Shown: positions 1 through 64,000 of the stretch, piece after piece | How positions within the stretch are numbered: position 1 is the stretch's first letter | How the letters are laid out: each line of letters begins with the position of its first letter | Source of the DNA: Schmidtea nova | Lineage: Eukaryota | Assembly: GCA_044892505.1 (NCBI GenBank) | Contig: CM097883.1 | Location: 290,346,001 to 290,410,000, forward strand | DNA: 64,000 nucleotides | Direction: 5' to 3' | Translations under genes and position numbers: made by a program | The notes under the pieces: model-generated | The model's database searches: none | The model's input: the letters and a program-made list of their open reading frames with translations, nothing else | Told to the model about the DNA's origin: nothing

Positions 1-532
1 AATGCAGTTTAAGGAAGACGATATCACGATCAAATGGCTTCTTCACAATGTCTTTCCAAGACAGATTTTGTTTGGTGAAAACTGCTCTTGAAGACGAATT
101 AAATAAAGATGATTATAAAGATTTGGAAAACTTTTTCTTACATGTTCGCCGATTTTTTTCTAAATGTTTTCGGAAAATTGAAATATTTGGAGAATAATGT
201 ATTTTTCAAATAAATATTAGTTAGAATTGAATTTTTACTTACCTTTGATGTTAATAATTCCATAATATCATGAACATTTTCTACTAATTATTTAAAAATT
301 AAATAAAAATAGAATTGATGAATAAAGATAACCTTTTAAAGCTTTTATAGTGATCTCATATCATTATGCGATCAAAATAAAAGACTTAAAAGTTATCCTA
401 ATTACAAAAATTACCTGAAAGCCATTTTAAAATGGCTAATTCCAACAAATTTTGAATTAATGACTAATAATAACCCGTGATGTATCTCACTCACCTGCAT
501 TATAGGTCGCCATATCCAGTGAAACACGGTGT

Positions 533-680
533 AGTGTAGGCCCGTAATTTATGACCGTGCTTTTTTACTTTGTCCTAATCTGCAGTAGGTATGTATATTC
601 TTTCTATATATAAAATAATTTTTTATTATAGAAACTTTAAATTTTGCCTGTCTGGCCCTTAATTTATGCGCTTTGGTGTA
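533..680 (+). repeat. ~150-bp segment duplicated in inverted orientation at 16784-16928; contains a ~43-bp GT-AG intron-like stretch
   Basis: AGTGTAGGCCCGTAA...GCCTGTCTGGCCCTTAATTT..GCGCTTTGGTGTA matches the reverse complement of 16784-16928 with few differences; the same ORF start (MPVWPLI.ALWC) appears in both ORF-track entries. Confidence 0.9.
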
Positions 681-1774
681 GCAGATTCAATCCGGAAATC
701 GTATATACGATTGCATGTGAAAATATGAAATTTAAAATCCAATTTTTGAATTTATTCAATTTTCTACCACAGTCGAATGCTTTTATATACTTTATTAGTG
801 TATTCACTGATTTTGTGATAAAAAGATGACATTATTTTCTTATTATCGAGTTTGCAAGATGTCAATTATATTTATAAATCTAATTAAACTAGTTCACCAG
901 TTGTATTGATGTGGACAGGATGCAAAGAATTTGGATTCTTGGAGATCGAGTTTCTTATATGGTTTCCAATAGAACTAATTTAGCTCACGTCAAATAATAC
1001 ATGAAAATTAAAGAATTAAATTAAAAATTTTAAAAATTTTTATTAAACAAAACTAACATTTTCGATAACTGACTATTTGATTTTCTTAAGTCACTGCCCA
1101 CGTTAAAGGCTATATGAAAACGCAGACAAAATATATTAAGATTTTTAAAAAAAGTTAAGTAATTTTGCAACAAAATTATGAATTTTCAAATAAAAACCGC
1201 TCTGCTGAAATAGTTCGGGATTAGCAAAATAATGTTTGGAAAAGTCAAAAACGGATATTTCAAATTATAAACTAAAAAATATATTCTGTATTTTGTTTGT
1301 CAATAACTTTTAAATTATGATTTTGCAGCTGACTTTGAAATCGGATTTTCTCATGATTTTGACTATATTATCAGCTGTCATAAATGTAATATTATTATTA
1401 CTATTTATTTCTATTTATTATACGAGTTTATTATAAATAAATAAAATTATTTTAGAAAAATAAATTAATAATTAATTTCTTGAATTTTAATCAAATTAAA
1501 ATAAATAAACAAAATTAACGGATAACATCAAATAGCAGGTGTATCTTTCAAAATCCTTACACATTATGTTCGCGTATAAGATCAAGATAACATTTTTTTT
1601 TGAAAATTACCCAACAAATAATGATTATTTTTAAGGTTTCCACATTTTAAATTCTGAGTTTCACGATCACGTATTTCCTTGCATAAATCAAGATTTTCAC
1701 GATATAGCAATGCGGCCTTCTCCAGAGCCTTATGTATATGCAGTGGGAACTGTCTGAAATTCTGTCTGTCAATT

Positions 1775-2140
1775 GATTCTGAAGCCTTTGCATTTTAATG
1801 GAAAACATTTGCCAAATTATAAAGTGCTCGTAAAATGTTAGCTTTTTCATCTAATTCCTTGAAACTCTTGCAATAGTGCTCGTCTAATTTCCCCAACATC
1901 CTAAATATACTGCCAAGATTACCAATAGTCTTTCCTTCACCCGATAAATCTCCAAGCCGCCTTGATAAATCCAAATCCAACTGATGATAATGCAATGATT
2001 TTACGTAATTCCTTAATAAGAAATAAGCATTTTTTAACTGATTGTAAACTACATCTAAATGTTTAAATCAACTGTTCCAAGCATTAAAGATAAACGTTGT
2101 CCTTCAAATGCTAATACAATGCAATTAGCTTCTAATTCAT
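1775..2140 (-). pseudogene. GPSM: Decayed G-protein signalling modulator (GPSM/LGN/Pins) TPR fragment
   Basis: LAFEGQRL ... YNQLKNAYFLL..Y.KSLHYHQLDLDLSRRLGDLSGEGKTIGNLG...RALYNLANVFH parallels the N-terminal TPRs of GPSM1/2; stops, frameshift and deletions are present. Confidence 0.8.
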
Positions 2141-2653
2141 TATTTCAGAAGGTTCATTAGAAGTAGCTTTTGTTTAAAAGACAAATACAAAAAGACAAAC
2201 AATTTTAAATTTCCAAGATTTATTTTATTACCAAGCACAATTTCAAAATTAACACTATTTTTTCCAAAACAAAATCAATATCCATATAAAAAATGATAAT
2301 AAAAATAAAACAATAATAAAATAAAACAGCAAGAATAATTCAATAATTCTAATGATTTCAAACATTAAAGATACAATAATGCTCACAAGGATGTGATCAA
2401 AATTAAAAATGAGGGTACACACACAGGCGCAAAGCCCCAAATTACACAAACGCTCAAATAGTCAGTAAGCTATCTATCTGAGCTTACACATCAGCCGAAA
2501 CACCTTAAAATTAAAATAGTAGATGTAATTATATAATAGATGTAAAAAATAAGTGAAGGAGCATTCAAACGTTCAATAAATTTTTCTAGTTTATTCATTA
2601 AATTAATTTTACTTTAATTCTATGATCAATTTAATTAAATCGTATCTCTATAT

Positions 2654-3283
2654 CAGTGGTTCCCAACCTGTGGCCCGCCGGACATAAAAAAGTGGCCCTC
2701 GGCTTCTCAACAAAGAACACTAAAAGTATATCACAATTACACCTTCCATGGAAAACGTTTGCCCTAAATTTAGTTTAAAACTATAATATATCAGTATAGT
2801 TAAATAAACCATTGACGTCGGACAAACGTGCCCCCCTCTCTTACTATTTCCATGGCAAAGCAGGAGAGAGGGCGCGTTCAGCCTTACAAGAGAGAGGGGT
2901 CGTTTGCATTCACCAAATTAATATATTTCAGTAGCTAGATGGGCATATAATAGTAAAATCTATGTTTAGATTTTATTCACTAAAAATCTGATTTCATTTC
3001 CGCTCTTCTGAAATTTTTTTATAATAATTGTTTAATAATTAAACAATAATTATCACTGGCAATTTAATAACTAAAATAAAGTTATTAATCAGGAATTTGT
3101 CTATTGTAAAATATTATTGTAAATTGTGCCATGTAAAAAAGTATCCTTGATTTTTTCATATAGAGTATAGACTCATCATAGAGATTTTATATTCGTAATT
3201 TTTAGTTATTTTAACCTTTTGGCCCTTCGTGCCCTCCAACTAAACAAAAGTGGCCCTAAGCCAAAATAGGTTGGGAATCACTG
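2654..3283. mobile_element. Non-autonomous hAT (Buster/Charlie-type) MITE, 630 bp
   Basis: TIRs CAGTGGTTCCCAACC / GGTTGGGAATCACTG (14/15); perfect 8-bp TSD CTCTATAT (2646-2653, 3284-3291) with central TA. Confidence 0.95.
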
Positions 3284-3312
3284 CTCTATATTAATTATTA
3301 CTTTTACAATTT

Positions 3313-3666
3313 ATGAAGGTCAATGTAGAAGTGAATAAGGAGTTTAAAGTTTTCGAAATGATAAATCAGTGGAAGAACTCAGATTTGGTTCAATACACAA
3401 AATCTGGTAATCATAAGCTTTCCTTGTATGATATTGTGAATTCTTGGATCAGTCGTTCATGGGATGAATATTCCATTAACAACATTCAAGTGTCGATTAA
3501 CGTAGATAGATTTTCTGCTTATTATTCTGAAAAGCTTATATCAAAACGTGATGCATATGGTGAACGTTTCGTTGAAAAGTATTTGTCGGAACCCAATGAA
3601 GAAAATAATCGCAGTGACACTGAAGAAATGTTTGAAGATGATGCTTTTGTTATCATTGATGAATAA
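3313..3666 (+). CDS. 117-aa ORF, possibly a pogo/DDE_1 transposase C-terminal remnant
   Basis: YTKSGNHKLSLYDIVNSWISRSWDE loosely resembles the T.sG...kps...v..Wi..aW..i motif of Tc5/pogo transposases; acidic tail. Confidence 0.3.
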   Translation: MKVNVEVNKEFKVFEMINQWKNSDLVQYTKSGNHKLSLYDIVNSWISRSWDEYSINNIQVSINVDRFSAYYSEKLISKRDAYGERFVEKYLSEPNEENNRSDTEEMFEDDAFVIIDE

Positions 3667-3975
3667 ATTATTATTTTATTTATTTTACAAATTTTATACA
3701 AACGCACCAAATAGTAGGTGTATTTTAAAATATTTCCCGACCTACTATTTAAATAATTAAATTAATTAATTAATTAAACTAATTATTTCAATAAATAAAT
3801 TAAAATAAATAAACAAGGTTAATTACTTCAAAGATATATTTAATTAATTAATTAAACAAATAAAGTAAATATATATATATATAAATAATTTTAGTAATAA
3901 TCATTTTTATTCAATGACATCTGGTTTATTAGTTTAAAACTTTGTTTAAACAAATTGAATTAATTAATCTTTTTC

Positions 3976-6165
3976 TTAGAAGCTGACTATCCACCAAGTG
4001 AGAATGCTGCTCCCAAGATTGATAAATAATAATATTGCGCAAATATTTGTCTGATGAAATATTTGATAGAAATCCTTGTAGAGTTGTGCCAGATAGTGAT
4101 TGATGCTGTAACAATATTGGAAGCCGTTGAAAACTCTGAACAAAGATTCATTAATCCACTCTTCGAAATCGGAAACCAAAGCTGGAAAAATTTCATTTCT
4201 CAGCTTGGAAAATGTGGACACCCTAAAATTATAATTCGTAATTAAATGAAGAACATTTTCAATAAAAGGATTCTCAGATATTTCTCTCAGAATTTCATTT
4301 TGTTTTTCCATATCATTGAGTGAATCTGCCATGCCGATTCTTTCATTTTTAACACTGTTAATTTGAACATCCAGCTTCCCATATAGATCAATCGCTTCTT
4401 TGTAGGTTGGAAGATCAAAACTCAAAGAAATATCTTCCAATTTGCTCTGATTTAAACGATAAGAGTTTTCAATTGTTTCAATGACATTTTTATATTTAGA
4501 AAACCTTTCAAAAATGGTTTTCAAAACCGTTTTCATGGTCGAATACTCCAAAAGGATCCTTTCTACAAATCTTTCATTGAATTTGTGACGAGAAAGAAAA
4601 AGAAAATTGGAAATATTTCCCCGAATCATAGATCGAATTGAGTGCAATGTGTTTTGATCAGTGGTTTTGAAATGCTCAATGTCATTGTTGATTGTTTTAA
4701 ATTTATTTTCAAATTTTGCGCGAATAAAACTTGAAATTTGTTTTAAGTCGATAACTTGGGTCAAGTTGTTGAAGTCTCCTTCACCGAAAGGGTTTTGTTG
4801 GGAAACGTTTTTGCAAGATAACACGAGATTCTTCAAGATACCTTTTGGGTAAATATCAAACTCACTGACGTTCAACTGTGCGACTTCCATTTCTCTCAGA
4901 AGTGTATCCAAAAGGTCTTCATCCAAAATTTTTAAATGGGTTTCATCTAATGAATGCCTGCTTATGGCAATCGTATATCTATTGATGAAGAATATGAAAG
5001 CAAAACTCAACATCAAACCGACGGTGAAAATTGCTAAAATGAACACTGTAGAAACATTAATGGGCATGGAGTGATTTTCTAGTTTTGAAGACATTGATGG
5101 GCTCTTTTTCATGAATAACCCAATGACAAATATCAGCGCCAAGATTAGCATAATTACAGACAGTATAAAGAGAACCGATTGAATTCTTTTCAGAGGTTCT
5201 TTGATGAGATTTGAATAGCTTTCTTTTAGCGATTTTTCAGACGCTTCAAGCATGGTTTTGGAGAGGGACTTCATTTTTTCTGAAATCTTATTTATCAAGT
5301 CCTCATCATAAAAGTCAACACTGTTGACTAATTCATGAAATTTCTGAAAGTTTTGTTGGCCAATTTTAGAGAATTTGTTATAACGTTCGAATTCTTTGAG
5401 AACTTCACAAAGATTGTCATCTATTTCGTTGACATTAATTTTCTCAAATGACTCTTTCTCGATATTGTTTTGACAAAATTCTAACAAAGGTTTCCGATGA
5501 TTAAAACAAAGATTTGTCATTTGGGTTTGGAATGCATCGAAAGACAATCGAAACTCTTTCACAGTCGCTTGGTACTTCTTGGTGGTTTGCGGAAACTTTG
5601 AATAGATCAGTGAGATGTTGTTAAATTGGTTTATCAGTTTGAAAATCTCATCAATTTCTGTAGAAACTTTCTTATTTTTGTTTGAAATAAGAACCGTAAA
5701 CTGGTGGAAGTTCTTGTCAATTAAAGAAAACAATTTGTTTGAATCCAGCAAATAATATTGAATATCGTGAATAAGTGCAGCTATTATTTTCTCTACCAAT
5801 TTCATAGTTTGATCTATTGTTATTTGCATCTTCTCTAAATTGCGTTCTGCCTGATTCTGGGAATTTATTCCAAATGAAAAGAGAACCCCAGTGACTACAA
5901 AGCTCATTATTAGTAATGCTATCAATTTCTTTTCGTGTCTTTTGAAAATATTTCCGAATACTCTATGTTCAAGATTGAAGCTTTGTCTTTCATTTCGTAG
6001 TCGGTGAACAGGAAAGAAATGGAGTACCATTTTTGTCAAGGGCAAGAAGAGTGCTATTACAAGAGCTATAAGTAATATAATGCTTGGAAATGTTAACTGC
6101 CATTCCACATGCAGTGAGCTTTTCCAAGTATTTATTACACTTTCCAGTATGAGTTGCATTTGCAT
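3976..6165 (-). CDS. Prominin-like multi-pass membrane protein, single exon, 729 aa
   Basis: Paired hydrophobic helices separated by two large helical loops; ...VTGVLFSFGINSQNQ after a TM helix, SCKN in the second loop and C-terminal CYSINH..L + TM fit prominin topology; N-terminal ectodomain looks short or missing. Confidence 0.55.
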   Translation of the reverse strand: MQMQLILESVINTWKSSLHVEWQLTFPSIILLIALVIALFLPLTKMVLHFFPVHRLRNERQSFNLEHRVFGNIFKRHEKKLIALLIMSFVVTGVLFSFGINSQNQAERNLEKMQITIDQTMKLVEKIIAALIHDIQYYLLDSNKLFSLIDKNFHQFTVLISNKNKKVSTEIDEIFKLINQFNNISLIYSKFPQTTKKYQATVKEFRLSFDAFQTQMTNLCFNHRKPLLEFCQNNIEKESFEKINVNEIDDNLCEVLKEFERYNKFSKIGQQNFQKFHELVNSVDFYDEDLINKISEKMKSLSKTMLEASEKSLKESYSNLIKEPLKRIQSVLFILSVIMLILALIFVIGLFMKKSPSMSSKLENHSMPINVSTVFILAIFTVGLMLSFAFIFFINRYTIAISRHSLDETHLKILDEDLLDTLLREMEVAQLNVSEFDIYPKGILKNLVLSCKNVSQQNPFGEGDFNNLTQVIDLKQISSFIRAKFENKFKTINNDIEHFKTTDQNTLHSIRSMIRGNISNFLFLSRHKFNERFVERILLEYSTMKTVLKTIFERFSKYKNVIETIENSYRLNQSKLEDISLSFDLPTYKEAIDLYGKLDVQINSVKNERIGMADSLNDMEKQNEILREISENPFIENVLHLITNYNFRVSTFSKLRNEIFPALVSDFEEWINESLFRVFNGFQYCYSINHYLAQLYKDFYQIFHQTNICAILLFINLGSSILTWWIVSF

Positions 6166-6710
6166 TGTTTGACAGAATATTTTGGTTAGTAAAATGATTT
6201 CTTTATATATAAAAGTTTAATAAAAATGACGCAATGAGAATAACATAATATTTTTCCTTGAAAAATTAAAATAAGGAAATCAGCAAAATCTAATTTTTAT
6301 TAAAATTTTTATTCCATTTTATTTTTAAGTTAAATTTTAATATAATTAATTTAACTAAAGTTATTAATTTGATATTTTACTATTTGTTTTCATTTATTAT
6401 TTTGATTTTACAATTTAGTAACGATGATTTAACCTTCAGTATGCGCATAGTAAATATTCCGTGGTCTGTGCAAAGGCGTCAATCTTACCCCATATGTATT
6501 TTCATATATTTTTTTAAGAACTGTTTTAAAAGAACAGTTATTTTTATTTTATTTTTAATAATTCAATGACAAAAAAACTTATTTTATTCAAAAGCTACAG
6601 TGTAATTTAAATTATATAGATATTTAATTAGAAGCATCGCCTGACACGATTTCGTTGCTTTCTTCTTCATGCGAATAAATTACTTCTTCGTTTTTACAGT
6701 TTATCTAGAT

Positions 6711-8352
6711 CAGTGGTTCTTAACCTTTTTGGAGGTATTGAACCCCCCCAGTTACATATGCGCATTCACCGAACCCCTCCTAATTTGAAAAATAAAATTC
6801 GACTTTTACAAATTCTAAACGTGGTATATATATATATATGTTTGTGTGTGTAGGTGTACAAAATGAAAAAAAAATAAAAAAACAAAGATCAAAACATTAA
6901 ATTTTAATGGTTAAGTCAAAACATGAAACATATTAATTAATATTTACTTCAAATCTGTGTGACTTCTGCTGTTGCCTTTCAGAAACCAATTCAGAAATTT
7001 GCGGCTTTACCTTGGCAAGTGCCACATCTTCGTTCTTATTTACACAGTCGTCTAGCAGGGGAAAGTTTGCAAAGTTATCGTTCTCTGTTCGTCGTTTCCA
7101 TAACGGTAACTTTTTTTGAAAAGCCTTCAGGTCTTCTTCCGCTTCGATGATGTTGACTCCACCGCCCTGCATCTGTTTATTGAGATGATTGAGAGCTGCA
7201 AAGATATCAACCATGTACGCTAAAATGAGAATGAACTCAGAATTTTTGAAGCAATCTGCATGACAATGTTGTTGCTCTTGCAAAAACTGGACTAATTCCA
7301 CACGCAAGGCAAAAACGCGATTCAGCACCTGTCCTCTGGACAACCACCAAACGTTAGAATGGTACAGAAGTACCTCGAATTCTGATCCCATTTCATTACA
7401 AAGCTCCTTGAAGATGCAGTGCCTCAGCGCACTATTTCGCACATAGTTCACGCATTCCACTACAATTTTTAATACTTCTGCCAGTTTGGGAGGCAAGGTT
7501 TTTATTGCCAACGCATGCCTGTGTAGAATACATTGCGTAACAATGATGTGTGGTTCATTGGCTTTCACCTAACGCACCAAAACCAAACTTTCTTCCCAAC
7601 ATGGCTGGAGCTCCGTCCAAACAAACTGAAGAAACCATATCCCACGAAAGATTGTTGTCTTTGAAGAAGTCATCCACAAGTTTCTTCACATTGGCTGCCT
7701 TAGTTGTTGTTGTAAGAGGCTTACAAAATAAAAATTCTTCCTTTATCTCGTCGTGTTTCACATAGCGCACGAATACTCCAAGCTGGCTTAGATTGGAAAC
7801 GTCTGTGGTCTCGTCAAATTGAAGACTGAATTTTGCCGGGCTTGAAATCAGATCTGCAACTACTTGAGACAAGATGTCTTTGCTCATGTTCTCTATTCTG
7901 TCACTGATTGTGTCATTTGAAAGAGGAATTAGAGATAACTTATATTTAGTTGCTTTTCCCAGCATGATATTCACCATCTTTAACATAGCTGGTTTTATGA
8001 GTGTTTCACCAATGGTGTGTGGTTTGTCCTGCTTTGCGTTCAGGTAAGCAACTTCGTACGATGCTGTGAGGATCGGTTTGTTGACGGGCACAAAGCCGAG
8101 TACAGACAGAGTAGCCTTTTCGTCAAATCTGGCTCTCTTCACCTTGAATTCAGCGAGCGTTGTGTTCTTGTATTTTCCATCTCCATGCAGCTCAAGGAAG
8201 TTTTCTCTTAGTTTTGCCGATGCTAGACTAGAATTACTCAACTTGGCATTGCAAATCATGCATCAAGGATGCTGACTCCCATCACGTTCCGTTATACATG
8301 TGAATCCATATTGCACATATTCATCCGAACACTTTCGTTTTTTGCTCGACAT
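6711..8352 (-). mobile_element. Defective hAT Buster-type (ZBED5/ZBED8/SCAND3-like) element
   Basis: TIR-like CAGTGGTTCTTAACC at 6711; MSSKKRKCSDEYVQYGF..(stop)CMIC..KLSNSSLA BED finger, FSLQFDETTD, CLDGAPAMLG, HCILHRHALA, WLSRGQVL spread over broken frames; partner TIR not found. Confidence 0.9.
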
Positions 8353-8459
8353 AGTTCGTGTGAAGGGATTAAATACGTTATCCGGGTTTTCGGCCAAATT
8401 AAATATACCCTTATCTTTATATTTAAATTCCAACATAAAATCAATTTTAATATTAATCA

Positions 8460-9903
8460 CCCAATGGCCATTTAAAACACATTGCAATTTTTTAAGATAA
8501 ACAACACCATAATTTTCCCAGTATCCAAGGCATATGTCTCGAATGTAATATCGTATTCGCTTACTGATAAATCTATTTGGCGATGTTACTTCGACTTTTG
8601 AACTTTGTCTAAGGTTTATTTCCTTATACCCTAATGGATATATTGTCATTTTCACATTTTATTTCATAGCCCGTGGGTTAGATGATCGTTCTAAAATCGC
8701 GTTCCAATCTCTTACCAATTGCATAGCCATTTCTTTCAAAAAATAATTTACGTTCGCACGTTTTCCGCTGAAGGAATAGTTGTGGATTACACATTTGTAC
8801 AAGTTATAAGCTGCTATACCTGCAATATCAATCATGTTGAAAAATAAAACCGACGGTAATTGTTTGGTCTTTCTTTTGCAGGTTTATTTGACGCGAGGTC
8901 AACACAATCATCATCATGGAGAGTGAATATTAATAGAACATTTTTGTTCGCTTTCGGAACATAACTTACCAAAGTTAGATGACTGTTGAAGCAAAGGTTT
9001 GAGGAATTGGCGTCTCTCTTTTTGACTTCGGTTTTGTTCGTAAATTTATTCGTTAAATATGATTTATTTAAGCGAATCGTTCTAATTATTGTATTTTTTT
9101 CTGTAACATCTATTTCACTAATTAACAACTAGTAAAAAAGTTATCCATCTTTATGGTTCGACATTTATTGATATATGGCTCATGCAGTCAGTGAACGAAA
9201 TTTAGTACGTAATCAACCATACGTGGCTCATTTGATTGCCTGCCTACATAAATTTCTGCCCTCAATAGGTACGAGTTTAGCTCATCACAAATCCAAAACA
9301 TTTTAATCCCGTACTTGCCTGGCTAAGATGGTACATATTGTCTTAATGAACAACGACCACGCGTTAAAGCCAGTTGTTCAACTCTGGTTAAATGTGATGA
9401 TGGTTTATAAGGTTCTTTGATATTTGCCAAAAACATATTCCATACATCACAGATTGATGCGAGCTTATTTTCCTTCAAATGTTCGACTCTAGTTTGATAA
9501 TTGTCGAGGCGCAAGAATCGTAAAAGCTGTTGCACTCTTTGTAATGACCTTGTAGCCCAATAAAAATGACGGATGTTCAAGCAATACAATTCATCTAATC
9601 TCTTGTCCCAATTCTTTTGAACACCAGCGTATATAAGTATACCAATCACAGTATAAATTTCAACCAAATTTGTATCATACCAAATATGTGCAGTATGACT
9701 GATATTAGTGTAATATCTATGCGCTTTTCTATTTGTTTCCGTCACTATTGCATCCACTAACGTTTCTGGAACTAATATTTTAAATGCTGCAGATGACTAT
9801 TTATATTTTGAGCTGTTTGAACAGAAATTCCATGTCTTTCTCTCAAAATCTAAAAGTCTCTAACTTTTGTTATAATTGGTGGATTTGCGCTCCATTTCCT
9901 TAT
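8460..9903 (-). mobile_element. Degenerate piggyBac transposase (3' part)
   Basis: AIVTETNRKA, EIYTVIGILIYAGV, FLRFLRLDN, ICDVWNMF, YKPSSHL...QLALTRGRCSLRQYVPS, LTLVSYVPKANKNVLLIFTLH are typical piggyBac blocks; many stops and frameshifts. Confidence 0.88.
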
Positions 9904-12601
9904 TGTTGGATCCACCATTTGGTCCACATGTAACATAAAAATAATAATAATAAGAAATAAATAGGAATAAATTAATATTAATATAATTGCGAGAAATTTC
10001 AGAAAAAAATCAATTAAAAGTAATAAAAGATATAAAGAATATTGAAAAATTAGAAGAAATAGAATTTAAAAAAGTGTTAAGGAAAATGATATTTAATTAT
10101 ATTTAAATAATAAGAAAGTGAAATAAATAAGTAATAAAGAAAAAGAATTAATAAAATTTCTGTAAATCAAAACAAGAAAATTTAGTTATTTGAAACAAAA
10201 ATCAATCGATTTTATTTTTAATAAAATTTATTATGTTAATGAACTGGTATTGGTCTGATGATCAGCTTCAAGCTGATTGGTTCAAAATTTGATCTGGTCA
10301 GTATAAATACTGATCCAGATTCAGATAAAATTAATGATTGAGATCATTTGATATATGAAATTTGTATACAAAATTTTAGTTATCTATTGTGTTTAAAGAA
10401 ATTTTGAATCAGAAGCTATCAGGTACGAACCTTTGAATTGTTTTAATGTTATGTAATTCTGTTATTGCCATTCAATTAATAAACTTTTATGAATATATTT
10501 TATTTTATTTGAGATTTGTTTAAGCTTCTTCCACTGTGTAATCGGTGGAAGGAGACAAGTATATTAAATTATTGAAAGTTTTATTTTTATGATTATATTA
10601 TGGTCGAGCTTCTTCCACTGTGTAATCGGTGGAAGGAGGCGAATATATATTATTTATGTAGAGTAGTTACTGTAGATATATACATATTATTCAAGGGGCT
10701 CCTGAACATCGTGAAATCGGTGAAAAGGAGGCATACTGTGCCGAGTAGAAGACTGCTCCGTACAGTTAGGCCGTCCGACTGGTGTAAAGCGCCACGAGGA
10801 GGGTAGGATTGTATTAACCATAAATGCTAACATTTTTAATCACTGGATAGTATAACCAGTTGAAGTTTGATTTCATTTTGAGAAGATAATAGATTTGATT
10901 AGTATGAATTTGAATTTGAGTTTGAGTTTTATTTTATTCTGAGATAATAGTAGATGTGAGTACTATTGATCTGATTTCACATTCGGTTAACGAAATAGTA
11001 CCCTATTTTTACGATTGTCACATCTGGGGTTTGTGGGCATAAAGCGGCAGATATAAAGTCTGTAAATAAGCATAAAATACACCTTTGAACAAAATAACAA
11101 GAAAATCAATAACTTTAATAGCGTAGTTCAGTGATCTACCACACAAATATAGCATCAGCAATGGATCAAATCTTCAATACAGATAATTCATAATTAACAT
11201 AATTGATTATCCTGAACCCTGTACATAGGGCAGTAGATCTTAGTTAATTTTAATAATTTCTTATCCTGATTGCTGTACATAGCACAGGCGTGAATAAATG
11301 AAATATATTATCAAATGAATGTATCTGATCGCTGTACATAGCGACAGTGTTGAAAGTATATCATTTTCTTTTCCTGAATTAGAAATTAATAATCGTAGAA
11401 ATTATGAGAATTATTCCAACCAAAAAACCAAGTTCATATTGATAAACCATCTTGAATTCTAGAAAAATGTCAATCAACTCAGTAACTCCTCAAACAGAAT
11501 TGGACAAGGCGTGGCGTATTATTCGCAGCCTCGAAAAGGAGATATTAAAAAAATCCGAAAAGATAAAAGAGGCCGATTTTACGATTTCGAATTTAAAGAA
11601 GAGCTGGTTTAGTCCAGATCAAATGAAGGCGCAAATCATCAAAAATCAACGCTCTCAGCGAGCAAACGACGAACTAAAGATGGAACTCGATGCAACTAAA
11701 ATGGAGTTGAAGAAATGCCTGAAATCGGTAACGGCTTCTTACCTCAATCAAGAGTTGAAACAACTCATTCGTCCAATTACATATCAGCATTGGGCTGAAG
11801 AAAAGTCAGGCTGTTCAAAAGGAACAAATACGGATGAACCATCTCAGGTTCAAGTGATACCAATACCAGCCATACCAAAAAGCGTAGCAAATCCAGAGAT
11901 TAAAAAGAAGAAAAAGAGTAAGATGGGCGCGCGTCAGCGTCGTTGGAAAAAGCAAGTCTTACAGCAATTAATCCAACACTCAAAGGAAGTGCCCGAGATT
12001 GATTTGACAATGGATTTTGCCGTATCTGACGAAGACATTATTAAATAATTTAAATAAGAACTTAGAATTCTTGGTGTTAACTTATGTACAAAGTTTTAAC
12101 TTAATTATATTTTTGTTTTTGTATTTATTTTATTATAAAGTATTGGAAATAAAGTATTTTATTAAAAATTTTAAATTAAATCAAATGTAGATTTTAATTG
12201 ACAATAGGATTGACATAAATATAATAAACAATAGGAGTATTAAAGAGATAACATATTATAATTAGTTGGAATTATCTGTTGATATTGTAAAGAAGGGGGC
12301 ATAGGGAAAAATTGAATTAAAAGATAATGAATGCGGATAGATTAAAGTAAAAGTAAAGCGTAAGTCCTTCTATCGGCAGCAAGACGAACCCGTGAACATA
12401 AATGGGGAGTAGTTTTAGCAATAGAGCTCACCTGCCCATCATTGTTCAAACACCTTGCACATTTCCAACTCGATTATTACAGGGAAATGATCGAGGGTGC
12501 TCGTGTGATACGTAAGCATTTTATGTTTGGTCTTGGATGGAGGAATCCCTAGAGCGTTTAATTATTTAACTTTTTGTTTTAACCCATCCAAAACCCCAAC
12601 A
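9904..12601 (+). mobile_element. Solo LTR (2698 bp) of a family related to the giant element
   Basis: Starts TGTTGGATCCACCATTTGGTCC (cf. TGTTGGGCCCACCAATTGGTCT), ends CCCCAACA, 4-bp TSD TTAT (9900-9903, 12602-12605); shares CCAAT+TATA, GTACAT hairpins, a homologous ORF and the 3' block with the LTR at 32321-35376. Confidence 0.92.
11467..12048 (+). CDS. LTR-encoded coiled-coil / basic-motif protein (homolog of 34297-34887)
   Basis: Shared blocks ELDKAWRI, SWF.P..MK.Q, ATK.EL..CL.SVT.S, IRPITYQ.W; ATG at 11467 preceded by TAG-AAAA. Confidence 0.8.
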   Translation: MSINSVTPQTELDKAWRIIRSLEKEILKKSEKIKEADFTISNLKKSWFSPDQMKAQIIKNQRSQRANDELKMELDATKMELKKCLKSVTASYLNQELKQLIRPITYQHWAEEKSGCSKGTNTDEPSQVQVIPIPAIPKSVANPEIKKKKKSKMGARQRRWKKQVLQQLIQHSKEVPEIDLTMDFAVSDEDIIK

Positions 12602-12890
12602 TTATATAATTTTATTTTGGGCGTAATATCAAGGTCATTTTTCTCCACTTTTGGTTCATCAGCAGATTCTATATCTTTTTTTTGTTCTTCACCAGTTCCT
12701 ATATTTTCGAATTTATGTCATACAGCATCTTCTACATTTTTTATTTTAAAGTAAAAATTATCCAGATCAACATGTTAACCATCATCACAATCAAAAAAGT
12801 AATTTTCAAAGTTGTCATTTGTCAGTTCTTCACCTCTGAGTCAGTAAGGCTCTTAAAAATATCCCAAAGATCCTGTATTTTTGTTTCATC
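12602..12890 (-). mobile_element. Probable acidic N-terminal part of the piggyBac transposase split by the solo LTR
   Basis: Acidic low-complexity frame with stops (..EELTNDNFENYFFDCDD..IESADEPKVEKNDLDITPK) joins across the TTAT TSD to KWSANPP..ILRERHG, a piggyBac-like N-terminal motif. Confidence 0.45.
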
Positions 12891-13935
12891 TAATGAAGGA
12901 AACTAAATAAATTATATTAATTGTACAAAACATGTACAAAAAGCTAAAATATTCTTACCCTTTAAAAATCTTCACAAAGAATTGTTTATAAAAATTCCAC
13001 CAAAAATTAACGAATTAACTTATTAAAATAAACCACTTCAAATTCAAATCTTTAGAAAAATATACCGGGAAAACCCCTAAAACACAAAGAAACGCAATAT
13101 TGCATAGGAAATGAGAGTCTTTTCGAAATTATAGACAATAACTTATACCAAATGCTTGCAAAAAAAATTTGAGTCAGTTTGTCCTAAGTGCACCAAAATA
13201 TGCTTGGGCAGGATTTAAGCTATCGTAGATACGTCATATTTAATATTTGTTCGATATCCTTTTTAGTAATGCGTGTGTAATATCATAGTTGAGGAAATTT
13301 TAGTTGTCTGATATATTTATTTGATGTTAAACTTATTGAGTCCCTTACTCATAAATAATTGTATAGAAGAGCAGAAGAATAAATTAGGTAAAAGACACAC
13401 ATACACAAGAATCTTATAATAAAAATACATGCAAAAATCTTCTTTTTTTGAAATTTTCCGGATATTTCGAATGTTAATATTGATTTTACGAGTCGAAAAA
13501 TCTCTTTAAAAAACATAAATTATTATTTAAATAAAATCTATCCTAAAGTAAACTCTTTTAAATTAAAAATATCCACAAATTTTTATAAAAATGCATATTA
13601 TGCATTGCATAATTATATTTAATTTAAAAATTAAAATACCAATATAATATTAAAATATTTCAAACATCACAAATACTTATTAAATTATTGCTAGCTACAC
13701 TTAAAATGTGTCTCATTTGGACTTAATGAATGACAGCTGGTGTAATACCAATCAAAACAATAATCAACAGTGCTCGAGTCAAACAATTGATAATGCCATG
13801 CCAATAGAAACACAAAATAGCTGCGATTGAATAAAACTCTGACATTTACACCATAATAGGCTATTATAATTATTCAAAAATTAATGAAGTCATTAATTGA
13901 TGAAAGCAATTTATTAATGAATGAATATTTATGTT

Positions 13936-14095
13936 AAAGATTTTTGCTGCTTCATTGCTCACAACGCTGATAAATTCGGAGGTCCATTCCTAGAAACACT
14001 GTTTAGCATCTTTCGTGATTTTAGTACTTCAAGAAATGCCCTTTTTCTTTATTTTTCAAACTTTACTATTTGGCAGAAACTTATTCTTATCTTTT
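13936..14095 (-). pseudogene. NFYB: NF-YB histone-fold pseudogene fragment
   Basis: One frame reads KFLPNSKV*KIKKKGIS*STKITKDAKQCF*EWTSEFISVVSNEAAK, matching NF-YB [43 protein letters not shown]; three in-frame stops. Not in the ORF track. Confidence 0.85.
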
Positions 14096-14799
14096 ATACA
14101 ATTGTTATCATTCAAATCGCATTATTTGATTGAAGTTGAAAGATTAGTTATAGAAACGAACTCAGAAAATGTTTTCTAGTAATAATTATAGAGTAATTGT
14201 TCGTTTCTAAAGCATCATCAGGTAGTTGAACTTTGGTAAATTCACCTATATTTAATAACTATCAATTACGATTGGCTGTGATTTGTGCTATCGATGAAAT
14301 AAACATTGTCATTTATGGGTTCAAATTATTTGACCAAAAAGACGAGCTGAGTCAGCAGATTGAATCTTACCTCTGACATTTTAAAAATAAACCCAAAAAT
14401 ATTATTTAAACATAAAAATTCCAAAAAACAAACCTGTGATTAAAGTATTCAAAGACTTTAAATGTTCTAAAAATGTCGACTTTTATCAAAAATTGGATAA
14501 ACAATCTGATTTCTCGTTGGGAAAACTCTGTTGAAACTTGTTGAGTTTATTTTGACTAAATATATTTTGTTTTTTAAATGTTGCATTTTAATTTTCACCT
14601 CCACATTTTGCAACTTTATGTTTCTATTTAATAATTAAAAGATAAAAATAATTTTTGTCTATCAAAATCTGTTAATCAAATACAAATCTCTCCATAGAAG
14701 TGGCCAAGCTACCTTGCAGATCGCAAATAATAAAATAGTAAACTCTGGAAAATTTATTTTGAATCAAATTCGTAAATAGGTTGCTTGTTTTAAGAAATA

Positions 14800-15412
14800 T
14801 CATAAAAAGGATTGTTTCGCCGCGTCCAGCTGCGATTGATTTCCAATTCAATAGCTTCATCAATTGAAAATTCTTTATTTTTACGAAGCTTCTTTTCCCC
14901 ATAGCTTTTAGCTCCCAACTGCTTTCCACCGACCACAACAGCTCGATGACCAGCTACAAATTCACTTAGATCGGTTTTGAATAACAATATGACAATGCGA
15001 TCATTGAACAGCCTAATGGCCTCATTTCAGCTGATTGAGTGTACAATTGATTAATATCGGCAATACATCGACACATCATGTCACAGGAAATTTCGTATCC
15101 ATTTTTGTATTTAAATCGCACAGCTTCCATTTGTGCACGGCATACTTGCAATCTGCAATCAGGAATCATACCGGTCATAACGCAACCTGTACTTTCAGTT
15201 ATATTAAATAATCTTGTTGCTGAACTCTTTTCAATCATTTTATCTGAGACTTTTCTTTGTGTAGCAACTACGCCACAATCATTACCTCGGACACCAACAG
15301 AAAGTAATAGATCTAACGCAATCGCTTTAAATGTATATTCGACTTGAAATAATCTGCCTTCGGGTGCAAAAATAGTCATTTAACGATCAAAAACACTCGC
15401 GCCCAATGACAT
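14800..15412 (-). pseudogene. PSMA6: Proteasome subunit alpha-6 (alpha1) pseudogene
   Basis: [63 protein letters not shown]; stop at codon 11 and frameshift before LFKTD..FVAGHRA; no introns seen. Confidence 0.92.
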
Positions 15413-15623
15413 TTTTTAATTTATCAATTTACAAAGCAAATATCAAAAATTCAACAACGAATTTCAAAAAAATTCCAAAAGTTCCAAATTTAAATTCCAT
15501 CTCTCCAAAAACTCCATAATAATAAACAAAAAAAACACAGTAAAACAAATCTGAATAAGTCCAGTTTTTAATGAATCCAAAATTAAAGTTTTTAAATAAT
15601 TCCAAAATTCGAATCAGTCCAAA

Positions 15624-15980
15624 TTAATTTCGTAGAAATTTCATTGCGGCTGCTGAACATGTGAAAGTTGAATCGAATAAAAAATCCAGTTGGAAATAAA
15701 TTGATATTGTATTGGAGAATTTTGAGCAATAATTTAATAGGATTGTTTTCTCATTTAGTCTTGTGTAAAATACAATCCCCATTTGAAATGTTGTAAAGGA
15801 ATTAGAACAGCTTTTAATGTGTTGATACCTGTCTTCCATTGTGTCAAAAAGACTGTAATTACTTTGTTCGCCTAACTTAATTCCAGAATACTCCAAGTCG
15901 AAAGCTATTAGATCGCATTCTTTGATTTGAGTGGCAATTGTCGGATATAGAGTGTAGAAATTATTCTTGTCAAGATTCAT
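15624..15980 (-). pseudogene. PARN: Truncated PARN/CAF1-family deadenylase N-terminus
   Basis: IKECDLIAFDLEYSGI (DEDD D.E), FDTMEDRYQHIK..SNSF..FQMGI, FTCSAAAMKFL then stop; PARN versus PNLDC1/TOE1 cannot be resolved by eye. Confidence 0.75.
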
Positions 15981-16783
15981 TTACATATAAGATTTATATA
16001 GATTTCGATAAGACCGTCTAACGGCTTCCGGCTTCCAGGCTCGCTCTACAATCTCTCACAGCAATCAAACCCTGAAATTAATTATTTAATTTTTATTTAA
16101 TTACTTTTTAAAAATATTTTAATAAGCGGGCGCGACCAAGGATTTAATAAATAAAAATATAATGTACAGTCTAAAACAAATGAAAATAAATTTAATTTAA
16201 AATAAAAAACTGATAAAAATACAATTTTACTTTGATGCAAAAATTTGAAAATAAAATAAAATTTTATTAAATTTTATATAGTTTTTATTGATAAAAATAA
16301 TCAATGATGGTAAATTAATTAATTTTAAATTTTAACTCACGCACTTTCCTATTGTTAATTATACATTTTAATTTAAAAAAAACTCTCGATTAAATGCTTA
16401 ATTTGATGTTTTTCACAAAAGTTTGATAAATTTTAGCCTCATTTATCGATTATTTAAAATAAATTTTCAATTATCGATTTTTATATTAATTAAAATTTGA
16501 TATGAATATGTGATTATCTATTAAAATTAATTGTAATAATAATTAAATAATATATATTTTTAAGAATCGAGTAATAATTTGAAATATTTTAAAAATGGAT
16601 TTTGAAAAACTTTACATACAATTCTTTTTTATATTTATTTCATCATTTTTCATGTTTAATCTATCATAAATAGAGAAATAAATATATATTACGAGACACG
16701 CACACGTAAAAACAAGTATTATATAGTCAAAACCAATGAGCAACTTCGAAAACATTAAATACAACAAAATGTATTCTGTTCGT

Positions 16784-16928
16784 GTACACCAAAGCGCAAA
16801 AATTAAGGGCCAGACAGGCAAAATTTAAAGTTTCTATAATAACAAATTATTTTATATATAGAAAAAATATACATACCTACTGCAGATTAGGACAAAGTAA
16901 AATAGCACGGTCATTACGGGCCTACACT
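16784..16928 (-). repeat. Inverted copy of 533-680
   Basis: Direct sequence comparison. Confidence 0.9.
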
Positions 16929-17957
16929 TTAGAAAATAAGAAAAATTAATTAGGCCAAAAAAACACTTACACAACACACAAAAAATCTATAATGAAAAAT
17001 ACAAACACATGGACATAATTTAAGGGACAGTCTTTAATTAAGGGATTTTAAAATTTTAAAAAATCATGATTTATGATGATATTTCAGAAACATTTTTGGA
17101 ATCAACTGTACCATTTATTGGAGAGGATCAAGAAGAAATGTAAACTTACAATTATATTAAAAAATTAAAAAAAAATATTTTTAGAAATGCAGAAAATGAA
17201 GCTATAATGCCTCAAATTGCCGAAACTGTAGAAAGAAAACATCGAAAAACGTAAAAAAAATTTGAATTTTTAATTTTTAACTTAAAATTTTATAGATAAT
17301 CTGAACATGACAAAAAATTATTAAAAGAAGTAATGAAACGGCGTGAAAATTATGAAGAATTCGGCAGGTAAATATGTTTTGAACCTAAGATTAGTAAAAA
17401 CATAGTGTCGAGGTAGAAAAATGGCATTCTTACAGCAGGGAAAAGAGGCAAATAAAATGTTAGCCTAATAATTGAAGAAAATGGAATACAATGAATTGAT
17501 TGTAGACCTAAATTATTGGATTACTTTGGAAGAAATGAAAAACTTCTTGAATACAATTAGCTGCAATGTATATACAAAAACAATATCCAAATGTTTAAAA
17601 AATAAGCTGATAAAATTATAAAGACTTACTTTTTTTCTGTATTTCATAAATATCTAAAAAATATCTAGATAAAATAAATTGGTATTTAACTTAAAATATT
17701 AAATAAATTTAAAATGTTAAAATAACTTAAATACATAGCTAAAAAATTAAATTAAAAATTAAATAAGAACATAATAAATACAAACTGCCTATATTAAGTG
17801 TCTTTATGGCCCTTAATTGCAGACTGTTGGTGTATAAATTGTTAAAAAATGACCTTAACCCACATATTGTCATGAAAATTGTGGGGCGAAACCTAAAATT
17901 TACATATCTTGTTTTAATAATGCGATAACCCCAAAAAATGAACAAAAAATTGTTATT

Positions 17958-17958
17958 A

Positions 17959-18029
<71 letters not shown>

Positions 18030-18329
18030 TTTATAAAATAATGATTCCTTGGTAGCAGCATTAAGTATTAAATAATTAATAAATAACTAAATAAGCTTTT
18101 GCTGCAAACTTTTTTTATTAAACGAAAATTTTCGCTTAATAAAAATGGTTTGCAGAAAGGTTAATTTTTGTTATTTAAATATTATATTATTATTATATTA
18201 CATAATAACATTATGAATCAAAATATAATATCATATAATAATCATATAAATAAAATTTTAGTATTGCGTAATAACTACATGAATCAATATACGTTCTTAC
18301 ACAATAAATTAATTTCAGTATGATATCAT

Positions 18330-18381
<52 letters not shown>
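17958..18381. repeat. (TTA)n microsatellite (~17958-18028) and (TA)n microsatellite (~18334-18381)
   Basis: Directly visible. Confidence 0.95.
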
Positions 18382-18386
<5 letters not shown>

Positions 18387-18630
18387 AAAATTTTTATGTT
18401 ATTTTTGTATGTTCATGTAAAAAATGACTTAATAAAAATGGATACTTATACAACTTTTAAAAAGAGGGGAGGTGTCCAAAAATATCGGGGACGGGTTTCC
18501 AAATAATTGGATGGGATCTCTATGTAGCTATCATTCCTTTACATTTATTACATGACATTATATATTGATTCATGCAGTAATTACATGTAATAATAATAAT
18601 TCTTTTGAATAATAATAATATTAATATATA

Positions 18631-18900
18631 CAAATCACCAATGATGGTAACGTCTCTTTTTTGTAAACGTTTGGTTCAATTTTAATCAAATCGTTTGATA
18701 ATTTTAATTTGAACATTACAAAATCCTGTTTGTGTTAATCCATTTGCAAACTCTGAACCCTTGTTCCAATATATTTTGTTTATTCTTTCAACAAAACGAT
18801 TAGATTGCAATAATTTACAAACAAAAAGAGTTTTACCGCTACTGCTAGATCTAACAATTTGATAAACAACATCATTTTGTAATTCCATTAAAAATATTGT
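18631..18900 (-). pseudogene. Polinton/Maverick-like packaging ATPase remnant
   Basis: YQIVRSSSSGKTLFVCKLL (Walker A), KIYW.KG, and after two stops in the same frame DVTIIGDL (Walker B-like), with spacing typical of A32-like ATPases. Confidence 0.5.
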
Positions 18901-19101
18901 ATTACGAACATTTTTATACATATGTAATAAGAAAATAGACAATAAAATAAAAAAAAGATAACTATAAATTATTTTTTTAATATTGACATGCTTTTGTAGA
19001 AAATTAAATTACAATTTGAATCATTTAAAAATATGTTGGAAAATATTTTGAGAATTTGTGAAAAACTCAAAGTGTAATGATAGCAAAATTTAAAAATCTA
19101 T

Positions 19102-19857
19102 TGTAGCGATGTATAAAATCTATCTACAAAATAACTTGTAAAAATATAGTTATTTGACTACAAATTTGAAAATCTCCATCTTCAAAATAACTTGTTATTA
19201 AAACAAGTTATTTTATTTTAATAAATAATTAAATACTAATTATTTAAATATTTATTATCAGAGCCACTACAATGTCCCCCGCCGAAGTGCGCAGAGCGTA
19301 TGTAGAGCCATTGCAGTGGTGGAATGCTTGGTAATTGAAGTGTGTGTTGCTTTGAGTGATTGAATGTTTGGAGTTCGTGGTGCTTTGAGTGCTTGAATTG
19401 CTTGGTGCTTTGAGTGATTGTAGTTCTGAGTGCGTGGTGCTTTAATGTATTGGAGTGGGTGGTGCTTTGATGAATTGTAGTGCGTGGTGCTTGGAATGAT
19501 TGGTGCTTTGAGTGATTGGAGTTCTGAATGCTTGGAGTGCGTGATGATTTGAGTGATTGGAGTTCTGAGTGATTGGAGTGCGTGGTGCCTGGATTGATTG
19601 GTGCTTTGAGTGATTGGAGTTCTGAGTGTTTGGTGCTTTGATGAATTGGAGTGCGTGGTGCTTGGATTTGTCGTTTCTGACACCAATTGTAACGATGTAT
19701 AAAATCTATCTACAAAATAACTTGTAAAAATATATTTATTTAACTACAAATTTGAAAATCTCCATCTTCAAAATAACTTGTTATTAAAACAAGTTATTTT
19801 ATTTTAATAAATAATTAAATACTAAATATTTAAAAATTTATTATCGAAGGCACTACA
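19102..19857 (-). mobile_element. TRIM-like miniature LTR element, 756 bp
   Basis: Two 170-bp direct repeats (19102-19271, 19688-19857) bounded TGTA...CTACA; 5-bp TSD TCTAT; minus-strand PBS TGGTGTCAGAA (19685-19675, tRNA-Leu type) and PPT-like GGCGGGGGAC; 416-bp non-coding interior of short degenerate repeats. Confidence 0.9.
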
Positions 19858-20445
19858 TCTATATTATAACAATAGTTTTGAAAAGATCTTGTAGAGAATT
19901 AAATTGTAAATGGAATGGTGTATAAATCTCTTAAAAAATTTCTAATACTTGTGTAAAACGTGAAGTGAGTATAATACAAAAAATAAAAATTAATATTTTT
20001 ATAAACATTTATATAAAATCTTGTAGAAAAATATTTTTCAAATATTAGGAGGCAAAAAAGAATTTTGAAACATTATTTGAACACATAATTAAGTGATAAA
20101 TTTCAAAATCAAGATTATATCAAAACTTTATATACGGTATTGTGTTGATAAATTCTTTTCAAGTAGAATAATGGAATAATAAATAAGATGAAATGCACAG
20201 AGTGCTAAAAATGAAAATCAATATTATATCAAAAGATTTATATGCCAAATTGTGGAGAATTAATTTTCAAGTATAATGAGCAATAAATCTCTTCAAAATA
20301 AATTAAAGTACCTTCAAAACATGATGCGTAGTGAGTGCAAAATAAAAAATCAATTTTTTAACAAAAGTGTAACATCATCAGAAAGAACACTTGATTATCA
20401 TCTATTGTTATAAAAATTAATATGATAAAATGTTTCAGTTAATAG

Positions 20446-23400
20446 CAGTGGCGTAGCCAGGTTTTAACACCAGGAGAGCGAGAAGATTAGAAAAGGCCCC
20501 ACTAACCAAGATCAAAATAACTCATTTAATTTCAGTTAATTATATCAATTGGGATACAGTTTATACGCATTTATTTTTGCATTTTAAATATAAAAATGAA
20601 ACACCAAGTCACCAACACCCATAAAGTTAAAATCAAAAACAATAATGTTTAGTAATATCATAATATGTTATTGTATTTGTATATCAGAATAAACAAGTTA
20701 CATCAGCCTTTTTCATCTAGGCTTCATTTTAGCAAAGTTATCAATTACTTCGTTATAATTCACTTCACTAGCAAACCGTCTTTCAATCGTCGTCAAAGCT
20801 AAACCTGACAACCTGTCTTCGCCAATTGTAGAACGTACGTATGAATTAATGAGTTTGAGTCGGCTGAACGATCGTTCCGCGCCAGCACTGTTGATTGGCA
20901 ATGTTAGAAAAACACGGTACAATGTGGACAGATCAGGATAAATAGAACGCTTGTCATTGGCGATCATTAATTTCAGTACATTATTGATGGTCATTCGACT
21001 CATTTCTTCGTCACTGGAATTGTCCTTATTATTAATAATGATTATTTCCTTGTGCATGTCTTTAAAAGAAAGAAACTCTTGAACAATTTCAGTTTAACTT
21101 TCGATGACGTCAGAGTACATCTCTGCCAGATATTCTAATTTGGTCACATTATCAGCGTTGCTAAAATGCTTTGGATCTAAACAACTAAATTTGGATGCCA
21201 CGTTGTTAAAATGCTCAAATCTCTTAGTTGTGCTAGTTATAACACAATTCAGTAACACTAGGCAGGTTTCAACCATAAACCTTTTTCGAGAATCAGATAG
21301 ACCTTTATCCTGTGACATTTTCTCATGAAATCTCTTTTTTTGCCGAACTCTTTGTTGCTTATAGTCAGAAGTAATATCACATTTTTTCAGCCTGCTCAGT
21401 TGCTTCATTCTCAATCTGTTCGAACTCAGATTCAAATTCAATTCGCATGTTTTTCATATCGTTTTAAAATAGTTGAATCAAATGAGAAGCTGTTGCCAAA
21501 TCAATACTACTTCTCTGCAAATATGTGGACAGACTGAAAGCCTTATCTAGCACTTTTTTTCCATAATATTAAAAGAACTAAGAATTCTTATGTATCAAGT
21601 GTTACAAGAATACCCTTTGCCTCAGCCAACTGTTTAGTAGTACAGTTTTTTAACTCATCATCCACAATTCGTTGCAGGGCAACTAATAGTGCTGGTAAAT
21701 TCTGCAAGACTGCATCTACTGCTGATTTCCTGGATGCCCATCTGGTTTCGCAAAGTCTTTTTAGAGATAATGCAAGCGATTCTATATGATTGCATTGCTC
21801 TTCTTTTAATATTGAAAGACGAGGTAAACTGCCAGAAAAAATGTATAAAGACTTTCAAGGGTTCCAAAAAACAACTGAGTTTGAAAATTGGAAGTTACTG
21901 TGTCAATTAGAATTAAATTAAAATTATGTGCACAACAGTGGGTAAAGAGCGCATTTGGAGCAATCTGCTTAATTCTTGCTCGGATACCTGATATTTCCCC
22001 CGACATTGTGCTGGCTCCATCATATGACATACCATAACACATAGTTATTGACAAATCCAAGTTTTCAATTGCTGAAACAAGAACGTTGAAAACTTTTGGG
22101 CACTTGCTCCAGGTAATTCACTGAATTTTATAAACCTCTCTACTGCATCGCCATTTTCTGTTACATATCTCAAAGATAAAGAAAACTGGTCAATGCTACT
22201 TATATCAATAGTTGAGTCAACAATCACTGCAAAATACTTAGAAACTGTGATTTCATCCACAATTTTTGATAGAATCTGAGATGATATGAATTTTATCAGA
22301 TCATTTTGTATATCGGGACTGAGATTTGTTGCATTTCGATCCCTCATTAATAAATGTTGTTCCAATATTACATCATTTTTAGCCAACAGTTTAATCAGTT
22401 CCAAGAAATTCCCTTCGTTTGTCGCTGGCGAACCTAAGCCTTGATGCTCACGATGGCCACGAAATGCCAATCCTTTTCCCCCAAAAAACAGAACAGCAGC
22501 AAGATATGTTTTAAAAATCATCATACTTTTTCCTATTTCTTTATTTTCTGTTGTCAGAAGACCAAACAACACAGTTCTATCGTTAAACAACCAGAATTTT
22601 GTAAGAAATAGTTCTTTCTCTGCTTTTTTGTGACTTTCGCTACTTTCATGTTTTTCAATTTTGTGCGTGTCTTTAGCAAAAGTCTTGCAGCCAATTTTAG
22701 GATCACTCCAAGTATCGGATCGACTAGCAAAAGGCCAACAAGCAAAACAAATCATTTTATTAGCTTTTGGTGAGTAGACCAGCCTAAGTCTATCAATTTC
22801 ATGACCACCTTTTACTTGTTTTTTCTTATACCAATTAGCACTGAAATGACGTCCAGTTTCATCTTTTGGGAAATTTTCAAATTTATCTTTAAGACCCGGC
22901 TGACACGGGCCTAACTCAAGTAGTGCACGAACAAGTTCTGGCGTCACAGGTTTATCACAAAACAGATGTGGATCTGTTGGATATTCCATGTTTGGGTCAA
23001 TAACTGCACGAAGTCTTATTCTAACTGTGTCATCTTCGTCCTCCACCATAGGGTATGTTGACGTGATCAGGCCTACTGTTGAATCAGAACCACTTCCTGA
23101 ATAGTCACGGCAGCCGGAGTTGTGGTGTTGTTATCAACTCCTAGATTTGTTGTGAATTCTTCTTCTGGTGCCGCAGACGTTGTTGGATTGCTGAATGAAA
23201 AATATGCATCCAATTTTGAAGATTTTGAAGATTCTCTTTCACGATCTTTGATTTCTTTTTTTTCTCTTTTTATCCCATCCAGATGGTCCAGACCGTTTCT
23301 TTTTTTCAGTGTTATTTTCCATTAAAGTTTCCAAAAAATTCAGTTTCTAGGTCACAAATCACAATATTTAATTTTCAATTAATTCAATTGATTAATATTT

Positions 23401-23830
23401 TTATTTTGTTATAAACAGCAGACGATGATTATAATAAATAAATAACATTACAGTCAATGAAATATATAATCTTTGGTTTGTCTTTATGAGCAAAGACATT
23501 AAATTATAAGGCGTCAATTCTTCCAACAATCTTGCAACAGATGATAAATCAGTTTGACTCTACGATAAACTTACTAGTTTCCAGTTGTGAATTTGGTACT
23601 TGGATAAGGAAATGTTAAACTATCGAATTTATGGACGGAGTGAACACAGCTTTTAACTTTTTATGTTATTTGAACGATTGAAATAAATAAATACAGCTTT
23701 GTGACTTGCAAAATTGGAAATTGAAATTATTGAATAAAGTATTTGTTTTATTCTTGAAAAGGCCCCACTTTTTGAAAAATGGTCTCAGAGGAGCGGCCGC
23801 TTCCCCTGCTTCCCACTAGCTACGCCACTG
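20446..23830 (-). mobile_element. Full-length but frameshifted hAT element (ZMYM1/THAP12-like, DUF4371 + hATC), 3385 bp
   Basis: TIRs CAGTGGCGTAGCCAG / CTAGCTACGCCACTG (14/15); TSD GTTAATAG/GTTAATAC (7/8); LAFRGH, GNFLELI, IVDSTIDISSIDQ, YDGASTMSG, HCCAH, PINSAGAERSFSRLK motifs across several frames. Confidence 0.95.
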
Positions 23831-24022
23831 GTTAATACGACAAACAAAATATTAGAATATCATTAATTTCCAAAATATTTGTTTGCCAAATGATGAATAA
23901 TTTATTTTTGAATCTGGTGATAATAAATACGTTTTTCAATCGAGAATCGCAATAGAGTTAACCGGACCAACATCTCCTATAACAAGGGTAGGCAACTTTT
24001 TTGTACTGGAATGTCATTTTTC

Positions 24023-24024
<2 letters not shown>

Positions 24025-24093
<69 letters not shown>

Positions 24094-24234
24094 TGTGTTT
24101 TTCGATCTATTAAATCGTTGTTGCATTTGAATAAATCGTTGTTGCATCATTATCGTCGTTGTTGCAATCTATTACGTCGTTGTTGCAATCTATTACGTCT
24201 TTATTGCAATCAATCTCGTCGTTGTTGCATTTGA
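24025..24234. repeat. (TA)n tract followed by ~6 copies of a ~21-bp unit (TCGTTGTTGCAATCTATTACG)
   Basis: Units start near 24115, 24136, 24156, 24177, 24198, 24219. Confidence 0.9.
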
Positions 24235-25447
24235 TTAAGAAAAACGAATAATTTCAATTTGAGGCGCAAATTAAAGAAAAAGAAAAAACGGAAGAGTAGG
24301 AGATAGTGAGTGGTCTCGCTCAAGCTTTTTATTCCTAAACTGTATCTATTACGTAATAGTTATGCAGTTTACCCCGGCCGCCCGCCCCCGGCGCGTGTTG
24401 ACGAAGCCGATTATCAATTTTACTGAAATAAAGTTTTATTTTAAACTTGTTTTTGACCCATCTTTGTTCGCCATTGAATTCTCAGTAGATTGGTATAAAA
24501 ATTATTTAAATCTGAGAATTTTTGAAAGTTTTGGAAAAAATTTTGAAAAATTAATTTATTTTATATTTTTTGTAAAAATTATGAAAAAATAAATAAAAAT
24601 TAATAAATTTCAGTGTTACGTCACCAATTGTATAAGAAATAAGTGTTTATGTAATTTTTTAAAGTTTTTTTCTAAAATTACGTAAAATATAAAGTGTTAC
24701 ATAATGATTACGTTATTTATTTGAAGTATTGTGTAATGAGTAAAGTATCACATAGCGATTTCATAAAACATTAAGTGTTATGTAATGGTTATGTAATGAA
24801 TCCGTAATATATAAAATATTACATATTTTTAGGGGGTGAGTGGGATAAATTGAATAATTATTACGTAATATATATAGTTTCGGGATAAGTCGCTTGAATA
24901 TATATTATATATATATATAATATATGCAAAAACTCTAATATATACATTTTAATATACAAATATGTCATATCAGCATATCATGTTTTTGGCTTTCCAAAAT
25001 TTGCAATGTGATGTGTATTTTTGTATTTTTGTTTTTTCTACCAATTATGTTTACGAAAGCATTTGTTTGCTTCATATATCAAACCAAATCGATAATAGTA
25101 GAAATCAATTTTAGCACTTTTAAAGCAAATTTAACACTTTAAATGAATAGATAAAAAACGCACGAAAACCTTTTACACAAACATGTGATAGATCATCGAC
25201 TAAATCTGTGAAAACGTCATTAGCAAGATCGGAATTTTTTTTGTATTAAATTTAGGTAATAAAAACGGAAATTATAAAATTTTCACTAGTTTTATTTTGA
25301 TAATTTTGCAATTATTAATTATTTATTGACAAATTAAAAAAATTATAAGTAAAATGTTTTTTTAATAAATATAAATTTTTAAGGATTCTTTTAGATTTTT
25401 ATTCATGAAATTATCTAAAGTTTTGACAGCCATATAATCGGATGTCT

Positions 25448-25451
<4 letters not shown>

Positions 25452-25526
<75 letters not shown>

Positions 25527-25928
25527 TAAAAATATTTTAATCATATATCTTACTTCTCTAAAAATATAAAAACTTTTAAATTTTATATATATTTTAAAAT
25601 TCCAATAGTTTATTTTATAATATAAAATATTTTCTATTTATCGTCATTATAAACAAAAATATTAACGGGCACTCTATAAAAAGCTTAAATAAAAATATAA
25701 ATAATCTAACAATTTGTTTACAACATTATTTAAAGAGGAAAATATACACATTATTGACTGTTTATTTACACTCACTATCGTGAAAATTGTTTTACCATTG
25801 TGTATTCTAAAACTCATGTACATTTTATATTTACTGAATAGTGATTTTTTGTACTCCAATTATATTTAAAAACATGTTCTTCGACGAAATTGCTCGAATA
25901 CTTATATTTCAGGAAGGTATTTTCCAAG

Positions 25929-25995
<67 letters not shown>
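25452..25995. repeat. Two (TA)n microsatellites (~25452-25523, ~25931-25995)
   Basis: Directly visible. Confidence 0.95.
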
Positions 25996-26000
<5 letters not shown>

Positions 26001-26174
26001 CAATAATTCTAATAATGACTATAGATTAAAATTTTTTTTTATAAACAATAACACAATATTTCGGCACAGCCTCTATCAAAATACACACTTGATAAAGGCT
26101 GTGCCGAAATATTGTGTTATTGTTTATAAAAAAAAAATTTTTGATCTATAGTCATTATGAGAATTATTGATAAT
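25996..26174. repeat. Near-perfect palindrome, ~85-bp arms, 9-nt loop
   Basis: ATTATCAATAATTC...TTCGGCACAGCCT.TATCAA [loop 26080-26088] TTGATA.AGGCTGTGCCGAA...GAATTATTGATAAT, a few mismatches. Confidence 0.92.
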
Positions 26175-26196
26175 AATAAAAAAAAAAGATCAAAGG

Positions 26197-26324
26197 NNNN
26201 NNNNNNNNNNNNNNNNNNNNNNNNNNNNNNNNNNNNNNNNNNNNNNNNNNNNNNNNNNNNNNNNNNNNNNNNNNNNNNNNNNNNNNNNNNNNNNNNNNNN
26301 NNNNNNNNNNNNNNNNNNNNNNNN
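26197..26324. other. Assembly gap (128 N)
   Basis: Run of N. Confidence 1.
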
Positions 26325-26745
26325 GTTTGTTTAAATAAATTGAAAAATACAAACTAAAATGGCCGCAAGTAATTCAAAAGTGTCCGAAAAGAAACAAGAA
26401 TAGATAAAATAATTAAAAGGGAAAGGTAAAAGAAAAGAACATAATATTTTTTTCATATATATTCGAATATATATCAAATTCCGAATTAATTATTGTTGCC
26501 GGGGAAATATTAAAAAAAAATTATTTGAATTTTAATTTTAAACGTATAATCAATTAATAAAACAAAATCAATTTAGAATAATTATGATAATAAAATTAAT
26601 TATTTTTATTTTAATAAAAAACTAATCGATTTTAAATATTTAGTAATAAATTTAACACAAAAAATAATTGTTATTAAAAATTTAAATTAACCAAAACAAA
26701 AAAAAAATAAAATAAAATGAAAAGATAAGATTTGATAAATAAATT

Positions 26746-27286
26746 TTATTCACATATATTTGTTTGTATAATTTTCCAAACAGGTTTGACAACATCATTA
26801 GATTCTTTGAAGCCTTGAATCATTATCTTAATTTGATATATTGAATTTTCATCAGGATTTTTCAAATTACAATCTTTAATGCAATTCATATACGTAAAAG
26901 CTTCATTAAATTGTATTTCTTTGTTGATTGCTAACAAAATTTCTGAAATATTTCGTCTATCAATATCTCCAATTTTCCCCACTTGAAGATTATACATGCA
27001 TTGTTTCAATGTAACAGGTTCCTATAAAATAATTATTAGAAATTTATTTAAAATAAATAAATATATACTTTAAATGAATAAATGATTGGAAATTTTAAAT
27101 ATTCCATCGAGTATTGTAGAAATTGAACTGCAGGATTCCTAACCAAATTTGATGCCAAAATAGAATTTTCTTCAAGAATAATTTTCATTACTTCTTGTTT
27201 CAACATCTTTTTGTTCGAAGTTTCTAGAATAAAATATTAAAAATAATCATTTAAAATTAATTAAACTTACTTTTAAGTTGATACAT
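26746..27286 (-). CDS. Predicted 3-exon gene, 148 aa, unknown product (exons 27286-27271, 27223-27069, 27021-26746)
   Basis: Two 47-bp GT-AG introns (27224-27270, 27022-27068); splicing gives 447 nt, an open frame from ATG to TAA; it may be a fragment of a longer gene. Confidence 0.6.
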
Positions 27287-27836
27287 TTTTAATGAAATCT
27301 GTAATTGTTAATCAATTTATATATATGTTTTCATAATTTAAATTGACCAATCAGATTTCGTTTAACATTTTTATTAATTTTTATTTATTGGTATTTTTGT
27401 GTGCAGATACACACTTTATTTTAATATGATAATTAATTATTTATGCAAAATATATGATAATTAATTATTTATGCAAAATCTTTTAATAGACAGATTATAT
27501 CAAAAAACATTGTAATGCTTCGAATTATGATAAAAACTGTCACAATTCAATGAAAAGTTACTATACCTAAACAGGTAACTGCATCACATACATAATTTGC
27601 CCTTTGTGAATAAATTGATTAGTTTTTCTTATTATATCAATTTTATAAATTTCATAAAGAACATTCGATACAGATTTAATGTTACAAAACTATTACGTGG
27701 TAATAATAAAAATAATAAAAATATTAATATTAATAATTCACTGAAAATATTTAAAATGAAAAATCAATAAATATTTTGGTAAAATTCATTATTAACAATT
27801 ATATTCAGTATCAGAACTTTTCTAATATAACCTTAG

Positions 27837-28290
27837 TATCAGAACCTTTCTAGCAGAATCATTGGTAGCAGAACCTCTTTTGTGATGGTTTTTACCTGTA
27901 AAAGATTCATATTGTATATTCACTTATATACTATTATTGATACATTTTCATTAAATTTATCACGTAGCAGAACCTTTCTAGCAGAACCTTTGGTAGCAGA
28001 ACCTCTTTTGTGATGGTTTTTACCTGTAAAAGATTCATATTGTATATTCACTTATATACCATTATCGATACATTTTCATTAAATTTATGACGTAGCAGAA
28101 CCTTTCTAGCAGAACCTTTGGTAGCAGAACCTCTTTTGTGATGGTTTTTACCTGTAAAAGATTCATATTGTATATTCACTTATATACCATTATCGATACA
28201 TTTTCATTAAATTTATCACGTAGCAGAACCTTTCTAACAGAACCTTTGGTAGCAGAACCTCTTTTGTGATGGTTTTTACCTGCAAAAGAT
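27837..28290. repeat. 128-bp tandem repeat, ~3.5 copies
   Basis: TAGCAGAACCTTTCTAGCAGAACC unit starts at 27837, 27965, 28093, 28221. Confidence 0.95.
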
Positions 28291-28819
28291 TCAAATTATA
28301 TTTTCATGATTGCAGTTTATGTGAAACCCGATAAAATATGTTTGATCCAATGGGATTTTATTATCCGTCGCTATTGATAAAAAACATATCGTCAATGTTG
28401 ATGTGAATTGAATATAACAGAATCTGATACTAGAATCCAATGACAAAAACATTTGGTAGTACTGTTTTGCGTGGTTAATAAAAATGTTTAATAAATAAAT
28501 ATTTGTACTGAAATTTTTGAATTAATTTTTATTATTTTTAGAATTAATTGAATATTAAGTTGAATATTAAGTTATCAAGTGAAGAAATAGATGAACAATG
28601 ATTTCAATAGAGCTTTGGAATAAAAGTTATTTACATTTTAAGAACTTTATTTAATAAAAAATTTCATTTTAACTACGTAGATATTAGTATACCTTTTAAA
28701 AAACTGATAATCAACTAAAGATTAATTTAATTATTCAAAGTAATAAATTTAATTTTATGACACGACATTTAGAATCAGTTAGTTTTAAATATCATATCTA
28801 GTTAATGCGAAGAGTTAAT

Positions 28820-29800
28820 TGATACGTGGAACAATTTCCTTAGAGTGAAGATTTATTTGTTTAATATATAGAGTCAGTTGGTATCCGATTAGTTGATTTA
28901 ACTAGTAGATTGTGGATAGAATCAATTGATATTTAATAATTAACTAGTCTGTTGTTGATTTATGAATAGTTAGTTGGTTAATGAGAAGAGTTAGTTGGGA
29001 AGTAAGGAATTAGTTAGTTAGTTAGTTAGTTGGTTAATGTAGTTGGTTGGTTGGTACAAGAATAATGAATAGAACTAGTTGGTTGATGAATAGAACTAGT
29101 TGGTTAGTAAGAGATTAGTATGTATAGCTAGTTAGTTGGTTAGTGTAGTTGGTTGGTTGGTAGACTGATAGGTATAAGATTAATTGATAGAACTAGTTAG
29201 TTGATGTATATAACTAGTTGGTTAGTAAGGAAGTGGTTGCTGGTTATTATGTATAGTTAATTAGTTACTTGGTTAATGTGAAGAGTTAGTTGGTTGATGT
29301 ATAGAACTAGTTGGTTAGTAAGGAAGTGGTTGCTGGTTAATATGTATAGTTAGTTAGTTACTTGGTTAATGTGAAGAGTTAGTTGGTTGATGTATAGAAC
29401 TAGTTGGTTAGTAAGGAATTGATTGCTGGTTAGTTAGTTAGTTAGTTGGTTGGTGATTTGTGAATAAAGTTAGTTGGTTAATGTATAGAACTAGTTGGTT
29501 AGTAAGGTATTGGTTGCTGGTTAGTATGTATAGTTAGTTAGTTGGTTAGTATAGATAAAGTTAGTAAGTAAGGAATTGTACTATTTTTAACTAAGGGGAT
29601 TGGATTATTTTATATATAGGCAATAGAAAGTGATTGACACATGGAACAATTTCCTAGTTGGTTAATATATAGAGTCAGTTGGTAACTTGTAAGTAACTAG
29701 TCGATTGTTGATTTGTGGATAGAGTCAGTTGGCATTTGATCAGATACTAGTCAGTGGTTGATTTGTCTGTGTAATGAGATTATTAGTTATTTGATCGGTT
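28820..29800. repeat. Degenerate TAGT/TTGG-based satellite with higher-order units
   Basis: Recurrent GTTAGTTGGT and TATAGAACTAGTTGGTTAGTAAGG; bracketed by GGAACAATTTCCT...TTAATATATAGAGTCAGTTGGTA at ~28827 and ~29643. Confidence 0.85.
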
Positions 29801-29834
29801 TATTACTGGTACTTAGATTGATTGATAGACGTTA

Positions 29835-29835
29835 C

Positions 29836-29908
<73 letters not shown>

Positions 29909-29925
29909 CATTATTATTATTATTA
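29835..29925. repeat. (TTA)n microsatellite
   Basis: Directly visible. Confidence 0.95.
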
Positions 29926-30561
29926 TTTACTTGTTCCTATATTTTCAATTATTACGTTTATTTTTAAAAATTTATGTCATTAATCGATATTTTTTAACTT
30001 AGTATACAAAATTGTAACAACTCTTGTTTAATAACTATTTTTATTCTAAATAAATTCAATAGTTACATGTGTTTTATTTACTACATTTATTTGTTGTTAT
30101 TTGATCATTTCCTTAAAAAACATCATATTGAAAAAACAATTAGATTTGTATTTATTAGTTAAAGATTTTACTTGTGAAAAATATTTACTTGTGAAAAAAT
30201 GTTTACTTTGTATTTATTAATTAAAAAATTTACATTGATTTTATTGATAAAAAATTCTACATTGACTTTATTGTTAAAAAGTTTTACTTTAAAAAATTTC
30301 AAAAATAATTAAATTCTCACATTTTTCAAATATTACCTTAAAAAGTTCCTTTAAAAGCAATTCATTTTAAAATTATGACATTAAAACTCACGTCTTTCTT
30401 AATTTACTTTTTTATTCTTAATTTACTTATAATTCTATTTATCATTAAATTCATAAATATTTTTAAAATTCAATCTTTAATTTATTTACTTTGCCATTTT
30501 TCATAAATCCAGTACAAATTATTTTTAAATTCTAAGTTTAATTTACTTATTATTTCCATGC

Positions 30562-30858
30562 TTTTATTTAATGTACCATTTTACTTGATAAATTCAATAC
30601 AAAATAATGAGTGAATTATTTACTGAGTTTTGAAATTCGTATAGAATTTATTTACTTTTTTATTTAATGTACCATTTTACTTGATAAATTCAATACAAAA
30701 TAATGAGTGAATTATTTACTGAGTTTTGAAATTCGTATAGAATTTATTTACTTTTTTATTTAATGTACCATTTTACTTGATAAATTCAATACAAAATAAT
30801 GAGTGAATTATTTACTGAGTTTTAAAAATCGTATAGAATTTATTTACTTTTTTATTTA
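30562..30858. repeat. 96-bp tandem repeat, ~3 copies
   Basis: ATGTACCATTTTACTTGATAAATTC at 30571, 30667, 30763. Confidence 0.95.
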
Positions 30859-30959
30859 ATTATCATAAATTTAATTATTTAGTTAAAAATTTTTATTTTA
30901 AATATTTCCACGTTTTTATGTACTTTACCCTTTTTTACTGAGACTGTCATTTCCCGTAT

Positions 30960-31550
30960 AAAATTTTGATTTTTTCATGATTTTAATTGTTTGACCTTTA
31001 TTGTTCGCTTTTCAATTCTCAGTAGATTGGTATAAAAGTTATTGAATTCTGATCACTTTTTAATTTTGTGATTTTCCACGAGTTGACCATTTTTACGTCA
31101 AAAAATTGGGTCGGATAAGTCAAAATTTTCATGTTTTTACTTTTTGACACTTTTTTGTTCGCCATTTGATTCTCAGTAGATTGGTATAAAAATTATTTGA
31201 TTCTGATCATTTTTGATTTTGGAAATTTCCCCGAGTTGGCCCTTTTTACGTGTAAAAATTGAGTTGGAAAATTTAAAATTTTCATGTTTTTACTTTTTGA
31301 CCTTTTTTTGTTCGCCTTTCAATTCTCAGTAGATTGATATAAAAATTATTGAATTCTGACCACTTTTTAATTTTTGGAATTTCCCCGAGTTGACCCTTTT
31401 TACGTGTAAAAATTGGGTTGGAAAAGATCAATTTTTCATGTTTTTTAATTTTTGACCATTATTGTTTGCCTTTCAATTCTCAGTAGATTGATATAAAAAT
31501 TATTGAATTCTGACCACTTTTTAATTTTTTGATTTTCTCCGACCAAAATA
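30960..31550. repeat. ~154-bp tandem repeat, 4 copies; dispersed partial copy at ~24440-24560
   Basis: TCTCAGTAGATTG(G/A)TATAAAA at 31017, 31171, 31324, 31478 and 24480. Confidence 0.9.
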
Positions 31551-32280
31551 TTATTTTCAAAAATACCAGACTAAAAATCCTATACAAAATCAAGATCAAA
31601 AATCATATTCAAAATTACCAGAGTCCCTTTTGCCCGAGAAAAATCTCGGAGTAGAAAATCCTATACAAAATAACCAGACTAAAAACACTACAAAATATCA
31701 GACCAAAATATTGTATTCAAAAATCCAAATCAAAAATCCTATTCAAAAAACCCAGAGTCTCTTTTTGCCCTAGAAAATTGTGGGAATTGAAAATCCTATT
31801 CAAAATAATTTCAATGTATTTTACTAGTTTAAAAAATTTACACGTGTTTTTTATTTACCATTAAAATTTCAGTTCAAAATTATCAGAGTTTATTTTTGCC
31901 CTAGAAAATATCTGGGACTAGAAAATCCTATTCAAAATACTTTAACGATAATTTACTTGTTTAAAAAAAATTTACACGTCTTTTATTTAGCAATAAAATT
32001 ACAGTTCAAAATTACCAGAGTCCGTTTTTGCCTGAGAAAATATGGGAGTTGAAAATCCTATTCAAAATAATAGGACTAAAAATCCTATACAAAAAATACC
32101 AGACCAAAATATTGTATTCAAAAATCCAGATAAAAAATTCCTGTACAAAAAACCCAGAGTCCCTTTTTGCACTAGAAAATCTCGGAGTAGAAAATCCTAT
32201 ACAAAATAACCAGAGAAAAATTCCTTTACAAAAATAACCAGATCAAAATATTGTATTCAAAAATCCAGATCAAAAAATTA
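31550..32280. repeat. Degenerate repeat array (AAAATCCTATACAAAA..CCAGA / CCAGAGTCCCTTTTGCCC..GAAAA) into which the giant element is inserted
   Basis: Motifs recur many times up to the LTR junction. Confidence 0.8.
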
Positions 32281-32671
32281 AAATAAATTAATATAAAATT
32301 AAAATAAATTAATAAATTAATGTTGGGCCCACCAATTGGTCTAAAAAGGCAAAAATATTGTACTAATTTAAACAATAAATACAAATAATAACCACAAAAA
32401 ACATTCGAAAAACCTAAATTAAAAATTAAAATAAAATAATAAATAATAATTACTAAATTTCCAGCAAAGGAAGAAAATCAAATTGACACGAGAACGAGCA
32501 GTATGGGGGTCTGAAATAAGAAAATTACAAATAAAATCAAATAAAAGTACAATTAATTGGTTAATTACTTGAAAAATCAAGACCACCCAGCGAGAAATCT
32601 GAACCGGAAATTTAAAATGGTTTATATTAAAATAAAATAACAAAATTACTTTGATGGACGGCCTGATCCTG

Positions 32672-32706
32672 ATTGGTCAATCTGACCAACTGGATCAGTA
32701 TAAATA
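32672..32706 (+). promoter_or_regulatory. LTR core promoter: reverse CCAAT (ATTGG 32672-32676) + TATAAATA (32699-32706)
   Basis: Same pair with near-identical spacing in the divergent solo LTR (10276-10280, 10302-10309). Confidence 0.7.
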
Positions 32707-33382
32707 CCGATCCAAAAATCATACAGACAACACCTAACAACTTAGTTACCGAACTGAACTATCATAGTCAACTTTGATACGATAAATACTGTATAAATTT
32801 TTGGAGAACACTGCATCGTGGATTTAAACAGTAAATTTTTTTTTTGTATTGTATTTTGTATTAATTTTTATGATATGTTTCATGATTCCCATTTGTTTTA
32901 TTTTCATTTAATATAATTTATTACTATTGCTCTATTTTTTTTTCTTATGCCATTATTTTATGATATAATAAATATACTTCCTCAGTAGCTTACGCTGCGA
33001 GGGAGCAAGCCGTAAATGTGGGATTTCACCGTTCCACAAGATGGTGAGCAGAGTTTCTATTGGTATTCTTTATTTAATTTAATTTTTTCGGAAGTTTCAC
33101 GGTACGGTAAAGTTGTGCAGGGACAAGGACACGAGTAAAATTTGTAGACAGTGGTTAACATTTACATTCGATCAGACAGGCGAAAACAAACTATAATATC
33201 AATTCTCAGGTCGACTAGATCGATTTTTTCATATACACGCAAATTTTTGTAAATCAACATAGCTGATCGAAATAATGTCCGGACACACCGAGACGATTTC
33301 GACGTTTCAACTACAGTTTAATTTAGACATAAACAACGACATATTCGGATCGACACTACTGATTAAATAAGTAAGATCGTAA

Positions 33383-33454
33383 CCTGATCGCTGTACATAG
33401 CGCAGGTAATAATAGGTAAATTTTTAATATTCCGATCGCTGTACATAGCGACGG
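33383..33454 (+). other. Two stem-bulge-stem-loop hairpins with GTACAT loop (33383-33406, 33432-33454)
   Basis: CCTG-AT-CGCT-GTACAT-AGCG-CAGG and CCG-AT-CGCT-GTACAT-AGCG-A-CGG; three covarying copies in the solo LTR. Confidence 0.8.
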
Positions 33455-33610
33455 TGTTAATTGAATAGTTTGGAAAATATTATTTTTATTTCCTCCTTTT
33501 CACATTTTTTTTTGTGTTATTGATCAACGAGCAGAGCACTTTTTATCAGGTCTCGCCAAAATTTACGGATTTATCACAGTAAAATTCTATTAGCATTATT
33601 ATTTTCGCAG

Positions 33611-34111
33611 ATGAAATCAACGATACTGGATGAATTTCTAACAACTCAACGTCATGTGGCACGGGTCGAAAATCCTCTAATCCGGACGCAACGGAAGAAA
33701 TTGAAGTCGCTTCCACAGGAACTCCTCAGAACGCTAAATGCGTTGATGTATAAATGGAGAAGGGAACTAGGAAAGAAATGCCCATTTTCGATTTGGGCCG
33801 GTGGATTGGATACCATCGTATATCGAGGAGGCCCCGGATGGGAAATTCAGGACGAAAGAGACCGGGAGACGACAGCTCTGTTCATCATAGTGGTGTCAGA
33901 CAGCGAAGGAAATCCAACGACAGTGATCCATTGGGGATATGTCTCACCGCTCAAGTTGCTTAAATTCGGGTTGATTCCGAATCACCTACCGAAAACGTGC
34001 CACGGACGCCCCAAACTAAACTGTTCGATGGCTCACATCCGAAGAAATCCAGTCAATCACGGGTTGCATATTACTCCCGTTCACGGCCTCAAGCGAAGTG
34101 TTTTCCACTAA
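33611..34111 (+). CDS. LTR ORF-A, 166 aa, unknown function (5' LTR copy)
   Basis: ATG directly after TTTTCGCAG; GC-richer than flanks; same protein in the 3' LTR. Confidence 0.65.
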   Translation: MKSTILDEFLTTQRHVARVENPLIRTQRKKLKSLPQELLRTLNALMYKWRRELGKKCPFSIWAGGLDTIVYRGGPGWEIQDERDRETTALFIIVVSDSEGNPTTVIHWGYVSPLKLLKFGLIPNHLPKTCHGRPKLNCSMAHIRRNPVNHGLHITPVHGLKRSVFH

Positions 34112-34296
34112 ACATTATATTCACATTTTTATCAACTAAACGATTTCAATAAATTAAATGGTGTTGATCCGTGTTTTTTGTTTGTCCTTAGTTAAATTTA
34201 TTTCTATTTATTTAATCATATGATTTTTACACTCGACGGATAATATTAATCTTGGTAACATGTTTGATGCATTATAAATTGGGTTTGTTATTTAGT

Positions 34297-34887
34297 ATGA
34301 CGGAAACTAGCCAACAGCGAGAATTGGACAAGGCGTGGAGAATCCGCCGAGCATTGGAAAAGGAGCTAAACCAAGAAAAAGCCTTACGAGCCAAAGCAGA
34401 AGCTCAGATTCAGCATTTACGGACCAGCTGGTTCGCACCAGCTCGCATGAAGGAGCAGATGAGTCGGACGAAAAGGGCTCAAAAGACAGCTGACGATTAT
34501 CGCACCGAATGGGAAGCAACAAAAATTGAGTTGCGCCGATGTCTCCATTCGGTGACGACTTCATTTATCGAGTCCGAATTGAAAGCACAAATCCGACCCA
34601 TTACTTACCAGAAATGGGTAGGAGAACAGAAAGTGGCCTGCTCAGTCAGTACGGACACCGATGGACTCGAGGCAACCACAGTGCAGAGTCGGGTGGAAAC
34701 CCCCACTGTACCAAACCCCGTCGGAAGAACGAATAAGTGGAAACGAATCGGCTCCAAGCGCCGTCGCCAAAGAAAGCTGTTTTCTCAACAATTGCAGACA
34801 CAAGTAACCACTATGGCAGAAATGTCGGAGGCCGAGTGGTTATCAGAGATATTCCCTCCAGAAGGAATTTTCAAAGAATTTCTATAA
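34297..34887 (+). CDS. LTR ORF-B, 196 aa, coiled coil + Arg/Lys-rich motif (5' LTR copy)
   Basis: First ATG at 34297 after TTTAG-T; protein-level conservation with 11467-12048. Confidence 0.8.
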   Translation: MTETSQQRELDKAWRIRRALEKELNQEKALRAKAEAQIQHLRTSWFAPARMKEQMSRTKRAQKTADDYRTEWEATKIELRRCLHSVTTSFIESELKAQIRPITYQKWVGEQKVACSVSTDTDGLEATTVQSRVETPTVPNPVGRTNKWKRIGSKRRRQRKLFSQQLQTQVTTMAEMSEAEWLSEIFPPEGIFKEFL

Positions 34888-35382
34888 CAGATAGAATACG
34901 ATGTCCGATTTGGGAGTCAATTAAATCTTTGCTCGTTTTTGTTTTGTTGTTGTTATTTCCTTTGTATTTCTTTCGATTAAATAATTCATATAATTAAATT
35001 TCAATTACCCGTCACACAACGAAAGGAGTAGCGATAAAAAGAACTTGAATATTATCAAATTCGTAGTTTGGTTCTGCTTGTTTGTTTTGTTTTTTTTTTT
35101 TTTGATAAATACATAGCCTCACACACACAAAATAGAACAAGAATTGCGTAAGTCCTTCTACGGCCGCGTGAACCCGTAAGCATAAAGGGGGAGTAGTCCT
35201 AGCAATAGTGCTCACCTGCCCCTCATTGCTTAACCACCCTGCGCATCACCAACTTGGTTATCAAGGGAAATAATCAAGGGCGCTCGAGTGTAGCTTACGA
35301 CTATTTATGCATGATCATGGATGGGAGATCCCTAGCAATCATTAGAATTTTTACCAAACCGTCCATGAACCCAGCATAAATT

Positions 35383-35400
35383 TGGGGGCTCAGCCGGGAT
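35383..35400 (+). promoter_or_regulatory. Primer-binding site, tRNA-Pro type
   Basis: TGGGGGCTCAGCCGGGAT, 18 nt, complementary to a tRNA-Pro 3' end (cf. MLV TGGGGGCTCGTCCGGGAT). Confidence 0.92.
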
Positions 35401-35707
35401 CAACTTCGTTTTATCGGAAAATTGTGAATGCAAAATCTGCAGAGAAGTTTAAAATGCTCGTGTCGTGTGAATAAATTTAATAAAAACAGAAAATTTGTAA
35501 TTAACTCTAAATTATGTACAAAAATAAACAACAAACACAACAGCAAATAAAAGTAAAGTATAAAAATCGAATGCATGCATAAATAATTTGTCGGGACGAC
35601 AATTTTCGGAAACACGGGGAGAGTAAATAAATGCTAAAAGATGCAAAACGAAACATATTACAACGTTAAAATTAAATTCACAAAACGAGACATATTACTA
35701 CTTTAAA

Positions 35708-36211
35708 ATGATAAAAACAACTAAGTTAAAACGATTATTTATTCAGCAAATGGAGGAAAAACTGAAAGAAATCGAAGAATTTCTCAACACAGGAAACGAA
35801 ACACTAGCAACAATTGGCAAGAAAATAAACCGATTTAGAGAAATTGAATTTCAAGAACCCACAACACAGACCGAGGAAACAGATGAATTAATAAAGATAA
35901 CAGAAAGAACAAGTAAAATCGACATAAAAACCCGCTACAAATGGTACCGAGCACGACTAGAGAATGCGGAGCTAAACATTAGATGCAGACAAATAGAACA
36001 ACAATTAACCCCAACATACAATCGATGGAGGGCGCAAGGGGTAGAAGCAGCGAAAAAATACCGACAGTGCTATATATGTGAAAACAACGAGATACAAATT
36101 ATGTTTTTACCTTGTGGACATTTCCGTTTTTGTAAGATCTGTGCCAACAAGTGTGACCGGTGTCCGATGTGCAACTTTGCCGTGAATGAAAAAATTATAG
36201 TTTATTTGTAA
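35708..36211 (+). CDS. Coiled-coil + C-terminal IAP/MDM2-type RING E3 ligase, 167 aa (no BIR)
   Basis: CYICENNEIQIMFLPCGHFRFCKICANKCDRCPMC..V.EKIIVYL-stop fits the IAP-type C3HC4 RING placed at the extreme C-terminus. Confidence 0.88.
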   Translation: MIKTTKLKRLFIQQMEEKLKEIEEFLNTGNETLATIGKKINRFREIEFQEPTTQTEETDELIKITERTSKIDIKTRYKWYRARLENAELNIRCRQIEQQLTPTYNRWRAQGVEAAKKYRQCYICENNEIQIMFLPCGHFRFCKICANKCDRCPMCNFAVNEKIIVYL

Positions 36212-36685
36212 TAAATGTTTAGAGTTAATTAGTAAAATGTCGAATGGTGAATCATGGGAATAATCATTGTATTTAAATAATTTTTGAGCTACTACAAAGT
36301 AGTCCGATAAGAATCCATTGGGGGGTACCAATTGATCAACCTAGTCAAGTATATAGAAAGGGGCCCATCGCAAATGTTGGAAAGTTTTTGTGATGTGATT
36401 GATCACCACATCCTGCATTAATAGACCAACGCGATCTTTTTGTATATTGTGGTTGGGGAGAGAGATAGGGAAATCTTGATGGAGTAAAGCGCGCATAAGA
36501 AAATAAATAAAAAGTTAAAGCAGACTGATCAGGAATTAGTTACGATAGAATAAGGAGATAAATAATAATTTTTGAAAGAATAAAAGGTGCATAGTCAGCT
36601 CGCATAGAAGTAGTTATAACTCAGCTGAGAAATTTTAATCGCTAGCGAAGTAGGGAATTGTGATTAACCGGTTAAGTAAAGTTAA

Positions 36686-36801
36686 GAGATTTGTCCCTTG
36701 AAACAAAGGGTTAGGAGATTTGTCCCTTGAAACAAAGGGTTATTAGAGTTGTCCCTTGAAACAAAGGGTTATTAGCGGTTTGTCCCTTGAAAAAAAGGGT
36801 T
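36686..36801 (+). repeat. 4 x ~28-bp repeat, each forming a CCCTT-GAAACA-AAGGG hairpin
   Basis: Directly visible; fourth loop is GAAAAA. Confidence 0.92.
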
Positions 36802-36969
36802 GAGGCCAATGAGCCATATTGAATGACCTAGCTAGGCGTTATGAGAGATTAAATTGAGGCCAATAGAGCCATTTGAGAGATTAAATTGAGGCCAATAGAG
36901 CCATTTGAGAGAATAAAATAAGGCCAATAGAGCCATGTGAGATATAAAATTGAGGCCAAAAGAGCCATA
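36801..36969 (+). repeat. ~32-bp repeat array carrying GGCCAAT boxes
   Basis: GAGAGATTAAATTGAGGCCAATAGAGCCATTT x4 from 36843 plus one partial copy at 36801. Confidence 0.9.
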
Positions 36970-37577
36970 GTGGATTACAGAGATATCCGGATAAATAGTA
37001 ACAGAGGGAATATAGACCCATAGTGTAATCGTCGACGAGATTTAGAATAGTGCGCACTAGTAGTTAAGAAATGCGAGTAAAGCTGATTATGCAACCTTAA
37101 ATAAAGCATGCAAGGAGAATAATAAAAATTCGAGCTGACCGGAGCAACCGACAGAATGAGTAAAACGATTGCTAGCAGGGAATAATGAATAAAGATGATA
37201 AAATAATGATAAACGAGTCAGAAAGACTCAGGGAATTAGAGCGCTCGAGCGACCAATAAATTGGGAAACTGTGGGAAAAGTAATGGATTTGATAAAACAT
37301 AGATAATTATTACGACATAAATAGATAATTGTGACCAGTCTATAGATAATTTAAATAGACTAAAAATAAAGGGGAATCTGGGAAGGGGAAATAATGAAAA
37401 CCCAGTAATAAGTAATCCCGAAAGAAAGGGAATAAAAGCGCGACGATAACAATAAGGTATCGTTGAGGACCTTTGTATTTTAGATATACAAATCAATCAA
37501 ATCAATCAAGCAACAAGAAGAATCAGAAAAACGATAATAGATAGGACAAGAAAATTGATAATATAAAAGTAATCCAG

Positions 37578-40500
37578 TTGAGAAAAGGAGCAAAGAGTGT
37601 CGCAATAAAGCCAACAAAAAAGCAGAAAGCCGGCAAAGATAACCACAAAAACCCACAAGGGAGTAAAGCGAGGAAAATAATAAGAGATAAATCAATTATC
37701 GAAAACGATAAATTGTCAGTAGTAAGCAACAGCTCAAGTAACAAAGAAAACCAAGCGGAACCCAAGGAGAACCAAACAAGCGAAATAGAAAGCGACGAAA
37801 CTAACAACGATAATATCGAAGAAGTAGAAAACGAGGTAGAACCAGAGGTAGAAACCAACGAGAGTGATAACGAAAGTATAATATCAGATAACATAGTAAT
37901 AAGAGAAACTGAAAGCGATTCAAGCTCGAGTGAAACAGAAGACGAACACAACAACGAATTAGAAACAAGAAGAAACGAAAGGAAAATAACTCAAGACAGC
38001 GGAATTGAAATGAGTGAACCAAGAGAAGAAATAAAGGATAAATTCCCAGGAGAACCATTCAACGGAGATGCGAGTAAATTAGAAATTTTTCTAAAGGAAT
38101 TTGGCATATTCGTGGAAGTATGCAAATGGAAAGCTGAGACAACAGCAAGTAGAATACAGTTATATTTGAAAGATAGCGCATTGGACCTATATTTGGAAGC
38201 AAAAAACGGTACCAATCCACCTACAAGCTGGACAGCGATAAAGGATTTTTTCCAACAAACATTTGGAATAAATAAAGTGCTGAGCGAGGCATTCATAGAA
38301 TTCTCAATGAGGAAACAAAAGATGAATGAATCTAATGCGGTATACGCGAGCGAACTGAAAAAATTAGCAAAATCGGTATTCAAGGATGGAGGTCCAATAA
38401 ACGAGGAGTTAATGGCAGCTATCTTCATAGGAGGACTAAGAAGACCCGACATAAGAGCGCAAGTAGGATGTCAAGGATGCAAAACCATAGATCAAGCGTT
38501 AGAAACAGCTAACCGATTTGAATTGCATATGATAGGGAGCGAAGGCAGAATTTATTTAGCCATGGACACAGCGCAAACCGAACCAGAAATAAATCTCAAC
38601 AATCACATTCCAAATTCGCAACAATTAAACCGACCACCCCCTCAACGAAGGAATGAAGGAAATAAAGCGCAGAACTTTGAAAGCCAAAACAATTACAACC
38701 CTCCAAGACAAACAAAACAATGTAAAACATGCGGGAAGTTAGGACACTGGCAGCAAGAATGCTATCAAAATTTGAATTGCGGAAAATGTGGAGTTAAAGG
38801 ACACTCGGAAAGCAGATGTTCTACAATAATCTGTTTTAATTGCGGACGACCTGGTCACTATTCAAGAAATTGCGGACAAAAAAGTAATCAGCGAGGAAAC
38901 TGGCAGAGTAATGGGAACCGACCAAATTACGGAAATCAAGCAAATACCGTAAACCGACCAGATTATGGAAACCAACAAAACAACAATAACAATAATCAGA
39001 ACAAAACCACCCCCAAAGAAATTCATTTGATGCAAGAAGTTCAAAGGTTGACGGAACTCATAAACAATACGACGAGAGGAAATCCGCAAACCAATCAACA
39101 ACAAATTAGCATGATGAGAAAAATAGAAAGCGAAAACGAACGATTGAATCGAGAAAGTAAAGCACGACACGCTCAGGAATGGGCAAGAATACAAAGAGAG
39201 GATGAACAAAAACAGCAAGAAAGAGAACGACAACCTCTAAGAATTAACATGCTAAGAGCAACAAACCAAACAGACACTCGCGAGAAAGAAATCACACTGG
39301 AAATGAATTCGATAGACCCGAATCCAGCCGACAACGAAAGTCGAAAAGAAATAGTACAAAAAGATGAAGAAGTAGAAAAAGAAGCAGAAAAGGGAGTGGA
39401 AACCGAGATAAACCAGGAAGAGAGGAAAGAGATTTGGAAAAAAGGAATGATGGTAATCATGCCCAACGACCATATGTTTCGATTCCAATATAACGCAAAA
39501 GAAGAAGTGAAAGTATTATTCAACAAAGTAAACCAGATGATTCCAGGAGTAACGAAGCTGCCCAGAGAAGCGTTCTTACAAATAGAGGGTGCACCATCAG
39601 TAAAATTGAAATTAACGGATATATGGGAAAACATGGGAGTAGTAGAAACAAAAAGAAATGTGATGAGAATTAAAGAAATAGAACCAGAAGAAATTCCACC
39701 ACCAATACGTCACGAAACCCGAATCCGGCGAATATTTGAAGGAAAAATGATAAGAAGACGTTTAAAAGAGATAGACGAGTTGGGAAAGAAAATGGAAAAA
39801 GTCGAAGTAATAGAGGACAAGAGTGAACCAACACCAGAAATTGACAAAAACGAACCAGAACCAACGGAGAATATACAAGGAGAAACGAACCAAATAGCAC
39901 ATATTAATATGCTAAGAAATACCACCAGAGAGTTTTCCGATGAAGAAGAAGATAGTGACATCAGTAGCCTAGCAGGAGACATATTAAATGAATCCGAAGA
40001 CGAAAATAAAGAAAGAGAAGTAATAAAGACCTCAGAACCTACACAGATAAAAGTAGATGAAATCCAGAAATTACTAGATAACTCGCTAGAAGTAATATAT
40101 AACGAAGAATTCATGGACAAGAAACAACATCGGAAATTCATGAAAGCATTACTACAAATGAACTACAAAGAATGGTTACAAGAACGGGAGGTAGACATGT
40201 TGAATCGATACGTAGGGAAATTAATAGAGGAACCACTCCTCAATTACACCATCTCAATAATAATAAATACATCTACACCAAGAATCTGGATCAAAACTCC
40301 ATTTACAGACGATATCTACAGATGGGTAGAGGATAGACTAGGGAGCTCATACAAAAACAAATTCATCTATTCGCAGAATAGACTCGTAAAGAAAAGAACG
40401 CACTTAGTAGAAACAGGTATATGGCCAGGAGAAATAACTCTGTTATCAATATGCGATGAAAAGGAAGAAGAGAACCTACAAGAAGTTGCAAGGGAGGCAA

Positions 40501-43007
40501 ACACGTGCTTCGAAAGGAGAATAAAACCTCGGTTAGAATACGAGAAAGAACGAGTCTTACGAAAGAATCTGAATTCCCTGATAGAGCAAATCATACCACA
40601 AGTCAAAAAACATAGAAAGGAGTTAATGAGAAGCGAATACGAGAAATTGAAACAATGTATTGAGTGCATACGTGACACAAGTCACACGAGATGGTCACAA
40701 ATCTCACACGACAAATTAATCGCAAAAATGGGAAAAACAATGTTCAGACAAGGGAAAATAACAGACCTAAAAATTTCAGTGGAATTGCCTAATGAAGACA
40801 CCAAAGAAATTGAAGTAGTAGCGGATTGCACCATTAAAGAATTAATAAATGTCATCAACGAGACACTAGTGCAAAGAGAACCAGAAGACGAATGGGAAGA
40901 CGACATAATCATACAATATAACGAACATGTATTATGGGATCACGATGAAAGACGACTATATAAAATCGGTATATGGGATAATCACCAAACCATCCACGTT
41001 ATCAGAATGGACGATACACCCAGAGAAACTGCTAAAGATGAGAAAAGAGAACGGGAACGACGGAAAGAAGTTGTGCGCAAATTACAACAAATAGTAGACA
41101 TCTATCGAAATTGGCGAATTTGGCCAGAGTGGGAAAATGTATTAGAAGAACTCAATCTCAACAGACGAAGACGAACACCCGTAGAAAAACAATGGAACGA
41201 GAAAGGAAAATGTTGGGTACCAAAGGAAGGGGAATATGAAGAAGAATATGAAAGAGGAATGGAAGATGACTGCGAACCAGAAATGAGAAGGGTTTGCATG
41301 GTGACAAGGAAAGCTACGCCAATAGACCTAGATGGACCAGAAACAGCGGCTATATGGGTAGAAAAGGAAAAGCAAAAAACGGAAGAATTTGTCGAAATAT
41401 TAAAAACTAATGCGCACGGTAAGAGAAAAATAATAAAAGGTCTCGCAGATTTTTTCGTGGTTAATGGAGAAGATATAACATGCTTGCGTAAAGTGGCAAA
41501 GGCAATCGCAGAATATAAAAGAGTTAACGAGTGGTGCCCGGAACAACTAGACCACGTAATTAGGAAATGGAGAAATCAGGAATTCTCGCAGGAAATTCCA
41601 CAAAAAGTGCATTTAAGAATAATATATCCAAACAAGGATAAGGAAGAATTGTGGGTAGGAATAGCAGAAAAAATTCGAGATATTAAAAAGAAATTGAGAT
41701 ACGAACCACCATTCCATTTACAACACCAAGGACGATCATTAAATAACAGTTTGGAAATCGGAATAACGCCAGCACAACTAGATCTCATGAATACCTTGAC
41801 AGTAGAAGCAATAGCAGGTCAACCATTGAAACGCAAAGAAGAAAACCATAAACCACACGGAAGTATAAGTACGCCGAGCCCGATGAAATCAGTACTAACA
41901 CCAGGGACAAGTTCAAGACGATCTGAGACAACACCCAGAGGGAATAGAGAAATGACTCCACCACAACCATACGACGTGGACGAAATTTTAACGGATAGCG
42001 ACGATATGATAGAAGAATTAACCGAATTAACAAAAGAAAAAGACGAGAACATTTTCGAAAGAATACAAGAATTACCTACGACAATACAAGTAACCAACAC
42101 CGGAGAAACAGAAGTCGAAGAAGAAATAATAATAGAAGAAATAAACGATTTGATAGAAGACGAAGCGAGAGGGACGAATGTCGAAAATGTACAATTAACC
42201 CAAGAAATGGAAAGATGGTTAGAAGAAAGAGCTAACGAACCAAGAGATGTCACGGAAGAAACAGGACGAGCAACAAGATTTGTGGAAACGGGTACAGGAA
42301 TGGATAGACGACCTCGAGGTAGACCCAAGACAGATCCGGCAAATGTAGTCATCAGAAATAAGGATGAAAAGAGACAAGATCAATGGGAAGTATGTTTAAA
42401 GAAATTAAATAAAATCGCGGAGATAAAAGAAAAAGAGACAACACCAATACGTCAAGGTGAGGAATGGATATCGAAAACAATAATGGAAATATTGGCAATA
42501 ATTGATCCGGAATTGAAAAAATACTGGCGTATAACTGAGATAAGCGAAAAGGCGAAGTCATTGCACAGCGCAATTGCACCCATCTTACCGGAATTCATAA
42601 AAGAAAAGACGAAGTCAAATCATTTAGACTGGCAAGGAACCACTACGTTAATAAAGAAATTGACAGAAGGAGCGGAAACAGATAACAAATACGTGATAGC
42701 CATTGCATACACCATCTACAACCTACTAACACTGAGTAGAGGTCGACCAAAACCCACTGCGTTGGAAAGACACATAAAAAATACCGCAAAAATTATAGCC
42801 AGAGAAATAGAACCATACATCATTAACAAAGGAGGATGGGAAACATTTATAAAAACTAACCAGAAGAAAACACAAGCCAAGAATATGAAAAAAGAAATTC
42901 GAAAAAATATTGGAAGAGTTAGGAAAAGAACAAGCAGGAACAAGAAACGCGAAGTCATCAATGAATTTGAGTTCTATAATAATGATGATGTTGATATGGA
43001 TGATTAG
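37578..43007 (+). CDS. gag: Extended Gag polyprotein (capsid, 3 x CCHC knuckle, 2-3 ubiquitin-like folds, AT-hook, Bcl-2-like C-terminus)
   Basis: PFNGDASKLEIFLKEF..W...IQLYLKDSALDLY capsid motif; CX2CX4HX4C x3 at 38721-38873; frame open from 37545, first ATG at 38010. Confidence 0.9.
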   Translation: MRKGAKSVAIKPTKKQKAGKDNHKNPQGSKARKIIRDKSIIENDKLSVVSNSSSNKENQAEPKENQTSEIESDETNNDNIEEVENEVEPEVETNESDNESIISDNIVIRETESDSSSSETEDEHNNELETRRNERKITQDSGIEMSEPREEIKDKFPGEPFNGDASKLEIFLKEFGIFVEVCKWKAETTASRIQLYLKDSALDLYLEAKNGTNPPTSWTAIKDFFQQTFGINKVLSEAFIEFSMRKQKMNESNAVYASELKKLAKSVFKDGGPINEELMAAIFIGGLRRPDIRAQVGCQGCKTIDQALETANRFELHMIGSEGRIYLAMDTAQTEPEINLNNHIPNSQQLNRPPPQRRNEGNKAQNFESQNNYNPPRQTKQCKTCGKLGHWQQECYQNLNCGKCGVKGHSESRCSTIICFNCGRPGHYSRNCGQKSNQRGNWQSNGNRPNYGNQANTVNRPDYGNQQNNNNNNQNKTTPKEIHLMQEVQRLTELINNTTRGNPQTNQQQISMMRKIESENERLNRESKARHAQEWARIQREDEQKQQERERQPLRINMLRATNQTDTREKEITLEMNSIDPNPADNESRKEIVQKDEEVEKEAEKGVETEINQEERKEIWKKGMMVIMPNDHMFRFQYNAKEEVKVLFNKVNQMIPGVTKLPREAFLQIEGAPSVKLKLTDIWENMGVVETKRNVMRIKEIEPEEIPPPIRHETRIRRIFEGKMIRRRLKEIDELGKKMEKVEVIEDKSEPTPEIDKNEPEPTENIQGETNQIAHINMLRNTTREFSDEEEDSDISSLAGDILNESEDENKEREVIKTSEPTQIKVDEIQKLLDNSLEVIYNEEFMDKKQHRKFMKALLQMNYKEWLQEREVDMLNRYVGKLIEEPLLNYTISIIINTSTPRIWIKTPFTDDIYRWVEDRLGSSYKNKFIYSQNRLVKKRTHLVETGIWPGEITLLSICDEKEEENLQEVAREANTCFERRIKPRLEYEKERVLRKNLNSLIEQIIPQVKKHRKELMRSEYEKLKQCIECIRDTSHTRWSQISHDKLIAKMGKTMFRQGKITDLKISVELPNEDTKEIEVVADCTIKELINVINETLVQREPEDEWEDDIIIQYNEHVLWDHDERRLYKIGIWDNHQTIHVIRMDDTPRETAKDEKRERERRKEVVRKLQQIVDIYRNWRIWPEWENVLEELNLNRRRRTPVEKQWNEKGKCWVPKEGEYEEEYERGMEDDCEPEMRRVCMVTRKATPIDLDGPETAAIWVEKEKQKTEEFVEILKTNAHGKRKIIKGLADFFVVNGEDITCLRKVAKAIAEYKRVNEWCPEQLDHVIRKWRNQEFSQEIPQKVHLRIIYPNKDKEELWVGIAEKIRDIKKKLRYEPPFHLQHQGRSLNNSLEIGITPAQLDLMNTLTVEAIAGQPLKRKEENHKPHGSISTPSPMKSVLTPGTSSRRSETTPRGNREMTPPQPYDVDEILTDSDDMIEELTELTKEKDENIFERIQELPTTIQVTNTGETEVEEEIIIEEINDLIEDEARGTNVENVQLTQEMERWLEERANEPRDVTEETGRATRFVETGTGMDRRPRGRPKTDPANVVIRNKDEKRQDQWEVCLKKLNKIAEIKEKETTPIRQGEEWISKTIMEILAIIDPELKKYWRITEISEKAKSLHSAIAPILPEFIKEKTKSNHLDWQGTTTLIKKLTEGAETDNKYVIAIAYTIYNLLTLSRGRPKPTALERHIKNTAKIIAREIEPYIINKGGWETFIKTNQKKTQAKNMKKEIRKNIGRVRKRTSRNKKREVINEFEFYNNDDVDMDD

Positions 43008-46000
43008 CACCGATAGCGCAACAGCGTTCGAAGTGTTTGATTGCGACCAAATGAAGTTAGGAGAAAAGTATTCATTGAGAGGCACGGAGCAATGCAAAGA
43101 TGCAACTCCAGTAGAGTTGCAAAAGATTAAAAAGGAACAATGGTACCACGTGTATCAAGAAGCAGAACTCATAAAGACAATGGTGAATGAATGTAAGGTG
43201 CAGAAGACGAGATTCGCATTCTACTGCGGGAGAGGACATTATTCAGCAATTGTCATGCCAGGAACGGAAAGAGAACCAATCGTGTTACAAGGAGAGGACT
43301 GCGAAGCACTGTTTAAACATGGAGAAGTAACAACAAGAGATAAAATCAAGATAAAAGGAAAGCCAGGAATGATGATGCAACAGACGTACTATGTAGCAGG
43401 ACGGATTACGGGAGGAGAAGGATATTGTCAAGGAGAAACCTACCCGATGTTCGGAACACTCGCAACCAACTTAGTGGTGATGGATACGTATATAGTCGAA
43501 CTAAAAAGCTATGAAGCATTCTTCGAACCCACAACGGGAGAAATGAAAACGTTATCCATGTGTAAAATCGACAGGACCATGTGTCAAACGGGAATGTCAA
43601 CATTAGTGTACAAACCAAAGGTGAACGAATGTCAATTACAACTGCTACAAGGAGCAAAGTTCGACGAAATCCAAGGAAAAACGTTCCAGGAAGAAGACGA
43701 TGACGACAAAGCTAGAGCAAAGCATCTCAAGGAAGCTTTAGAGAATAAAAGACAACTGAAACCAGATCATAGAGAAAAACGGATAGAGATGAGAGCCACA
43801 CCAACAGTGTTGATAACCACAAATCAGGATGTGGGAATGAGGTTCATAAAAGGGAAAGCAACCCTTAAGTGTAGTACAACGGTATACGAAACGAATTATC
43901 CAGGAATATATGTGTCAAAACAAGAAGTGCCAAATGCGAAACCCAAAATCGACACAATGGATATCAAACTACACCTATATGTGAATAATAAAATGGATTT
44001 CCTATTCCATAGAGGACAAGCCTCATTACAAAAAGTGTACTACGATCTGATAAACAATGATTGTATATTGAATCGAGAAATATTAAAGACAAAGTTGGCC
44101 GTAGCAATTACGAATCCAGATAGCGCGATGCCATTATTACCACTGAGAGAAGGACATTTCGGAAGAGTGGTTGGAGAAGCAATGTATGTATACATTTGTG
44201 AAAAGACACACGCATCGCTAGCAGCAACAACACAGTTGAAACCTGGAACCTGTACAAATGAGTTAGAAATCGACTACAAAGGAAAAGTACGATACGTTCA
44301 ACCAGTGACGAGAATCATCAATCCACCAGGGTTTGAACCAAATCCATTCAACTGTAGTAATGCGTATGGACCACTTTATCAGAAACCAGATGGTAAATGG
44401 GTTATGTTCCCAGGAAGATCCGAAGTGATAGCACCAAGAGAATTCGAGCTAATGCAGTTGTCAAAGGATAGGCAATTCAGCGACGTAGATGTCTCAAACA
44501 ACGGAATATATAGTCCAAAGGATTTAGAAGCAGCAAGGCAGAATATATTATTTCCAGCGAGAAGAGAAGCATTACTGTCAAATATCGTAACGATAACGGG
44601 AGGAACGGATTATCGAGAAGGACCGAATTACGAACTGTTGTTGTCACCAGCACATTTCAAGAAAGCCACGGAAAATATGATGAAAGCCATGTGGGGAAGA
44701 TTCCTGATATTTGGACAAATGATGGCGGGAATACTGGGGGTCATATTAATAATCCAAATCGTCAGAGTAATAATAACGCAAATGTTAGCGTGTTTCGATA
44801 TATACAAGAGGGAAAAGAAAGTGAATTGGAAAATGGTAGTAGGGTTTTTACCATTCCTTGCGAAAACAATGGTGTTGCATGGACACTCAAAAGATATCCA
44901 CCGAATAAAAAGACTCCTAAAGATACTAGCAAAAATGAAGGGAACAGATGAAGAAGTAGGACGAAAATTTAAAAAGATAATGAATGACGAACAAGCAAGA
45001 CAACAGCTCAAGAGAGAAAGAAAAGGTTTATGGGAGAGGGTGAAAGGATATAAAACCCAAAATGATTCGAGCGACGACGATGATGACGACGACGACTATA
45101 AGGGAGGACAAGTGTACAAGAACCAAGCACCACGATACATCGAAAAGAATCCAGCCGACGCATGGAAATGTTACGCACCTCCGCCAACAATGTATCAAGA
45201 ACCACTACAAGGAGAAAAAAATAGCACGATGCAAATGATGCCAATGACAAATGTATACCCCATGATACCAGAAGATTATAAAATGAGAAGATGTAGAAGT
45301 GTAGATCCACAAGGAGACGCACATACAATCGCCGTAATGTCATCAAACACAGGTCCAGTACTAACCACGACAATAGAGATTAACGGAAGAGAAATCGAAG
45401 CAATGATCGACACTGGAGCAAACATTTCCGCCATCGACATCAAATGGATACCACAGGAGCAAAGACGAGAAATAGAAAGGACAAACGTCCATGTAATTGC
45501 ATGTAGCAAAGAAGTTGTAGAAGTAGCAGGAAGATGGTGGGTAAAAATACGCCACTTAAATACAGAAATCGATACGTACGTAGCAGTCATACCAGCATTA
45601 AGCGTACCTTGCATTATCGGAACAGATTTGATGCCAGCGTTATTTAAAGAAATCGTAATCGATCTCGGAACAATGAGATTAAAGGATCGCACCGGACAAA
45701 TATGCGCAATAGAAGCCAAAGTAACGAGTTCAAAGCAAATGATAATACCGGCAAGAAAGGAAAAAATATGTTACGTAAAAATAGATCCGACAATCCAAGG
45801 CGATATGATTTTCGAACCAAGTAAGAGATTCGAGAAAAGAAAAGCGTTGCCAATGGCAAGAGGACTAGTCAACATAAACAATAATGGGGAAATCCCAATA
45901 AACGTAGTAAATTTCGACGAGGAGGACAAGATAATATACGAAAACGAAAGATTAGGTAAATTAACCCCAATGATGGATATCGAACTACCAATAGCAGGGG

Positions 46001-49000
46001 CAGAGAAAGATAAAGAACCAACCTGGAATATTGATAGTGAATTATTAAATGAGGATCAAAGGAAGCAGCTAGAAAAACTCCTGATAGAGTATAAGGATAT
46101 ATTTGCAGCATCCGATTTAGATCTAGGAACATGTGATGTCACGTTACATACGATACCATTAACCGACGAAACACCAATTGCATTAAGACCATACAAATTA
46201 GCAGAAGCACAGAAAGCAGTAGCGGAAGCAGAAGTGAAGAAAATGTTGGATGCAGAAGTAATCGAACCAAGTTGTTCACCCTGGCAATTTCCAGTAGTAA
46301 TGGTAAAGAAGAAAGACGGAACACAGAGATTCTGCATAGATTATCGAAGATTGAATACAGTGACAAAACGAGATACTTACCCATTACCAGACATCAACGA
46401 AATGCTACTAACATTACAGGGAGCAGCATATTTTACATCGCTAGATCTGAAAAGCGGATACTGGCAAATAAAAATGAAGGAAGAAGATAAAGAGAAAACT
46501 GCCTTTACCATCGGTAGAGACCTATATCAATTTCGAAAGATGCCCTTTGGATTAACAAACGCACCAGCATCATTTCAGAGATGCATGAATTTCGTCACCC
46601 ATGGAATAAAGCAGTGTATGGTCTACATCGACGATTTATTAATCTACTCTAGCACGTTTGAACAGCACATACAGGATATTCGAGATGTATTCGTTAGACT
46701 TAGACAATGGAAGTTAAAACTCAAGCCATCCAAGTGTGATTGGGCGAAAGAGAAAGTAACATTTTTAGGACATATAGTGTCAGCAAAAGGAAAAGAACCG
46801 GATCCTAGAAATATCGACAAAGTAAAGGAATGTCCAGTACCAAAAACAATAACCCAGATACAAGAATTTCTTGGACTATGTGGATATTATAGAAAGTTTA
46901 TAAAAGATTACGCCGGAATAGCAAAACCTATACAGGAACTAGTAAAGAAAGATGTATCCTTCATATGCGGAGACGAACAACAAACAGCTTTCGAGACATT
47001 AAGAGATAAACTGATAACCGCACCCATATTGGTACACCCAGACTTCAAGAAGCCATTCTTACTTGAAACAGACGCAAGCGGATATGCAGCAGGAGCAGTA
47101 TTAGGACAATACGACGATGAAGGAAAAGAACGCGTAATCGGATATTATAGCCGGACATTCAAAAAGCATGAGAAAAATTACTCAGTAACCGAGCGAGAAG
47201 CGTTAGCAATCATACTAGCAATTAAACACTTTAAATATTTATTATGGGGACACATCATCTGTATAACCACAGATCACCAACCGCTTGTGTGGTTAGGACA
47301 ACATAAGGAAACCTCCAGTAGATTAATGCGATGGGCAATGCAGCTACAGGAGTACTCACCAGACATAAAATTTAAATCAGGACGAGCGAATGCGAATGCA
47401 GACTGTATGTCCAGACTGACATTTCCGGAATTAACCGACCCGGATGTACAACGAATTTGTGTATTAATAGCAGAAGATTTAGATTTTAGTGAGTTAAAGA
47501 AAGATCAACAGGAAGACAGAGAGTTAGGACAGATCATAGAGTTCCTAACATCTCGAAATATGGAGGTATTCAAAGATAATAAAGAATTAAAGGAACATAT
47601 AGGAAAATATCAACATCGATATATAATAAATAAAGGATGGTTATTGATACAAGACGGTGAAAAGAGGCTGATGTGTTTACCGGAAAACAGAAGGAAAGAG
47701 ATAATGATCCAATACCACGATGGGAAATTAGGAGGTCATATGTCAGAGAAAAAGACAATAAATCGGATGAGACAGAAATATTATTGGCGAACAATGGAAG
47801 AAGATATAAAAGAATGGATTAAAAATTGCCTAACCTGCGCAACTAGAAAGGATAGTGGGAAGAAATGGAAGAACCCGCTACAACCAATGCCGATACCAGC
47901 AGAGCCAATGACAACTATAGCAATGGACGTAATAGGACCATTACCAGAAAGTTTAAACGGAAATATTTATATATTGGTAATAACGGATTATCTGACGAAA
48001 TTCCCGGAAGCATTTGCCATGCAAGATCAAAAAGCAAAAACCGTAGCAAAAATTTTGGTAGAAGAAATATGTTGCAGATACGGAACTCCAAAACAAATAC
48101 TCACAGACCAAGGAACTAATTTTATGAGCGAGCTATTGAACGAGGTAACAAACTATTTCAGAATAGCAAAATTGAGAACTTCACCATATCACCCGCAAAC
48201 GAATGGACAAACGGAGCGATTCAATGGTACATTGATCAGAATGTTATCAAATTACGTCAGCAGACATCAGACTGATTGGGACGAATATATAAAATTATGT
48301 TTAATGGCATACCGAATGTCGATACATGCAGCAACAAAACTAAGCCCATTTCAACTTATGTATGGAAGAGAATGCAACATGCCCATAGATTTAGAGTATC
48401 AACCACCATTATCGCAATATATGGAAGACGACGACTACATAACCAAATTCAAAGAAAGGATGCAGGAAATATGGAAAACGGCAGAACTCAACATTAAATT
48501 TTATCAGGAAAGTTATAAGGATTTACACGACCAGAAGAAAAATGTTAAAGCGAACGACCTAAAACCAGGAGATTGGGTGATAATAGAAACTCCCGAAATA
48601 ATACCAGGAACTGTTAAGAAACTCCAAAGACCTGGAAGAGGACCTTATGAAATTATATACAAAAAGGACAACAATGTCAAAGTTAAGCTAATAAATCGAC
48701 CGTTAATACGACCCATATATGTAAACACCTGCAGATGTAAGAAGGTGCCTAAAACGATAACTACAACACCAGAGAATCGAATAATAACCAGATCACAAAC
48801 AGCCAGGATAAATATGCTCAGAGCTAACGCAACTGAAGACGACAAAGCAGAAATAAGGCAAAAGGAAATCAGAAATAAAGAAATCATATTGAAGGCGAGA
48901 GAGATAATGGGAAGATGGCATGTTAGAGACGAAGCAGGCATATCAAGGGATATTAGACATATAATTAGCCGTTACGCACAAGGATTACCAACCGAACCAA

Positions 49001-52000
49001 TTATTTCTGAATTATTGGAAAAAATCCCTGAAATACTCTTATTGAAAGATGTAGGAGGACAACCAGCCTTACATAATGCGATAGAGTGTAAAAACATTGA
49101 AAGAGCAAAAGAATTCCTAAAAATCGCAAAAGAAACAAACCAAAACTTGGACGTAGGGAATCGGGAACAAGAAACTCCATTAATGACAGCCGCAATCCAC
49201 CAAGCAGATAAAGAAATGATAGAGCTATTGATAAAAGCCAATTTCAGTTGGACAGAACGAGATAGAGAAGACAAAACAGTCTTAAGTCACGTAATATGGA
49301 GTTCACACAAACTAATGCTGAAACATATAATCGCAAACGCCACATGGGAAATAGACGAATTAATAAAAGGAGACATTATCAAAGAAGCAATCAAAATTGG
49401 GAAATGCGACACGATCCGTAAGTTGATCAAATGGAAACGACCAGAAGAGGATACATGGGTCTTAGACATAAACGAAGTATACAGCGAAGGACAAAACGCG
49501 CTGTTAAGATATCTTCTGAAATTTACTTGTGATCAGAAGACATTACTAACTTTATTAGACAGAGGAAACATAAACATCACAAAAAATGAAGAAGAATACA
49601 AATTCGATAAAGAAAAGGAGGCCTTATTCAACAAGATTAGGAAATGGTGTGCGAAACCACTTGATAAGTTAATAACCTACAAAGACATAAACAATTTTAA
49701 CGAGAAATACCAGATGATAGTAAGTGAGTATGAGGAATTAGTTAAAATCTTAAACCATCCCGAAAAATGCAAACAGGTTTTAGAGAAAAAAGAAAGAGAA
49801 AGTAACAAGAAACTCACACCACTCTTTAAAGCAGAAGCACCATACCAAGCTAGACTAGATGCGATACAAGAAAAAGCAAAAGAACTGTTACCGGAATTCG
49901 AAAATAGTAAACATGCACTGGAAATACTCGGCGCATTAGTTGAAAAAGTACACGCATACGCAAAAGGAACATACAATGGTAACGACATAACAACTATAAA
50001 AAAGGAGATGCCAGTAACATTTTTACTACCAAAGGACGGAATAATGCCCATACATAGAGCTTTACGAAATGGCAAAGATAGAAAAGTAATGGAAATTGCA
50101 CGAATAATGCTAAACTGCGGAAGCAACATGAATATGGTAGACGAGAAAGGAGATACACTCATGATATTTGCAGCAAGGGCCAAAACGAAAACAAAAGTGT
50201 TGGAAGAACTATACAAAGCAGGTGCAGGACTTACAGGAAAAACAGATAAAGATAATTCAATTCTGGATGTAGCATTACTAACACATAATTGGGAAATGGT
50301 CAACTTCATTAAAACAATCTCAAATCAGGAAGAAATAGATTACCTAACTGATACGGTCAGGAAACCCAGTGTACTAACAATGATGCATAATGTCGAACTA
50401 ACAGAAGCAATACTTACGTGGATAAATCCGAATACTAACGAACCAGCATTCAGGATTAATGAGTTTACAGAACATAACCAAAATTGGTGCATAAGAAGTG
50501 CCTTAATAACGTATAAATGGCCAGAGATATTGAAGATGTTTATGGAAAGAAAGGATCTAAGGATCACAACCAGCCCGAAGGAAGAAAAGTACACAGGCAA
50601 ATGGAAAGAATTGATGAAGACATACATCAACAATTGGATCAAGGCCAAAAAGGAAATCTTAGAATATAAATCCACTAACAAAGTAATACCAGAACAGGTA
50701 GAAACACAAGAGTTTGAGGCAAGTAATCTAACGACATTAGCGTATGCGAAACTAATAGAAGAAATCAATGTCGAGGACGACATTTTCGACGAGCCAGGGG
50801 GAGATGACAATACAGATAGTGACGACGGTAACAACTCAGAAAATTCAAACGATCACGAACCACCCGATAAAGAGGAAAACGAGAGAAAAGACAAGAAACG
50901 AGACAAGGAAGAAAAGAAAAGTAAAGACGAAAAACAAAGAGATGAAGAGGGAGAACAAGGAAAAAACGACCAAGGAGATAAAAATGACACCCAAAGAACA
51001 GGTTATAAATCAACCATAAAACCATTCTTCAAACCAGAATTACTATTATTAACAGTGATTTTAACGTTAATTAACCCAAGTCAAGGAATGACATGTGAAG
51101 AAAGGGCAATAATACAAATAAAAAACGCGAAAGGAATCGAACGAGTATGTTGGTCAAAAAAGGACAAAATCACGGAACAAAATAGTCCGATGGATTGCAG
51201 AATCTCAAAACACGAGCAAGAGATCATAGAGATCAATGACCTAGATCTAAATACCTGGTACAAAATATGCACCATTAGAAAACAAAAGCATCCAAGATCA
51301 CACAACACAATCGCATGTGCAAAATACCAAACACCTAAAGCAGCCATGACAATACAACAGTCACCCAAAGGAGATTACATCCTCGGAAAATGTGGAAGAA
51401 CAGAGACACAGGGAACAGAAAACAAAAAACCCCAGGCAACAGATAAGCAAACAACACCAACCCTACGAATTACAATAGAGAGGCCTGAAGCAAGAGTTGC
51501 CACAAACGAAACCGAAAGAGTGTCCTACCAAATGGAAGTATTATGTTTAGCACTCATACTAATAATGATAAAACGATTAGAGGAAGGAATAGAAATTGAA
51601 ACTATGACAATAACAGAAGTAGAAGATACACAGAATACTAACATAAAATGTTGGGCGAGGAATAACGAGGAAATCGGCGTAAACGAAATAAGGAAAAGTC
51701 GAAAACTAACAACGAATAAAGTAATTAAAATATCCGAAGTAAAAGCAGATAAGACGTACAAACTATGCCTACTAGAAAAAGAAACGAACAAGAAAGGTAC
51801 CACAAAATGTAAAACATTTCAACCTGGAGAGGTAATAAAGTTCAGAAGGAGAACGAGGAAGAGAAATAAACAAATCAAGCGGAAAGTAAACATAACATTA
51901 GAAATAAAAGAGATAGAACCAAATGTGAAAGGAGTATGCTGGAGGAAGTACGAAAAAGAAGTAAATAAAAGAACGACACCACAATGTCGAACAAACACAG

Positions 52001-54474
52001 GAACAACGACGATTCAAATAAAAGGTTTAGAAAGTAAACAAACCTACGAAATATGTTTGGTAAAGAAAAATGATCAGATAACGGTAAACGACCTGGAATG
52101 CGGAATATATACAACTTCATCCGGAACAAGAACCAAAACGTTAACACGGAAAAATAAAAGGAAACAACAAAACAAAGGAAAACCGAAGTACACCACTACC
52201 TTTAAAAACAATAAACAACCAACAAACCAAGAAGTTACGACGAAACCCGAGAGAAAAACATCAGCAACTCTAACATTATGGAAAATAGAGAATAAAACAT
52301 TGGAAATATGTTGGATAATAGTACAGAAACATATAAGAAGACAATCAAGAGAGTGCAGAAAAACAAATAAAGAAATCAAGATCGAAAAACTACAATTTAA
52401 TAGTGAGTACGAAGTATGCGCAATAGAAATAATGGACGCACTAAGAAACCAACAAGAAAGATGCGAAACCTACTATACACCAGTAAACGCGACATCAAAA
52501 GGAATAACAAGGAAACTCGAATTCAGGGAACTAAGCCAAACGAATGAACAAATGGACGCAGAAAAAATAATAATCGACCCTCAAGCAAAATGGACACCTG
52601 AAGAAGTTATCAAAGAAGTCAAAAGAAAGCAAGAGGAACGAGAACAATTAATGAGAAAACTAAAGGGACAATACGGAATAATGTTCAACCAAAGCGAACC
52701 TATACAAACAGACGAGAATAAAGAAATTAAAGAACTAATCGGCTTAGGAATATTAACAGCAACCATACCAGTAATAATCGCGTTATCAGCTATATGGATA
52801 CGCAAGATAAGCCCAAGAAAATCAACAACCCAATGGCTAAATATAGATAATACAAGCCATGGAGTAGAAATACTAGAAGAAAAAGCACGAGAAGAACCAA
52901 ATAAGAAAGAAGCGAAAAGCGGAAAACTAGGAATAAACAACAAAGACAAGGAAATAAAAGAGATTAAAGGCGAAGAGAAAAAATATGAAAGGCGAACCAG
53001 AAGCCTACCGCAGAGTTCAAAATGGTTGGGTCTAACAATAATATTGACATTAATCAATAGGGAAGAAGCAACAAACCTACAAGCAGGGATAAAAATAGTA
53101 AATGTCCAGGAGGTCGAGAAAATATGCTGGAATAGAGAGGATGAACCAATTGGGAAAGATAACCCACTAAAATGCATAATCAGAAAATCCGACCAGGATA
53201 TAGTACGAATAGAAGGGATGGATAGAGGAATCATGCATCGAATATGCATAATAGGAAAGGAAAAGAAGTCGGGGCTACCTAAGACAGTCGTATGTCAAAA
53301 ATACGAAACGCCTGGACTCGAATGGTATAGAGTAAAACCAACAAAGAAAGAAATCAAAAACACCATAGATCAACCAGCAACTCAGATAAGAAACACAACG
53401 GATAAACCAGGAGAAGGAGAGAAAAGCACCAATAAAACGAGAGAAAGAATATCACCCCAACAGGAGTGCGTATGCATAGCATTAATACTAGCAATGTCCA
53501 AACGTATCGATAAAGGAATAATAATAGAACAAATGGCCATAACAATAAGGAAAACAAGTAGCAACAAACTATGCTGGGGAACATACAACGAACCAAGGAA
53601 GGAATACCAAGTTCAGACAAGCGACGAATCACGAACAAACAAGGAAATCGAAATACAAGAAATACAAATGAATGAAGAAGGAAGTATATGTATCTGGGAG
53701 AAAGGAATCCAAGAGGGAATAGAGCATTGCAAGACATTCCAAAAAGGAGAGATACTGAAATTCGATGAAGAAGAATTAACAAAGACAGAAAGAACTCTGA
53801 CATTAACAGGACTCGATCAGACAGTTAAAGGAATATGTTGGACAAAGCATAACCCAGAAGGGGAAGAAGACAACCTAACCCACTGTAAAGAAATAAAGAA
53901 TAAAGAAAAAGTCGAATTAAAGAAAATGGAAGTAAATAGGACATACGCGATATGTACCTTCACCAGAAAAGGTTCAGAAAAACCAGAATGCGGATTATAT
54001 CAGATCTCAGAGAAACTACAACAACAGATCGAACCAGGAAACGTGGAAAACCGAACAAAAGAAAATAACGTCAAACAACTACTAAACCGCCATTGGTCTA
54101 TACAAGAAGTAATGAACAAAGTTAAGAGTCAAATACAGAAAGAGAAGAAGCCAGAGGCTCAAACCCAAAATGGGATAAAAGCGAACCAGAATAAAAGAGA
54201 AACAAACAGTGGAAAACCAATAATAGGATTAATCAGTATAGGAATATTAATAGCATATGGAATACTGACGACAAGCATAATAGTATATTGGAGATACAGA
54301 AGGAGAAACAAAGCAACAGCCATACAATGGCCAGATATTAAAATTATGAAACAAAAAATAGAAATACCAGAAGAGATACAGCAAGAATTCCAAAGAAGAA
54401 CGAAAGGTAAAGAATTCTGGAAACAAATAGAAGATGAAGAACGATACGAGGAAAAGACGATAATGATGGTATAG
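42961..54474 (+). CDS. pol: Env-Pol-accessory polyprotein: chuvirus-like glycoprotein, PR, RT, RNase H, integrase, ankyrin repeats, FN3-like membrane modules
   Basis: Signal peptide from ATG 42961; TM ~44701-44775; DTG 45409; YIDD 46624; TDASG 47068; HX6H..CX2C 47716; D,D,E (AMDVIG, TDQGTNF, ERFNGTL); GPY; no stop in 11.5 kb; +1 frame relative to gag with overlap to 43007. Confidence 0.95.
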   Translation: MNLSSIIMMMLIWMISTDSATAFEVFDCDQMKLGEKYSLRGTEQCKDATPVELQKIKKEQWYHVYQEAELIKTMVNECKVQKTRFAFYCGRGHYSAIVMPGTEREPIVLQGEDCEALFKHGEVTTRDKIKIKGKPGMMMQQTYYVAGRITGGEGYCQGETYPMFGTLATNLVVMDTYIVELKSYEAFFEPTTGEMKTLSMCKIDRTMCQTGMSTLVYKPKVNECQLQLLQGAKFDEIQGKTFQEEDDDDKARAKHLKEALENKRQLKPDHREKRIEMRATPTVLITTNQDVGMRFIKGKATLKCSTTVYETNYPGIYVSKQEVPNAKPKIDTMDIKLHLYVNNKMDFLFHRGQASLQKVYYDLINNDCILNREILKTKLAVAITNPDSAMPLLPLREGHFGRVVGEAMYVYICEKTHASLAATTQLKPGTCTNELEIDYKGKVRYVQPVTRIINPPGFEPNPFNCSNAYGPLYQKPDGKWVMFPGRSEVIAPREFELMQLSKDRQFSDVDVSNNGIYSPKDLEAARQNILFPARREALLSNIVTITGGTDYREGPNYELLLSPAHFKKATENMMKAMWGRFLIFGQMMAGILGVILIIQIVRVIITQMLACFDIYKREKKVNWKMVVGFLPFLAKTMVLHGHSKDIHRIKRLLKILAKMKGTDEEVGRKFKKIMNDEQARQQLKRERKGLWERVKGYKTQNDSSDDDDDDDDYKGGQVYKNQAPRYIEKNPADAWKCYAPPPTMYQEPLQGEKNSTMQMMPMTNVYPMIPEDYKMRRCRSVDPQGDAHTIAVMSSNTGPVLTTTIEINGREIEAMIDTGANISAIDIKWIPQEQRREIERTNVHVIACSKEVVEVAGRWWVKIRHLNTEIDTYVAVIPALSVPCIIGTDLMPALFKEIVIDLGTMRLKDRTGQICAIEAKVTSSKQMIIPARKEKICYVKIDPTIQGDMIFEPSKRFEKRKALPMARGLVNINNNGEIPINVVNFDEEDKIIYENERLGKLTPMMDIELPIAGAEKDKEPTWNIDSELLNEDQRKQLEKLLIEYKDIFAASDLDLGTCDVTLHTIPLTDETPIALRPYKLAEAQKAVAEAEVKKMLDAEVIEPSCSPWQFPVVMVKKKDGTQRFCIDYRRLNTVTKRDTYPLPDINEMLLTLQGAAYFTSLDLKSGYWQIKMKEEDKEKTAFTIGRDLYQFRKMPFGLTNAPASFQRCMNFVTHGIKQCMVYIDDLLIYSSTFEQHIQDIRDVFVRLRQWKLKLKPSKCDWAKEKVTFLGHIVSAKGKEPDPRNIDKVKECPVPKTITQIQEFLGLCGYYRKFIKDYAGIAKPIQELVKKDVSFICGDEQQTAFETLRDKLITAPILVHPDFKKPFLLETDASGYAAGAVLGQYDDEGKERVIGYYSRTFKKHEKNYSVTEREALAIILAIKHFKYLLWGHIICITTDHQPLVWLGQHKETSSRLMRWAMQLQEYSPDIKFKSGRANANADCMSRLTFPELTDPDVQRICVLIAEDLDFSELKKDQQEDRELGQIIEFLTSRNMEVFKDNKELKEHIGKYQHRYIINKGWLLIQDGEKRLMCLPENRRKEIMIQYHDGKLGGHMSEKKTINRMRQKYYWRTMEEDIKEWIKNCLTCATRKDSGKKWKNPLQPMPIPAEPMTTIAMDVIGPLPESLNGNIYILVITDYLTKFPEAFAMQDQKAKTVAKILVEEICCRYGTPKQILTDQGTNFMSELLNEVTNYFRIAKLRTSPYHPQTNGQTERFNGTLIRMLSNYVSRHQTDWDEYIKLCLMAYRMSIHAATKLSPFQLMYGRECNMPIDLEYQPPLSQYMEDDDYITKFKERMQEIWKTAELNIKFYQESYKDLHDQKKNVKANDLKPGDWVIIETPEIIPGTVKKLQRPGRGPYEIIYKKDNNVKVKLINRPLIRPIYVNTCRCKKVPKTITTTPENRIITRSQTARINMLRANATEDDKAEIRQKEIRNKEIILKAREIMGRWHVRDEAGISRDIRHIISRYAQGLPTEPIISELLEKIPEILLLKDVGGQPALHNAIECKNIERAKEFLKIAKETNQNLDVGNREQETPLMTAAIHQADKEMIELLIKANFSWTERDREDKTVLSHVIWSSHKLMLKHIIANATWEIDELIKGDIIKEAIKIGKCDTIRKLIKWKRPEEDTWVLDINEVYSEGQNALLRYLLKFTCDQKTLLTLLDRGNINITKNEEEYKFDKEKEALFNKIRKWCAKPLDKLITYKDINNFNEKYQMIVSEYEELVKILNHPEKCKQVLEKKERESNKKLTPLFKAEAPYQARLDAIQEKAKELLPEFENSKHALEILGALVEKVHAYAKGTYNGNDITTIKKEMPVTFLLPKDGIMPIHRALRNGKDRKVMEIARIMLNCGSNMNMVDEKGDTLMIFAARAKTKTKVLEELYKAGAGLTGKTDKDNSILDVALLTHNWEMVNFIKTISNQEEIDYLTDTVRKPSVLTMMHNVELTEAILTWINPNTNEPAFRINEFTEHNQNWCIRSALITYKWPEILKMFMERKDLRITTSPKEEKYTGKWKELMKTYINNWIKAKKEILEYKSTNKVIPEQVETQEFEASNLTTLAYAKLIEEINVEDDIFDEPGGDDNTDSDDGNNSENSNDHEPPDKEENERKDKKRDKEEKKSKDEKQRDEEGEQGKNDQGDKNDTQRTGYKSTIKPFFKPELLLLTVILTLINPSQGMTCEERAIIQIKNAKGIERVCWSKKDKITEQNSPMDCRISKHEQEIIEINDLDLNTWYKICTIRKQKHPRSHNTIACAKYQTPKAAMTIQQSPKGDYILGKCGRTETQGTENKKPQATDKQTTPTLRITIERPEARVATNETERVSYQMEVLCLALILIMIKRLEEGIEIETMTITEVEDTQNTNIKCWARNNEEIGVNEIRKSRKLTTNKVIKISEVKADKTYKLCLLEKETNKKGTTKCKTFQPGEVIKFRRRTRKRNKQIKRKVNITLEIKEIEPNVKGVCWRKYEKEVNKRTTPQCRTNTGTTTIQIKGLESKQTYEICLVKKNDQITVNDLECGIYTTSSGTRTKTLTRKNKRKQQNKGKPKYTTTFKNNKQPTNQEVTTKPERKTSATLTLWKIENKTLEICWIIVQKHIRRQSRECRKTNKEIKIEKLQFNSEYEVCAIEIMDALRNQQERCETYYTPVNATSKGITRKLEFRELSQTNEQMDAEKIIIDPQAKWTPEEVIKEVKRKQEEREQLMRKLKGQYGIMFNQSEPIQTDENKEIKELIGLGILTATIPVIIALSAIWIRKISPRKSTTQWLNIDNTSHGVEILEEKAREEPNKKEAKSGKLGINNKDKEIKEIKGEEKKYERRTRSLPQSSKWLGLTIILTLINREEATNLQAGIKIVNVQEVEKICWNREDEPIGKDNPLKCIIRKSDQDIVRIEGMDRGIMHRICIIGKEKKSGLPKTVVCQKYETPGLEWYRVKPTKKEIKNTIDQPATQIRNTTDKPGEGEKSTNKTRERISPQQECVCIALILAMSKRIDKGIIIEQMAITIRKTSSNKLCWGTYNEPRKEYQVQTSDESRTNKEIEIQEIQMNEEGSICIWEKGIQEGIEHCKTFQKGEILKFDEEELTKTERTLTLTGLDQTVKGICWTKHNPEGEEDNLTHCKEIKNKEKVELKKMEVNRTYAICTFTRKGSEKPECGLYQISEKLQQQIEPGNVENRTKENNVKQLLNRHWSIQEVMNKVKSQIQKEKKPEAQTQNGIKANQNKRETNSGKPIIGLISIGILIAYGILTTSIIVYWRYRRRNKATAIQWPDIKIMKQKIEIPEEIQQEFQRRTKGKEFWKQIEDEERYEEKTIMMV

Positions 54475-54599
54475 GGGCGGATTATGACTGTAAATAATAG
54501 TGTAAATAACAAAGCATTACCGTAATAGTATGGGTATCGATATTATAAAAATTGTAAAAAGATAGAAAAGCAAAGTAAATGATGTATATAATTTAGAAA

Positions 54600-54956
54600 A
54601 TGACCGAACAGGACGAAACAACTGAAATAACTATGGCTATGAGATGGAAAGCGCAATGCGATTTATTAGTACGAACAGTCAACTCATTACAGAACCAACT
54701 AGCGGAAAAACAAATGTTGCTATCAGAAAGTTACAACAACTGTTTCGAACAATTACACAGAATAGAGGAACAACAAAGAGCGATAACTGAACTCACCAGA
54801 GAAAATCAAACAATAAGCAACACCAACCAAAGACAAGCAATAGAAATAAACCATTTAACACGAGGAGAAAGAGAAGGATCCGAAGAAGGATGGATGAGTT
54901 GGGTAATAAATAGATTAAACAACGAAGCGGAACCAGATTCAACGAATGAGCCATAG
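54600..54956 (+). CDS. 118-aa coiled-coil accessory protein
   Basis: Heptad-rich Q/E/L sequence; TAG-AAA-ATG start context shared with neighbours. Confidence 0.7.
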   Translation: MTEQDETTEITMAMRWKAQCDLLVRTVNSLQNQLAEKQMLLSESYNNCFEQLHRIEEQQRAITELTRENQTISNTNQRQAIEINHLTRGEREGSEEGWMSWVINRLNNEAEPDSTNEP

Positions 54957-55048
54957 ATAAATAAAGCGGAAAACTGTAAATATGTAAAAATAAAAACAAG
55001 AAAAATCAAAAATAAATGACAAGTCGAATGTATATATTATTGTAGAAA

Positions 55049-56425
55049 ATGGACAGAGAAGAACGAACAATCGAAATCTTGAGATTAGAAAACAGAAAAT
55101 GGAGCAAGAGGCTCACATGCGGGAAGTGTAACAATTTATTACGAGAACCTAGACAAACGATATGTGGATGTAGAATATGTACAAAATGTATACAAGAATT
55201 AGATGCAACAGGAATAACAACATGCCCAGAATGTAAAGAAGGAAGAATAGTGTTGGACGAAACCAGAACGGATAAAGCAACCCAGAGAGAAATTATGAGC
55301 ACCATAACGGAGTGCGTAAATACACCTTGTACATGGCAAGGACAAATAAGCAATCTAGAAAATCACATGGAAAATTGCGAAGAGAAAAGAGCCGAATGCG
55401 AGAAGTGTCAACAGATAATAATACTAAAAAAGAAAGAACAACACAAGGACGAATGTAAAGAAGAAGAAATCGCATGCAAGTATTGTGAAACTCGAGAGAC
55501 AAGGAGAAGAATCGAAGAAGAACACTTAAATATAACAGAGGAGAAAATATGCGGACAATATGTAAGCAAATGTCCAAACAATTGCGAAATAACAGAAGAA
55601 ATAAAGTTACATGAACATTGGAAAATATGCACCGAAAGGCCAAGAGAATGTCCATATAACAAGCATGGATGCAAGGAAAAGCGGACGCGAAAAACAATGA
55701 AACAACACCTAGAAGAAGCAGCACTAACGCATGTGGAAATGACAAACGAAACGACAAAAGAAACGGAACAGACAATCCAGAAATTAGAAAAAGAAGTAGA
55801 ATCACATAAGATAATGATGAGTTTACTATTAGAAACAAGAGAGCAGTTTGAACTAACTCGCAAAAGAATGGAAGAGAAAATAATAGCCATAGCAGAATTA
55901 GGAAAAGGAATGAAAATACAATATAATCAATTAATACGAGAAATTGACGAAAGAAGGGACTTACCAATCGCACCTTACCTATGGAAAGTAACAGATTTCA
56001 GAGACAAACTAGCAGAAGCCAGAAATATGACGAAAACAGCAGTAATAAGCCCACCATTTTATTTATGGAAAAATGGGGTTAAAATAAGATTGAAAGTATA
56101 CCCAAATGGAGACGGAAGAGGACAAGGAACACACGTGTCAATATTTTTCTCGCTATGTAAAGGAGAATACGATGACCTAATAGAATGGCCCTTGAAAGTA
56201 GGAGTCATTATAAGAATCAGGAGTGTGGGAAAACCAGTAGAAAAGTTCTTTGAAACAGACAAACATACGAGTACGAGCGAAAAACCAACGACAGAATGCG
56301 GACTAGCAGCAGGAGAACCAATGTTTATAAGGAAAGAAAACCTATGGGAACGACTATATGCAGACACGCTATACATAGAGATGGAGAGGCATGAGAAAAC
56401 GGATAAAAAAGGATGGTTGGCGTAA
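55049..56425 (+). CDS. TRAF: TRAF-family protein (RING, TRAF zinc fingers, coiled coil, MATH), intronless, 458 aa
   Basis: CGKCNNLL.EP.QT.CGCR.C..C RING; five Zn-finger-like repeats; YLWKVTDF, ISPPFY, KVYPNGDGRGQGTHVSIFF.LCKGEYDDL.EWP MATH motifs. Confidence 0.95.
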   Translation: MDREERTIEILRLENRKWSKRLTCGKCNNLLREPRQTICGCRICTKCIQELDATGITTCPECKEGRIVLDETRTDKATQREIMSTITECVNTPCTWQGQISNLENHMENCEEKRAECEKCQQIIILKKKEQHKDECKEEEIACKYCETRETRRRIEEEHLNITEEKICGQYVSKCPNNCEITEEIKLHEHWKICTERPRECPYNKHGCKEKRTRKTMKQHLEEAALTHVEMTNETTKETEQTIQKLEKEVESHKIMMSLLLETREQFELTRKRMEEKIIAIAELGKGMKIQYNQLIREIDERRDLPIAPYLWKVTDFRDKLAEARNMTKTAVISPPFYLWKNGVKIRLKVYPNGDGRGQGTHVSIFFSLCKGEYDDLIEWPLKVGVIIRIRSVGKPVEKFFETDKHTSTSEKPTTECGLAAGEPMFIRKENLWERLYADTLYIEMERHEKTDKKGWLA

Positions 56426-56538
56426 TGAAGGAAATAACCATGTAAATAAAATGTATAGAAACAATATGAAATAACAAATAATCAAAAACAATAAAAATAA
56501 AAACTGATTAAATATTCTTTTTATCTGTAATTATAGAA

Positions 56539-57600
56539 ATGGGAAATATAGAAGTAACCTTACAAGAAGTAACCGTACATCAAGACGAAATGATCAGAAA
56601 TCACATGGAGCGGATTGGGATATGGATTCACGCCTATTATCGTAAACAGGAAGAATTGGAAAGACAAACCGAAGTACTAAGAGAAGCTGAAGAAAGGAAT
56701 CAAAGAAGTAGAGAAAAAATAGAGGAAGTCTATAAATTACTGAGGCAACAAAACGAATACTACAAAGGAATGATGAAAGAGCGACGAGAGGATAGAGATA
56801 GACAACAGATAAAAACAGACCACAAGATCCAGTCAATCACCGAACAAGCAAGATATTGGAAGAAAGAGGCAAAAGACTCTTACAAGGAAGCAAGGGAGAT
56901 AATTGAACGAACAGCGTATAGCGATGATTGGAAACTGTTTAAAGAGATCGATGAATTAAAAGAGGAATTAGGGCAAAAGATCAGTCAAGAAGCGTCAAAT
57001 AAAGTATGGAGTAAGAAAAGACAACAATTTATCAGAGAACAAGCCAAGAAAATAAAAGAATTAACTTATCAAGTACAAAGAATGGGAGAAGATTTAGCCA
57101 ATCAAGAACAATTAAAAGGTATGCTGACCGAAATGTGGAATCACAAGGAAGAAAACATGAAAAGAGACATAAATGGATATCAAGGAGTGATCACCCAGAA
57201 GAAAATAGAATTAAAAAGGACTAAAGAAAGAATGGAAGAAACAAAACAGAGTTATGAAGAAAACATAACCAACTTGACAAAAGAAAACGAAGAACTGAGA
57301 AAGAAGCTAATAGAAAAACCAGTACCCACAAAGGAAACAAGTATCACAGCAGCAGTGACCGAAATGATAGAGAAAGAAGAGAGAGAGAAAAAATTAGCAG
57401 AACTAGAAAAACAAATAGAAACCCTAACAGAGCAGGCGAACTATCTGGAATACTTATTAGATGAAGAGATCCAGATATCCCACACGTACCGAGAGGAAGT
57501 GGAAATGTGGAGGAGTACGGTAATATGGATGCCACTCCCCATAAACCAGGTGGAACCTCAAGACGAAGGTTTTCACGAACCTAACGAAACCCTCGTGTAA
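56539..57600 (+). CDS. 353-aa long coiled-coil accessory protein
   Basis: E/K/Q/R-rich heptads throughout; TAG-AA-ATG start context. Confidence 0.75.
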   Translation: MGNIEVTLQEVTVHQDEMIRNHMERIGIWIHAYYRKQEELERQTEVLREAEERNQRSREKIEEVYKLLRQQNEYYKGMMKERREDRDRQQIKTDHKIQSITEQARYWKKEAKDSYKEAREIIERTAYSDDWKLFKEIDELKEELGQKISQEASNKVWSKKRQQFIREQAKKIKELTYQVQRMGEDLANQEQLKGMLTEMWNHKEENMKRDINGYQGVITQKKIELKRTKERMEETKQSYEENITNLTKENEELRKKLIEKPVPTKETSITAAVTEMIEKEEREKKLAELEKQIETLTEQANYLEYLLDEEIQISHTYREEVEMWRSTVIWMPLPINQVEPQDEGFHEPNETLV

Positions 57601-57679
57601 ATGAGCGGAAACCAATTGTAAATAGATGATGTAAAATAAAAAGCGTCAAGCTGTATTGACTCCTATGTAAAGATAGAAA

Positions 57680-58240
57680 ATGAGAAAGCTCGCAATACCA
57701 ATACTCCTAGGGTTAATAACCATCACCCTACAGAGAGAAGATCTACAACTTACCGAAACCCAATTACGAGTTCTACCCGACAAAACCTACCAAAAAGTAG
57801 ACAGCCTAATCGAAGAAGTAATTAAAGAAATCAACGAATTCCGACAGAAATATCCCCACAATCAAGATCATCAAATCCAACAAATCTTAGATAACCAACA
57901 ACTGAAGCTAAAAGAAACCCAAAAAACCCTGAAAGAAGGTAGAGAGCCCATAAAAAGCCTAGCCCAAGCTGAAATAGAATATCAAGAGAAATATATCATA
58001 GCAATCATCATAATCCTCTCAATCAGCGTAACTATCATCGCAATCACAATCCTGATTGCCTCCTACCGGATAAAAATCCTCAAACAGAAACAAACCATCG
58101 TCAATCAAACATCAAGGCGAGACAAACGAACCCAAAGACGTATGAGAAAACATCTAGATCAAATTCAGACCCACTACGAATTAGCTACAATCAATGAGAG
58201 AACTCAAACCCAACCCAATGCGAGCCGGAGGATCGAATAG
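57680..58240 (+). CDS. 186-aa predicted type I membrane protein
   Basis: N-terminal hydrophobic leader (LAIPILLGLITITL), helical ectodomain, TM (IIAIIIILSISVTIIAITILIA), basic tail. Confidence 0.7.
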   Translation: MRKLAIPILLGLITITLQREDLQLTETQLRVLPDKTYQKVDSLIEEVIKEINEFRQKYPHNQDHQIQQILDNQQLKLKETQKTLKEGREPIKSLAQAEIEYQEKYIIAIIIILSISVTIIAITILIASYRIKILKQKQTIVNQTSRRDKRTQRRMRKHLDQIQTHYELATINERTQTQPNASRRIE

Positions 58241-58427
58241 ACTTTGTGAACATCTCTGATGAACCTTTAACTATCCTGTGACAATAATCTGATAATATTC
58301 AACTATTCTATAACAAATCTCATGATGTGTATAAATTCTATCACCCTAAGTGATTTTCTTGTGTTTATGTATATATCTGTAAAACTTTTTATGTATGATG
58401 TTATAAGTAGTTATGTATAATTAATTG

Positions 58428-58457
58428 CGGGACGCAATTTTAGGGGTCCCCGAGTGA
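58428..58457 (+). promoter_or_regulatory. PPT position, atypical (CGGGACGCAATTTTAGGGGTCCCCGAGTGA)
   Basis: Immediately precedes the 3' LTR; CGGGACG..TTTT..GGGG resembles Gypsy pre-LTR tracts but is not purely purine. Confidence 0.55.
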
Positions 58458-59747
58458 TGTTGGGCCCACCAATTGGTCTAAAAAGGCAAAAATATTGTAC
58501 TAATTTAAACAATAAATACAAATAATAACCACAAAAAACATTCGAAAAACCTAAATTAAAAATTAAAATAAAATAATAAATAATAATTACTAAATTTCCA
58601 GCAAAGGAAGAAAATCAAATTGACACGAGAACGAGCAGTATGGGGGTCTGAAATAAGAAAATTACAAATAAAATCAAATAAAAGTACAATTAATTGGTTA
58701 ATTACTTGAAAAATCGAGACCACCCAGCGAGAAATCTGAACCGGAAATTTAAAATGGTTTATATTAAAATAAAATAACAAAATTACTTTGATGGACGGCC
58801 TGATCCTGATTGGTCAATCTGACCAACTGGATCAGTATAAATACCGATCCAAAAATCATACAGACAACACCTAACAACTTAGTTACCGAACTGAACTATC
58901 ATAGTCAACTTTGATACGATAAATACTGTATAAATTTTTGGAGAACACTGCATCGTGGATTTAAACAGTAAATTTTTTTTTTGTATTGTATTTTGTATTA
59001 ATTTTTATGATATGTTTCATGATTCCCATTTGTTTTATTTTCATTTAATATAATTTATTACTATTGCTCTATTTTTTTTTCTTATGCCATTATTTTATGA
59101 TATAATAAATATACTTCCTCAGTAGCTTACGCTGCGAGGGAGCAAGCCGTAAATGTGGGATTTCACCGTTCCACAAGATGGTGAGCAGAGTTTCTATTGG
59201 TATTCTTTATTTAATTTAATTTTTTCGGAAGTTTCACGGTACGGTAAAGTTGTGCAGGGACAAGGACACGAGTAAAATTTGTAGACAGTGGTTAACATTT
59301 ACATTCGATCAGACAGGCGAAAACAAACTATAATATCAATTCTCAGGTCGACTAGATCGATTTTTTCATATACACGCAAATTTTTGTAAATCAACATAGC
59401 TGATCGAAATAATGTCCGGACACACCGAGACGATTTCGACGTTTCAACTACAGTTTAATTTAGACATAAACAACGACATATTCGGATCGACACTACTGAT
59501 TAAATAAGTAAGATCGTAACCTGATCGCTGTACATAGCGCAGGTAATAATAGGTAAATTTTTAATATTCCGATCGCTGTACATAGCGACGGTGTTAATTG
59601 AATAGTTTGGAAAATATTTTTTTTATTTCCTCCTTTTCACATTTTTTTTTGTGTTATTGATCAACGAGCAGAGCACTTTTTATCAGGTCTCGCCAAAATT
59701 TACGGATTTATCACAGTAAAATTCTATTAGCATTATTATTTTCGCAG

Positions 59748-60248
59748 ATGAAATCAACGATACTGGATGAATTTCTAACAACTCAACGTCATGTGGCACG
59801 GGTCGAAAATCCTCTAATCCGGACGCAACGGAAGAAATTGAAGTCGCTTCCACAGGAACTCCTCAGAACGCTAAATGCGTTGATGTATAAATGGAGAAGG
59901 GAACTAGGAAAGAAATGCCCATTTTCGATTTGGGCCGGTGGATTGGATACCATCGTATATCGAGGAGGCCCCGGATGGGAAATTCAGGACGAAAGAGACC
60001 GGGAGACGACAGCTTTGTTCATCATAGTGGTGTCAGACAGCGAAGGAAATCCAACGACAGTGATCCATTGGGGATATGTCTCACCGCTCAAGTTGCTTAA
60101 ATTCGGGTTGATTCCGAATCACCTACCGAAAACGTGCCACGGACGCCCCAAACTAAACTGTTCGATGGCTCACATCCGACGAAATCCAGTCAATCACGGG
60201 TTGCATATTACTCCCGTTCACGGCCTCAAGCGAAGTGTTTTCCACTAA
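59748..60248 (+). CDS. LTR ORF-A (3' LTR copy)
   Basis: Identical protein to 33611-34111. Confidence 0.65.
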   Translation: MKSTILDEFLTTQRHVARVENPLIRTQRKKLKSLPQELLRTLNALMYKWRRELGKKCPFSIWAGGLDTIVYRGGPGWEIQDERDRETTALFIIVVSDSEGNPTTVIHWGYVSPLKLLKFGLIPNHLPKTCHGRPKLNCSMAHIRRNPVNHGLHITPVHGLKRSVFH

Positions 60249-60433
60249 ACATTATATTCACATTTTTATCAACTAAACGATTTCAATAAATTAAATGGTG
60301 TTGATCCGTGTTTTTTGTTTGTCCTTAGTTAAATTTATTTCTATTTATTTAATCATATGATTTTTACACTCGACGGATAATATTAATCTTGGTAACATGT
60401 TTGATGCATTATAAATTGGGTTTGTTATTTAGT

Positions 60434-61024
60434 ATGACGGAAACTAGCCAACAGCGAGAATTGGACAAGGCGTGGAGAATCCGCCGAGCATTGGAAAAGG
60501 AGCTAAACCAAGAAAAAGCCTTACGAGCCAAAGCAGAAGCTCAGATTCAGCATTTACGGACCAGCTGGTTCGCACCAGCTCGCATGAAGGAGCAGATGAG
60601 TCGGACGGAAAGGGCTCAAAAGACAGCTGACGATTATCGCACCGAATGGGAAGCAACAAAAATTGAGTTGCGCCGATGTCTCCATTCGGTGACGACTTCA
60701 TTTATCGAGTCCGAATTGAAAGCACAAATCCGACCCATTACTTACCAGAAATGGGTAGGAGAACAGAAAGTGGCCTGCTCAGTCAGTACGGACACCGATG
60801 GACTCGAGGCAACCACAGTGCAGAGTCGGGTGGAAACCCCCACTGTACCAAACCCCGTCGGAAGAACGAATAAGTGGAAACGAATCGGCTCCAAGCGCCG
60901 TCGCCAAAGAAAGCTGTTTTCTCAACAATTGCAGACACAAGTAACCACTATGGCAGAAATGTCGGAGGCCGAGTGGTTATCAGAGATATTCCCTCCAGAA
61001 GGAATTTTCAAAGAATTTCTATAA
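60434..61024 (+). CDS. LTR ORF-B (3' LTR copy)
   Basis: One K>E difference from the 5' copy. Confidence 0.8.
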   Translation: MTETSQQRELDKAWRIRRALEKELNQEKALRAKAEAQIQHLRTSWFAPARMKEQMSRTERAQKTADDYRTEWEATKIELRRCLHSVTTSFIESELKAQIRPITYQKWVGEQKVACSVSTDTDGLEATTVQSRVETPTVPNPVGRTNKWKRIGSKRRRQRKLFSQQLQTQVTTMAEMSEAEWLSEIFPPEGIFKEFL

Positions 61025-61500
61025 CAGATAGAATACGATGTCCGATTTGGGAGTCAATTAAATCTTTGCTCGTTTTTGTTTTGTTGTTGTTATTTCCTTT
61101 GTATTTCTTTCGATTAAATAATTCATATAATTAAATTTCAATTACCCGTCACACAACGAAAGGAGTAGCGATAAAAAGAACTTGAATATTATCAAATTCG
61201 TAGTTTGGTTCTGCTTGTTTGTTTTTTTTTTTTTTTTTTTGATAAATACATAGCCTCACACACACAAAATAGAACAAGAATTGCGTAAGTCCTTCTACGG
61301 CCGCGTGAACCCGTAAGCATAAAGGGGGAGTAGTCCTAGCAATAGTGCTCACCTGCCCCTCATTGCTTAACCACCCTGCGCATCACCAACTTGGTTATCA
61401 AGGGAAATAATCAAGGGCGCTCGAGTGTAGCTTACGACTATTTATGCATGATCATGGATGGGAGATCCCTAGCAATCATTAGAATTTTTACCAAACCGTC

Positions 61501-61757
61501 NNNNNNNNNNNNNNNNNNNNNNNNNNNNNNNNNNNNNNNNNNNNNNNNNNNNNNNNNNNNNNNNNNNNNNNNNNNNNNNNNNNNNNNNNNNNNNNNNNNN
61601 NNNNNNNNNNNNNNNNNNNNNNNNNNNNNNNNNNNNNNNNNNNNNNNNNNNNNNNNNNNNNNNNNNNNNNNNNNNNNNNNNNNNNNNNNNNNNNNNNNNN
61701 NNNNNNNNNNNNNNNNNNNNNNNNNNNNNNNNNNNNNNNNNNNNNNNNNNNNNNNNN
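61501..61757. other. Assembly gap (257 N) hiding the LTR end and right TSD
   Basis: Run of N. Confidence 1.
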
Positions 61758-61939
61758 AAAATAATAAAATTAAATTGACTTCATTTAAACAAAAATTTAA
61801 AATTTAAAAATTCACTTCATTTAAACAAAATTAAAAAATTAAAAAAATTTTTAGGGGGGGTTAAAAAAAATTTTTTTAGGGGGGGTTGGGGGGTCTGTTC
61901 CTGTTCTTGGCCGCTCCCCCTACTCTACTGATTTTTTAG

Positions 61940-62539
61940 TTGAATTCATTATTTGAAATCATGAAAGATTTTGAAAATCAAATTGATCACATTCCACAGG
62001 GATATTTTTTTGAGGACATTGGAAAGGTTTTAGAAATATGGTTTAATTCGGACAACAATGAATGCAAATTGCGATACAGTTCTGAAAGCTCGAACATTCA
62101 AATTCTTGACAAAGTCAATAACCAAATCTTTTCAAAAATGTCCCATGATCATGTGGATTCTTATGTGTTGAGTGAAAGCATTTTGTTCGTATCGCAAAGG
62201 AGGATAATCCCAGAAACTTGTGGCACATTTCTATTAAATGCTTCGAAATCGATATTGGAATTCGGTAAATGTTTAGGGTTTCAAGAATACCAGATATTTC
62301 ATTCGCGTCGTCGATTTGAATATCCTGCTTGTCACATATTGGTTGCTCAAAATCTATTTGATGAAATTGATCATTTCGATACTGTTGCTAATGTCAAAGG
62401 AAATGCCTACTCGTTTGGATCGACTCATGTGACACTGATAATGACATGCTGTGTGGTTCTCAAATGTAAAACGAATAACATTATGAACATCTCATTAGAA
62501 ATAAATTTACAAATAATACACCGTTTAGAAAACAAGTAA
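61940..62539 (+). pseudogene. AMD1: S-adenosylmethionine decarboxylase N-terminal fragment
   Basis: FFEDIGKVLEIWF, DSYVLSESILFVSQRRI..TCGT..L, FHSRRRF match AdoMetDC; only about half length, the Glu11 equivalent is Gly, ATG start not certain. Confidence 0.8.
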
Positions 62540-62652
62540 TACGGATGCGGCAGAGAACTTTTAATATAATCAATTGCCATAAGTAAGCAAGTAAATCAAT
62601 TCGCCAGTAATGTCCAAACCTATAGTCTACATTTCATGCAATACATCCATAA

Positions 62653-63967
62653 TCAATCACCATTACTGTCGCTGTCCTCGCTACAGTTAGTGAATCCATC
62701 GAAACTTGTATCATATTCACTGTCTTCATCAAGGAAGCGAAGCATGTTGGCAGCAGTATCTGGGTCATAAATTGACTCTTCATCACTATCATCATCGTCA
62801 GCTGAATCGAAACATTCCTCTGCTGCTGGCTCTGCATTAACTTCACTACCGGTCACCGTTAGTAGGCCAGTCTTAATAAAACCGTTGCAAATAGTTTCTG
62901 TGCTGATTTGCTGCCACTTCAACGTACGTTGCACGTCTCTGCTTTCTAGCTAGTGTGAATGTGTGTTCGCCTTCACTCATCCACTTTTCCCATTCATTGC
63001 GGGCAAAACACTTGAATGGATGATTAACAGCAATATCAAGTGGCTGAAGCTTACATGTTAAACCGCCCGGAACGACAGCAATGTGAGCACCAGTCTTATT
63101 GATCTGTTTGTGAACAGATGTCTCCTTGTGTGCAGCCATTGCATCCAAAATTAACAACGATTTTGGCATAAAGAATTCACCCTGTCTAGCACGATAGCAT
63201 CTTTCAGTTCACTCTTTCATCACATTAGTGTTCGTCCATCCTTTTTTGTTGCACACAACAATCACTTCCTGTGGCAGTTTCTCACGTGGCATTGTCACTC
63301 GTTTGAATATAACCATTGGTTTCAACTTCTCACCAGCAGCTGAGCATGCCAGGACAACGGTGAAACATGTGCGCTCATGTCCAGTTGTGGTAATAGGAAC
63401 CGTTTTAGAACCAGTATCTGCGACAGTGCGAGTTGCTGGAATATCAAAAGACATAGGTACCTCATCCATGTTAATGACATCGCAAGGATTTAAGTTCTGT
63501 TCTGCAATATTTCTTCTAAAAAATTCCTGAAAGTCGTCTACTTTCTTTTCCCAATTCTCTGACAGTTTCTGGCCAACTGTTTTGCGTGCACGAACGGAAA
63601 GTTGATTAAGTCTCATCAACTTAAAAACCCAGTTGATGCCACCAGTGAAATTATCTATCTTCATTTCAGCAGCCATTATTTTCACTTTCAGTTTAATACC
63701 AACTGTTAACACTGCCCTGTTGTTTTCACGCTGAGAGCGAACCCATGCTGAAATATTTGTCTCAAGCTGCGGCCATCTAACATTTCCCCCTCGACGAGCT
63801 CTTTTGCGTGAATTAATCTGCTCTAAACTTTATATGTCTTTTTGCCATTCACGAATAGATTTTTCATCAACATCATACTGTCTTCCAGCGGCTCTATTGC
63901 CCATTGTAGCAGCAAGCGCACAAACTTGTAGCTTAAAATCAGCGGTATAAGACTTGCGCTTTGGCAT
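62653..63967 (-). mobile_element. Degenerate pogo/Tigger (POGK-like) transposase
   Basis: MPKRKSYTADFKL Brinker-like HTH, RWPQLE..ISAW, INMDEVPMSFD, TTGHERTCFTVVL, LLILDAMAAH, QPLDIAVN.PFK; several stops. Confidence 0.92.
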
Positions 63968-64000
63968 TTTTAGGCGTAACAAATACTACTGAATACCTAT

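Follow-up and report, generated by a model that had tools for sequence, protein, structure and literature searches.

A recently inserted, frame-broken copy of a high-copy giant Ty3/gypsy family, probably of the Burro kind, in Schmidtea nova

The planarian Burro/GYPSM1 elements exceed 30 kb, with an internal region of up to 25 kb (PMC6431247, section 7); no larger LTR retroelement is described in that source. They encode a CCHC-knuckle Gag, MATH/TRAF, SUMO-like and BCL2-like domains, ankyrin repeats and accessory ORFs, their env matches mononegavirus fusion proteins and lies in frame between gag and pol, a dUTPase-like domain is located between protease (PR) and reverse transcriptase (RT), and Burro-type elements have already been proposed to be integrated proviruses (PMC6431247). 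The cargo of Burro1 is described, at second hand in a passage of PMC13465017, as anti-apoptotic and protective of planarian stem cells. Moreover, six Schmidtea GAG-ENV-POL elements with an HSV/gB-type env are catalogued in the main text and supplement rows of PMC13524379 compared here.

The window, a stretch of 64,000 nucleotides from contig CM097883.1 of Schmidtea nova, harbors an element of about 29.2 kb with an internal region of 23.1 kb (Table 1), which is probably a recent, frame-broken copy of a high-copy giant Ty3/gypsy family, likely of the Burro kind and likely replicating as an enveloped virus-like retroelement. The element is real and was inserted recently. A first alignment of the LTR pair (32320-35363 versus 58457-61500) differed at 6 of 3,042 columns with no gaps, and the 3-kb LTRs of the original prediction proved to be 3,055 bp long and 99.8% identical; an N stretch (61501-61757) hides the end of the 3' LTR together with the target-site duplication of the window copy. 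Six sibling copies were fetched, all collinear with the window element at 92-99% identity, spread over three chromosome-scale contigs and each flanked by its own 4-bp target-site duplication, with LTR pairs 99.6-100% identical. Among the best 150 genome RT matches, 102 are 100% identical over 180 aa. The PR-RT-RNase H-integrase (IN) order with catalytic motifs, the TG...CA LTRs, the tRNA primer site and the short target duplication (seen in 6/6 siblings) are those of Ty3/gypsy (Metaviridae), and large size, long LTRs and extra ORFs recall the plant Ogre/Tat elements (PMC6431247). In the 5' LTR, a TATA-like word at 32699 may serve as a promoter, and donor-like sites near 33405 and 33415 as splice donors. 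Together with the domains described below, the collinear siblings bear out the prediction of a giant Ty3/gypsy element with several genes, an env among them, in the layout of a complex virus.

Table 1. Features of the window element (positions within the window).
Feature	Positions	Strand	Description
5' LTR	32322..35376	+	TG...CA; end set from sibling copies
LTR gene 1	33611..34111	+	166 aa, no family; YAG immediately 5' of ATG
LTR gene 2	34267..34887	+	206 aa, no family; likely start second ATG, 34297 (196 aa)
Primer-binding site	35383..35400	+	18 nt complementary to host tRNA-Pro(TGG) 3' end including added CCA
Helical region and IAP-type RING ORF	35708..36211	+	167 aa, no BIR
Polyprotein, first part	38010..43007	+	Frame open from 37545; Gag capsid, three CCHC knuckles, two ubiquitin-like (Ubl) domains, Bcl-2-like domain
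Frame break separating gag and env	approx. 42850..43010	+	Window copy only; absent in 6/6 siblings
Env	42961..44775	+	Signal-like segment; Monjiviricetes/chuvirus-type (gB-like) fusion glycoprotein ectodomain; transmembrane (TM) segment aa 587-605
pol	45340..48750	+	Protease (DTGA), putative dUTPase-like domain, RT (YIDD), RNase H, integrase (HHCC, D-D-E)
Ankyrin repeats, two clusters	48850..50700	+	3' of integrase; Ank_2 E 1.5e-11; dN/dS 0.16
Tail module A	51040..52800	+	Signal-like segment, four FN3-type units, TM aa 3260-3278; dN/dS 0.33
Tail module B	53020..54474	+	Signal-like segment, three FN3-type units, TM aa 3757-3775, cytoplasmic end; dN/dS 0.40
Accessory ORF, coiled-coil-like	54600..54956	+	118 aa; no family above cut-off; dN/dS 0.08
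TRAF, full-length, intronless	55049..56425	+	458 aa; RING, zinc fingers, coiled coil, MATH; dN/dS 0.18
Coiled-coil ORF	56539..57600	+	353 aa; dN/dS 0.08; homologs in sister families
Small predicted type-I membrane protein	57680..58240	+	186 aa; from hydropathy
3' LTR, visible part	58459..61500	+	Continues into N stretch
LTR gene 1, second copy	59748-60248	+	In 3' LTR
LTR gene 2, second copy	60404-61024	+	In 3' LTR

Kinship with Burro is likely, as judged from domain order and env likeness set against published descriptions. The size is close to 30 kb, the window element being slightly smaller (29.2 kb, internal 23 versus near 25 kb), and the likeness extends to one polyprotein ordered Gag-SUMO-like-BCL2-like-env-PR-RT-RNase H-IN, in which a putative dUTPase-like domain is located between PR and RT, to ankyrin, TRAF/MATH and coiled-coil cargo, to accessory ORFs and to high copy number. 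The Gag capsid was recognized by Pfam (Retrotrans_gag, E 1.9e-4), and three knuckles were read from the translation, where two or three are expected of Burro. Single-domain Pfam scores of the Ubl, Bcl-2, dUTPase-like and FN3 domains are all under the cut-off in the window element. Two ubiquitin/SUMO-like domains at about 40752-41000 and 41592-41816 (Ubiquitin_4, E 0.07) stand ahead of the BCL2-like domain, as the Ubi2/SUMO-like domain (PF11976) does in Burro, and the match is weak; the 33% homolog of the second in a sister family gives PF11976 at E 3.6e-4, also below cut-off. The Bcl-2-like domain at about 42450-42869 scores E 0.08 alone against PF00452, and the domain at the same position in a sister family, 28% identical, passes the cut-off; a five-row profile matches Bcl-xL at E 1.7e-8, a score biased because two of its five rows were chosen for matching Bcl-2. 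The putative dUTPase-like domain (about 45691-46059) is weakly matched, all five PDB matches being dUTPase/dCTP deaminase (E 0.095-0.75). In the ORF at 42961-54474, PF24664 identified Env at aa 276-616 (E 1.5e-70), and PR, RT, RNase H and IN come after it, in agreement with the predicted placement of env before pol. The signal-like and transmembrane segments of Env were taken from hydropathy, and a search of its sequence against PDB gave no match.

Several differences from Burro/GYPSM1 were also found. The polyprotein spans about 5,650 codons in the window family versus 4,873 and 5,140 aa, and TRAF is a separate full-length downstream gene, whereas the MATH domain of Burro/GYPSM1 is placed in ORF1 or an upstream ORF; ankyrin and MATH/TRAF cargo are both present, with TRAF in a position unlike either described case. 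Burro1 carries BIR plus RING (B-IAP), while the window element has RING without BIR: a six-frame motif scan detected no credible BIR spacing and Pfam no BIR in the nine ORFs. The element is therefore not Burro1 itself; BIR-RING is present in a sister family.

The stretch holding tail module B is missing from a sister subfamily. A profile of eight FN3 units, whose matches are scores summed over repeats, recovered 146 proteins, with PF00041 in 24 of the 25 scanned; the same profile found no match in PDB, and structure prediction gave no usable fold (pLDDT 35).

Core genes and most accessory genes are under purifying selection, with dN/dS of 0.02-0.04 in pol (RT/IN 0.02), compared with 0.6-5.5 in shifted frames and 0.9-1.7 in non-coding controls. 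The ORFs predicted inside the LTR were found and are constrained as well. LTR gene 1 (dN/dS 0.23, p 1e-8) is full length in 5/6 siblings, its YAG is retained in 6/6, and a 27-31% homolog occurs in the LTR of the sister subfamily; an atlas search returned no match for it. LTR gene 2 (dN/dS 0.18-0.20, p 3e-13 or lower) is full length in 6/6 siblings and has a 32-39% homolog in the sister LTR. The predicted signalling genes were recovered as a RING ORF (PF13920, E 3e-11; XIAP/cIAP RING, E 1e-9) and a TRAF ORF matching TRAF3 (E 3e-23). The stop-free length of the RING ORF is held in all six siblings, with no clear start codon in two, and a 26% homolog is found in a sister family; the 118-aa ORF has homologs of 74% and 33% in sister families, and the 186-aa membrane ORF one of 63-64% in the sister subfamily. 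By dN/dS, neither the RING ORF (0.59) nor the membrane ORF (uninformative, 8 variants) gave a significant selection signal.

The accessory starts share an acceptor-like signal. TAG-A(2-3)-ATG occurs at 4 of the 511 internal ATGs, exactly the four downstream starts, the pattern having been set after the starts were seen and a looser YAG rule fitting 61/511. The AG is retained before 23 of 24 sibling starts and is present in sister families too. The accessory genes would most likely be spliced in cis from the LTR leader, a reading held at somewhat better than even chances, and spliced-leader trans-splicing is possible at clearly lower probability.

For the preferred reading of a Burro-kind, enveloped virus-like retroelement, the following process can be proposed. 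A long RNA from the 5' LTR would be translated into one polyprotein, which is presumed to be threaded through the ER. The Gag, ubiquitin-like and Bcl-2-like parts would stay on the cytosolic side, an internal signal would export the gB-type fusogen, behind the Env anchor, protease, RT, RNase H, integrase and ankyrin repeats would again be cytosolic, and further signals would export the two FN3-transmembrane proteins. The pieces may then be freed by signal peptidase and by the protease of the element, and the accessory genes would be expressed from RNAs spliced at the acceptors adjoining their ATGs. Cell death and innate signalling of the host could be held down by the Bcl-2-like, RING, TRAF and ankyrin cargo, and passage from cell to cell could be mediated by Env together with the FN3 proteins.

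An alternative of lower but appreciable probability is that a Burro-type element transposes inside the cell only, with Env and the FN3-transmembrane proteins serving for membrane anchoring, particle assembly or decoy signalling rather than for transfer to other cells. Such a life would suit a cargo that works within the cell (Bcl-2-like, IAP-type RING, TRAF, ankyrin) and FN3 tails that evolve fast, as decoys might. It fits less well with Env, which is under strong purifying selection (dN/dS 0.05), keeps its signal-like segment, 14 cysteines and anchor, and is retained in all three autonomous families examined. A bolder, rather doubtful extension of the preferred reading holds that these are cell-to-cell planarian viruses which derive a two-part entry machine from one polyprotein, namely a fusogen of gB type together with FN3 proteins for attachment or as decoys (two modules here, one in the sister subfamily), and whose accessory genes, including the two inside the LTR, would form an operon-like array resolved by spliced-leader trans-splicing.

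The original prediction, that the element is an endogenous and possibly infectious metavirus of an undescribed clade, is now quite improbable. In its favor, the nearest database relatives are only 48-53% identical over RT-IN, and the portions of the published texts compared contain neither the LTR genes nor the FN3 tail nor the downstream cassette. Section 7 of PMC6431247 is silent on the first two and on the acceptor-ATG signal, and "fibronectin", "ankyrin" and "accessory" do not occur in the main text of PMC13524379; within these sources, the LTR genes under purifying selection, the duplicated FN3-transmembrane tail and the TAG-A(2-3)-ATG signal appear unreported. On the other hand, the domain order is that published for Burro (PMC6431247), and the env is similar to those of the GAG-ENV-POL elements from Schmidtea listed in the supplement rows of PMC13524379. 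Because this layout has been published and such elements catalogued, the statements that no described element combines these features and that the clade is new find no support. The outcome named beforehand as refuting the prediction, a family of this layout that had already been described, is borne out by domain order and env likeness rather than by a tree with named Burro sequences. A gB-type env with signal and transmembrane segments between gag and pol places the element, at the sequence level, probably among the HSV/gB-type GAG-ENV-POL errantiviruses (PMC13524379). Smed_errantivirus_5 and _6 of Schmidtea mediterranea, with listed spans of 16.9 and 18.0 kb, are alike in gene order and env type; their supplement rows carry neither LTR nor tRNA, and the comparison was made at the level of env. 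By eye from these rows, the window env is identical to that of Smed_errantivirus_5 at 41/102 columns, and a sister-family env to that of Smed_errantivirus_3 at 45/67, the latter likeness indicating a dugesiid planarian as host; the 16.9-kb span equals the frame length of the window family (PMC13524379). In a quick RT tree, whose rows are database relatives with no named Burro row, the window element is placed next to 15 polyproteins, of which 14 contain an env (support 87, not starred). These metagenome env-pol polyproteins (P0046, P0048, P0050-55, P0057, P0058, P0062, P0064, P0065, P0067 and P0068) hold PF24664 in the same chain in 14/15 and at least two hydrophobic segments after integrase in 11/15. 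Their tails are shorter than that of the window element; P0048 shares Ubl, Bcl-2-like and ankyrin parts, the last of these placed between env and protease.

The element had been called intact, with nine ORFs and a 17-kb stop-free polyprotein. The window copy does hold nine distinct plus-strand ORFs; its 16.5 kb of polyprotein is split over two frames of 1,665 and 3,837 aa by an indel near 42.9 kb that shifts the frame and distinguishes this copy from all six siblings, so that it is not intact. Since gag runs into env without a change of frame in the siblings, the family has eight ORFs, not nine. Across the family, a single frame of about 5,650 codons covers gag, env and pol, with env between the BCL2-like domain and PR, as in Burro; of the best 150 genome RT matches, 82 lie in open frames of more than 3,900 codons and 30 in frames of at least 5,600. 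The sister subfamily, at about 80% DNA identity, has a single 5,140-codon frame. That the overlap is regulated, by programmed frameshift or a separate env-pol start, is very improbable: the second frame opens with an ATG and signal-like segment 47 nt ahead of the end of the first, and 7 of the best 150 matches, the window copy included, lie in 3,800-3,900-codon frames, yet the junction is read through in 6/6 siblings and 2/2 sister-subfamily copies. The break is either a mutation or an assembly error, and the window copy would depend on siblings, or on an internal start, for Env and Pol. The very high copy number and the N stretch adjoining the 3' LTR might suggest a mis-assembly or several elements nested in one another; this is hardly credible and is rejected for the family by the six collinear, separately duplicated copies.

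The element does not amount to a newly discovered clade. Less familiar among its parts are the conserved LTR genes and the FN3-type domains, which are predicted to form surface proteins and may aid passage between cells. A family that lacks BIR but holds Bcl-2-like, IAP-type RING and full TRAF parts shows the modularity of the cargo. The conserved acceptor sites, LTR genes and FN3-transmembrane tail are exact and cheap targets for RNA and protein tests, which bear on the expression of eight genes from a 29-kb retroelement and on movement between cells. If the operon-like trans-splicing reading were true, this would be a retroelement using the operon machinery of its host.

The giant LTR retroelement with LTRs of about 3 kb, put forward in the original prediction, is real. 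Self-comparison of the window disclosed a single long direct repeat with 99.8% identity between its copies, and the limits of the LTR (TG...CA) were set with the aid of six other genomic copies of the same family, termed siblings here; coordinates are compiled in the table. The LTR pair of the window copy differs at 6 of 3,042 columns, its 3' member entering an N stretch, and 6 bases past the LTR an 18-nt primer site can pair with the 3' end of a host tRNA-Pro, the added CCA included. The genome contains 1,106 matches to this 3'-end pattern, and the tRNA fitting the primer site is encoded in a tandem array, mostly of tRNA-Pro(TGG) genes, with a period of 308 bp.

Features located in the window
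Feature	Position	Strand	Remark
729-aa ORF	3976-6165	-	no Pfam family above cut-off
DUF4371 ORF	7555-8259	-	Pfam; presumably hAT-transposase-like
DUF4371 ORF	22045-23049	-	Pfam; presumably hAT-transposase-like
195-bp piece	12358-12552		remnant of a related element, 78% like the LTR 3' end
Direct repeat	32320-35363, 58457-61500		
LTR	32322-35376		
Two short tandem arrays	36681-36968		29-bp and 32-bp units; leader between RING ORF and gag
Gag frame before first ATG	37545-38009		open for 155 codons; basic, then acidic; selection not significant
N stretch	61501-61757		
S-adenosylmethionine decarboxylase fragment	61961-62539	+	PF01536, E 1e-27
DDE_1 transposase remnant	63209-63676	-	Pfam; adjoins the decarboxylase fragment

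LTR pairs separated by about 26 kb are numerous in the genome, and the six siblings were picked by this spacing among 40 listed, three stretches being fetched for each. All six are collinear with the window (92-99%) and possess their own 4-bp target duplications, so the mis-assembly that had been named as a possible refutation was not borne out; their LTR pairs are 99.6-100% identical, and the family has inserted recently. The window copy is nevertheless not intact as had been claimed, a frame-changing indel near 42.9 kb separating it from every sibling. The gag-env junction is read through in one frame by all six, four of which have other breaks in that stretch, and both fetched copies of a sister subfamily (about 80% DNA identity) contain one frame of 5,140 codons. 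Moreover, among the best 150 of 21,343 RT candidates, 102 show 100% identity over 180 aa; open frames of more than 3,900 codons contain 82 of the 150, and frames of at least 5,600 contain 30. That gag and env-pol occupy separate ORFs is therefore a flaw of the window copy, caused by mutation or by an error of assembly; the family layout is one polyprotein plus seven accessory ORFs. Hence the nine distinct plus-strand ORFs exist in the window copy but not as the plan of the family, while the long stop-free polyprotein belongs to the family and not to the window copy. The gag frame may start through splicing or at a non-ATG codon.

As predicted, env precedes pol: in a 3,837-aa frame, Pfam matched a Monjiviricetes-type fusion glycoprotein (E 1.5e-70), which is followed by protease, RT, RNase H, integrase and ankyrin repeats. 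CCHC knuckles, RING and full TRAF were matched in other ORFs, and a PDB sequence search with Env gave no real match. The first part of the polyprotein harbors Retrotrans_gag (E 1.9e-4), three CCHC knuckles, two ubiquitin-like (Ubl) domains and a Bcl-2-like domain. Both Ubl domains score weakly: the first reaches E 0.07, and a 33% sister-family homolog of the second matches PF11976 at E 3.6e-4. The Bcl-2-like segment alone is also weak (E 0.08); it is 28% like the same-position segment of another family, one that lies above the Pfam cut-off. A five-row Bcl-2 profile matches Bcl-xL at E 1.7e-8, biased by two rows picked for their own Bcl-2 match, and a single-sequence fold of the Ubl/Bcl-2 region attained a pLDDT of only 35, too low for use. 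Between protease and RT, all five PDB matches, each weak, are dUTPases or dCTP deaminases. Two ankyrin clusters are present before the tail.

This tail, the last 1,150 residues, consists of seven repeats, each about 80 aa long and sharing four invariant residues, and is arranged in two modules, each of which opens with a signal-like segment (by eye) and closes with a transmembrane segment. All five repeat units tested matched FN3-type Pfam families weakly, and an eight-unit profile retrieved 146 proteins, with PF00041 in 24 of the 25 scanned; an atlas search with the tail pointed, as no more than a lead, to FN3 proteins (0.80), while neither the tail alone nor its profile matched anything in the PDB. 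The putative FN3 and Bcl-2 assignments are drawn from sequence profiles. A regular expression for a cleavage-like motif gave five candidate sites. Among 15 unnamed env-pol polyproteins from metagenome data (P0046-P0068), at least two hydrophobic segments follow the integrase in 11, one in three and none in one, and the whole clade may carry a second membrane protein at the end of its polyprotein. Ig-type Pfam matches were noticed in two of these relatives.

The accessory genes are real. In a count of distinct single-base codon variants in the six siblings, to which four further LTR loci were added for the LTR genes, env and pol had dN/dS of 0.02-0.05, the gag core 0.08 and the ankyrin and tail modules 0.16-0.40, compared with 0.6-5.5 in shifted frames and 0.9-1.7 in non-coding controls. 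The 118-aa and coiled-coil ORFs gave 0.08; selection was not significant for RING (0.59) or the small membrane ORF (8 variants), both of which have homologs in sister families. The claim of LTR-encoded proteins is sustained by two LTR genes with dN/dS of 0.18-0.23 and homologs of 27-39% identity inside the otherwise different LTR of the sister subfamily; that of a signalling-gene cassette, by RING and full TRAF ORFs (Pfam), the latter at 0.18. A homolog search with TRAF returned one protein without a name. LTR gene 1 had no match in the atlas, and its sole Pfam match, Flexi_CP_N (E 0.002), was rejected as below the cut-off.

The sister subfamily has a single FN3-transmembrane module and the same four downstream genes. 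A further sister family of about 17 kb has terminal repeats of 3.1-4.1 kb, between which neither RT nor env was matched; its ORFs encode RING, Ubl-protease-ankyrin-FN3, a homolog of the 118-aa ORF, TRAF, BIR-RING (B-IAP type, 389 aa), coiled-coil and three more, most starting directly after an AG. This family appears to be non-autonomous and to carry anti-apoptotic cargo, and the genome contains at least 150 BIR matches. In a third family, gag, Ubl, Bcl-2 (above the Pfam cut-off) and env are joined in a single frame that reaches about 3,070 codons, and its env matches the available part of Smed_errantivirus_3 at 45 of 67 columns by eye.

TAG-A(2-3) stands directly before ATG at four of 511 internal-region ATGs, and it is at these that the four downstream ORFs (118-aa, TRAF, coiled-coil and small membrane), spaced 79-125 bp apart, begin; this pattern was set after those starts had been viewed, and a looser YAG rule fits 61 of the 511. 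Of 24 sibling starts, 23 retain the AG, which recurs in sister families, while a YAG ahead of LTR gene 1 is kept in all six siblings, once as TAG for CAG. These signals are read as putative splice acceptors, the AG sites lying at 33610, near 34295 and ahead of 54600, 55049, 56539 and 57680; donor-like sites are present in the LTR near 33405-33415. The simpler explanation is cis-splicing from an LTR leader. Spliced-leader trans-splicing is also conceivable, since in parasitic flatworms it exists alongside operons, with acceptors common to both modes (PMC12582326). AATAAA in three of the four spacers before the downstream genes was not taken to indicate operon processing, the spacers being 44-58% A.

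In the mechanism that we favor, the polyprotein would be threaded through the ER and cleaved, the accessory genes would be made by splicing, the cargo would serve anti-apoptotic and signalling roles, and Env together with FN3 proteins would mediate cell-to-cell passage; as a whole, this is reasonably probable. Purely intracellular replication, the main rival, is considered unlikely. That these are cell-to-cell planarian viruses with a gB-type fusogen and FN3 proteins, whose accessory array is resolved by spliced-leader trans-splicing, is decidedly improbable.

The original prediction of a new clade without a described counterpart was not upheld, since size class and layout match published Burro/GYPSM1 elements, in which env lies in frame between BCL2-like and protease and bears mononegavirus likeness, alongside SUMO-like, dUTPase-like, ankyrin, MATH/TRAF, BIR and accessory ORFs, and for which a proviral nature was proposed (PMC6431247). 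Apart from BIR, which is absent, and the dUTPase-like domain, for which the PDB matches are weak, every Burro feature tested was found. Burro1 carries BIR, whereas none was found in the window element and BIR-RING instead resides in the seemingly non-autonomous sister family, so the element is not Burro1. In the RT tree (quick method, 64 rows, none a named Burro; 57 of 120 database rows excluded for coverage below 90% or as surplus pseudoscorpion), it stands, at a support of 87, beside the 15 metagenome polyproteins, of which 14 bear env. Its env also matches the available part of Smed_errantivirus_5 at 41 of 102 columns by eye, and the env likenesses to Smed_errantivirus_3 and Smed_errantivirus_5 make a dugesiid planarian the probable host. 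In related literature, GAG-ENV-POL elements with gB-type env are catalogued in Platyhelminthes, six from Schmidtea mediterranea (PMC13524379), a Burro1 BIR-RING protein is reported second-hand to protect stem cells (PMC13465017), BURRO1 and BURRO4 are under PIWI control (PMC8532177), and Burro is named in passing (PMC11410931, PMC13238120). The element very probably belongs to the Burro type, named Burro sequences being compared by description, and by its sequence would work like a Burro element. Its LTR genes, duplicated FN3 membrane module and acceptor-marked gene array may be undescribed, or possibly appear already in Grohme 2018, Lee 2026 or Jurka 2007. Real and striking, although broken in the window copy, it is a known kind of element in a new variation.

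Follow-up and report, generated by a model that had tools for sequence, protein, structure and literature searches.

Covarying stem-bulge-loop RNA hairpins arrayed in the LTRs of a giant planarian retrotransposon, and what might read them

The LTRs of a giant retrotransposon in the planarian Schmidtea nova carry short arrays of an RNA hairpin, and our comparison of many copies leaves little doubt that this hairpin is real: it is a covarying stem-bulge-loop of the plus-strand RNA, well supported as a structure. As for its purpose, we lean tentatively, and knowing that we could well be wrong, towards the idea that the array is a multivalent platform for a host protein that recognises RNA shape and, once docked, would restrain both splicing and polyadenylation in the LTR. 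The analysis started from a single window, by which we mean the whole 64,000-nucleotide stretch under study (contig CM097883.1, positions 290,346,001 to 290,410,000); all features located in it below lie on its plus strand unless stated otherwise.

Seven hairpin copies are found in the window, all in LTRs, and they score 30-40 bits with a covariance model. Two forms occur: type I has a lower stem, a 2-nt bulge starting with A, a 4-bp stem and a GUANAU loop, and type II a 1-nt A bulge and a 5-bp stem. The 5′ LTR of the main element carries one of each (type I at 33382..33407, 39 bits; type II, the last of the array, at 33432..33454), and both are duplicated in the 3′ LTR (59519..59544 and 59569..59591), while the solo LTR of a sister family has two type I hairpins (11211..11233 and 11265..11288) and a type II (11325..11347). 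A preliminary description had already reported five of these, and they do sit where it placed them, with the stems and loop it gave, the 3′ LTR pair being additional. The five are not the independent copies that it took them for, since they come from two sister LTR families and the hairpins at 33432 and 11325 share the same array position and the same upper stem. Its 2-nt 5′ bulge is right for the non-terminal hairpins but wrong for the last one, with its single bulged A and longer stem; the loop that it wrote as GTACAT (GUACAU in RNA) is indeed kept at five positions, but is properly GUANAU with position 4 free. The motif TGTACATA has 10 matches in the window against 2.8 expected, a number equalled in none of 100 shuffles. 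Folded one at a time, the hairpins do not gain much over shuffled sequences (z -0.8 to -2.6); the structure is proved by comparison.

That comparison was made genome-wide. A pattern that specifies the lower stem, the bulged A and the loop but puts no constraint on the upper stem matches at 4442 places, and its reversed form at 34; when the loop is left free, the counts are 4426 and, for the control, 15. Covariation was assessed in 52 stretches along one contig (C1), chosen by position, 49 of which were kept as LTR loci once an unpaired chance match (L122) and two copies of an unrelated repeat (L141, L142) had been dropped, and the free-stem pattern recovers 106 hairpins in 47 of these 49. Among the 424 upper-stem cells, 396 are Watson-Crick, 17 G·U, 3 A·C and 8 other, so that 413 pair, with all four pairs changing on both sides, which bears out the earlier claim that the stems covary; the balance of G·U over A·C favours the plus-strand RNA. 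Indeed, the four upper pairs, the fifth pair (T-A 28 times and C-G five times in type II stems) and the lower stem (CTG/CAG, CCG/CGG, CGG/CCG and TCG/CGA) all covary. The eight upper-stem variants seen at least twice are paired at 32 of 32 positions where shuffling gives a mean of 23.1 and reaches as high once in 20000, a figure uncorrected for the relatedness of the copies; an additional tally (45 of 62) is inflated, its variants having been hand-picked and pre-filtered for pairing, and is illustrative only. Against these variable stems stand an invariant bulge and loop: when the lower part is left free, 118 of 127 bulges start with A, and loop positions 1, 2, 3, 5 and 6 are G, U, A, A and U in 97-102 of 102, with position 4 divided between C (46), U (35), G (16) and A (5). 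The loop is probably a G·U pair closing four bases.

Several simpler identities were tried and rejected along the way. A kissing-loop dimer signal fails on the free loop position 4, a CFIm UGUA site on its first U, which is a covarying stem base, and a minus-strand look-alike after ORF-B (12076-12100) is more simply UGUA in the 3′ UTR. No Rfam family matches the hairpins (best E 0.59, far below gathering scores), the two-hairpin pattern returned nothing from metagenome contigs, and the loose hairpin pattern gave 121 loci in viral contigs, none with a full hairpin. Three loci (L091, L106 and L128) have an extra type II-like hairpin upstream of the array, its stems and bulged A intact and its loop different, with A at position 3.

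The element that carries the window's main array is, on its sequence, a 29-kb LTR retrotransposon, Burro-like and env-bearing. Its 5′ LTR (32321..35376, 3.06 kb, TG..CA) is followed by a primer-binding-site-like stretch near 35383 and matches the 3′ LTR (58458..61500, the end running into N) over 3044 nt at 99.8%. In between, a Gag ORF and an env-protease-RT-RNaseH-integrase-ankyrin ORF occupy 38010..54474, with RING and TRAF/MATH ORFs besides; in the long ORF a viral fusion glycoprotein domain precedes the protease, RT, RNase H, integrase and ankyrin repeats. Between 37460 and 38010, before Gag begins, an acceptor-like sequence near 37484 and an open frame of 155 codons that lacks an ATG suggest that Gag is made from spliced RNA. 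The giant gypsy-like planarian elements Burro and GYPSM1 are similar, with a length of about 29 kb, env between gag and pol, thousands of copies and a cargo of ankyrin, TRAF/MATH and RING domains (PMC6431247); the window element differs in its LTR-encoded genes and RNA elements, of which the accessible part of that account makes no mention. The solo LTR of the sister family (9904..12601), recognised as such in the preliminary description, does have TG..CA ends and a TTAT target-site duplication on both sides. In two loci elsewhere (L156 and L163, C1 at 44.44-44.47 Mb), the LTR cassette proteins are only 30-37% identical to those of the window and the internal RT is 97-99% identical, a mosaic suggesting that LTR modules are exchanged between elements.

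From its conserved signals we infer that each LTR is a small spliced, self-terminating gene, made up of a promoter, a short exon, an intron of 0.7-1.3 kb, ORF-A and/or ORF-B and a poly(A) signal, with the array at the 3′ end of the first intron. In the window's 5′ LTR, a conserved core with a reversed CCAAT box and a TATA box (32669..32706, TATA at 32699-32706; 2199 matches, none in the control) would be the promoter, and the predicted donor of intron 1, with a U-rich tract after it, is at 32831..32838. In many families the TATA box (window 32692-32718) lies within the loop of a short inverted repeat. Directly after the last hairpin come a pyrimidine tract and a predicted acceptor AG (33480..33610, AG at 33609-33610), then ORF-A (33611..34111, 166 aa, of no convincing family), ORF-B (34297..34887, 196 aa, with its own predicted acceptor at 34294-34295) and candidate poly(A) signals (ATTAAA twice, 34976..34998). 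ORF-B, which has long helices, a basic motif and an acidic-hydrophobic tail, is encoded by all LTRs in the window, ORF-A additionally by those of the main element; the ORF-B of the solo LTR (11467..12048) is 42% identical to the main element's over 170 aa.

The same anatomy recurs across the sampled LTRs. Arrays consist of one to four hairpins spaced 37-67 nt apart, about 680-1250 nt downstream of the TATA motif, their first hairpin at some 680-1180 nt from it, and they obey a simple grammar in which type II is the last hairpin in 36 of 40 multi-hairpin arrays and none of 74 non-last hairpins. A donor-like site with a U-rich tract follows the TATA motif by 89-274 nt; in 60 LTRs there are 48 ATGs before it and 208 in the same length after it, a count biased by the donor having been picked for U-richness. 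The array had been placed upstream of an acceptor at 33610, and this holds up well, since the acceptor is conserved: the start codons of 31 of 31 ORF-Bs (background 52 of 297) and of 15 of 16 ORF-As (background 23 of 159) are preceded by a YAG at a distance of 0-5 nt. In 23 of 49 LTRs a pyrimidine tract (at least 13 of 15) lies no more than 65 nt beyond the array, none of the 49 having one upstream of it, and the first ORF starts 63-298 nt from the last hairpin in 30 of 37, the other seven being farther away. Of 44 copies, 42 have AATAAA after ORF-B where 25 would be expected, the window's own subfamily having ATTAAA in its place. Reads of four sequencing runs, whose depth peaks at the shared promoter and the LTR end and which contain no canonical splice joints, look genomic and are uninformative on expression. 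Masking of a donor by the 3′ arm of the hairpin was considered and rejected, CAG|GT being present only in some subfamilies.

The 5′ part of the predicted intron has features of its own. A double hairpin (window 32977-33050) is present in both array-bearing and array-less families. Its first member has one bulge and a stem of 5 bp, and its second closes, in many copies, with a donor-like G|GTGAG. The solo LTR family contains the double hairpin two to three times over (10524-10730), and it is a possible ORF-B target. Some 60-150 nt after it, several families (window 33112-33130; L148, L158 and L196) have a short linear motif, TGCACATRGGG.

If the LTR is a small spliced gene with its own poly(A) signal, the element has two outputs to decide between, a short spliced LTR transcript and a read-through RNA that retains the intron, and an array upstream of a conserved acceptor would mark the latter. 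Splicing to a terminal exon and use of the poly(A) site within it are coupled. In the explanation that we tentatively prefer, one host protein would read the bulged A and the loop on several hairpins at once and hold back the adjacent predicted acceptor, and by terminal-exon coupling the predicted LTR poly(A) site behind it would be held back too, so biasing the choice between spliced LTR transcript and read-through RNA; alternatively, the array might mark intron-retaining RNA for export. In favour of a host protein we count the covariation around an invariant bulged A and loop, the array grammar, the position and the distribution among families. The argument for a host factor in particular is that in known viral protein-hairpin pairs the RNA drifts with its protein, whereas here identical hairpins are found in families whose ORF-Bs are 44% and NCs about 70% identical; RNA that does not drift with the element's own proteins points to a constant host ligand.

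Several facts count against a host-protein reader. One is a large, young family (clade 3) found in a second LTR sample drawn by promoter core instead of hairpins: it has at least 150 copies, with ORF-A and ORF-B intact in most of those seen, and near-identical RT, and it lacks the array, nothing above 10 bits appearing in any of 16 loci searched by covariance model with filters off. The array is thus not essential to this type of element. Hairpins are also missing from 21 loci of older families, a weak piece of evidence, as these families have decayed so far that no more than 6 of 20 loci retain remnants of ORF-B. In addition, the adjacent pyrimidine tract is confined to fewer than half of the LTRs, the window's two 5′ LTR hairpins can cross-pair and reach pair probabilities of only 0.52-0.58 in longer context, there is the want of an Rfam match, and a perfect Pumilio match in most of the hairpins must be partly coincidence.

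That match deserves to be taken seriously, and it was the preliminary description's reason for the motif. On this proposal, intron-retaining RNA would be repressed or localised by host Pumilio, which would melt the upper end of the stem to bind UGUANAUA; the 3′ LTR copy has the sequence as well. The full 8-mer, with its UGUA core and free N, is present in 88 of 106 hairpins (75 with N = A, C or U), a perfect site is kept at least once in 46 of 49 LTRs, and most hairpins have the favoured G at +1. Unpairing the 8-mer costs a computed 2.3 kcal/mol or so. Host Pumilio, read from four exons, has the repeats SRQ, NYQ, CRQ, NHQ, CRQ, NYQ, SNE and NYQ, which we take to be the canonical code for UGUANAUA. 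The single free loop base corresponds to the free position 5 of the Pumilio response element (PRE), as the sources present it (PMC13692250, 10.1101/403006), and PREs in the loops of viral RNAs are described as binding PUM (PMC13692250). In the 3′ loops of the herpesvirus RNAs HSUR1 and HSUR2 the same UGUANAUA is shown at the hairpin tip of a viral RNA (PMC13692250); the difference is that here positions 1 and 8 form a covarying stem pair, and the 18 of 106 hairpins without the element keep the loop all the same.

It is this pair that defeats Pumilio as the sole reason for the motif. PUM2 is reported to prefer the consensus base at each position (10.1101/403006, PMC6521599) and to bind less well when the RNA is structured (10.1101/403006), but motif positions U1 and A8 covary as U-A in 88 hairpins, G-C in 10, C-G in seven and G-U in one (n = 106), and the pair is no more conserved than other stem pairs. 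Genome-wide, with the loop free, 936 hairpins have G-C or C-G at positions 1 and 8 (control 3), and among the 100 of these listed, all paired there, 97 keep GUANAU in a count by eye, which means that the loop is under selection where no PRE exists. Moreover, the cost climbs to about 6 kcal/mol once one more base at the side has to be unpaired, and a single-strand binder would require neither the bulged A, the stem length nor the type I/II grammar. We therefore consider the full Pumilio proposal improbable, although worth keeping in mind: Pumilio cannot be the whole explanation of the hairpins, and may bind most of them as a second partner of whatever reads their shape.

Just as doubtful, in our judgement, is a Rev/Rex- or Tat-like pair, in which ORF-B, made early from the spliced LTR transcript, would bind the array through its basic motif and switch output to unspliced read-through RNA. 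Bulged, short-stemmed RNAs such as TAR and boxB are bound by arginine-rich peptides, cyclin T1 joins Tat on TAR, and HTLV has a comparable retroviral pair in Rex and RxRE. ORF-B is certainly well placed, lying 0.1-1.1 kb downstream of the array in the same LTR and in nearly all hairpin LTRs sampled, and its basic motif, predicted to be helical, has 10-11 K/R in 21 residues in 24 of 24 copies scored. The bulge and short stem would suit an arginine-rich peptide as in the RRE (PMC4488727). HIV Rev/RRE, as set out in that source (PMC4488727), resembles the present case in having a structured element on intron-retaining RNA and a small, early, basic-motif protein from a nearby spliced transcript, although the RRE is one 350-nt fold and here there are short repeated hairpins. 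Array and ORF-B fall together on one side of a long branch in a quick ORF-B tree (hairpins within 1400 nt in 33 of 36 rows, against 0 of 16 on the other), but this split is a single event among physically linked parts and no proof of co-evolution.

Set against the pairing are the persistence of ORF-B with its basic motif in array-less families, ORF-B being present without the array in all 16 clade-3 loci, and a motif with six arginines in one and three in the other of two families sharing identical hairpins, the most (8-10) being in an array-less family. A leucine-rich export signal is likewise not conserved in ORF-B, with 7 of 24 copies against 13.5 by shuffle, which is a further difference from Rev. 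The predicted structure has two long helices, a disordered linker and a basic helix. With that basic helix after a long coiled region and its acidic-hydrophobic tail, ORF-B might not bind RNA at all but activate transcription from the LTR. Sequence searches found no relatives of it outside the host genome, and neither did structure searches (Atlas best 0.89; Foldseek none). ORF-A, whose predicted model is too poor for use (pLDDT 48.5), was rejected as the ligand because it is missing from the sister family, which has the array.

The preliminary description also offered the array as a packaging signal for Gag, and we now think this distinctly unlikely. Gag NC or Pol would select the genome through the array in the manner of phage operators or retroviral psi, and there are attractions to this: only the predicted intron-retaining RNA would carry the array, which is downstream of the predicted major donor just as psi sits downstream of the major splice donor in retroviruses, and a bulged A with a small loop is the shape of a coat-protein operator. 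Array presence does not follow Gag, however. One array-less element is 90% identical to the window element in CA, 88% in NC and 97-99% in RT, whereas two array-bearing sister-family elements, whose hairpins are the same, reach 82% in CA and 69-72% in NC. In the families compared, then, the array tracks neither Gag nor the basic motif of ORF-B. Nor, given the free loop position, could the 21 of 102 loops with G or A there kiss through self-complementarity. A better candidate for a packaging or dimer signal is a block of about 160 nt near the LTR end (window 35145-35300; solo LTR 12358-12552), common to array-bearing and array-less families; it has 1669 exact pattern matches, no Rfam match and two-sided changes at 14 of 39 predicted pairs in 19 copies.

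Less probable again is a protein-free splicing brake, in which the stems bury branch-point-like CUGAU words, the bulged A being the branch A, just before the pyrimidine tract. The bulge context fits YUNAY in 75 of 123 hairpins and a pyrimidine tract does come after the array, but the U at -2 is missing from 21 of 49 terminal hairpins and masking of a branch point leaves the invariant loop unexplained. Palindromic factor sites in the DNA or a neutral tandem repeat, suggested by the short inverted repeat that also flanks the TATA box of these LTRs, are very improbable and already largely refuted by the asymmetric bulge, the sequence-free stems, the preponderance of G·U over A·C and the divergent spacers.

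Comparison with other known systems is instructive as to shape. HIV TAR, as the preliminary description noted, is similarly built, with a lower stem, a 5′ bulge, a 4-bp upper stem and a six-base loop, and the array would likewise lie in the predicted R region; TAR has a U-led bulge and stands at +1 of its transcript, whereas here the bulge is led by A, the loop is unrelated and the promoter is 0.7-1.2 kb away, so that a TAR function, which would need the 5′ end, is not supported. The bulged-A operators of MS2 and PP7, the iron-responsive element and lambdoid boxB are short hairpins that serve as protein handles, and they share with ours a short stem, a single bulge and a small fixed loop in repeated use, although no sequence relation is shown and nothing in Rfam matches above chance. 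In the literature surveyed, including the accessible parts of PMC8532177, PMC11410931, PMC13524379, PMC4488727 and PMC8579622, neither the hairpins themselves nor a Rev-like system was found described for elements of this kind, and cis-acting RNA control of giant Burro-like elements appears to be undescribed.

What gives these hairpins their importance is the question they serve. Where the LTR would itself be a spliced gene, full-length RNA has somehow to get past both splicing and a premature poly(A) site, and a motif of 22 nt that covaries throughout, exists in thousands of natural copies and is missing from some families lends itself readily to testing how this is done. An unlikely but appealing answer, by analogy, is that an env-bearing invertebrate retrotransposon evolved its own Rev/RRE-like switch in the LTR, with ORF-B on the array, and possibly Pumilio on the loops, turning on unspliced genomic RNA. 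To our knowledge there is no Rev-like protein outside vertebrate retroviruses, and ORF-B would be the first, if true. The ligand would be a new structure-specific host RNA-binding activity, an unusual use of Pumilio or such a Rev-like protein.

Follow-up and report, generated by a model that had tools for sequence, protein, structure and literature searches.

The 64,000-nucleotide stretch of the Schmidtea nova genome analysed here (GCA_044892505.1 CM097883.1:290346001-290410000; hereafter the window, with positions counted from its first letter) carries a young LTR retroelement of ~29.4 kb that belongs to the gypsy-type giant class, and whose two LTRs, which begin at 32321 and 58458, share 99.8% identity across 3044 nt. 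The following features could be placed in it, all of them on the + strand:

32321..35614, +, 5' LTR, ~3.3 kb, TGTT...AACA, right end placed from sequence
35708..36211, +, accessory ORF with an IAP-type C3HC4 RING (Pfam zf-C3HC4_3, E 3e-11)
36681..36968, +, leader tandem repeats with 29- and 32-nt units
37545..43007, +, ORF1 of the window copy, first ATG at 38010, stop reached after a frameshift
40758..41012, +, ubiquitin-like domain 1 (Pfam Ubiquitin_4, E 0.08 alone)
41598..41822, +, probable ubiquitin-like domain 2, weak (24% in an alignment with domain 1)
42309..42329, +, RGRP (AT-hook-like) motif, directly before the Bcl-2-like domain
42381..42872, +, Bcl-2-like domain, 164 aa modelled, predicted bundle at 42450-42863
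42489-42515, +, ILAIIDPEL (in ORF1)
42648-42671, +, LIKKLTEG (in ORF1)
42678..42734, +, BH1 position and hydrophobic core helix alpha5 by alignment with Bcl-xL; TDNK replaces NWGR, basic residue kept
42690-42728, +, hydrophobic helix YVIAIAYTIYNLL (in ORF1)
42807..42848, +, BH2 motif IEPYIINKGGWETF, with W in 22 of 23 aligned element rows and GG in all 23
42889..42918, +, frameshift stretch with loss of register against sister copies; copy-specific, due to mutation or assembly error
42889-54474, +, ORF2 with Env, protease, RT, RNase H, integrase and ankyrin repeats
42961..43026, +, hydrophobic signal segment of Env, putative tail anchor of the Bcl-2-like domain
43027..44810, +, Env, a mononegavirus/gB-type fusion glycoprotein (Pfam PF24664, E 1.5e-70)
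45367..48195, +, protease, possible dUTPase-like spacer, RT, RNase H and integrase
49009..49311, +, ankyrin repeats within ORF2
55049..56425, +, TRAF-like accessory gene with RING, TRAF zinc fingers and MATH (Pfam MATH_2, E 5e-21; zf-TRAF, E 8e-7)
58458..61751, +, 3' LTR, matched to the 5' LTR, last part under N

Layout of the element and its polyprotein

ORF1 of the window copy encodes Gag, three CCHC knuckles, two ubiquitin-like domains and the Bcl-2-like domain. A profile that combines the first ubiquitin-like domain with its sister families retrieves ubiquitin-like PDB chains (best E 4e-4), and the second one gave no Pfam match when searched alone. In ORF2, hydropathy places a membrane segment of Env near 44731-44775, the spacer between protease and RT has dCTP deaminase/dUTPase chains as its best PDB rows, which are weak (E 0.05 only), and more hydrophobic segments follow beyond the ankyrin repeats up to 54474. 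Motifs of the INML/VCMV/ICVL type repeat across the polyprotein, the last one ahead of the Bcl-2-like domain being located at 41292, and from their position at domain joints they are likely protease sites. No BIR turned up in the accessory ORF with the RING, and across the element neither a Pfam match (9 ORFs scanned) nor a BIR pattern (six frames) was found. A repeated ORF that does bear a BIR is present elsewhere in the same genome.

The initial annotation had placed the Bcl-2-like domain at the C-terminus of Gag. A genome search for sister copies, which returned 1129 candidates of which 150 were scored (all with at least 94% identity), leads to a different picture. An in-domain stop occurs in 7 of these 150 copies, and about 33 of them, counted by eye, have open frames of >5,600 aa. 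BH2 and the start of Env share one frame in each of the 29 sister loci that were fetched (28 open, one with a stop), and a set of copies picked by Env, which partly overlaps with the first set, comprises 25 open copies out of 29 and four without a call. The window copy is the sole one among those examined in which BH2 and Env are out of frame, its register with six sisters being lost inside 42889-42918. Since the sisters are in frame, the natural layout is Gag-Ubl-Bcl2-Env-Pol in a single polyprotein, which measures ~5,640-5,690 aa in unbroken copies and has the domain in its interior, and the frameshift is private to the window copy. The apparent position at the end of Gag hence stems from an ORF1 stop that follows this copy-specific frameshift, and on the same grounds we rejected the idea that ORF1 and ORF2 are linked by programmed frameshifting.

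Sequence and structural evidence for a Bcl-2 homolog

The four motifs that had originally drawn attention to the region, namely ILAIIDPEL, LIKKLTEG, the hydrophobic helix and the BH2 segment, were all recovered from ORF1 at their place, and NWGR is indeed absent, with TDNK in its stead. Searches with the window domain alone were not significant. Pfam Bcl-2 reached 13.4 bits at E 0.11, where the cut-off is 31.4 bits, the best Bcl-xL row in a phmmer search of the PDB had E 0.86 and stood under an eIF3a row at 0.5, the ESM Atlas returned no usable match, and a homolog search with the domain had no hit at E<=0.01 among 100 candidates. Together with a single-sequence model of poor quality (pLDDT 45), it is these non-significant searches and the lack of a usable Atlas match that would speak for a chance likeness, i.e. 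a helical stretch whose GGW merely mimics BH2. Such a coincidence has become hardly credible and is largely refuted by shuffle controls, by profile matches, by the ranking of structural matches, and by the same slot being occupied in element families that pass the Pfam cut-off.

As for the controls, the window domain scores 14.7 bits against a profile of seven cellular Bcl-2 sequences, a value that none of 1962 scored shuffles attains (maximum 8.1), and 17.3 bits against a profile of families B, C and D only, again reached by no shuffle (0 of 1979). These families belong to the same genome: a Pfam Bcl-2 scan returned, besides host genes, the element families B and C, in which the domain is found just ahead of Env (34.0, 34.6 and 31.0 bits; cut-off 31.4), and further genome searches added families D and E. 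For B, C and D, one locus per family has Gag, domain, Env and Pol in a single frame. The domain of family E aligns with that of the window without gaps at 30% identity, and identity between families amounts to 15-30%. When longer proteins were searched with the alignment of the domain, P0002 was the sole match among 7993 scored; the RGRP motif is common to P0002, P0003 and family B. A four-row profile searched against 1.84 billion representatives yielded nine proteins, two of which are ordinary Bcl-2 proteins, and among the other seven, Env directly follows the domain in four and Gag plus a ubiquitin-like domain precede it in one.

The resulting alignment A2 comprises 23 element rows from five families and the seven database proteins and contains no cellular Bcl-2. 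Its profile matches Bcl-xL at E 7e-9 over alpha4-alpha8 / BH1-BH2, and it pairs with an alignment of cellular Bcl-2 at 96.6% probability in hhalign, both values coming from an alignment that leans towards Bcl-2, as families B and C were retrieved with Pfam Bcl-2 and the database rows with a profile containing the window sequence. If only the window and family E are used, hhalign gives 62% against the cellular Bcl-2 alignment and 81% against families B, C and D, and the corresponding profile has no Bcl-2 row at E<=1 in the PDB. Bromodomain rows stood at the top of that search with E values of at least 0.35 and were taken as chance. On sequence grounds, the domain is homologous to Bcl-2, though divergent.

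Using A2 as input, AlphaFold2 produced a model with a pLDDT of 68.6 and a pTM of 0.69, in which the core blocks reach 73-86 and one loop block 65. The first 50 residues were modelled at a pLDDT of only 45-60, and the shape of the groove is uncertain because of this. Every row among the matches listed by Foldseek for the PDB belongs to the Bcl-2 family (best E 0.022), and herpesvirus Bcl-2 proteins lead in the viral library (best E 0.15), with no row at E 0.001 or better in either of the two. VIA, an independent structural aligner, ranks Bcl-2 family chains from 1 to 16 out of 48,161, the best being KsBcl-2 with a Z of 9.1, which lies below VIA's caution line of ~13 for helical bundles, at an rmsd of 3.6 over 120 aligned residues (model 20-164 on chain 6-145). 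The case for the fold rests on this uniform structural ranking of a predicted model in combination with the sequence evidence, and from both we consider it very probable that the domain adopts the Bcl-2 fold. The AlphaFold check that had been proposed for this claim has thereby come out in its favour, the prediction being a bundle around alpha5 whose top 16 structural matches all belong to the Bcl-2 family.

BH motifs, the membrane segment and constraint

The model contains helices at residues 24-41 (alpha1), 51-68 (alpha2), 84-95 (alpha4), 101-118 (alpha5) and 125-149 (alpha6-7), numbered according to their order and the aligned range. The initial annotation had proposed ILAIIDPEL as a BH3-like motif, which proved to be misplaced: it corresponds to model residues 37-45 at the end of alpha1, and by hand count its Asp is 61 residues away from the basic residue of BH1, compared with 45-46 in the cellular Bcl-2s L031 and P0006. 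A BH3 motif is absent, and the helix at 51-68 lacks an Asp. The placement of the hydrophobic helix at BH1/alpha5 is borne out by the profile alignment with Bcl-xL and by the structural matches, and the likeness to BH2 also stands, GG being invariant in the 23 rows of A2. In the window, the core of BH2 reads YIINKGGW and agrees with the family pattern W-I-x-x-x-G-G-W, the first aromatic of which is W in 15 and Y in 7 of the 23 rows.

The canonical NWGR signature of BH1 was not found, since N, W and G are lost, with Gly in 1 of 23 rows. All 23 rows have K or R in the arginine column, with free variation in the columns next to it. According to the available part of PMC9027176, in the complexes known, the BH3 Asp is bound by the NWGR arginine, and for interactions of the Bcl-2 family the Gly is important, too. 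Downstream of BH2, all 11 relatives measured, namely 7 loci and 4 database proteins, have a hydrophobic segment that begins 42-62 residues past GGW and stops directly ahead of Env. In unbroken sister copies, this signal segment of Env starts 48 residues after GGW; in the window copy, it is out of frame with the domain. The present study adds two observations, namely that (i) K/R is retained at the position of the NWGR arginine, and (ii) the signal segment of Env occupies the position of a Bcl-2 tail anchor.

Whether the domain is maintained for a function of its own was approached with the copies selected by Env. With 28 of 29 copies placed, the domain has a pN/pS of 0.112; the values are 0.118 for the acidic linker upstream of it and 0.034 for Env. 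The domain is constrained no more than the linker, which demonstrates constraint on the polyprotein but not on a Bcl-2 function. A dN/dS of 0.06 was dropped, as the 30 copies behind it had been chosen for their similarity in the very domain, and is replaced by the Env-selected set. One could imagine from these values that an old capture now serves as a structural or membrane part, such as a folded spacer or a tether before the Env signal, without any effect on cell death. The low identity between families and the drift of the window/E clade below detection would fit with this view as well. From our point of view it is nonetheless improbable, as the fold-defining columns GGW, AY, P and K/R persist over the five families and the seven database proteins, and as further death-pathway genes travel with such elements, both here and in PMC6431247.

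In a tree of the 23 element rows and seven cellular rows, all element rows fall on one side of a branch with a support of 92/90 (not starred). A single old capture followed by descent with the element is likely, which the tree allows but does not show, and with cellular rows that are few and long-branched the tree cannot name the donor gene. The host Bcl-2 gene L031 of the same genome is 99% identical to Bcl2-2 of Schmidtea mediterranea, which makes a planarian of the Schmidtea type the likely host. A Bak-like host gene is present at L035/L166, where the Bak-like exon occupies L166:9396-9578 on the minus strand.

Proposed role and relation to known systems

With moderate confidence, based on the sequence and the predicted structure, we suggest that the domain acts as a tail- or membrane-anchored inhibitor of host-cell apoptosis within the polyprotein that a giant, Burro-like gypsy retroelement encodes. 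The element protease would free the Bcl-2 piece on its N-terminal side at the INML/VCMV-type junctions, the one at 41292 being the last, and signal peptidase would cut off Env behind the hydrophobic segment. The segment could then stay behind and anchor the piece at its C-terminus, the Bcl-2 fold would point into the cytosol like cellular Bcl-2, and the alpha2-alpha5 groove with the retained Lys/Arg of BH1 might bind the BH3 helix of a pro-death protein of the host, for example that of the Bak-like gene mentioned above. From the frameshifted window copy, an unanchored form would be expected, if any. A role in apoptosis is supported by the IAP-type RING and the TRAF gene that the same element carries. 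What counts against it is that an anchor derived from a signal peptide would probably put the domain at the ER and not at the mitochondria, and further the loss of NWG, the lack of a recognisable BH3 motif and the uncertain shape of the predicted groove.

A different use of the same fold is known from poxviruses, whose Bcl-2-fold proteins A52, K7 and B14 block innate-immune signalling by binding to adaptors. By analogy, the domain of the retroelement could have a Bcl-2 fold that does not bind BH3 and instead block such signalling via adaptors, alongside the TRAF, RING, ubiquitin-like and ankyrin modules. The loss of NWG and BH3 would be in line with this idea, as would the TRAF, RING and ankyrin repeats encoded by the element and the presence of A52 among the VIA matches (rank 30, Z 5.8). 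The top structural matches, i.e. KsBcl-2, HyBcl-2-4, Mcl-1 and Bcl-xL, are on the other hand BH3 binders, and both BH2 and, in 23 of 23 rows, the basic residue of BH1 are retained, so that we regard immune signalling as a rather unlikely target.

Returning to the inhibition of apoptosis, one could go further and speculate that a lineage of Gag-Env-Pol retroelements has long kept a working viral Bcl-2 that is anchored via the reused signal peptide of Env. A single cleavage would then give rise to both a fusogen and a tail-anchored inhibitor, and the latter could disarm the planarian Bak-like protein with a groove that has no NWG but has kept the basic residue of BH1. This extended scenario is tentative, and we consider it possible rather than probable. 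If it were true, the hundreds of young copies might, upon de-repression, influence cell death in the tissues of planarians, and a viral Bcl-2 borne by a retroelement would have acquired its anchor in an unusual way; the small isolated domain makes the role testable. The five-family alignment, the support for the fold and the basic residue of BH1 provide a starting point for such functional work.

The initial annotation knew of no retrotransposon carrying a Bcl-2 fold. A BCL2-like motif before an in-frame Env has, however, already been published for Burro (PMC6431247). Burro / GYPSM1 are giant gypsy-like LTR elements of >30 kb from Schmidtea mediterranea and Dugesia, in which Gag, 2-3 CCHC knuckles and a ubiquitin-like motif precede BCL-2, and a mononegavirus-like Env lies in frame between BCL2 and the protease (PMC6431247). 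MATH/TRAF, BIR and ankyrin repeats have been reported there as well, BIR being noted for Burro-1 to -4 (PMC6431247). A dUTPase-like region between protease and RT is counted among the Burro traits too, to which the spacer of the present element (E 0.05) may correspond. The BCL2-like motif is credited to Grohme et al. 2018, and Burro / GYPSM1 also to Jurka 2007 (both cited in PMC6431247). As such, the mere finding of the motif adds little and it is the function that matters, the role of these domains having been called 'worthy of experimental confirmation' (PMC6431247). No paper reporting a functional test of a retroelement Bcl-2 domain was found in the literature searched, and the available parts of PMC13238120, PMC8532177 and PMC11410931 do not mention such a domain. 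BURRO1 RNA rises in planarians after knock-down of PIWI (PMC8532177).

With Burro, the present element shares a length of ~30 kb, long LTRs, a Gag with three CCHC knuckles, tandem repeats and a planarian host, and further the order of ubiquitin-like domain, BCL2-like domain, mononegavirus-like in-frame Env and protease, the ankyrin repeats and MATH/TRAF. It differs in the size of the polyprotein, which has 4,873 and 5,140 aa in Burro and ~5,640-5,690 aa here, in that TRAF has an ORF of its own downstream of pol, in that no BIR was found, and in the frameshift of the window copy. Judged by the published description of the layout, it is filed as Burro-like and not as one of Burro-1 to -4, because no BIR was found in it. 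An Env located between Gag and Pol is also shared with the GAG-ENV-POL errantiviruses of Platyhelminthes, whose Env is of the HSV/gB type and among which six Schmidtea elements are included according to the available part of PMC13524379; in the text and seven supplements covered by a word search, 'Bcl' has 0 occurrences and the domain is not treated.

Further close counterparts are the viral Bcl-2s, namely KsBcl-2 of KSHV, BHRF1 of EBV, A179L of ASFV and M11L of myxoma virus, together with the cellular Mcl-1 and Bcl-xL. The predicted bundle superposes on these proteins over the whole domain with Z values of 5.9-9.1, and BH2 and the basic residue of BH1 are retained. In contrast to them, the domain described here is devoid of NWG and BH3, is embedded in the polyprotein of a retroelement and has the signal segment of Env as its putative anchor.

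Domain-carrying elements and other candidate death-pathway genes

The divergent predicted Bcl-2-fold domain is carried by at least five element families of the genome (loci L091-L093 and L096), with polyproteins of ~5,650 aa in one, ~5,000 aa in another and ~3,000 aa in three, and is therefore not restricted to the largest elements. Related Gag-Bcl2 or Bcl2-Env proteins (P0002, P0003, P0004, P0007 and P0009) come from ENA and JGI/IMG assemblies, whose hosts may or may not be planarians.

Further candidate death-pathway genes are present in the same genome. A BIR-bearing ORF of 399-406 aa is highly repeated (1295 candidates; all of the 150 scored lay above the cut-off) and probably represents an IAP-like gene belonging to another element family. 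On the host side, two Bak-like BH1-BH2 exons (L035 and L037) are separated by ~130 kb on one contig. One of the two has a likewise Bak-like, BH3-bearing exon (L166:9396-9578, minus strand) ~11 kb upstream.

Polyprotein joints and tail

ISMM/INML/VCMV/ICAI/ICVL motifs recur at domain joints (window positions 39105, 39243, 39903, 41292, 45700, 47455 and 48808) and are likely to be protease cleavage sites. The polyprotein extends beyond the ankyrin repeats, and its tail (window 51000-54474) holds four strongly hydrophobic segments as well as cysteine-spaced, beta-rich repeats, which suggests that extra surface proteins are cut from the same chain. The cysteine-spaced repeats resemble fibronectin type III domains and had no match in Pfam.

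ORFs in the LTRs and downstream of pol

Both LTRs contain the same two ORFs, for which Pfam returned no convincing match, and additional genes follow pol:

33611-34111 and 34267-34887, 5' LTR, two intact ORFs (166 and 206 aa)
59748-60248 and 60404-61024, 3' LTR, the same two ORFs
54597-54956, 56539-57600 and 57680-58240, three further accessory ORFs
55049-56425, complete, intronless TRAF-like gene
63209-63676, minus strand, DDE_1 (pogo-type) transposase fragment past the 3' LTR

Two of the three accessory ORFs encode coiled-coil proteins, and the remaining one encodes a small protein whose two ends each carry a hydrophobic segment. The TRAF-like gene combines a RING, zinc fingers, a coiled coil and MATH, and its position downstream of pol differs from that in other Burro elements, where MATH/TRAF is found within ORF1 or upstream, according to a review (PMC6431247).

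What the first reader, a model, noticed from the sequence alone, without database searches (positions are those of the whole stretch)
42961..48800. gag / env-pol order: a chuvirus-like fusogen fused in frame to the N-terminus of Pol
Signal peptide, FDC..YSL..C, ECKV.KTRF.FYCG..HYS, YETNYP.IYV, LYVNNKMDF, GEAMYVYIC, CTNEL.I, GIYSPKDL..ARQNILFP and a TM match the chuvirus/gB-like class III glycoproteins found in some BEL/Pao elements; a furin-type REKR lies at 43771. Here it precedes the protease with no stop, while gag is in another frame. Topology would leave PR-RT-RH-IN as the cytoplasmic tail of Env, so Pol could be packaged through the envelope protein instead of a Gag-Pol fusion. I know of no precedent for this strategy.
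Basis: partly seen in the sequence, partly recalled or inferred. Interest (0 to 1): 0.95.

Follow-up and report, generated by a model that had tools for sequence, protein, structure and literature searches.

The report
Giant retroelement with in-frame env-pol
A young 29-kb virus-like retrotransposon reads a membrane-fusion gene of chuvirus type in one piece with its protease, reverse transcriptase and integrase; the layout is real, but it was already described for planarian 'Burro' elements and later for gag-env-pol elements of nematodes, bryozoans and flatworms.

Summary
Window 42961-54474 is one stop-free ORF. It encodes a signal peptide, a class III fusogen (Pfam PF24664, E 1.8e-70), a transmembrane segment, then PR, RT, RNase H and IN. 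An AlphaFold model (pLDDT 87.8) matches chuvirus-type glycoproteins and herpesvirus gB.

The ORF does not stop at 48800. It runs on through ankyrin repeats and two paralogous FN3-repeat membrane modules.

Gag (ORF1, three CCHC knuckles) ends at 43007 in another frame, and ORF2 lies +1 to it.

The whole is a Ty3/gypsy element, not BEL/Pao. It is about 29.2 kb long, with 3-kb LTRs that are 99.8% identical, and it also carries TRAF/MATH and coiled-coil ORFs.

The gag-env-pol order is conserved in at least 15 distant lineages. In 11 of them env continues into PR or RT in the same ORF. In 9 Gag lies upstream in the same ORF.

The claim of 'no precedent' fails. Arkhipova & Yushenova 2019 described in-frame env between gag and pol in planarian Burro elements. 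An eLife 2026 paper reports GAG-ENV-POL elements in Nematoda, Bryozoa and Platyhelminthes, citing Sacco 2022 for nematodes.

The REKR site is not conserved.

Pol as the cytosolic continuation of Env remains a plausible, untested mechanism. In single-ORF relatives the primary product is Gag-Env-Pol.

The parts
32321..35376 (+). 5' LTR, starting TG. The end is inferred at a CA six bases before a PBS-like TGG.
   Evidence: 32320-35363 aligns with 58457-61500: 3044 nt, 6 mismatches, no gaps. The end is inferred from the sequence read.
35383..35401 (+). PBS-like sequence (TGG followed by about 16 nt that look complementary to a tRNA 3' end). Inferred only.
   Evidence: Sequence read. No tRNA gene in the window to compare with.
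36810..37000 (+). Five tandem 32-nt units in the 2.2-kb leader.
38010..43007 (+). ORF1, gag plus a long extension. Coordinates run from the first in-frame ATG; the frame is open from 37545 and the mechanical TTG start is 37578. The capsid-like region is homologous to the N-terminus of relatives. The three CCHC knuckles lie at 38721-38873.
42889..43007 (+). Overlap of the ORF1 frame and the ORF2 frame. ORF2 is +1 relative to ORF1.
42961..54474 (+). ORF2: Env-PR-RT-RH-IN-ankyrin-two membrane modules, with no stop.
42961..43026 (+). Signal peptide of Env (22 aa). It aligns with the N-terminal signal of stand-alone chuvirus-type glycoproteins and with an internal hydrophobic segment of the single-ORF relatives.
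43027..44700 (+). Env ectodomain, a class III (gB-like, chuvirus-type) fusogen with 14 Cys, most at near-invariant alignment columns.
   Evidence: Pfam PF24664 E 1.8e-70. AF2 model pLDDT 87.8. Foldseek: gB E 1e-13; Tacheng tick virus 4 glycoprotein E 1e-36, TM 0.61. Profile vs PDB: 37 of 38 hits are gB. Near-invariant Cys.
43771..43782 (+). REKR, a furin-type motif in a window-specific, low-confidence loop. Not conserved.
44701..44805 (+). Env transmembrane segment (aa 598-632 of ORF2).
   Evidence: Conserved in relatives.
44806..45366 (+). Cytosolic linker between the TM and PR. The membrane-proximal part is conserved. One copy of the recurrent four-residue motif lies at 45328, just before PR.
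45367..45639 (+). Aspartic protease (RVP).
46303..46779 (+). Reverse transcriptase (RVT_1).
46972..47355 (+). RNase H (RT_RNaseH, RT_RNaseH_2).
47680..48249 (+). Integrase (Integrase_H2C2, rve).
49009..49311 (+). Ankyrin repeats.
51016..52809 (+). Module A: signal-like segment, four FN3-like repeats, TM.
53023..54471 (+). Module B, a paralogue of module A: signal-like segment, three FN3-like repeats, TM, tail.
55049..56425 (+). ORF3, TRAF-like (zf-TRAF plus MATH).
56539..57600 (+). ORF4, coiled-coil protein.
58458..61500 (+). 3' LTR. Its last bases and any target-site duplication fall in the N run 61501-61757, which was left as it is.

Best explanation
This is a young, apparently intact giant Ty3/gypsy endogenous-retrovirus-like element of the Burro kind. 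It is about 29.2 kb long with 3.06-kb LTRs. A class III fusion glycoprotein of chuvirus (Jingchuvirales) type sits between gag and pol and is read in one frame with PR-RT-RH-IN.

Proposed mechanism; all of it is inferred, none of it is shown. The Env signal sequence takes the nascent chain to the ER. The ectodomain folds in the lumen with its conserved disulfides, and the TM stops transfer. PR-RT-RH-IN and the ankyrin region are then made on the cytosolic face as the continuation of the Env tail. Two further signal-like/TM pairs thread two FN3-repeat modules into the lumen. The element's protease then cuts the polyprotein, probably at a recurrent four-residue motif that also lies just before PR and just after IN.

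Env and Pol would therefore be made in equal numbers and at the same membrane. In single-ORF relatives Gag is the N-terminal part of the same polyprotein, so the signal sequence is internal. In this copy gag and env-pol differ by one frame change (+1). ORF2 is therefore reached by a shift of frame during expression, by its own ATG on a processed mRNA, or not at all if the change is a mutation or an assembly error in this copy.
For: Anatomy of the element.

Fusogen identity:
- Pfam PF24664, E 1.8e-70.
- 937 homologues. The second tier consists of stand-alone proteins of about 650 aa, including a named chuvirus glycoprotein.
- AF2 model, pLDDT 87.8.
- Foldseek against BFVD: the top hits are chu-like virus glycoproteins, E 1e-36, TM about 0.6.
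- Foldseek against PDB: the top 50 hits are all herpesvirus gB, E 1e-13 to 1e-11.
- Profile against PDB sequences: 37 of 38 hits are gB.

Conservation of the layout:
- Of 15 long relatives (all under 50% identical to the window's Env, 27-39%), 11 continue from Env into PR or RT in one ORF. Nine have CCHC or Gag upstream of Env in the same ORF, and seven have both.
- Window Gag aa 153-328 aligns with P0001 aa 91-260 (E 1e-9).
- The Env signal aligns with an internal hydrophobic segment in single-ORF relatives and with the N-termini of free viral glycoproteins.

Topology:
- Signal-like and TM segments alternate. The signal-like segments of modules A and B have basic N-flanks and their TMs have basic C-flanks.
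- Twelve near-invariant Cys lie in the ectodomain.

Frame and age:
- The ORF2 frame is open for 24 codons upstream of its ATG. Only 5% of runs in that off-frame are that long.
- LTRs are 99.8% identical.

Literature: Burro, in-frame env between gag and pol, with MATH_TRAF_C, ankyrin and three CCHC (PMC6431247). BURRO1 is transcribed and called active (PMC8532177).
Against: - There are no RNA or protein data for this element.
- Signal peptidase cleavage, topology and protease sites are inferred from hydropathy and motifs only.
- Gag and env-pol are not in the same frame here, and I recognised no established frameshift signal.
- An ATG sits exactly at the signal peptide, which fits independent translation just as well.
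- A splice that removes env cannot be excluded.
- Some related contigs have the genes split: L007 into two ORFs and L004 into at least six. These may be decayed copies or error-prone assemblies.
- BIR, BCL2-like and dUTPase domains reported for Burro-1 were not found.
- No Burro reference sequence was available for comparison.
Confidence: 0.6

Rival explanations
1. Env-Pol is translated on its own, from the ATG at 42961 on a spliced subgenomic mRNA. Gag is made separately, and Pol reaches particles only as the cytoplasmic tail of Env, with no Gag-containing fusion at all.
For: - The first ATG of ORF2 opens the signal peptide directly.
- Gag has its own stop 47 nt later.
- L003 and L005 also have env-pol ORFs starting with their own ATG.
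- No known +1 shift signal was recognised in the overlap.
Against: - Nine related lineages carry Gag and Env in one ORF.
- The ORF2 frame is open for 24 codons upstream of the ATG, which is unusual for that off-frame (5% of runs).
- There is no splice evidence.
- In L003 the Env signal lies about 140 aa inside the ORF, so an N-terminal signal is not a family rule.
Confidence: 0.2
2. The in-frame fusion is only formal. The main Pol mRNA splices env out and gives a conventional Gag-Pol. Env is made from another transcript and ends functionally at its tail.
For: Retroviruses and errantiviruses use splicing for env. The 2.2-kb leader holds 38 ATGs, and ORF1 lacks an ATG for its first 155 open codons. 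Both features hint at RNA processing.
Against: If env were removed from the Pol mRNA, nothing would keep Env and PR in one frame without a stop. Yet 11 of 15 lineages, at only 27-39% Env identity to the window, keep the junction open. The membrane-proximal tail is conserved.
Confidence: 0.12
3. The split between gag and env-pol is not a design feature. It is a single frame change in this copy, or an assembly error, in a family whose normal state is one gag-env-pol ORF as in Burro-1 and in L001/L002.
For: Single-ORF relatives. Burro-1 is described with one 4873-aa ORF. Six LTR mismatches show that some change has occurred since insertion.
Against: Everything else in 23 kb of coding sequence is open. 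L003 also has gag and env-pol in different frames, there in the -1 relation. One copy cannot decide the question.
Confidence: 0.35

Closest known systems
Burro (GYPSM1) giant gypsy-like LTR retrotransposons of planarians (Grohme et al. 2018; Arkhipova & Yushenova 2019, PMC6431247)
   Same: - Giant size, about 30 kb with LTRs.
- Ty3/gypsy Pol.
- Gag with three CCHC knuckles.
- env homologous to mononegavirus-type fusion glycoproteins, placed in frame between gag and PR.
- Ankyrin repeats and a MATH_TRAF_C domain.
- Tandem repeats in the non-coding part.
- AT-rich host DNA.
   Different: - Burro-1 is described with one 4873-aa ORF. Here gag (ORF1) and env-pol (ORF2) are in different frames.
- MATH/TRAF is a separate ORF downstream of pol.
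- BIR, BCL2-like, SUMO-like and dUTPase domains were not detected by Pfam.
- Two FN3-repeat membrane modules at the end of ORF2 are not mentioned for Burro.
- Sequence identity to Burro could not be tested, and the host was not identified.
GAG-ENV-POL 'errantiviruses' with HSV/gB-type ENV in Nematoda, Bryozoa and Platyhelminthes (eLife 2026, PMC13524379); nematode NERVs (Sacco et al. 2022, known to me only through that citation and from memory)
   Same: Ty3/gypsy Pol, a gB-type class III Env of RNA-virus origin, and env placed between gag and pol.
   Different: - That survey capped LTR-to-LTR distance at 14 kb, so elements of this size were outside its net.
- It does not discuss in-frame fusion, frameshifts or topology.
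- From memory, not verified: NERVs are described as one continuous gag-env-pro-pol ORF.
Mosquito BEL/Pao elements with captured chuvirus glycoprotein (Dezordi et al. 2020, PMC7642597)
   Same: The same glycoprotein family captured by an LTR retroelement.
   Different: A different retroelement superfamily. According to the literature, env there is an added gene rather than an in-frame part of the polyprotein. The window has no BEL/Pao signature domains.
Jingchuvirales (chuvirus) glycoproteins and herpesvirus gB
   Same: The same Pfam family (PF24664) and the same fold. Best structural matches: chu-like virus G, E 1e-36, TM about 0.6; gB, E 1e-13.
   Different: Those are free-standing proteins of about 650 aa (chuvirus) or part of a DNA-virus entry complex (gB). 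Here the TM is followed by more than 3200 further residues in the same ORF.
Membrane-threaded polyproteins of flaviviruses and alphaviruses (analogy of mechanism only, from general knowledge)
   Same: Internal signal and stop-transfer segments alternate, so that structural glycoproteins face the lumen and enzymes face the cytosol within one translation product.
   Different: No homology and a different replication strategy. The processing proteases here are inferred, not shown.

Membership tests
Ty3/gypsy (Metaviridae) LTR retroelement | Two long terminal direct repeats flanking the coding region | tested here: met
   3044 nt aligned, 6 mismatches.
Ty3/gypsy (Metaviridae) LTR retroelement | Domain order PR-RT-RNase H-IN, with Ty3/gypsy-type RNase H and an H2C2 integrase zinc domain | tested here: met
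   RVP, RVT_1, RT_RNaseH/RT_RNaseH_2, Integrase_H2C2 and rve, in that order.
Ty3/gypsy (Metaviridae) LTR retroelement | TG...CA termini, PBS next to the 5' LTR, target-site duplication | tested here: inconclusive
   A 5' TG and a PBS-like TGG are seen. The 3' end and any duplication lie in the N run 61501-61757, which was left unfilled.
BEL/Pao (Belpaoviridae) | BEL/Pao-type protease and Gag-associated domains (Peptidase_A17, DUF1758/1759) | tested here: not met
   No such Pfam hit at E up to 0.01 on whole ORFs or 0.5 on pieces.
Class III viral fusogen, Monjiviricetes/Jingchuvirales type | Sequence membership in PF24664 above the curated cut-off | tested here: met
   238 bits against a cut-off of 27.
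Class III viral fusogen, Monjiviricetes/Jingchuvirales type | gB/G-like multidomain fold with a central helix | tested here: met
   AF2 pLDDT 87.8. Foldseek probability 1.0 to chu-like G and to gB. The profile matches the gB segment 477-550 (chain numbering).
Class III viral fusogen, Monjiviricetes/Jingchuvirales type | Type-I layout: signal peptide, disulfide-rich ectodomain, single C-terminal TM | tested here: met
   Hydropathy. Twelve near-invariant Cys.
Class III viral fusogen, Monjiviricetes/Jingchuvirales type | Bipartite hydrophobic fusion loops; trimer; membrane-fusion activity | not tested
   Fusion loops were not inspected. Activity is not testable with these tools.
Burro giant gypsy-like elements | Giant size (internal region up to about 25 kb, total about 30 kb) | tested here: met
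   Internal region 23.1 kb, total about 29.2 kb.
Burro giant gypsy-like elements | env in frame with PR-RT-RH-IN, downstream of gag | tested here: met
Burro giant gypsy-like elements | gag in the same ORF as env-pol (single giant ORF1) | tested here: not met
   One frame change (+1) separates ORF1 from ORF2 in this copy.
Burro giant gypsy-like elements | Accessory domains: three CCHC knuckles, MATH_TRAF_C, ankyrin | tested here: met
Burro giant gypsy-like elements | Accessory domains BIR, BCL2-like, SUMO-like, dUTPase (as in Burro-1) | tested here: not met
   Not found by Pfam. More sensitive profile comparison was not available.
Burro giant gypsy-like elements | Planarian (Dugesiidae) host; sequence similarity to Burro references | not testable with these tools
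   The host is identified only as a metazoan: the PSMA6 exon has best hits of 60-63%. No Burro sequence is held by any tool.
GAG-ENV-POL errantivirus-like elements / NERV | gB-type env located between gag and pol of a Ty3/gypsy element | tested here: met
   against the definition given in PMC13524379.

The most novel reading that the evidence does not exclude
In this lineage Pol is not brought into particles by Gag. It arrives as the cytosolic continuation of a class III fusogen within a membrane-threaded polyprotein that also delivers two FN3-repeat surface proteins. That would be a retroelement using a flavivirus-like polyprotein topology. As far as I could find, no held paper states or tests this mechanism.
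Probability: 0.3. Interest if true: 0.7.

Novelty: new member of a known kind. Interest (0 to 1): 0.35.

Why it matters
The layout shows that an LTR retroelement can absorb a fusion glycoprotein from an RNA virus into its own polyprotein instead of adding it as a separate gene. That forces Pol to be made at a membrane.

This bears on how retrotransposons become enveloped viruses. It also bears on how Gag:Pol:Env ratios are set without a classical Gag-Pol, and on how a 29-kb RNA is handled by a retroelement.

The order itself is already published. What remains open, and can be tested by description alone, is how the env-pol ORF is expressed and processed. The C-terminal FN3-repeat membrane modules appear to be unreported.

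Tried and rejected
- Single-sequence phmmer of Env against PDB sequences gave only noise. The profile and the fold search were needed.
- Rfam and tRNA scans of the window found nothing.
- Exact look-ups of ORF3 and ORF4 found no other copy.
- The JGI metagenome scan with Env-PR found no relative.
- Module A has no detectable homologues.
- blastp self-comparison missed the module A/B duplication, which phmmer found.
- Sacco et al. 2022 and the eLife supplements are not held.
- Troyka is unrelated.
- The host could not be named from the PSMA6 exon.
- BEL/Pao membership was rejected on domain content.
- The furin site as a family feature was rejected.
- I saw no canonical slippery heptamer in the short gag/env-pol overlap of L003 and no established +1 signal in the window's overlap. 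I draw no conclusion from either.

No place or change is given in notes, scripts or this report.

Consensus lines printed by the alignment tool were not used.
Full report
**What is there**

The window holds a complete LTR element. Positions 32320-35363 and 58457-61500 align over 3044 nt with 6 mismatches and no gaps. The 3' copy then runs into the N stretch 61501-61757, which I left as it is. Beyond it there is no further similarity.

From the 5' copy the LTR probably ends at a CA at 35375-35376, six bases before a PBS-like TGG at 35383. That end is an inference. It gives LTRs of about 3.06 kb, an internal region of about 23.1 kb and a total of about 29.2 kb.

The coding strand is strongly A-rich, with AT skew of 0.3-0.5 from 36 to 58 kb. 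Four ORFs lie between the LTRs, all on the + strand:

| ORF | Coordinates | Size |
|---|---|---|
| ORF1 | to 43007 | 1809 codons from the mechanical TTG start at 37578 |
| ORF2 | 42910/42961-54474 | 3854 codons |
| ORF3 | 55049-56425 | 458 aa |
| ORF4 | 56539-57600 | 353 aa |

**Check of the observation**

ORF2 has no stop in 3854 codons. Off-frame stop-free runs in the same DNA average 8-17 codons.

Pfam places these domains along the one protein:
- PF24664 Monjiviricetes_fusion (E 1.8e-70)
- RVP (aa 820-910)
- RVT_1 (1132-1290)
- RT_RNaseH (1378-1482)
- Integrase_H2C2 and rve (1591-1762)
- ankyrin repeats (2034-2134)

The first ATG of the frame (42961) opens a 22-residue signal-like segment. 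A strong hydrophobic segment lies at aa 598-632.

ORF1 carries three CCHC knuckles. Its aa 153-328 are homologous to the N-terminal region of related polyproteins (E 1e-9), so it is gag. It ends at 43007 in another frame, and ORF2 is +1 to it. The overlap is 119 nt from where the ORF2 frame opens.

- The ORF runs 5.7 kb beyond the stated end of 48800.
- The Pol is of Ty3/gypsy type. No BEL/Pao signature domain was found.

**The N-terminal domain is a chuvirus-type class III fusogen**

A full scan of 1.84 billion representative proteins gave 937 hits. Below a first tier of long polyproteins comes a tier of stand-alone proteins of about 650 aa at 20-26% identity. These include a protein named as the putative glycoprotein of a chuvirus and insect endogenous copies named 'Glycoprotein'.

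A 92-sequence alignment shows twelve near-invariant cysteines. The AlphaFold model built on it has a mean pLDDT of 87.8.

- Foldseek against predicted viral structures puts chu-like virus glycoproteins first. Tacheng tick virus 4 scores E 1e-36 with TM 0.61, and several others have TM of about 0.6.
- Against solved structures, the first 50 hits are all herpesvirus gB (E 1e-13 to 1e-11, probability 1.0). TM is only 0.31-0.38, as expected for a multidomain protein caught in different conformations.
- The alignment profile against PDB sequences returns gB in 37 of 38 hits, best E 0.0016.

The REKR motif lies in a window-specific loop of low confidence (pLDDT 54-68). It is absent from the aligned loop of all 10 close relatives and all 81 stand-alone glycoproteins. 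I treat it as unsupported.

**The layout is conserved, not an accident of this copy**

I mapped the window's own domains onto the long hits. Fifteen representative proteins carry Env, each under 50% identical to the window's Env (27-39%).

| Feature | Number of the 15 |
|---|---|
| Env continues into PR and/or RT in the same ORF | 11 |
| CCHC or Gag homology upstream of Env in the same ORF | 9 |
| Both | 7 |

RT identity to the window is 46-62%.

- Contigs L001 and L002 carry one ORF of 4029 and 3771 aa. Its order is CCHC, Env, PR, RT, RH, IN, then further protease-like and membrane segments. Nothing is open upstream of it.
- L003 has gag and a 4844-aa env-pol ORF in different frames, there in the -1 relation with a 40-nt overlap.
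- L007 has gag-env-PR and PR-RT-RH-IN as two ORFs.
- L004 has the same order split into at least six ORFs. It is a decayed copy or an error-prone assembly.

In the single-ORF relatives, the segment that aligns with the window's signal peptide is an internal hydrophobic stretch preceded by basic residues. In free viral glycoproteins the same position is the N-terminus.

**Precedent**

The claim of 'no precedent' does not hold.

- Arkhipova and Yushenova (2019, PMC6431247) describe the giant gypsy-like Burro elements of planarians. These exceed 30 kb and have Gag with three CCHC knuckles, MATH_TRAF_C and ankyrin repeats. Their env region hits mononegavirus fusion glycoproteins and lies between gag and PR. 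[quoted passage not shown]
- An eLife 2026 paper (PMC13524379, preprint 2023) reports Ty3/gypsy elements with HSV/gB-type ENV in the order GAG-ENV-POL in Nematoda, Bryozoa and Platyhelminthes. It cites Sacco et al. 2022 for nematode elements. That paper is not held. My recollection that it describes a continuous gag-env-pro-pol ORF is from memory.
- BURRO1 is transcribed and is called highly abundant and active (PMC8532177).

The window's element matches Burro in these respects:
- size
- Pol type
- three CCHC knuckles
- env position
- ankyrin repeats
- a MATH/TRAF domain
- leader tandem repeats
- AT-rich host DNA

It differs in these respects:
- gag is in a separate frame.
- MATH/TRAF is a downstream ORF.
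- No BIR, BCL2-like or dUTPase domain was detected by Pfam.
- It has two C-terminal membrane modules.

I could not compare it with a Burro sequence or name the host. A proteasome alpha-6 exon in the flank has best hits of only 60-63% in assorted animals. Exact look-ups of ORF3 and ORF4 found nothing.

**How it most likely works (inferred)**

ORF2 reads as a membrane-threaded polyprotein:
1. Signal, then lumenal Env ectodomain with conserved disulfides, then TM.
2. A cytosolic stretch with PR-RT-RH-IN and the ankyrin region.
3. A signal-like segment with a basic N-flank, four lumenal FN3-like repeats, and a TM with a basic C-flank.
4. A short cytosolic stretch.
5. A second signal-like segment, three FN3-like repeats, a TM and a tail.

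The repeat model has pLDDT 83.8, and its Foldseek hits are fibronectin type III domains at TM 0.5-0.6 and E 0.01-0.1, which is weak but consistent.

The orientation alternates as the positive-inside rule expects. It puts all enzymes in the cytosol and all cysteine-rich, glycosylation-site-bearing modules in the lumen.

A four-residue motif of the form [IV][NA][MV][LM] occurs only four times in the two ORFs: twice in the gag extension, once just before PR and once just after IN. The copy before PR is shared with L002. I read these as candidate protease sites, which would free Pol from the Env tail.

Under this reading Env and Pol are made in equal numbers at the same membrane. In the single-ORF relatives Gag is the N-terminal part of the same product.

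**What cannot be decided here**

How ORF2 is reached in this copy is open. There is one frame change (+1) between gag and env-pol. Three readings are possible:
- A shift during expression. The ORF2 frame is open for 24 codons upstream of its ATG, a length reached by only 5% of runs in that off-frame.
- A mutation or assembly error in a family whose normal state is one ORF.

A splice that removes env to give a conventional Gag-Pol is also not excluded. It would, however, leave unexplained why distant lineages keep Env and PR in one open frame.

**Verdict**

The feature is real and well formed, and the element looks young and intact. The arrangement belongs to a kind described since 2019, so the novelty is that of a new member.

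The membrane-tethered-Pol mechanism and the FN3-repeat modules are the parts worth a further, purely descriptive, look.

Noticed in passing
window 48997-54471: ORF2 continues about 2000 aa past integrase. It has ankyrin repeats, then two paralogous modules (phmmer 1e-43). Each module has a signal-like segment, four or three FN3-like repeats with an invariant C-W...C...C pattern, a TM and a basic tail. No homologues were found in the protein collection, and the modules are not mentioned for Burro in the review I read.
   Followed up: partly
window 55049-56425 and 56539-57600: Two further ORFs lie inside the element: a TRAF-like protein (zf-TRAF plus MATH, E 5e-21) and a coiled-coil protein. They look like captured host genes.
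   Followed up: partly
window 39243, 39903, 45328, 48808: A four-residue motif [IV][NA][MV][LM] occurs only four times in ORF1 and ORF2. Two copies lie inside the gag extension, one just before PR and one just after IN. They are candidate protease cleavage sites.
   Followed up: partly
window 35377-38010: The leader is 2.2 kb long and holds 38 ATGs. The ORF1 frame is open for 155 codons before its first ATG at 38010, which sits just upstream of the Gag homology. Five 32-nt tandem units lie at 36810-37000. These features hint at RNA processing or unusual initiation.
   Followed up: no
window 28000-32300: Immediately upstream of the element lies a block of several tandem-repeat families, with units of about 93, 96, 128, 132-139 and 153 nt.
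   Followed up: no
window 11259-12552: Two stretches are 72-78% similar to parts of the element's LTR (to 33377-33458 and 35146-35335). This is probably a remnant of a related LTR. It overlaps a 198-aa ORF at 11452-12048.
   Followed up: no
window 14966-15379 (-): A 137-aa exon of a proteasome alpha-6 subunit has best hits of only 60-63% in assorted animals (a mussel, a schistosome, insects). The host has no close relative in the protein collection.
   Followed up: partly
window 3976-9757 and 22045-23049 (-): Several long ORFs lie in the flank. One is a 729-aa protein with hydrophobic segments. Others looked to me like transposase-derived proteins. None was tested.
   Followed up: no
L001, L002, L003, L005 (downstream of pol); P0009: Relatives carry different accessory genes from the window: RNase_T-type exonuclease ORFs, a RING finger ORF, and second or third aspartic-protease domains in the polyprotein. 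One relative (HBK71150.1) is filed in NCBI as a hypothetical protein of a Flavobacteriaceae MAG, which looks like a mis-binned eukaryotic contig.
   Followed up: no
L002 2-53 and 16741-16792: A 52-nt direct repeat (88% identical) lies at the two ends of a 16.8-kb contig holding a single gag-env-pol ORF. The contig may therefore span one element from LTR edge to LTR edge.
   Followed up: no

Follow-up and report, generated by a model that had tools for sequence, protein, structure and literature searches.

Candidate nested splice acceptors and Pumilio-type sites between the four accessory genes of a Burro-like planarian retrotransposon

The four accessory genes studied here are the 3' cassette of a Burro-like LTR retrotransposon, and the spacers ahead of them repeat one layout of UGUA motifs after the stop codon and an AG just before the next start. 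One genomic copy carries a deletion whose end coincides exactly with the first of these signals, so the genes are likely released from a single long RNA through splicing. The UGUA pair that follows each stop is probably, judging from its letters and place, a site for a PUF-type protein, and in that case an RNA-binding protein, Pumilio for instance, would probably control the dose of the genes. We give this combination of nested cis-acceptors with PUF-type sites after the stops an even chance of being correct. The window (the whole 64-kb stretch of DNA analysed) contains this 29 kb Gypsy LTR element of a planarian genome from 32321 to about 61510, with the following parts ahead of and behind the cassette.

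32321..35376, + strand: 5' LTR, about 3.05 kb, with a CCAAT-type box, a TATA (GTATAAATA at 32698) and two internal ORFs
32831..32836, + strand: candidate splice donor of the leader (GT, then a T-rich tract)
38010-43007, + strand: gag
42961-54474, + strand: frame for env-like fusion protein-PR-RT-RH-IN-ankyrin
51002..51007, + strand: cryptic donor in pol (CAG/GT), joined to acceptor 1 in the copy G000:C1:268373149(-)
58241..58457, + strand: 3' non-coding stretch with five TGTA, including TGTATATA at 58368, and a purine tract preceding the LTR
58458..61500, + strand: 3' LTR, its terminal part masked by N in the window

The two LTRs differ by 6 mismatches over 3044 aligned nt and enclose PR, RT, RH and IN in that order within a total near 30 kb, as in Burro-like elements. 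The gag and env-pol frames are separate in the window and in L218, and form a single frame in L177, L059 and L067. PF24664, an env-like fusion glycoprotein, occupies aa 276-616, ahead of the protease at aa 803; this position after gag fits Burro-like elements, and the MATH/TRAF and ankyrin cargo is as expected of a giant Gypsy element of that kind. A BIR domain was without a match among the 17 proteins scanned, and a RING ORF is present; on this ground the element is classed as Burro-like and not as Burro1, a class that rests on gene order, size and cargo, with Burro compared by description. With Burro (GYPSM1), as portrayed in the accessible text of PMC6431247, the element shares a length of ~29 kb, LTRs of ~3 kb, a planarian host, many copies, an env-like fusion protein between gag and protease, ankyrin repeats and a cargo of MATH/TRAF and coiled-coil proteins. 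It differs in the place of TRAF, which Burro1 carries inside ORF1 and the D. tigrina element in an accessory ORF located upstream; in the window TRAF has an ORF of its own behind pol, as one of four genes in a row. The same text, as far as accessible, is silent on accessory-ORF expression and on spacer motifs. A search with the env family recovered other Gypsy families, whose long ORF has neither a cassette homologue nor a motif row downstream. An Rfam search gave 0 matches, and 0 tRNA genes were found.

The cassette itself alternates spacers and genes, all on the + strand.

54475..54599, + strand: spacer 1, with TGTAAATA at 54489 and 54501, TGTATATA at 54583 and acceptor TAG at 54594-54596
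54600..54956, + strand: ORF A, 118 aa, short coiled-coil-like
54957..55048, + strand: spacer 2, with TGTAAATA at 54975, TGTA at 54983, TGTATATA at 55029 and acceptor TAG at 55043-55045
55049..56425, + strand: TRAF-type gene, 458 aa, intronless, with a TRAF zinc finger and a MATH domain
56426..56538, + strand: spacer 3, with TGTAAATA at 56441 and TGTA at 56452; in its 3' part a branch-like CTGAT at 56504, a T-rich tract and acceptor TAG at 56534-56536
56539..57600, + strand: ORF CC, 353 aa, coiled-coil protein
57601..57679, + strand: spacer 4, with TGTAAATA at 57617, TGTA at 57630 and a conserved TGTATTGAC at 57652; in its acceptor region an AG at 57671 and TAG at 57674
57680..58240, + strand: ORF TM, 186 aa, with a hydrophobic N-terminus and one likely membrane segment, as predicted from sequence

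The same four-gene order is kept in two sister families, B (L057, L061) and C (L064, L068), whose proteins are 49-77% identical to those of the cassette family (58-74% for ORF A, which has no family match above cut-off). The TRAF-type gene has at least 150 close copies; a protein search with it returned only generic TRAFs at about 25% identity and no close relative. Protein searches found no relatives of ORF CC beyond the host genome, and the matches from Atlas searches with the cassette proteins were uninformative.

With lengths of 125, 92, 113 and 79 nt, the spacers are as short as the earlier note had stated (79-125 bp), and all the TGTAAATA and TGTATATA sites that it placed in them are present. 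On the + strand of the window, five of the six TGTAAATA fall within the 409 nt of spacers. As a control for chance, the spacers were dinucleotide-shuffled 20,000 times, and no shuffle reached the observed count of TGTAAATA (5; shuffle mean 0.21), TGTAHATA (7; 0.33) or TGTA (15; 4.6), so the claim of a motif density far above chance holds. Nor did any of the 20,000 place TAG-AA(A) at the end of three of the four spacers. Because the motifs were picked post hoc, conservation in the sister families is a stronger test than the shuffles. All 7 TGTAHATA of the window lie on the sense strand, and there are 0 on the + strand of the element's ORFs in 19.9 kb. The second TGTA of each post-stop pair stands 8-13 nt from the first, TGTA recurs 5-17 nt upstream of the acceptor AG, and a GCGGA-like word lies downstream of three stops. 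Spacer folds are weak (-4 to -11 kcal/mol, without shuffle control) and thus give no sign of IRES-like structure.

Across the three families, TGTAHATA is found 15-22 nt downstream of the stop in 12/12 spacers, and an AG 1-4 nt upstream of the ATG, in a frame that is not fixed, likewise in 12/12. In the window the TAGs at 54594, 55043, 56534 and 57674 are followed by AAA, AAA, AA and AAA and then ATG. The proposal that every start reads TAG-AA(A)-ATG is therefore right for all four window starts, but the T, the spacing and the frame vary across families; the further example given at 11460 in fact reads TAG-AAAA-ATG, with four A. Since the AG is kept in 12/12 spacers without a fixed frame, it is the AG, not the word TAG-AAA-ATG, that is under selection. 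Invariant columns make up 53-74% of the spacers compared with 52/123 (42%) of four-fold sites, at which T was kept in 4/13 and G in 1/16. Each accessory ATG is preceded by pyrimidine or branch context and an AG in all 12 spacers: T content increases ahead of the AG, on a strand that is rich in A, and spacers 1, 3 and 4 conserve branch-like TRAY words. Within the family, TAG stands upstream of TRAF in 100/100 of the copies listed, the sole changes (3) being at position -4, and upstream of gene A in 36/37 sampled copies, one of the 37 having lost the AG of acceptor 1. Acceptor 4 is atypical, with AAG rather than TAG in 16/20 family copies and in family B too; its TAG belongs to the window's subfamily.

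The copy G000:C1:268373149(-), whose LTRs are 99.93% identical over the 1526 nt they share, is without exactly window positions 51002-54596, a GT...AG interval ending at acceptor 1. As background, 40 other copies (362 kb aligned) have 11 deletion junctions, of which 0 are GT...AG and none ends at acceptor 1. The exact GT...AG deletion is good evidence for acceptor 1 working in cis, which we regard as likely. The junction carries a 2-nt AG microhomology, so that a template switch is possible, and its donor is the cryptic pol site, not the LTR leader; this site reads GC in family C and hence is not conserved. The ends of three other deletions (L201, L025/L240, L221) lie no more than about 150 nt from acceptor 1. 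L201 was considered as a second acceptor-1 junction and rejected, being a homology-type deletion within ORF A. Seven of the eight matches of the acceptor-1 junction search, and L063 from the LTR-donor search, were unrelated DNA. The search for spliced copies came up empty at the TRAF acceptor (0 vs 112 normal starts) and, in the 9 of 28 matches examined, at the CC acceptor. Donor-like sites lie 122-181 nt downstream of TATA in the sister LTRs as well, three LTR families in all; a search with one of the four candidate leader donors recovered no spliced genomic copy. Runs X1-X4 consist of contigs with even, DNA-like cover and showed no GT...AG among the joints listed (15/42; 5/5 in a second set), and the acceptor-1 deletion junction was not seen in X2/X3; these runs therefore do not bear on expression.

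The same AGs could serve trans-splicing. In a spliced-leader (SL) operon, each spacer would be cut past the upstream gene and the planarian SL joined to the AG, with the UGUA pairs coupling or tuning 3' end formation; we treat this as a possible but doubtful alternative. The host does have an SL system: the 3'-terminal 20 nt of the planarian SL have 944 exact matches in the genome, against 0 for the control. None of the 100 matches listed was recognised as the SL RNA gene. An ATG directly after the AG and spacers of ~100 nt are compatible with SL operons, and in host SL-captured messages the ATG is likewise close to the splice site (<=5 nt in 7/23 distinct messages, median about 12). Our spacers of 74-125 nt agree with the ~100-bp peak reported for Macrostomum operons in the accessible part of PMC8629364, and flatworm acceptors are often common to cis and trans splicing, according to the available text of PMC12582326. 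However, a pattern for the SL directly ahead of cassette, RING or LTR-ORF starts in the three families gave 32 matches, of which 0 came from the element (30 loci were checked by tblastn and 2 by letters; the pattern left out the family-C TRAF start and LTR ORFs not starting ATG-V-V). As only a small number of genes is represented in the captures, this is a weak negative. There is evidence of cis use for acceptor 1, and in the accessible passages of PMC12582326 cis splicing is lowest at operon-resolving sites. A conserved AATAAA is also missing: it is absent from spacer 1 in every family and in no spacer at a common position across the three, although poly(A) signal variants are common in planarians (PMC5068929, as far as accessible). 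In-frame use of the terminal AUG of the SL was rejected, the AG-to-ATG distance of 1-4 nt being variable even within one family. In sum, the cassette resembles the flatworm SL operons of PMC8629364 and PMC12582326, as partially available, in its co-oriented genes ~100 nt apart, an acceptor at each ATG and an SL host, and departs from them in being part of an LTR retroelement with upstream donors and in its unconserved poly(A) signals. The earlier suggestion of splice or trans-splice acceptors thus stands for the acceptors, with the AG kept in three families while spacing and frame drift and the deletion ending at acceptor 1; cis use is somewhat favoured over trans.

For the post-stop motifs, the first site matches the PUF consensus: it reads UGUAHAUA in the RNA and is placed as in a 3' UTR. 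It is the octamer of the Pumilio response element described in the accessible text of PMC5855632, on the sense strand and 3' of the stop codon; it differs from that element in its fixed distance of 15-22 nt from each stop, in its looser UGUA partner and in the repeats beside 3' splice sites. Pumilio elements, named as candidates in the earlier note, accordingly agree in sequence, strand and position for the first site, while the second keeps TGTA alone as its invariant part and usually falls short of a full PUF site. PUF binding also leaves unexplained the recurrence of TGTA just upstream of the acceptors. Such loose pairs, 8-13 nt apart and invariant in the second site only at TGTA, could instead be CFIm-type 3'-end signals that, with splicing as above, provide a poly(A) site per gene in the manner of an adenovirus late unit. 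AATAAA at or after the stops of the RING and LTR ORFs makes internal poly(A) in the element plausible, but spacer AATAAA is not conserved, the full octamer is conserved in the first site, and planarian 3P-seq, in the portion of PMC5068929 available, detected neither UGUA ahead of poly(A) signals nor CFIm59/68; we judge this reading unlikely.

Two further readings use the GTAAAT within the octamer. As a donor-like word at a fixed distance from each stop, it could open GTAAAT...AG mini-introns (59-107 nt implied) whose removal from a polycistronic RNA would leave about 20 nt or less between stop and start; alternatively ribosomes might reinitiate on such an RNA. The GCGGA-like word past three stops speaks in favour of this reading. 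T precedes the GT in 12/12 spacers, unlike AG/GT donors, the TGTA 5-17 nt upstream of the AG cannot serve as a donor, and no intron-less copy was found for spacers 2 and 3 (the spacer-1 pattern is blind to such a junction), which leaves this reading decidedly improbable. The other, proposed in the earlier note, makes each spacer a mini-promoter with forkhead sites (GTAAATA), and TGTAAATA is similar to FOXC-type sites. GTAAAYA is indeed dense in the spacers (5 in 413 nt vs 8 in 19.9 kb of ORFs). Against it, there are 0 antisense-strand sites, family B breaks the core in spacer 2 (TGTATATA/T, compatible with PUF but not with forkhead), the CCAAT/TATA pair conserved in the LTRs of three families is missing from the spacers, and neither the conserved AG nor the GT...AG copy is accounted for without splicing. 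We consider mini-promoters very improbable and do not uphold that proposal. The suggested echo of the LTR hairpins is doubtful too: the TGTACATA sites of the LTR fall within stems and probably represent another signal.

Under nested cis-splicing with PUF-type sites, acceptors 2-4 likely work like acceptor 1, the LTR leader being spliced onto each gene. As in complex retroviruses, a single LTR-driven RNA would undergo alternative splicing to weak nested acceptors, and each gene would thereby become the first ORF of its own message. More tentatively, a site 15-22 nt past the stop would lie just beyond a terminating ribosome, where a PUF protein could lower translation or determine how stable those messages are in which the downstream genes form a long 3' tail. 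Nested splice acceptors are known from complex retroviruses and a spliced env mRNA from Gypsy errantiviruses. On this reading the cassette resembles both in having one LTR promoter, weak acceptors just ahead of accessory ATGs and genomic copies of spliced RNA; it differs in that its genes do not overlap, each junction has one motif layout with a post-stop UGUA pair, and the leader-to-acceptor junctions are putative.

Burro-type elements bear cell-death and ubiquitin genes and are, to our knowledge, the largest LTR retrotransposons of animals. One of them is reported as supporting planarian stem cells (as cited in the accessible part of PMC13465017), in which Pumilio is expressed (PMC5855632, available text). 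In the literature searched we found no description of how cargo genes outside the polyprotein are expressed in such elements, nor a retroelement operon in print, which the cassette would be if the SL is used. It is conceivable, at the level of a tentative proposal, that the LTR retroelement has built its own operon from a repeated junction module of twin UGUA, branch point and AG, at which the host SL and a stem-cell PUF protein would cut four host-manipulating genes, TRAF included, out of the long RNA of the element and dose them. The spacers supply exact, testable junction coordinates and suggest a possible connection to the neoblast regulator Pumilio.

The four-gene cassette (gene A, TRAF, a coiled-coil ORF, CC, and a membrane-protein ORF, TM) lies in an LTR element whose domain set fits the description of Burro elements in PMC6431247. 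The element and associated features of the window are:

32321 to about 61510: LTR element, with the cassette at its 3′ end
33380-33458, 59517-59595 and 11210-11352: small hairpins with a CTGTACATAG core, near donor-like sites of the LTRs
33611-34887 and 59748-61024: two protein-coding ORFs per LTR, each directly after a YAG
16140-14800, minus strand: spliced leader (SL) unit, consisting of ~140 fixed nt and the planarian SL, then a variable host mRNA 5′ piece; repeated

The LTR pair carries 6 mismatches over 3044 aligned nt. Pfam domains include a gag zinc knuckle, env-like fusion protein, protease, RT, RNase H, integrase and ankyrin repeats, and further ORFs encode a RING protein and a TRAF with a zinc finger and MATH domain. 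Unlike Burro as described in PMC6431247, the window element has TRAF as a separate, downstream ORF, and we found no BIR domain in it. Close copies of the cassette number at least 150 in the genome. Two copies from sister family B (L059 and L061) share one in-frame RT-RNase H-integrase loss and retain the cassette, as would a non-autonomous subfamily. A tandem array at G000:C2:344122014-344156048 (L186-L198) comprises at least 21 units of ~1.7 kb; every unit contains spacer 3 and the CC gene plus a portion of TM, all derived from a related subfamily. In three families (window 37482-38009; L060, L062, L067), gag has an open frame of 153-155 codons 5′ of the first ATG, lying just 3′ of a conserved acceptor-like TTTAG|ATA; a non-AUG or spliced gag start is possible. 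Just past the 3′ LTR lies an intronless S-adenosylmethionine decarboxylase-like ORF (61961-62539).

Rechecking the sequence bore out all spacer and motif coordinates of the earlier note with small corrections, and the spacer motifs exceeded all 20,000 shuffles. TGTAHATA occurs 7 times in 409 nt of spacer versus 0 in 19.9 kb of the element's ORFs (plus strand). Full elements of sister families B (L057, L061; reached via the solo LTR at 10.2-12.6 kb) and C (L064, L068) keep the gene order of the window's family (A) for all four genes, with proteins 49-77% identical. With a single copy counted from each family, the first TGTAHATA sits 15-22 nt 3′ of the stop in 12/12 spacers, a second TGTA follows another 8-13 nt further, and an AG lies 1-4 nt 5′ of the ATG in 12/12, these counts being four sites seen three times in families of common ancestry rather than twelve independent sites. 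Spacer 2 of the second family-B copy, L057, carries TGTATATT. Acceptor 4, the AG closing the spacer before TM, is AAG in 16/20 family-A copies and in family B, and CAG in family C. Invariant positions make up 53-74% of the spacers versus 52/123 four-fold sites, where T and G are seldom retained across families. Given this conservation, the loss of T and G, and the 12/12 AGs, selection falls on an AG with a T-rich, branch-like context, and not on TAG-AAA-ATG, which had been proposed as the shared start rule. The cassette module is a real, conserved junction module within a known kind of element.

The post-stop motif matches the PUF consensus, UGUAHAUA, and the single substitution at the first site hits the degenerate fifth base. 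Its location just beyond the terminating ribosome would suit a repressor or RNA-stability element, by analogy with the RSV stability element and with microRNA sites. Planarian stem cells depend on a Pumilio (PMC5855632), which is essential there. Family B and the restriction of the motif to the sense strand tell against the suggested alternative of mini-promoters with forkhead sites, and an invariant T before the GT tells against a splice donor. A CFIm-type reading fits the looser second UGUA (a paper on twin UGUA has been published, PMC10476966), but UGUA is not enriched at planarian poly(A) sites (PMC5068929). TGTA also occurs beside acceptors, which PUF binding does not explain.

Retroelements leave DNA copies of their own RNA, and we therefore looked through the genome for gene starts preceded by foreign sequence. 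Gene A gave 8 such matches, 1 of which, G000:C1:268373149(-), is an element copy that matches the window at 95% identity on either side of a gap of exactly 51002-54596. The missing segment opens with a GT preceded by CAG, and its last bases are the spacer-1 TAG; the 3′ LTR is 99.93% identical to the present part of the 5′ LTR. As a background, 40 copies taken at even steps along a copy list (362 kb) yielded 10 scripted deletions and one found by eye, and none of these 11 has a GT...AG junction (several scripted fits are rough; 8 junctions were checked by eye). Four more junctions likewise lack it: two in L201, one in L204 and one from a family-B deletion that was read by comparison with the window. 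A hand estimate from background rates, assuming ~200 copies, nine possible registers over three acceptors and GT after AG in 2%, puts the chance of such a junction at about 1 in 1000, which could rise to 1 in 100 because three other deletions end close to acceptor 1. Against splicing stand a 2-nt AG microhomology at the junction, a donor that family C does not retain, and the junction's absence from the contigs of X2 and X3. Genome searches returned no similar copies for the TRAF acceptor, the CC acceptor or one LTR donor. This copy is one piece of near-direct splicing evidence, and its exact GT...AG-type deletion, weighed against the background, indicates that acceptor 1 very likely works in cis; by their likeness to it, the other acceptors may do so too.

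For the cassette acceptors together, we give cis splicing an even chance. For cis we count the deletion copy, the donor-like sites that lie 122-181 nt 3′ of the TATA box in three LTRs, and the reported finding that cis splicing is lowest at flatworm operon-resolving sites (PMC12582326). Rather improbable is an SL-resolved operon, with the host SL trans-spliced to the cassette genes: the host possesses an SL, host SL captures show a short SL-to-ATG distance, and spacer lengths fall close to the 100-bp peak seen for Macrostomum operons (PMC8629364), but poly(A) signals in the spacers are not conserved and element genes are absent among 32 candidate SL captures, the latter being weak evidence. 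Mixed cis and SL use is possible. The LTR hairpins number two in family A and three in family B, and their stems differ in sequence while retaining pairing. They may serve in RNA dimerisation, a role suggested by the palindromic core, or in packaging. TGTACATA in the LTRs sits within these hairpins and is not clearly the same signal as the post-stop motif, which the earlier note saw as echoing them. Downstream of the first LTR ORF, an AATAAA and GT-rich tract (about 34146-34190) resembles a poly(A) site internal to the LTR.

With the SL sequence printed in the supplement of PMC10899757 as query, its 3′ end gave 944 exact genomic matches, which identifies the host as a Schmidtea-like planarian. 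Most of these matches are host messages that were captured, and together they amount to a small fossil collection of trans-spliced 5′ ends. In the window's SL unit the host piece is a CAF1/PARN-type fragment (15980-15624, minus strand), and a proteasome alpha fragment, here at 15379-14966 (minus strand), often follows in such units. An inverted repeat of 130 nt, 97% complementary (551-680 and 16785-16914), encloses this unit, the solo LTR and hAT-like transposase pieces. In a sample of 30 SL matches, the upstream part is common to 27/30 and the proteasome piece present in 11/30; among unit loci sampled genome-wide (L109-L168), some are identical pairs 4-5 kb apart. The units resemble a mobile family whose members pick up SL-capped messages, and they preserve a fossil record of which genes were trans-spliced; they may be more novel than the cassette junction module.

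Follow-up and report, generated by a model that had tools for sequence, protein, structure and literature searches.

The window analysed here, a 64,000-nucleotide stretch of Schmidtea nova DNA, contains a full-length TRAF reading frame (55049..56425, forward strand) that sits between the two LTRs of a giant gypsy retroelement. The locus raises the question of whether such a gene is a lasting component of the element or a passing copy of a host gene, and what a TRAF protein would do there. A sequence-only reading had described it as a complete, intronless gene captured by the element and long resident in it, and had taken a cysteine in its RING finger as a sign of altered ligase activity and possible dominant-negative action.

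The frame runs uninterrupted from ATG to TAA and encodes 458 aa. By alignment to TRAF structures, aa 24-62 (55118..55234) form a RING domain with eight Cys, of the C4C4 type. It is followed by five TRAF-type zinc fingers (aa 89-228; 55313..55732), their number being inferred from the spacing of Cys and His residues, by a long helix predicted to be the TRAF-N coiled coil (aa 225-303; 55721..55957), and by a MATH/TRAF-C domain (aa 310-445; 55976..56383). Pfam matched MATH_2 over aa 310-445 (E 5e-21) and zf-TRAF (E 7.5e-7), while its RING models matched weakly, below their cut-offs (E 0.02-0.03). Against structures, the N-terminal 150 aa aligned with the RING and zinc fingers of TRAF6, TRAF5, and TRAF2 (E 1e-12 to 7e-11), and the best PDB matches of the MATH region were TRAF3, TRAF5, and TRAF2 (E 3e-23 to 2e-20). 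The AlphaFold2 model, built on a 22-row alignment, had a mean pLDDT of 87.1 and showed a continuous helix over aa 225-303 (pLDDT mostly 86-96) and a beta-sandwich over aa 310-448; the Foldseek rows listed for it were TRAF1-6 (E 2.5e-15). The MATH identity of the C-terminus is certain, and the order of an N-terminal RING, TRAF zinc fingers, a coiled coil, and a C-terminal MATH/TRAF-C domain is that of the TRAF2-6 type. The RING-zinc finger-coiled coil-MATH architecture first proposed is confirmed. From homology, the protein would be expected to form trimers and to bind receptors and IAPs.

The carrier is a Burro-like gypsy element of about 29 kb, read on the forward strand from 32321 to beyond 61500. 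Its 5′ LTR (32321..35376) is 3056 nt long, begins with TG and ends with CA, and after it comes an 18-mer (35383..35400) that resembles a primer-binding site for tRNA-Pro. An accessory ORF of 167 aa (35708..36211) encodes an IAP-type RING with the canonical His (Pfam zf-C3HC4_3, E 3e-11; XIAP/cIAP, E 1e-9). No BIR domain was detected by Pfam in the nine element ORFs scanned, and this ORF is possibly a BIR-less counterpart of the IAP cargo of Burro1. The Gag part, with CCHC knuckles (38010..43007; Pfam and ORF list), is followed by an Env of the Monjiviricetes fusion glycoprotein type (PF24664, E 1.5e-70) and by PR, RT, RH, IN, and ankyrin (RVT_1, RT_RNaseH, rve, and Ank_2), together spanning 42961..54474. 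Gag and env were in one stop-free frame in all 14 scorable sister copies (16 fetched); the frame shift of the window copy at their junction, 42961-43007, is a copy-specific break or an assembly error. In the apoptosis and ubiquitin cargo of the element, MATH, ankyrin, and the IAP-type RING are clear, and a Bcl-x BH2-like stretch near the end of gag (about 42795-42910) is weak, with E about 1. In the tail of the polyprotein (~51100-54474), extracellular-like units that contain Cys recur, along with hydrophobic stretches.

Four closely spaced ORFs follow pol. Directly upstream of the TRAF ORF is one of 118 aa (54600..54956), for which no convincing family match was found, and directly downstream is one of 353 aa (56539..57600) that is likely a coiled coil; the last, of 186 aa (57680..58240), contains a hydrophobic stretch that likely spans a membrane. 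The readable part of the 3′ LTR (58458..61500) differs from the 5′ LTR at 6 of 3043 compared bases (99.8% identity) and continues into N, for which reason the 3′ end of the element and its target-site duplication are unreadable. Judged by LTRs only 0.2% apart, the TRAF-bearing insertion in the window is very young. ORFs of 166 and 206 aa are also present in each LTR (33611-34111 and 34267-34887 in the 5′ LTR, 59748-60248 and 60404-61024 in the 3′ LTR), without a convincing Pfam match. An ORF at 63209-63676 on the reverse strand, which resembles a fragment of a DDE transposase, lies outside the element.

The TRAF ORF is not confined to this insertion. An exact 26-nt pattern encoding the Cys form of its RING occurred 154 times in the genome and was absent from the controls, and the His version of the same pattern did not occur in the genome. 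When the genome (1.25 Gb) was searched with the protein, 92 matches, chosen by best score, were all 94-100% identical, and seven of them had a stop. To count copies, elements were chosen by their RT-RH DNA, 40 being listed and 36 remaining once the copy in the window and three near-duplicates in tandem had been removed; loci chosen by their TRAF (L117-L120) were excluded. The TRAF ORF was in place within 10 kb in 31 of the 36 copies, and the other five break off before it; in 28 of the 31 it had neither stop nor indel. At one site (G000:C1 590.84-590.95 Mb), four near-identical copies of the element stand in tandem with ~33-kb spacing.

For the measurement of selection, an initial set of 30 copies ranked by TRAF similarity was rejected as biased. 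Pairwise comparison of 32 sequences gave a dN/dS of 0.12 for TRAF (95% bootstrap 0.08-0.16), which indicates purifying selection. By domain, the values were 0.12 for the RING, 0.13 for the zinc fingers, 0.14 for the coil, and 0.08 for MATH, with overlapping intervals, and variants shared between copies gave 0.13 versus 0.35 for singletons. The 118-aa ORF, at 0.08, was constrained as strongly as MATH. RH (0.01) and integrase (0.02) were under tighter constraint than TRAF, a difference that we count against the explanation preferred below, and the polyprotein tail (0.28) was the loosest region measured. TRAF is therefore a standing cargo of the element under purifying selection.

Three further element families carry a TRAF at about 70, 52, and 43% identity, and the order pol, 118-aa ORF, TRAF, 353-aa ORF is common to all four. 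Among the Cys and His residues of aa 1-234, 28 of 30 are identical across the four families, including all eight RING Cys. Synonymous sites between families were saturated (pS 0.60-0.77), and no dN/dS value was taken from them. In a fifth family, of Burro1 layout (L065, L066), MATH is the only TRAF domain present and is embedded in the gag polyprotein. In one sister-family copy (L070, G000:C2:167489000-167498900), pol reads in frame into the C-terminal part of TRAF, a joint that is likely a deletion scar.

With regard to origin, codon usage sets the TRAF ORF apart from the host genes. At its 131 four-fold degenerate sites the frequency of A is 0.70 and that of T 0.05; gag and pol of the element are similar (A 0.56-0.62), but in 11 host TRAF frames A is 0.25-0.40 and T 0.21-0.46. 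The A-rich style noted from the letters is thus that of the element. The nearest host TRAF in the genome was only 30% identical, too distant for any host gene to be named as the donor, which also counts against the preferred explanation. No relative more than 45% identical was found among the best 150 of a HMMER library search, and a word-indexed protein search returned 10 distant TRAFs. The TRAF sequence was also present in contigs of four sequencing runs of one study, none recorded as RNA.

In a full-length tree of 24 rows, rooted on TRAF4-like rows, the two element rows were sisters (100/100), grouped with two unnamed proteins (97/95), and fell within a clade of host and Dendrocoelum TRAFs (99/99). 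A MATH-only tree of 30 rows, in which the deep host branches were poorly separated, united the four element families (98/90). It also joined them with the polyprotein-embedded MATH and the protein P0029 (94/91), a grouping neither established nor rejected. A quick tree of 51 rows, treated as weak, left the polyprotein MATH unplaced, and the tree tool flagged the element rows for unusual amino-acid make-up, which can draw rows together. The best matches of the sister protein P0029 in the genome were mostly element copies, with one host gene among the top five, and no locus for it was found in metagenome contigs. One old capture is the simplest reading of these trees, its direction and singleness being inferred, and the donor was likely a planarian host TRAF that already had a Cys-type RING. 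Capture by the retroelement and long residence, as first proposed, are supported by the copy number, the purifying selection, the four families, the ameliorated codons, and the 30% best host match. Host TRAFs themselves are numerous in this genome: a search for the MATH family gave dozens of host genes among 150 scored matches, a large cluster at about 405-455 Mb of G000:C2 holds dozens of MATH matches, many in tandem, and a host ORF of 335 aa (L073:3568-4572) has two tandem MATH domains.

The residue on which the sequence-only reading had based its functional proposal is Cys41 (55169-55171), in the motif CGCRIC (aa 39-44). It does stand opposite the His of TRAF2, TRAF5, and TRAF6 in the structure alignment. 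The Cys is, however, a trait of the hosts and not a mark of dominant-negative action: among 19 distinct host RING motifs found in the 41 non-element loci read in the genome, 18 have Cys at this site, and the sole motif with His belongs to a TRAF4-like gene. In a set of 159 outside proteins, the residue is His in 88, Cys in 17, and another in 18, and 36 have no RING motif. Three of the 10 near relatives looked up are named TRAFs of Dendrocoelum lacteum (TRAF-2, -4, and -5), the names of the other seven being uninformative, and all three have the Cys-type RING. The element's own IAP-type RING ORF retains His. Cys is itself a zinc ligand. Moreover, the C4C4 RING of Not4/CNOT4 binds and works with its E2 (PMC4431670). 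Because host TRAFs share the Cys and C4C4 RINGs can work, it was most likely inherited from the donor, and no loss or damage of the RING specific to the element was found (RING dN/dS 0.12, interval 0.04-0.28).

The term intronless also calls for qualification. The uninterrupted frame is there, but at seven distinct host loci (L031, L035, L036, L037, L039, L050, and L061) RING to MATH likewise runs in one open frame, of 392-486 aa. Intronlessness alone is consequently no proof of passage through mRNA, and as evidence for retro-capture it is weak.

Because it lies downstream of pol, TRAF needs an mRNA of its own. Its ATG is preceded, at a distance of 3 nt, by a conserved YAG motif rich in T (55037..55048), a likely 3′ splice acceptor: each of the four families has TT(A/G)TTGTAG plus one to three A ahead of the TRAF ATG, and all 31 covered copies show the motif without change as far as the AG. 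In the window, YAG followed by two or three A also precedes the ATG of the other three cassette ORFs and is absent before those of gag, env-pol, and the RING ORF; in the coding interior, YAG with one to three A stands before only 4 of 370 ATGs. Given this acceptor-like motif just before the ATG in four families, expression from a spliced subgenomic mRNA is likely, an internal promoter being the alternative. Spliced-leader trans-splicing in planarians is named in reference titles of PMC8629364, and BURRO1 is reported to be transcribed and PIWI-controlled (PMC8532177). AATAAA words were denser between the ORFs, with 7 in 409 nt of spacer, than in coding DNA, with 0.28 per 100 nt; as non-coding AT-rich DNA would give the same, they were not counted as support.

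The explanation that we prefer is that purifying selection keeps the full-length TRAF as a lasting accessory gene of this giant, Burro-like gypsy element. The capture was probably a single, old one, from a planarian host TRAF already carrying the Cys-type RING; the gene is probably expressed by way of a spliced subgenomic RNA, and its product would serve as a TRAF2/3/5-like adaptor favoring survival of the cell in which the element resides. The pro-survival role is argued by analogy and may be considered somewhat probable: RNAi of host TRAF raises cell death in Schmidtea (PMC7586133), and stem cells are reportedly protected by the IAP cargo of Burro1 (work cited in PMC13465017). As for the RING, TRAF6 requires Ile72 and Leu74 for E2 binding, and Arg residues of its linker and first zinc finger (ZF1) contact ubiquitin, the linker-helix Arg125 serving both this contact and RING dimerization (PMC5702613). 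In a hand-numbered alignment, the element TRAF has Lys26 and Asn28 at the two E2-surface positions and Ser101 at that of the ZF1 Arg, yet keeps the linker Arg as Arg80 (55286..55288), which is Arg in all 31 covered copies, a combination also seen in TRAFs that act as partners in heterodimers. On these residues, the TRAF of the window family is likely to be weak as a ligase by itself but competent as an adaptor or partner; its intrinsic activity is probably low because of Lys26/Asn28 and not because of the Cys. Individually weak TRAFs can complement each other in RING heterodimers (PMC5702613). The low ligase activity is a soft prediction because the E2-surface residues vary among element families (K/Y/K/I and N/N/K/Q) and hosts, the named host TRAF P0032 having K/H; the linker position reads R/R/K/K across the families. 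That no BIR was detected in the IAP-type RING ORF counts against the preferred explanation, BIR being the domain that binds TRAF coiled coils. A more elaborate form of it is speculative and, on balance, doubtful: the accessory genes would form a cassette like that of a complex virus, cut from one long RNA at conserved acceptors by cis- or spliced-leader trans-splicing, and TRAF, acquired in a single event that preceded the divergence of the families and afterwards pared down in Burro1 to a MATH domain within the polyprotein, would work with the IAP-type RING and the BCL2-like domain as a self-encoded survival-signaling module. If this were true, hundreds of element copies would be a major source of TRAF activity in stem cells.

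Viruses commonly interfere with TRAF signaling, and the element TRAF might be a decoy of this sort, joining host TRAF trimers or RING dimers with an inactive RING and so blocking immune or death signaling. The polar residues at both E2-surface positions of the window family, the Ser at the ZF1-Arg position, and an Arg before the linker helix where TRAF2 and TRAF6 have Phe would all fit, as would changes in two important words of the MATH groove (TSTS for SSSF and AAGEP for ASGCP). We nevertheless consider this unlikely, and dominant-negative action is unsupported. Its stated basis fails on the host RING motifs given above and on the 17 Cys among 123 outside proteins with a RING motif, and the RING and zinc fingers are constrained like the rest of TRAF and kept in four families, when the simple route to a decoy is RING loss, as in TRAF1 (PMC7586133). 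In addition, mixing a TRAF6 mutant dead for E2 binding with a ZF1 mutant brought activity back, and the weakly active TRAF5 rescued TRAF6 mutants (PMC5702613).

An intact C4C4 RING with its linker Arg could also belong to an active E3 ligase or scaffold that serves the element's own cycle instead of host signaling, by ubiquitination of Gag or of restriction factors or in particle assembly and release. That C4C4 RINGs can bind E2 (PMC4431670), that env and another RING ORF are present in the element, and that the neighboring 118-aa ORF is co-conserved are consistent with such a role, but the lowest dN/dS of the four TRAF domains is that of the receptor-binding MATH (0.08; intervals overlap), and MATH is all that the Burro1-like family keeps. 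Since that family is MATH-only and the position varies between families, TRAF does not belong to the invariant core needed for replication, and we regard the proposal as quite improbable. A neutral passenger or a recent copy of a host gene would suit the very young insertion and the five of 36 copies without TRAF within 10 kb; it is very hard to reconcile with a dN/dS whose upper bound is 0.16, with a frame and zinc ligands kept while synonymous sites saturated between families, and with a nearest host gene at 30% and ameliorated codon use, and we give it hardly any weight. The near-identical recent copy in a single insertion that the sequence-only reading had named as its own refutation was looked for, and the gene is instead multi-copy, under selection, spread over families down to 43% identity, and ameliorated in its codons. 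A recent host-gene copy was rejected for these codons and the 30% identity.

TRAF-C cargo in Burro elements is already published (PMC6431247), though barely studied; what is added here is a whole TRAF gene, and not just a MATH_TRAF_C motif, under selection in four families. We found no full-length TRAF ORF of Burro elements in the literature searched, the main Burro papers and supplements apart, which may already describe one. A transposon-encoded signaling adaptor thereby becomes testable by RNAi in a regeneration model, beside the reported Burro1 IAP, and copies of the element can confound both the counting of TRAFs in planarians and the design of RNAi experiments. Most of the expanded planarian TRAFs normally have a C4C4 RING, and the literature searched yielded no ligase test for them.

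Among known systems, the vertebrate TRAF2/3/5 and TRAF6 share with the element TRAF the fold, the domain order, and the linker-helix Arg, and differ in their C3HC4 RING with His and in Ile72/Leu74 and the ZF1 Arg of TRAF6, which the element has not kept. Closer are the planarian host TRAFs (Dendrocoelum lacteum TRAF-2/-4/-5, loci L031-L061, and the Smed-TRAFs of PMC7586133), which are of the same clade and have the same architecture, the Cys-type RING, and often RING to MATH in one exon; they are about 26-30% identical to the element TRAF, which differs in its A-rich codons, longer branch, and polar E2-surface residues. The B-IAP cargo of Burro1 (Lee et al. 2026, cited in PMC13465017) is likewise a host-derived regulator of cell death in the same kind of element, but it is another gene, with a reported function, whereas that of the element TRAF is a prediction. 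The carrier itself most resembles the giant gypsy elements that in Schmidtea mediterranea are called Burro1/GYPSM1 and Burro-2 to -4, described as having MATH_TRAF_C, BIR, ankyrin, and BCL2-like motifs and an env in frame between gag and pol (PMC6431247). It shares with them, by the published description, a length of ~30 kb, long LTRs, and high copy number, the order gag, env, PR-RT-RH-IN, in which gag and pol flank an in-frame env, and the ankyrin, weak BCL2-like, and TRAF-C cargo; at ~29 kb, with LTRs of 3056 nt, it falls a little short of the ">30 kb" stated for Burro elements. In the Dugesia tigrina Burro-like element, MATH_TRAF_C is also on a separate accessory ORF, which, however, lies upstream of ORF1 and is described with no mention of a RING or zinc fingers (PMC6431247). 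In Burro1, MATH_TRAF_C is a domain of the ORF1 polyprotein and BIR is listed; because the TRAF of the window is a whole, separate ORF downstream of pol and Pfam found no BIR, and with a family of Burro1 layout existing separately in the same genome, the window element is, by the published description, Burro-like and not Burro1.
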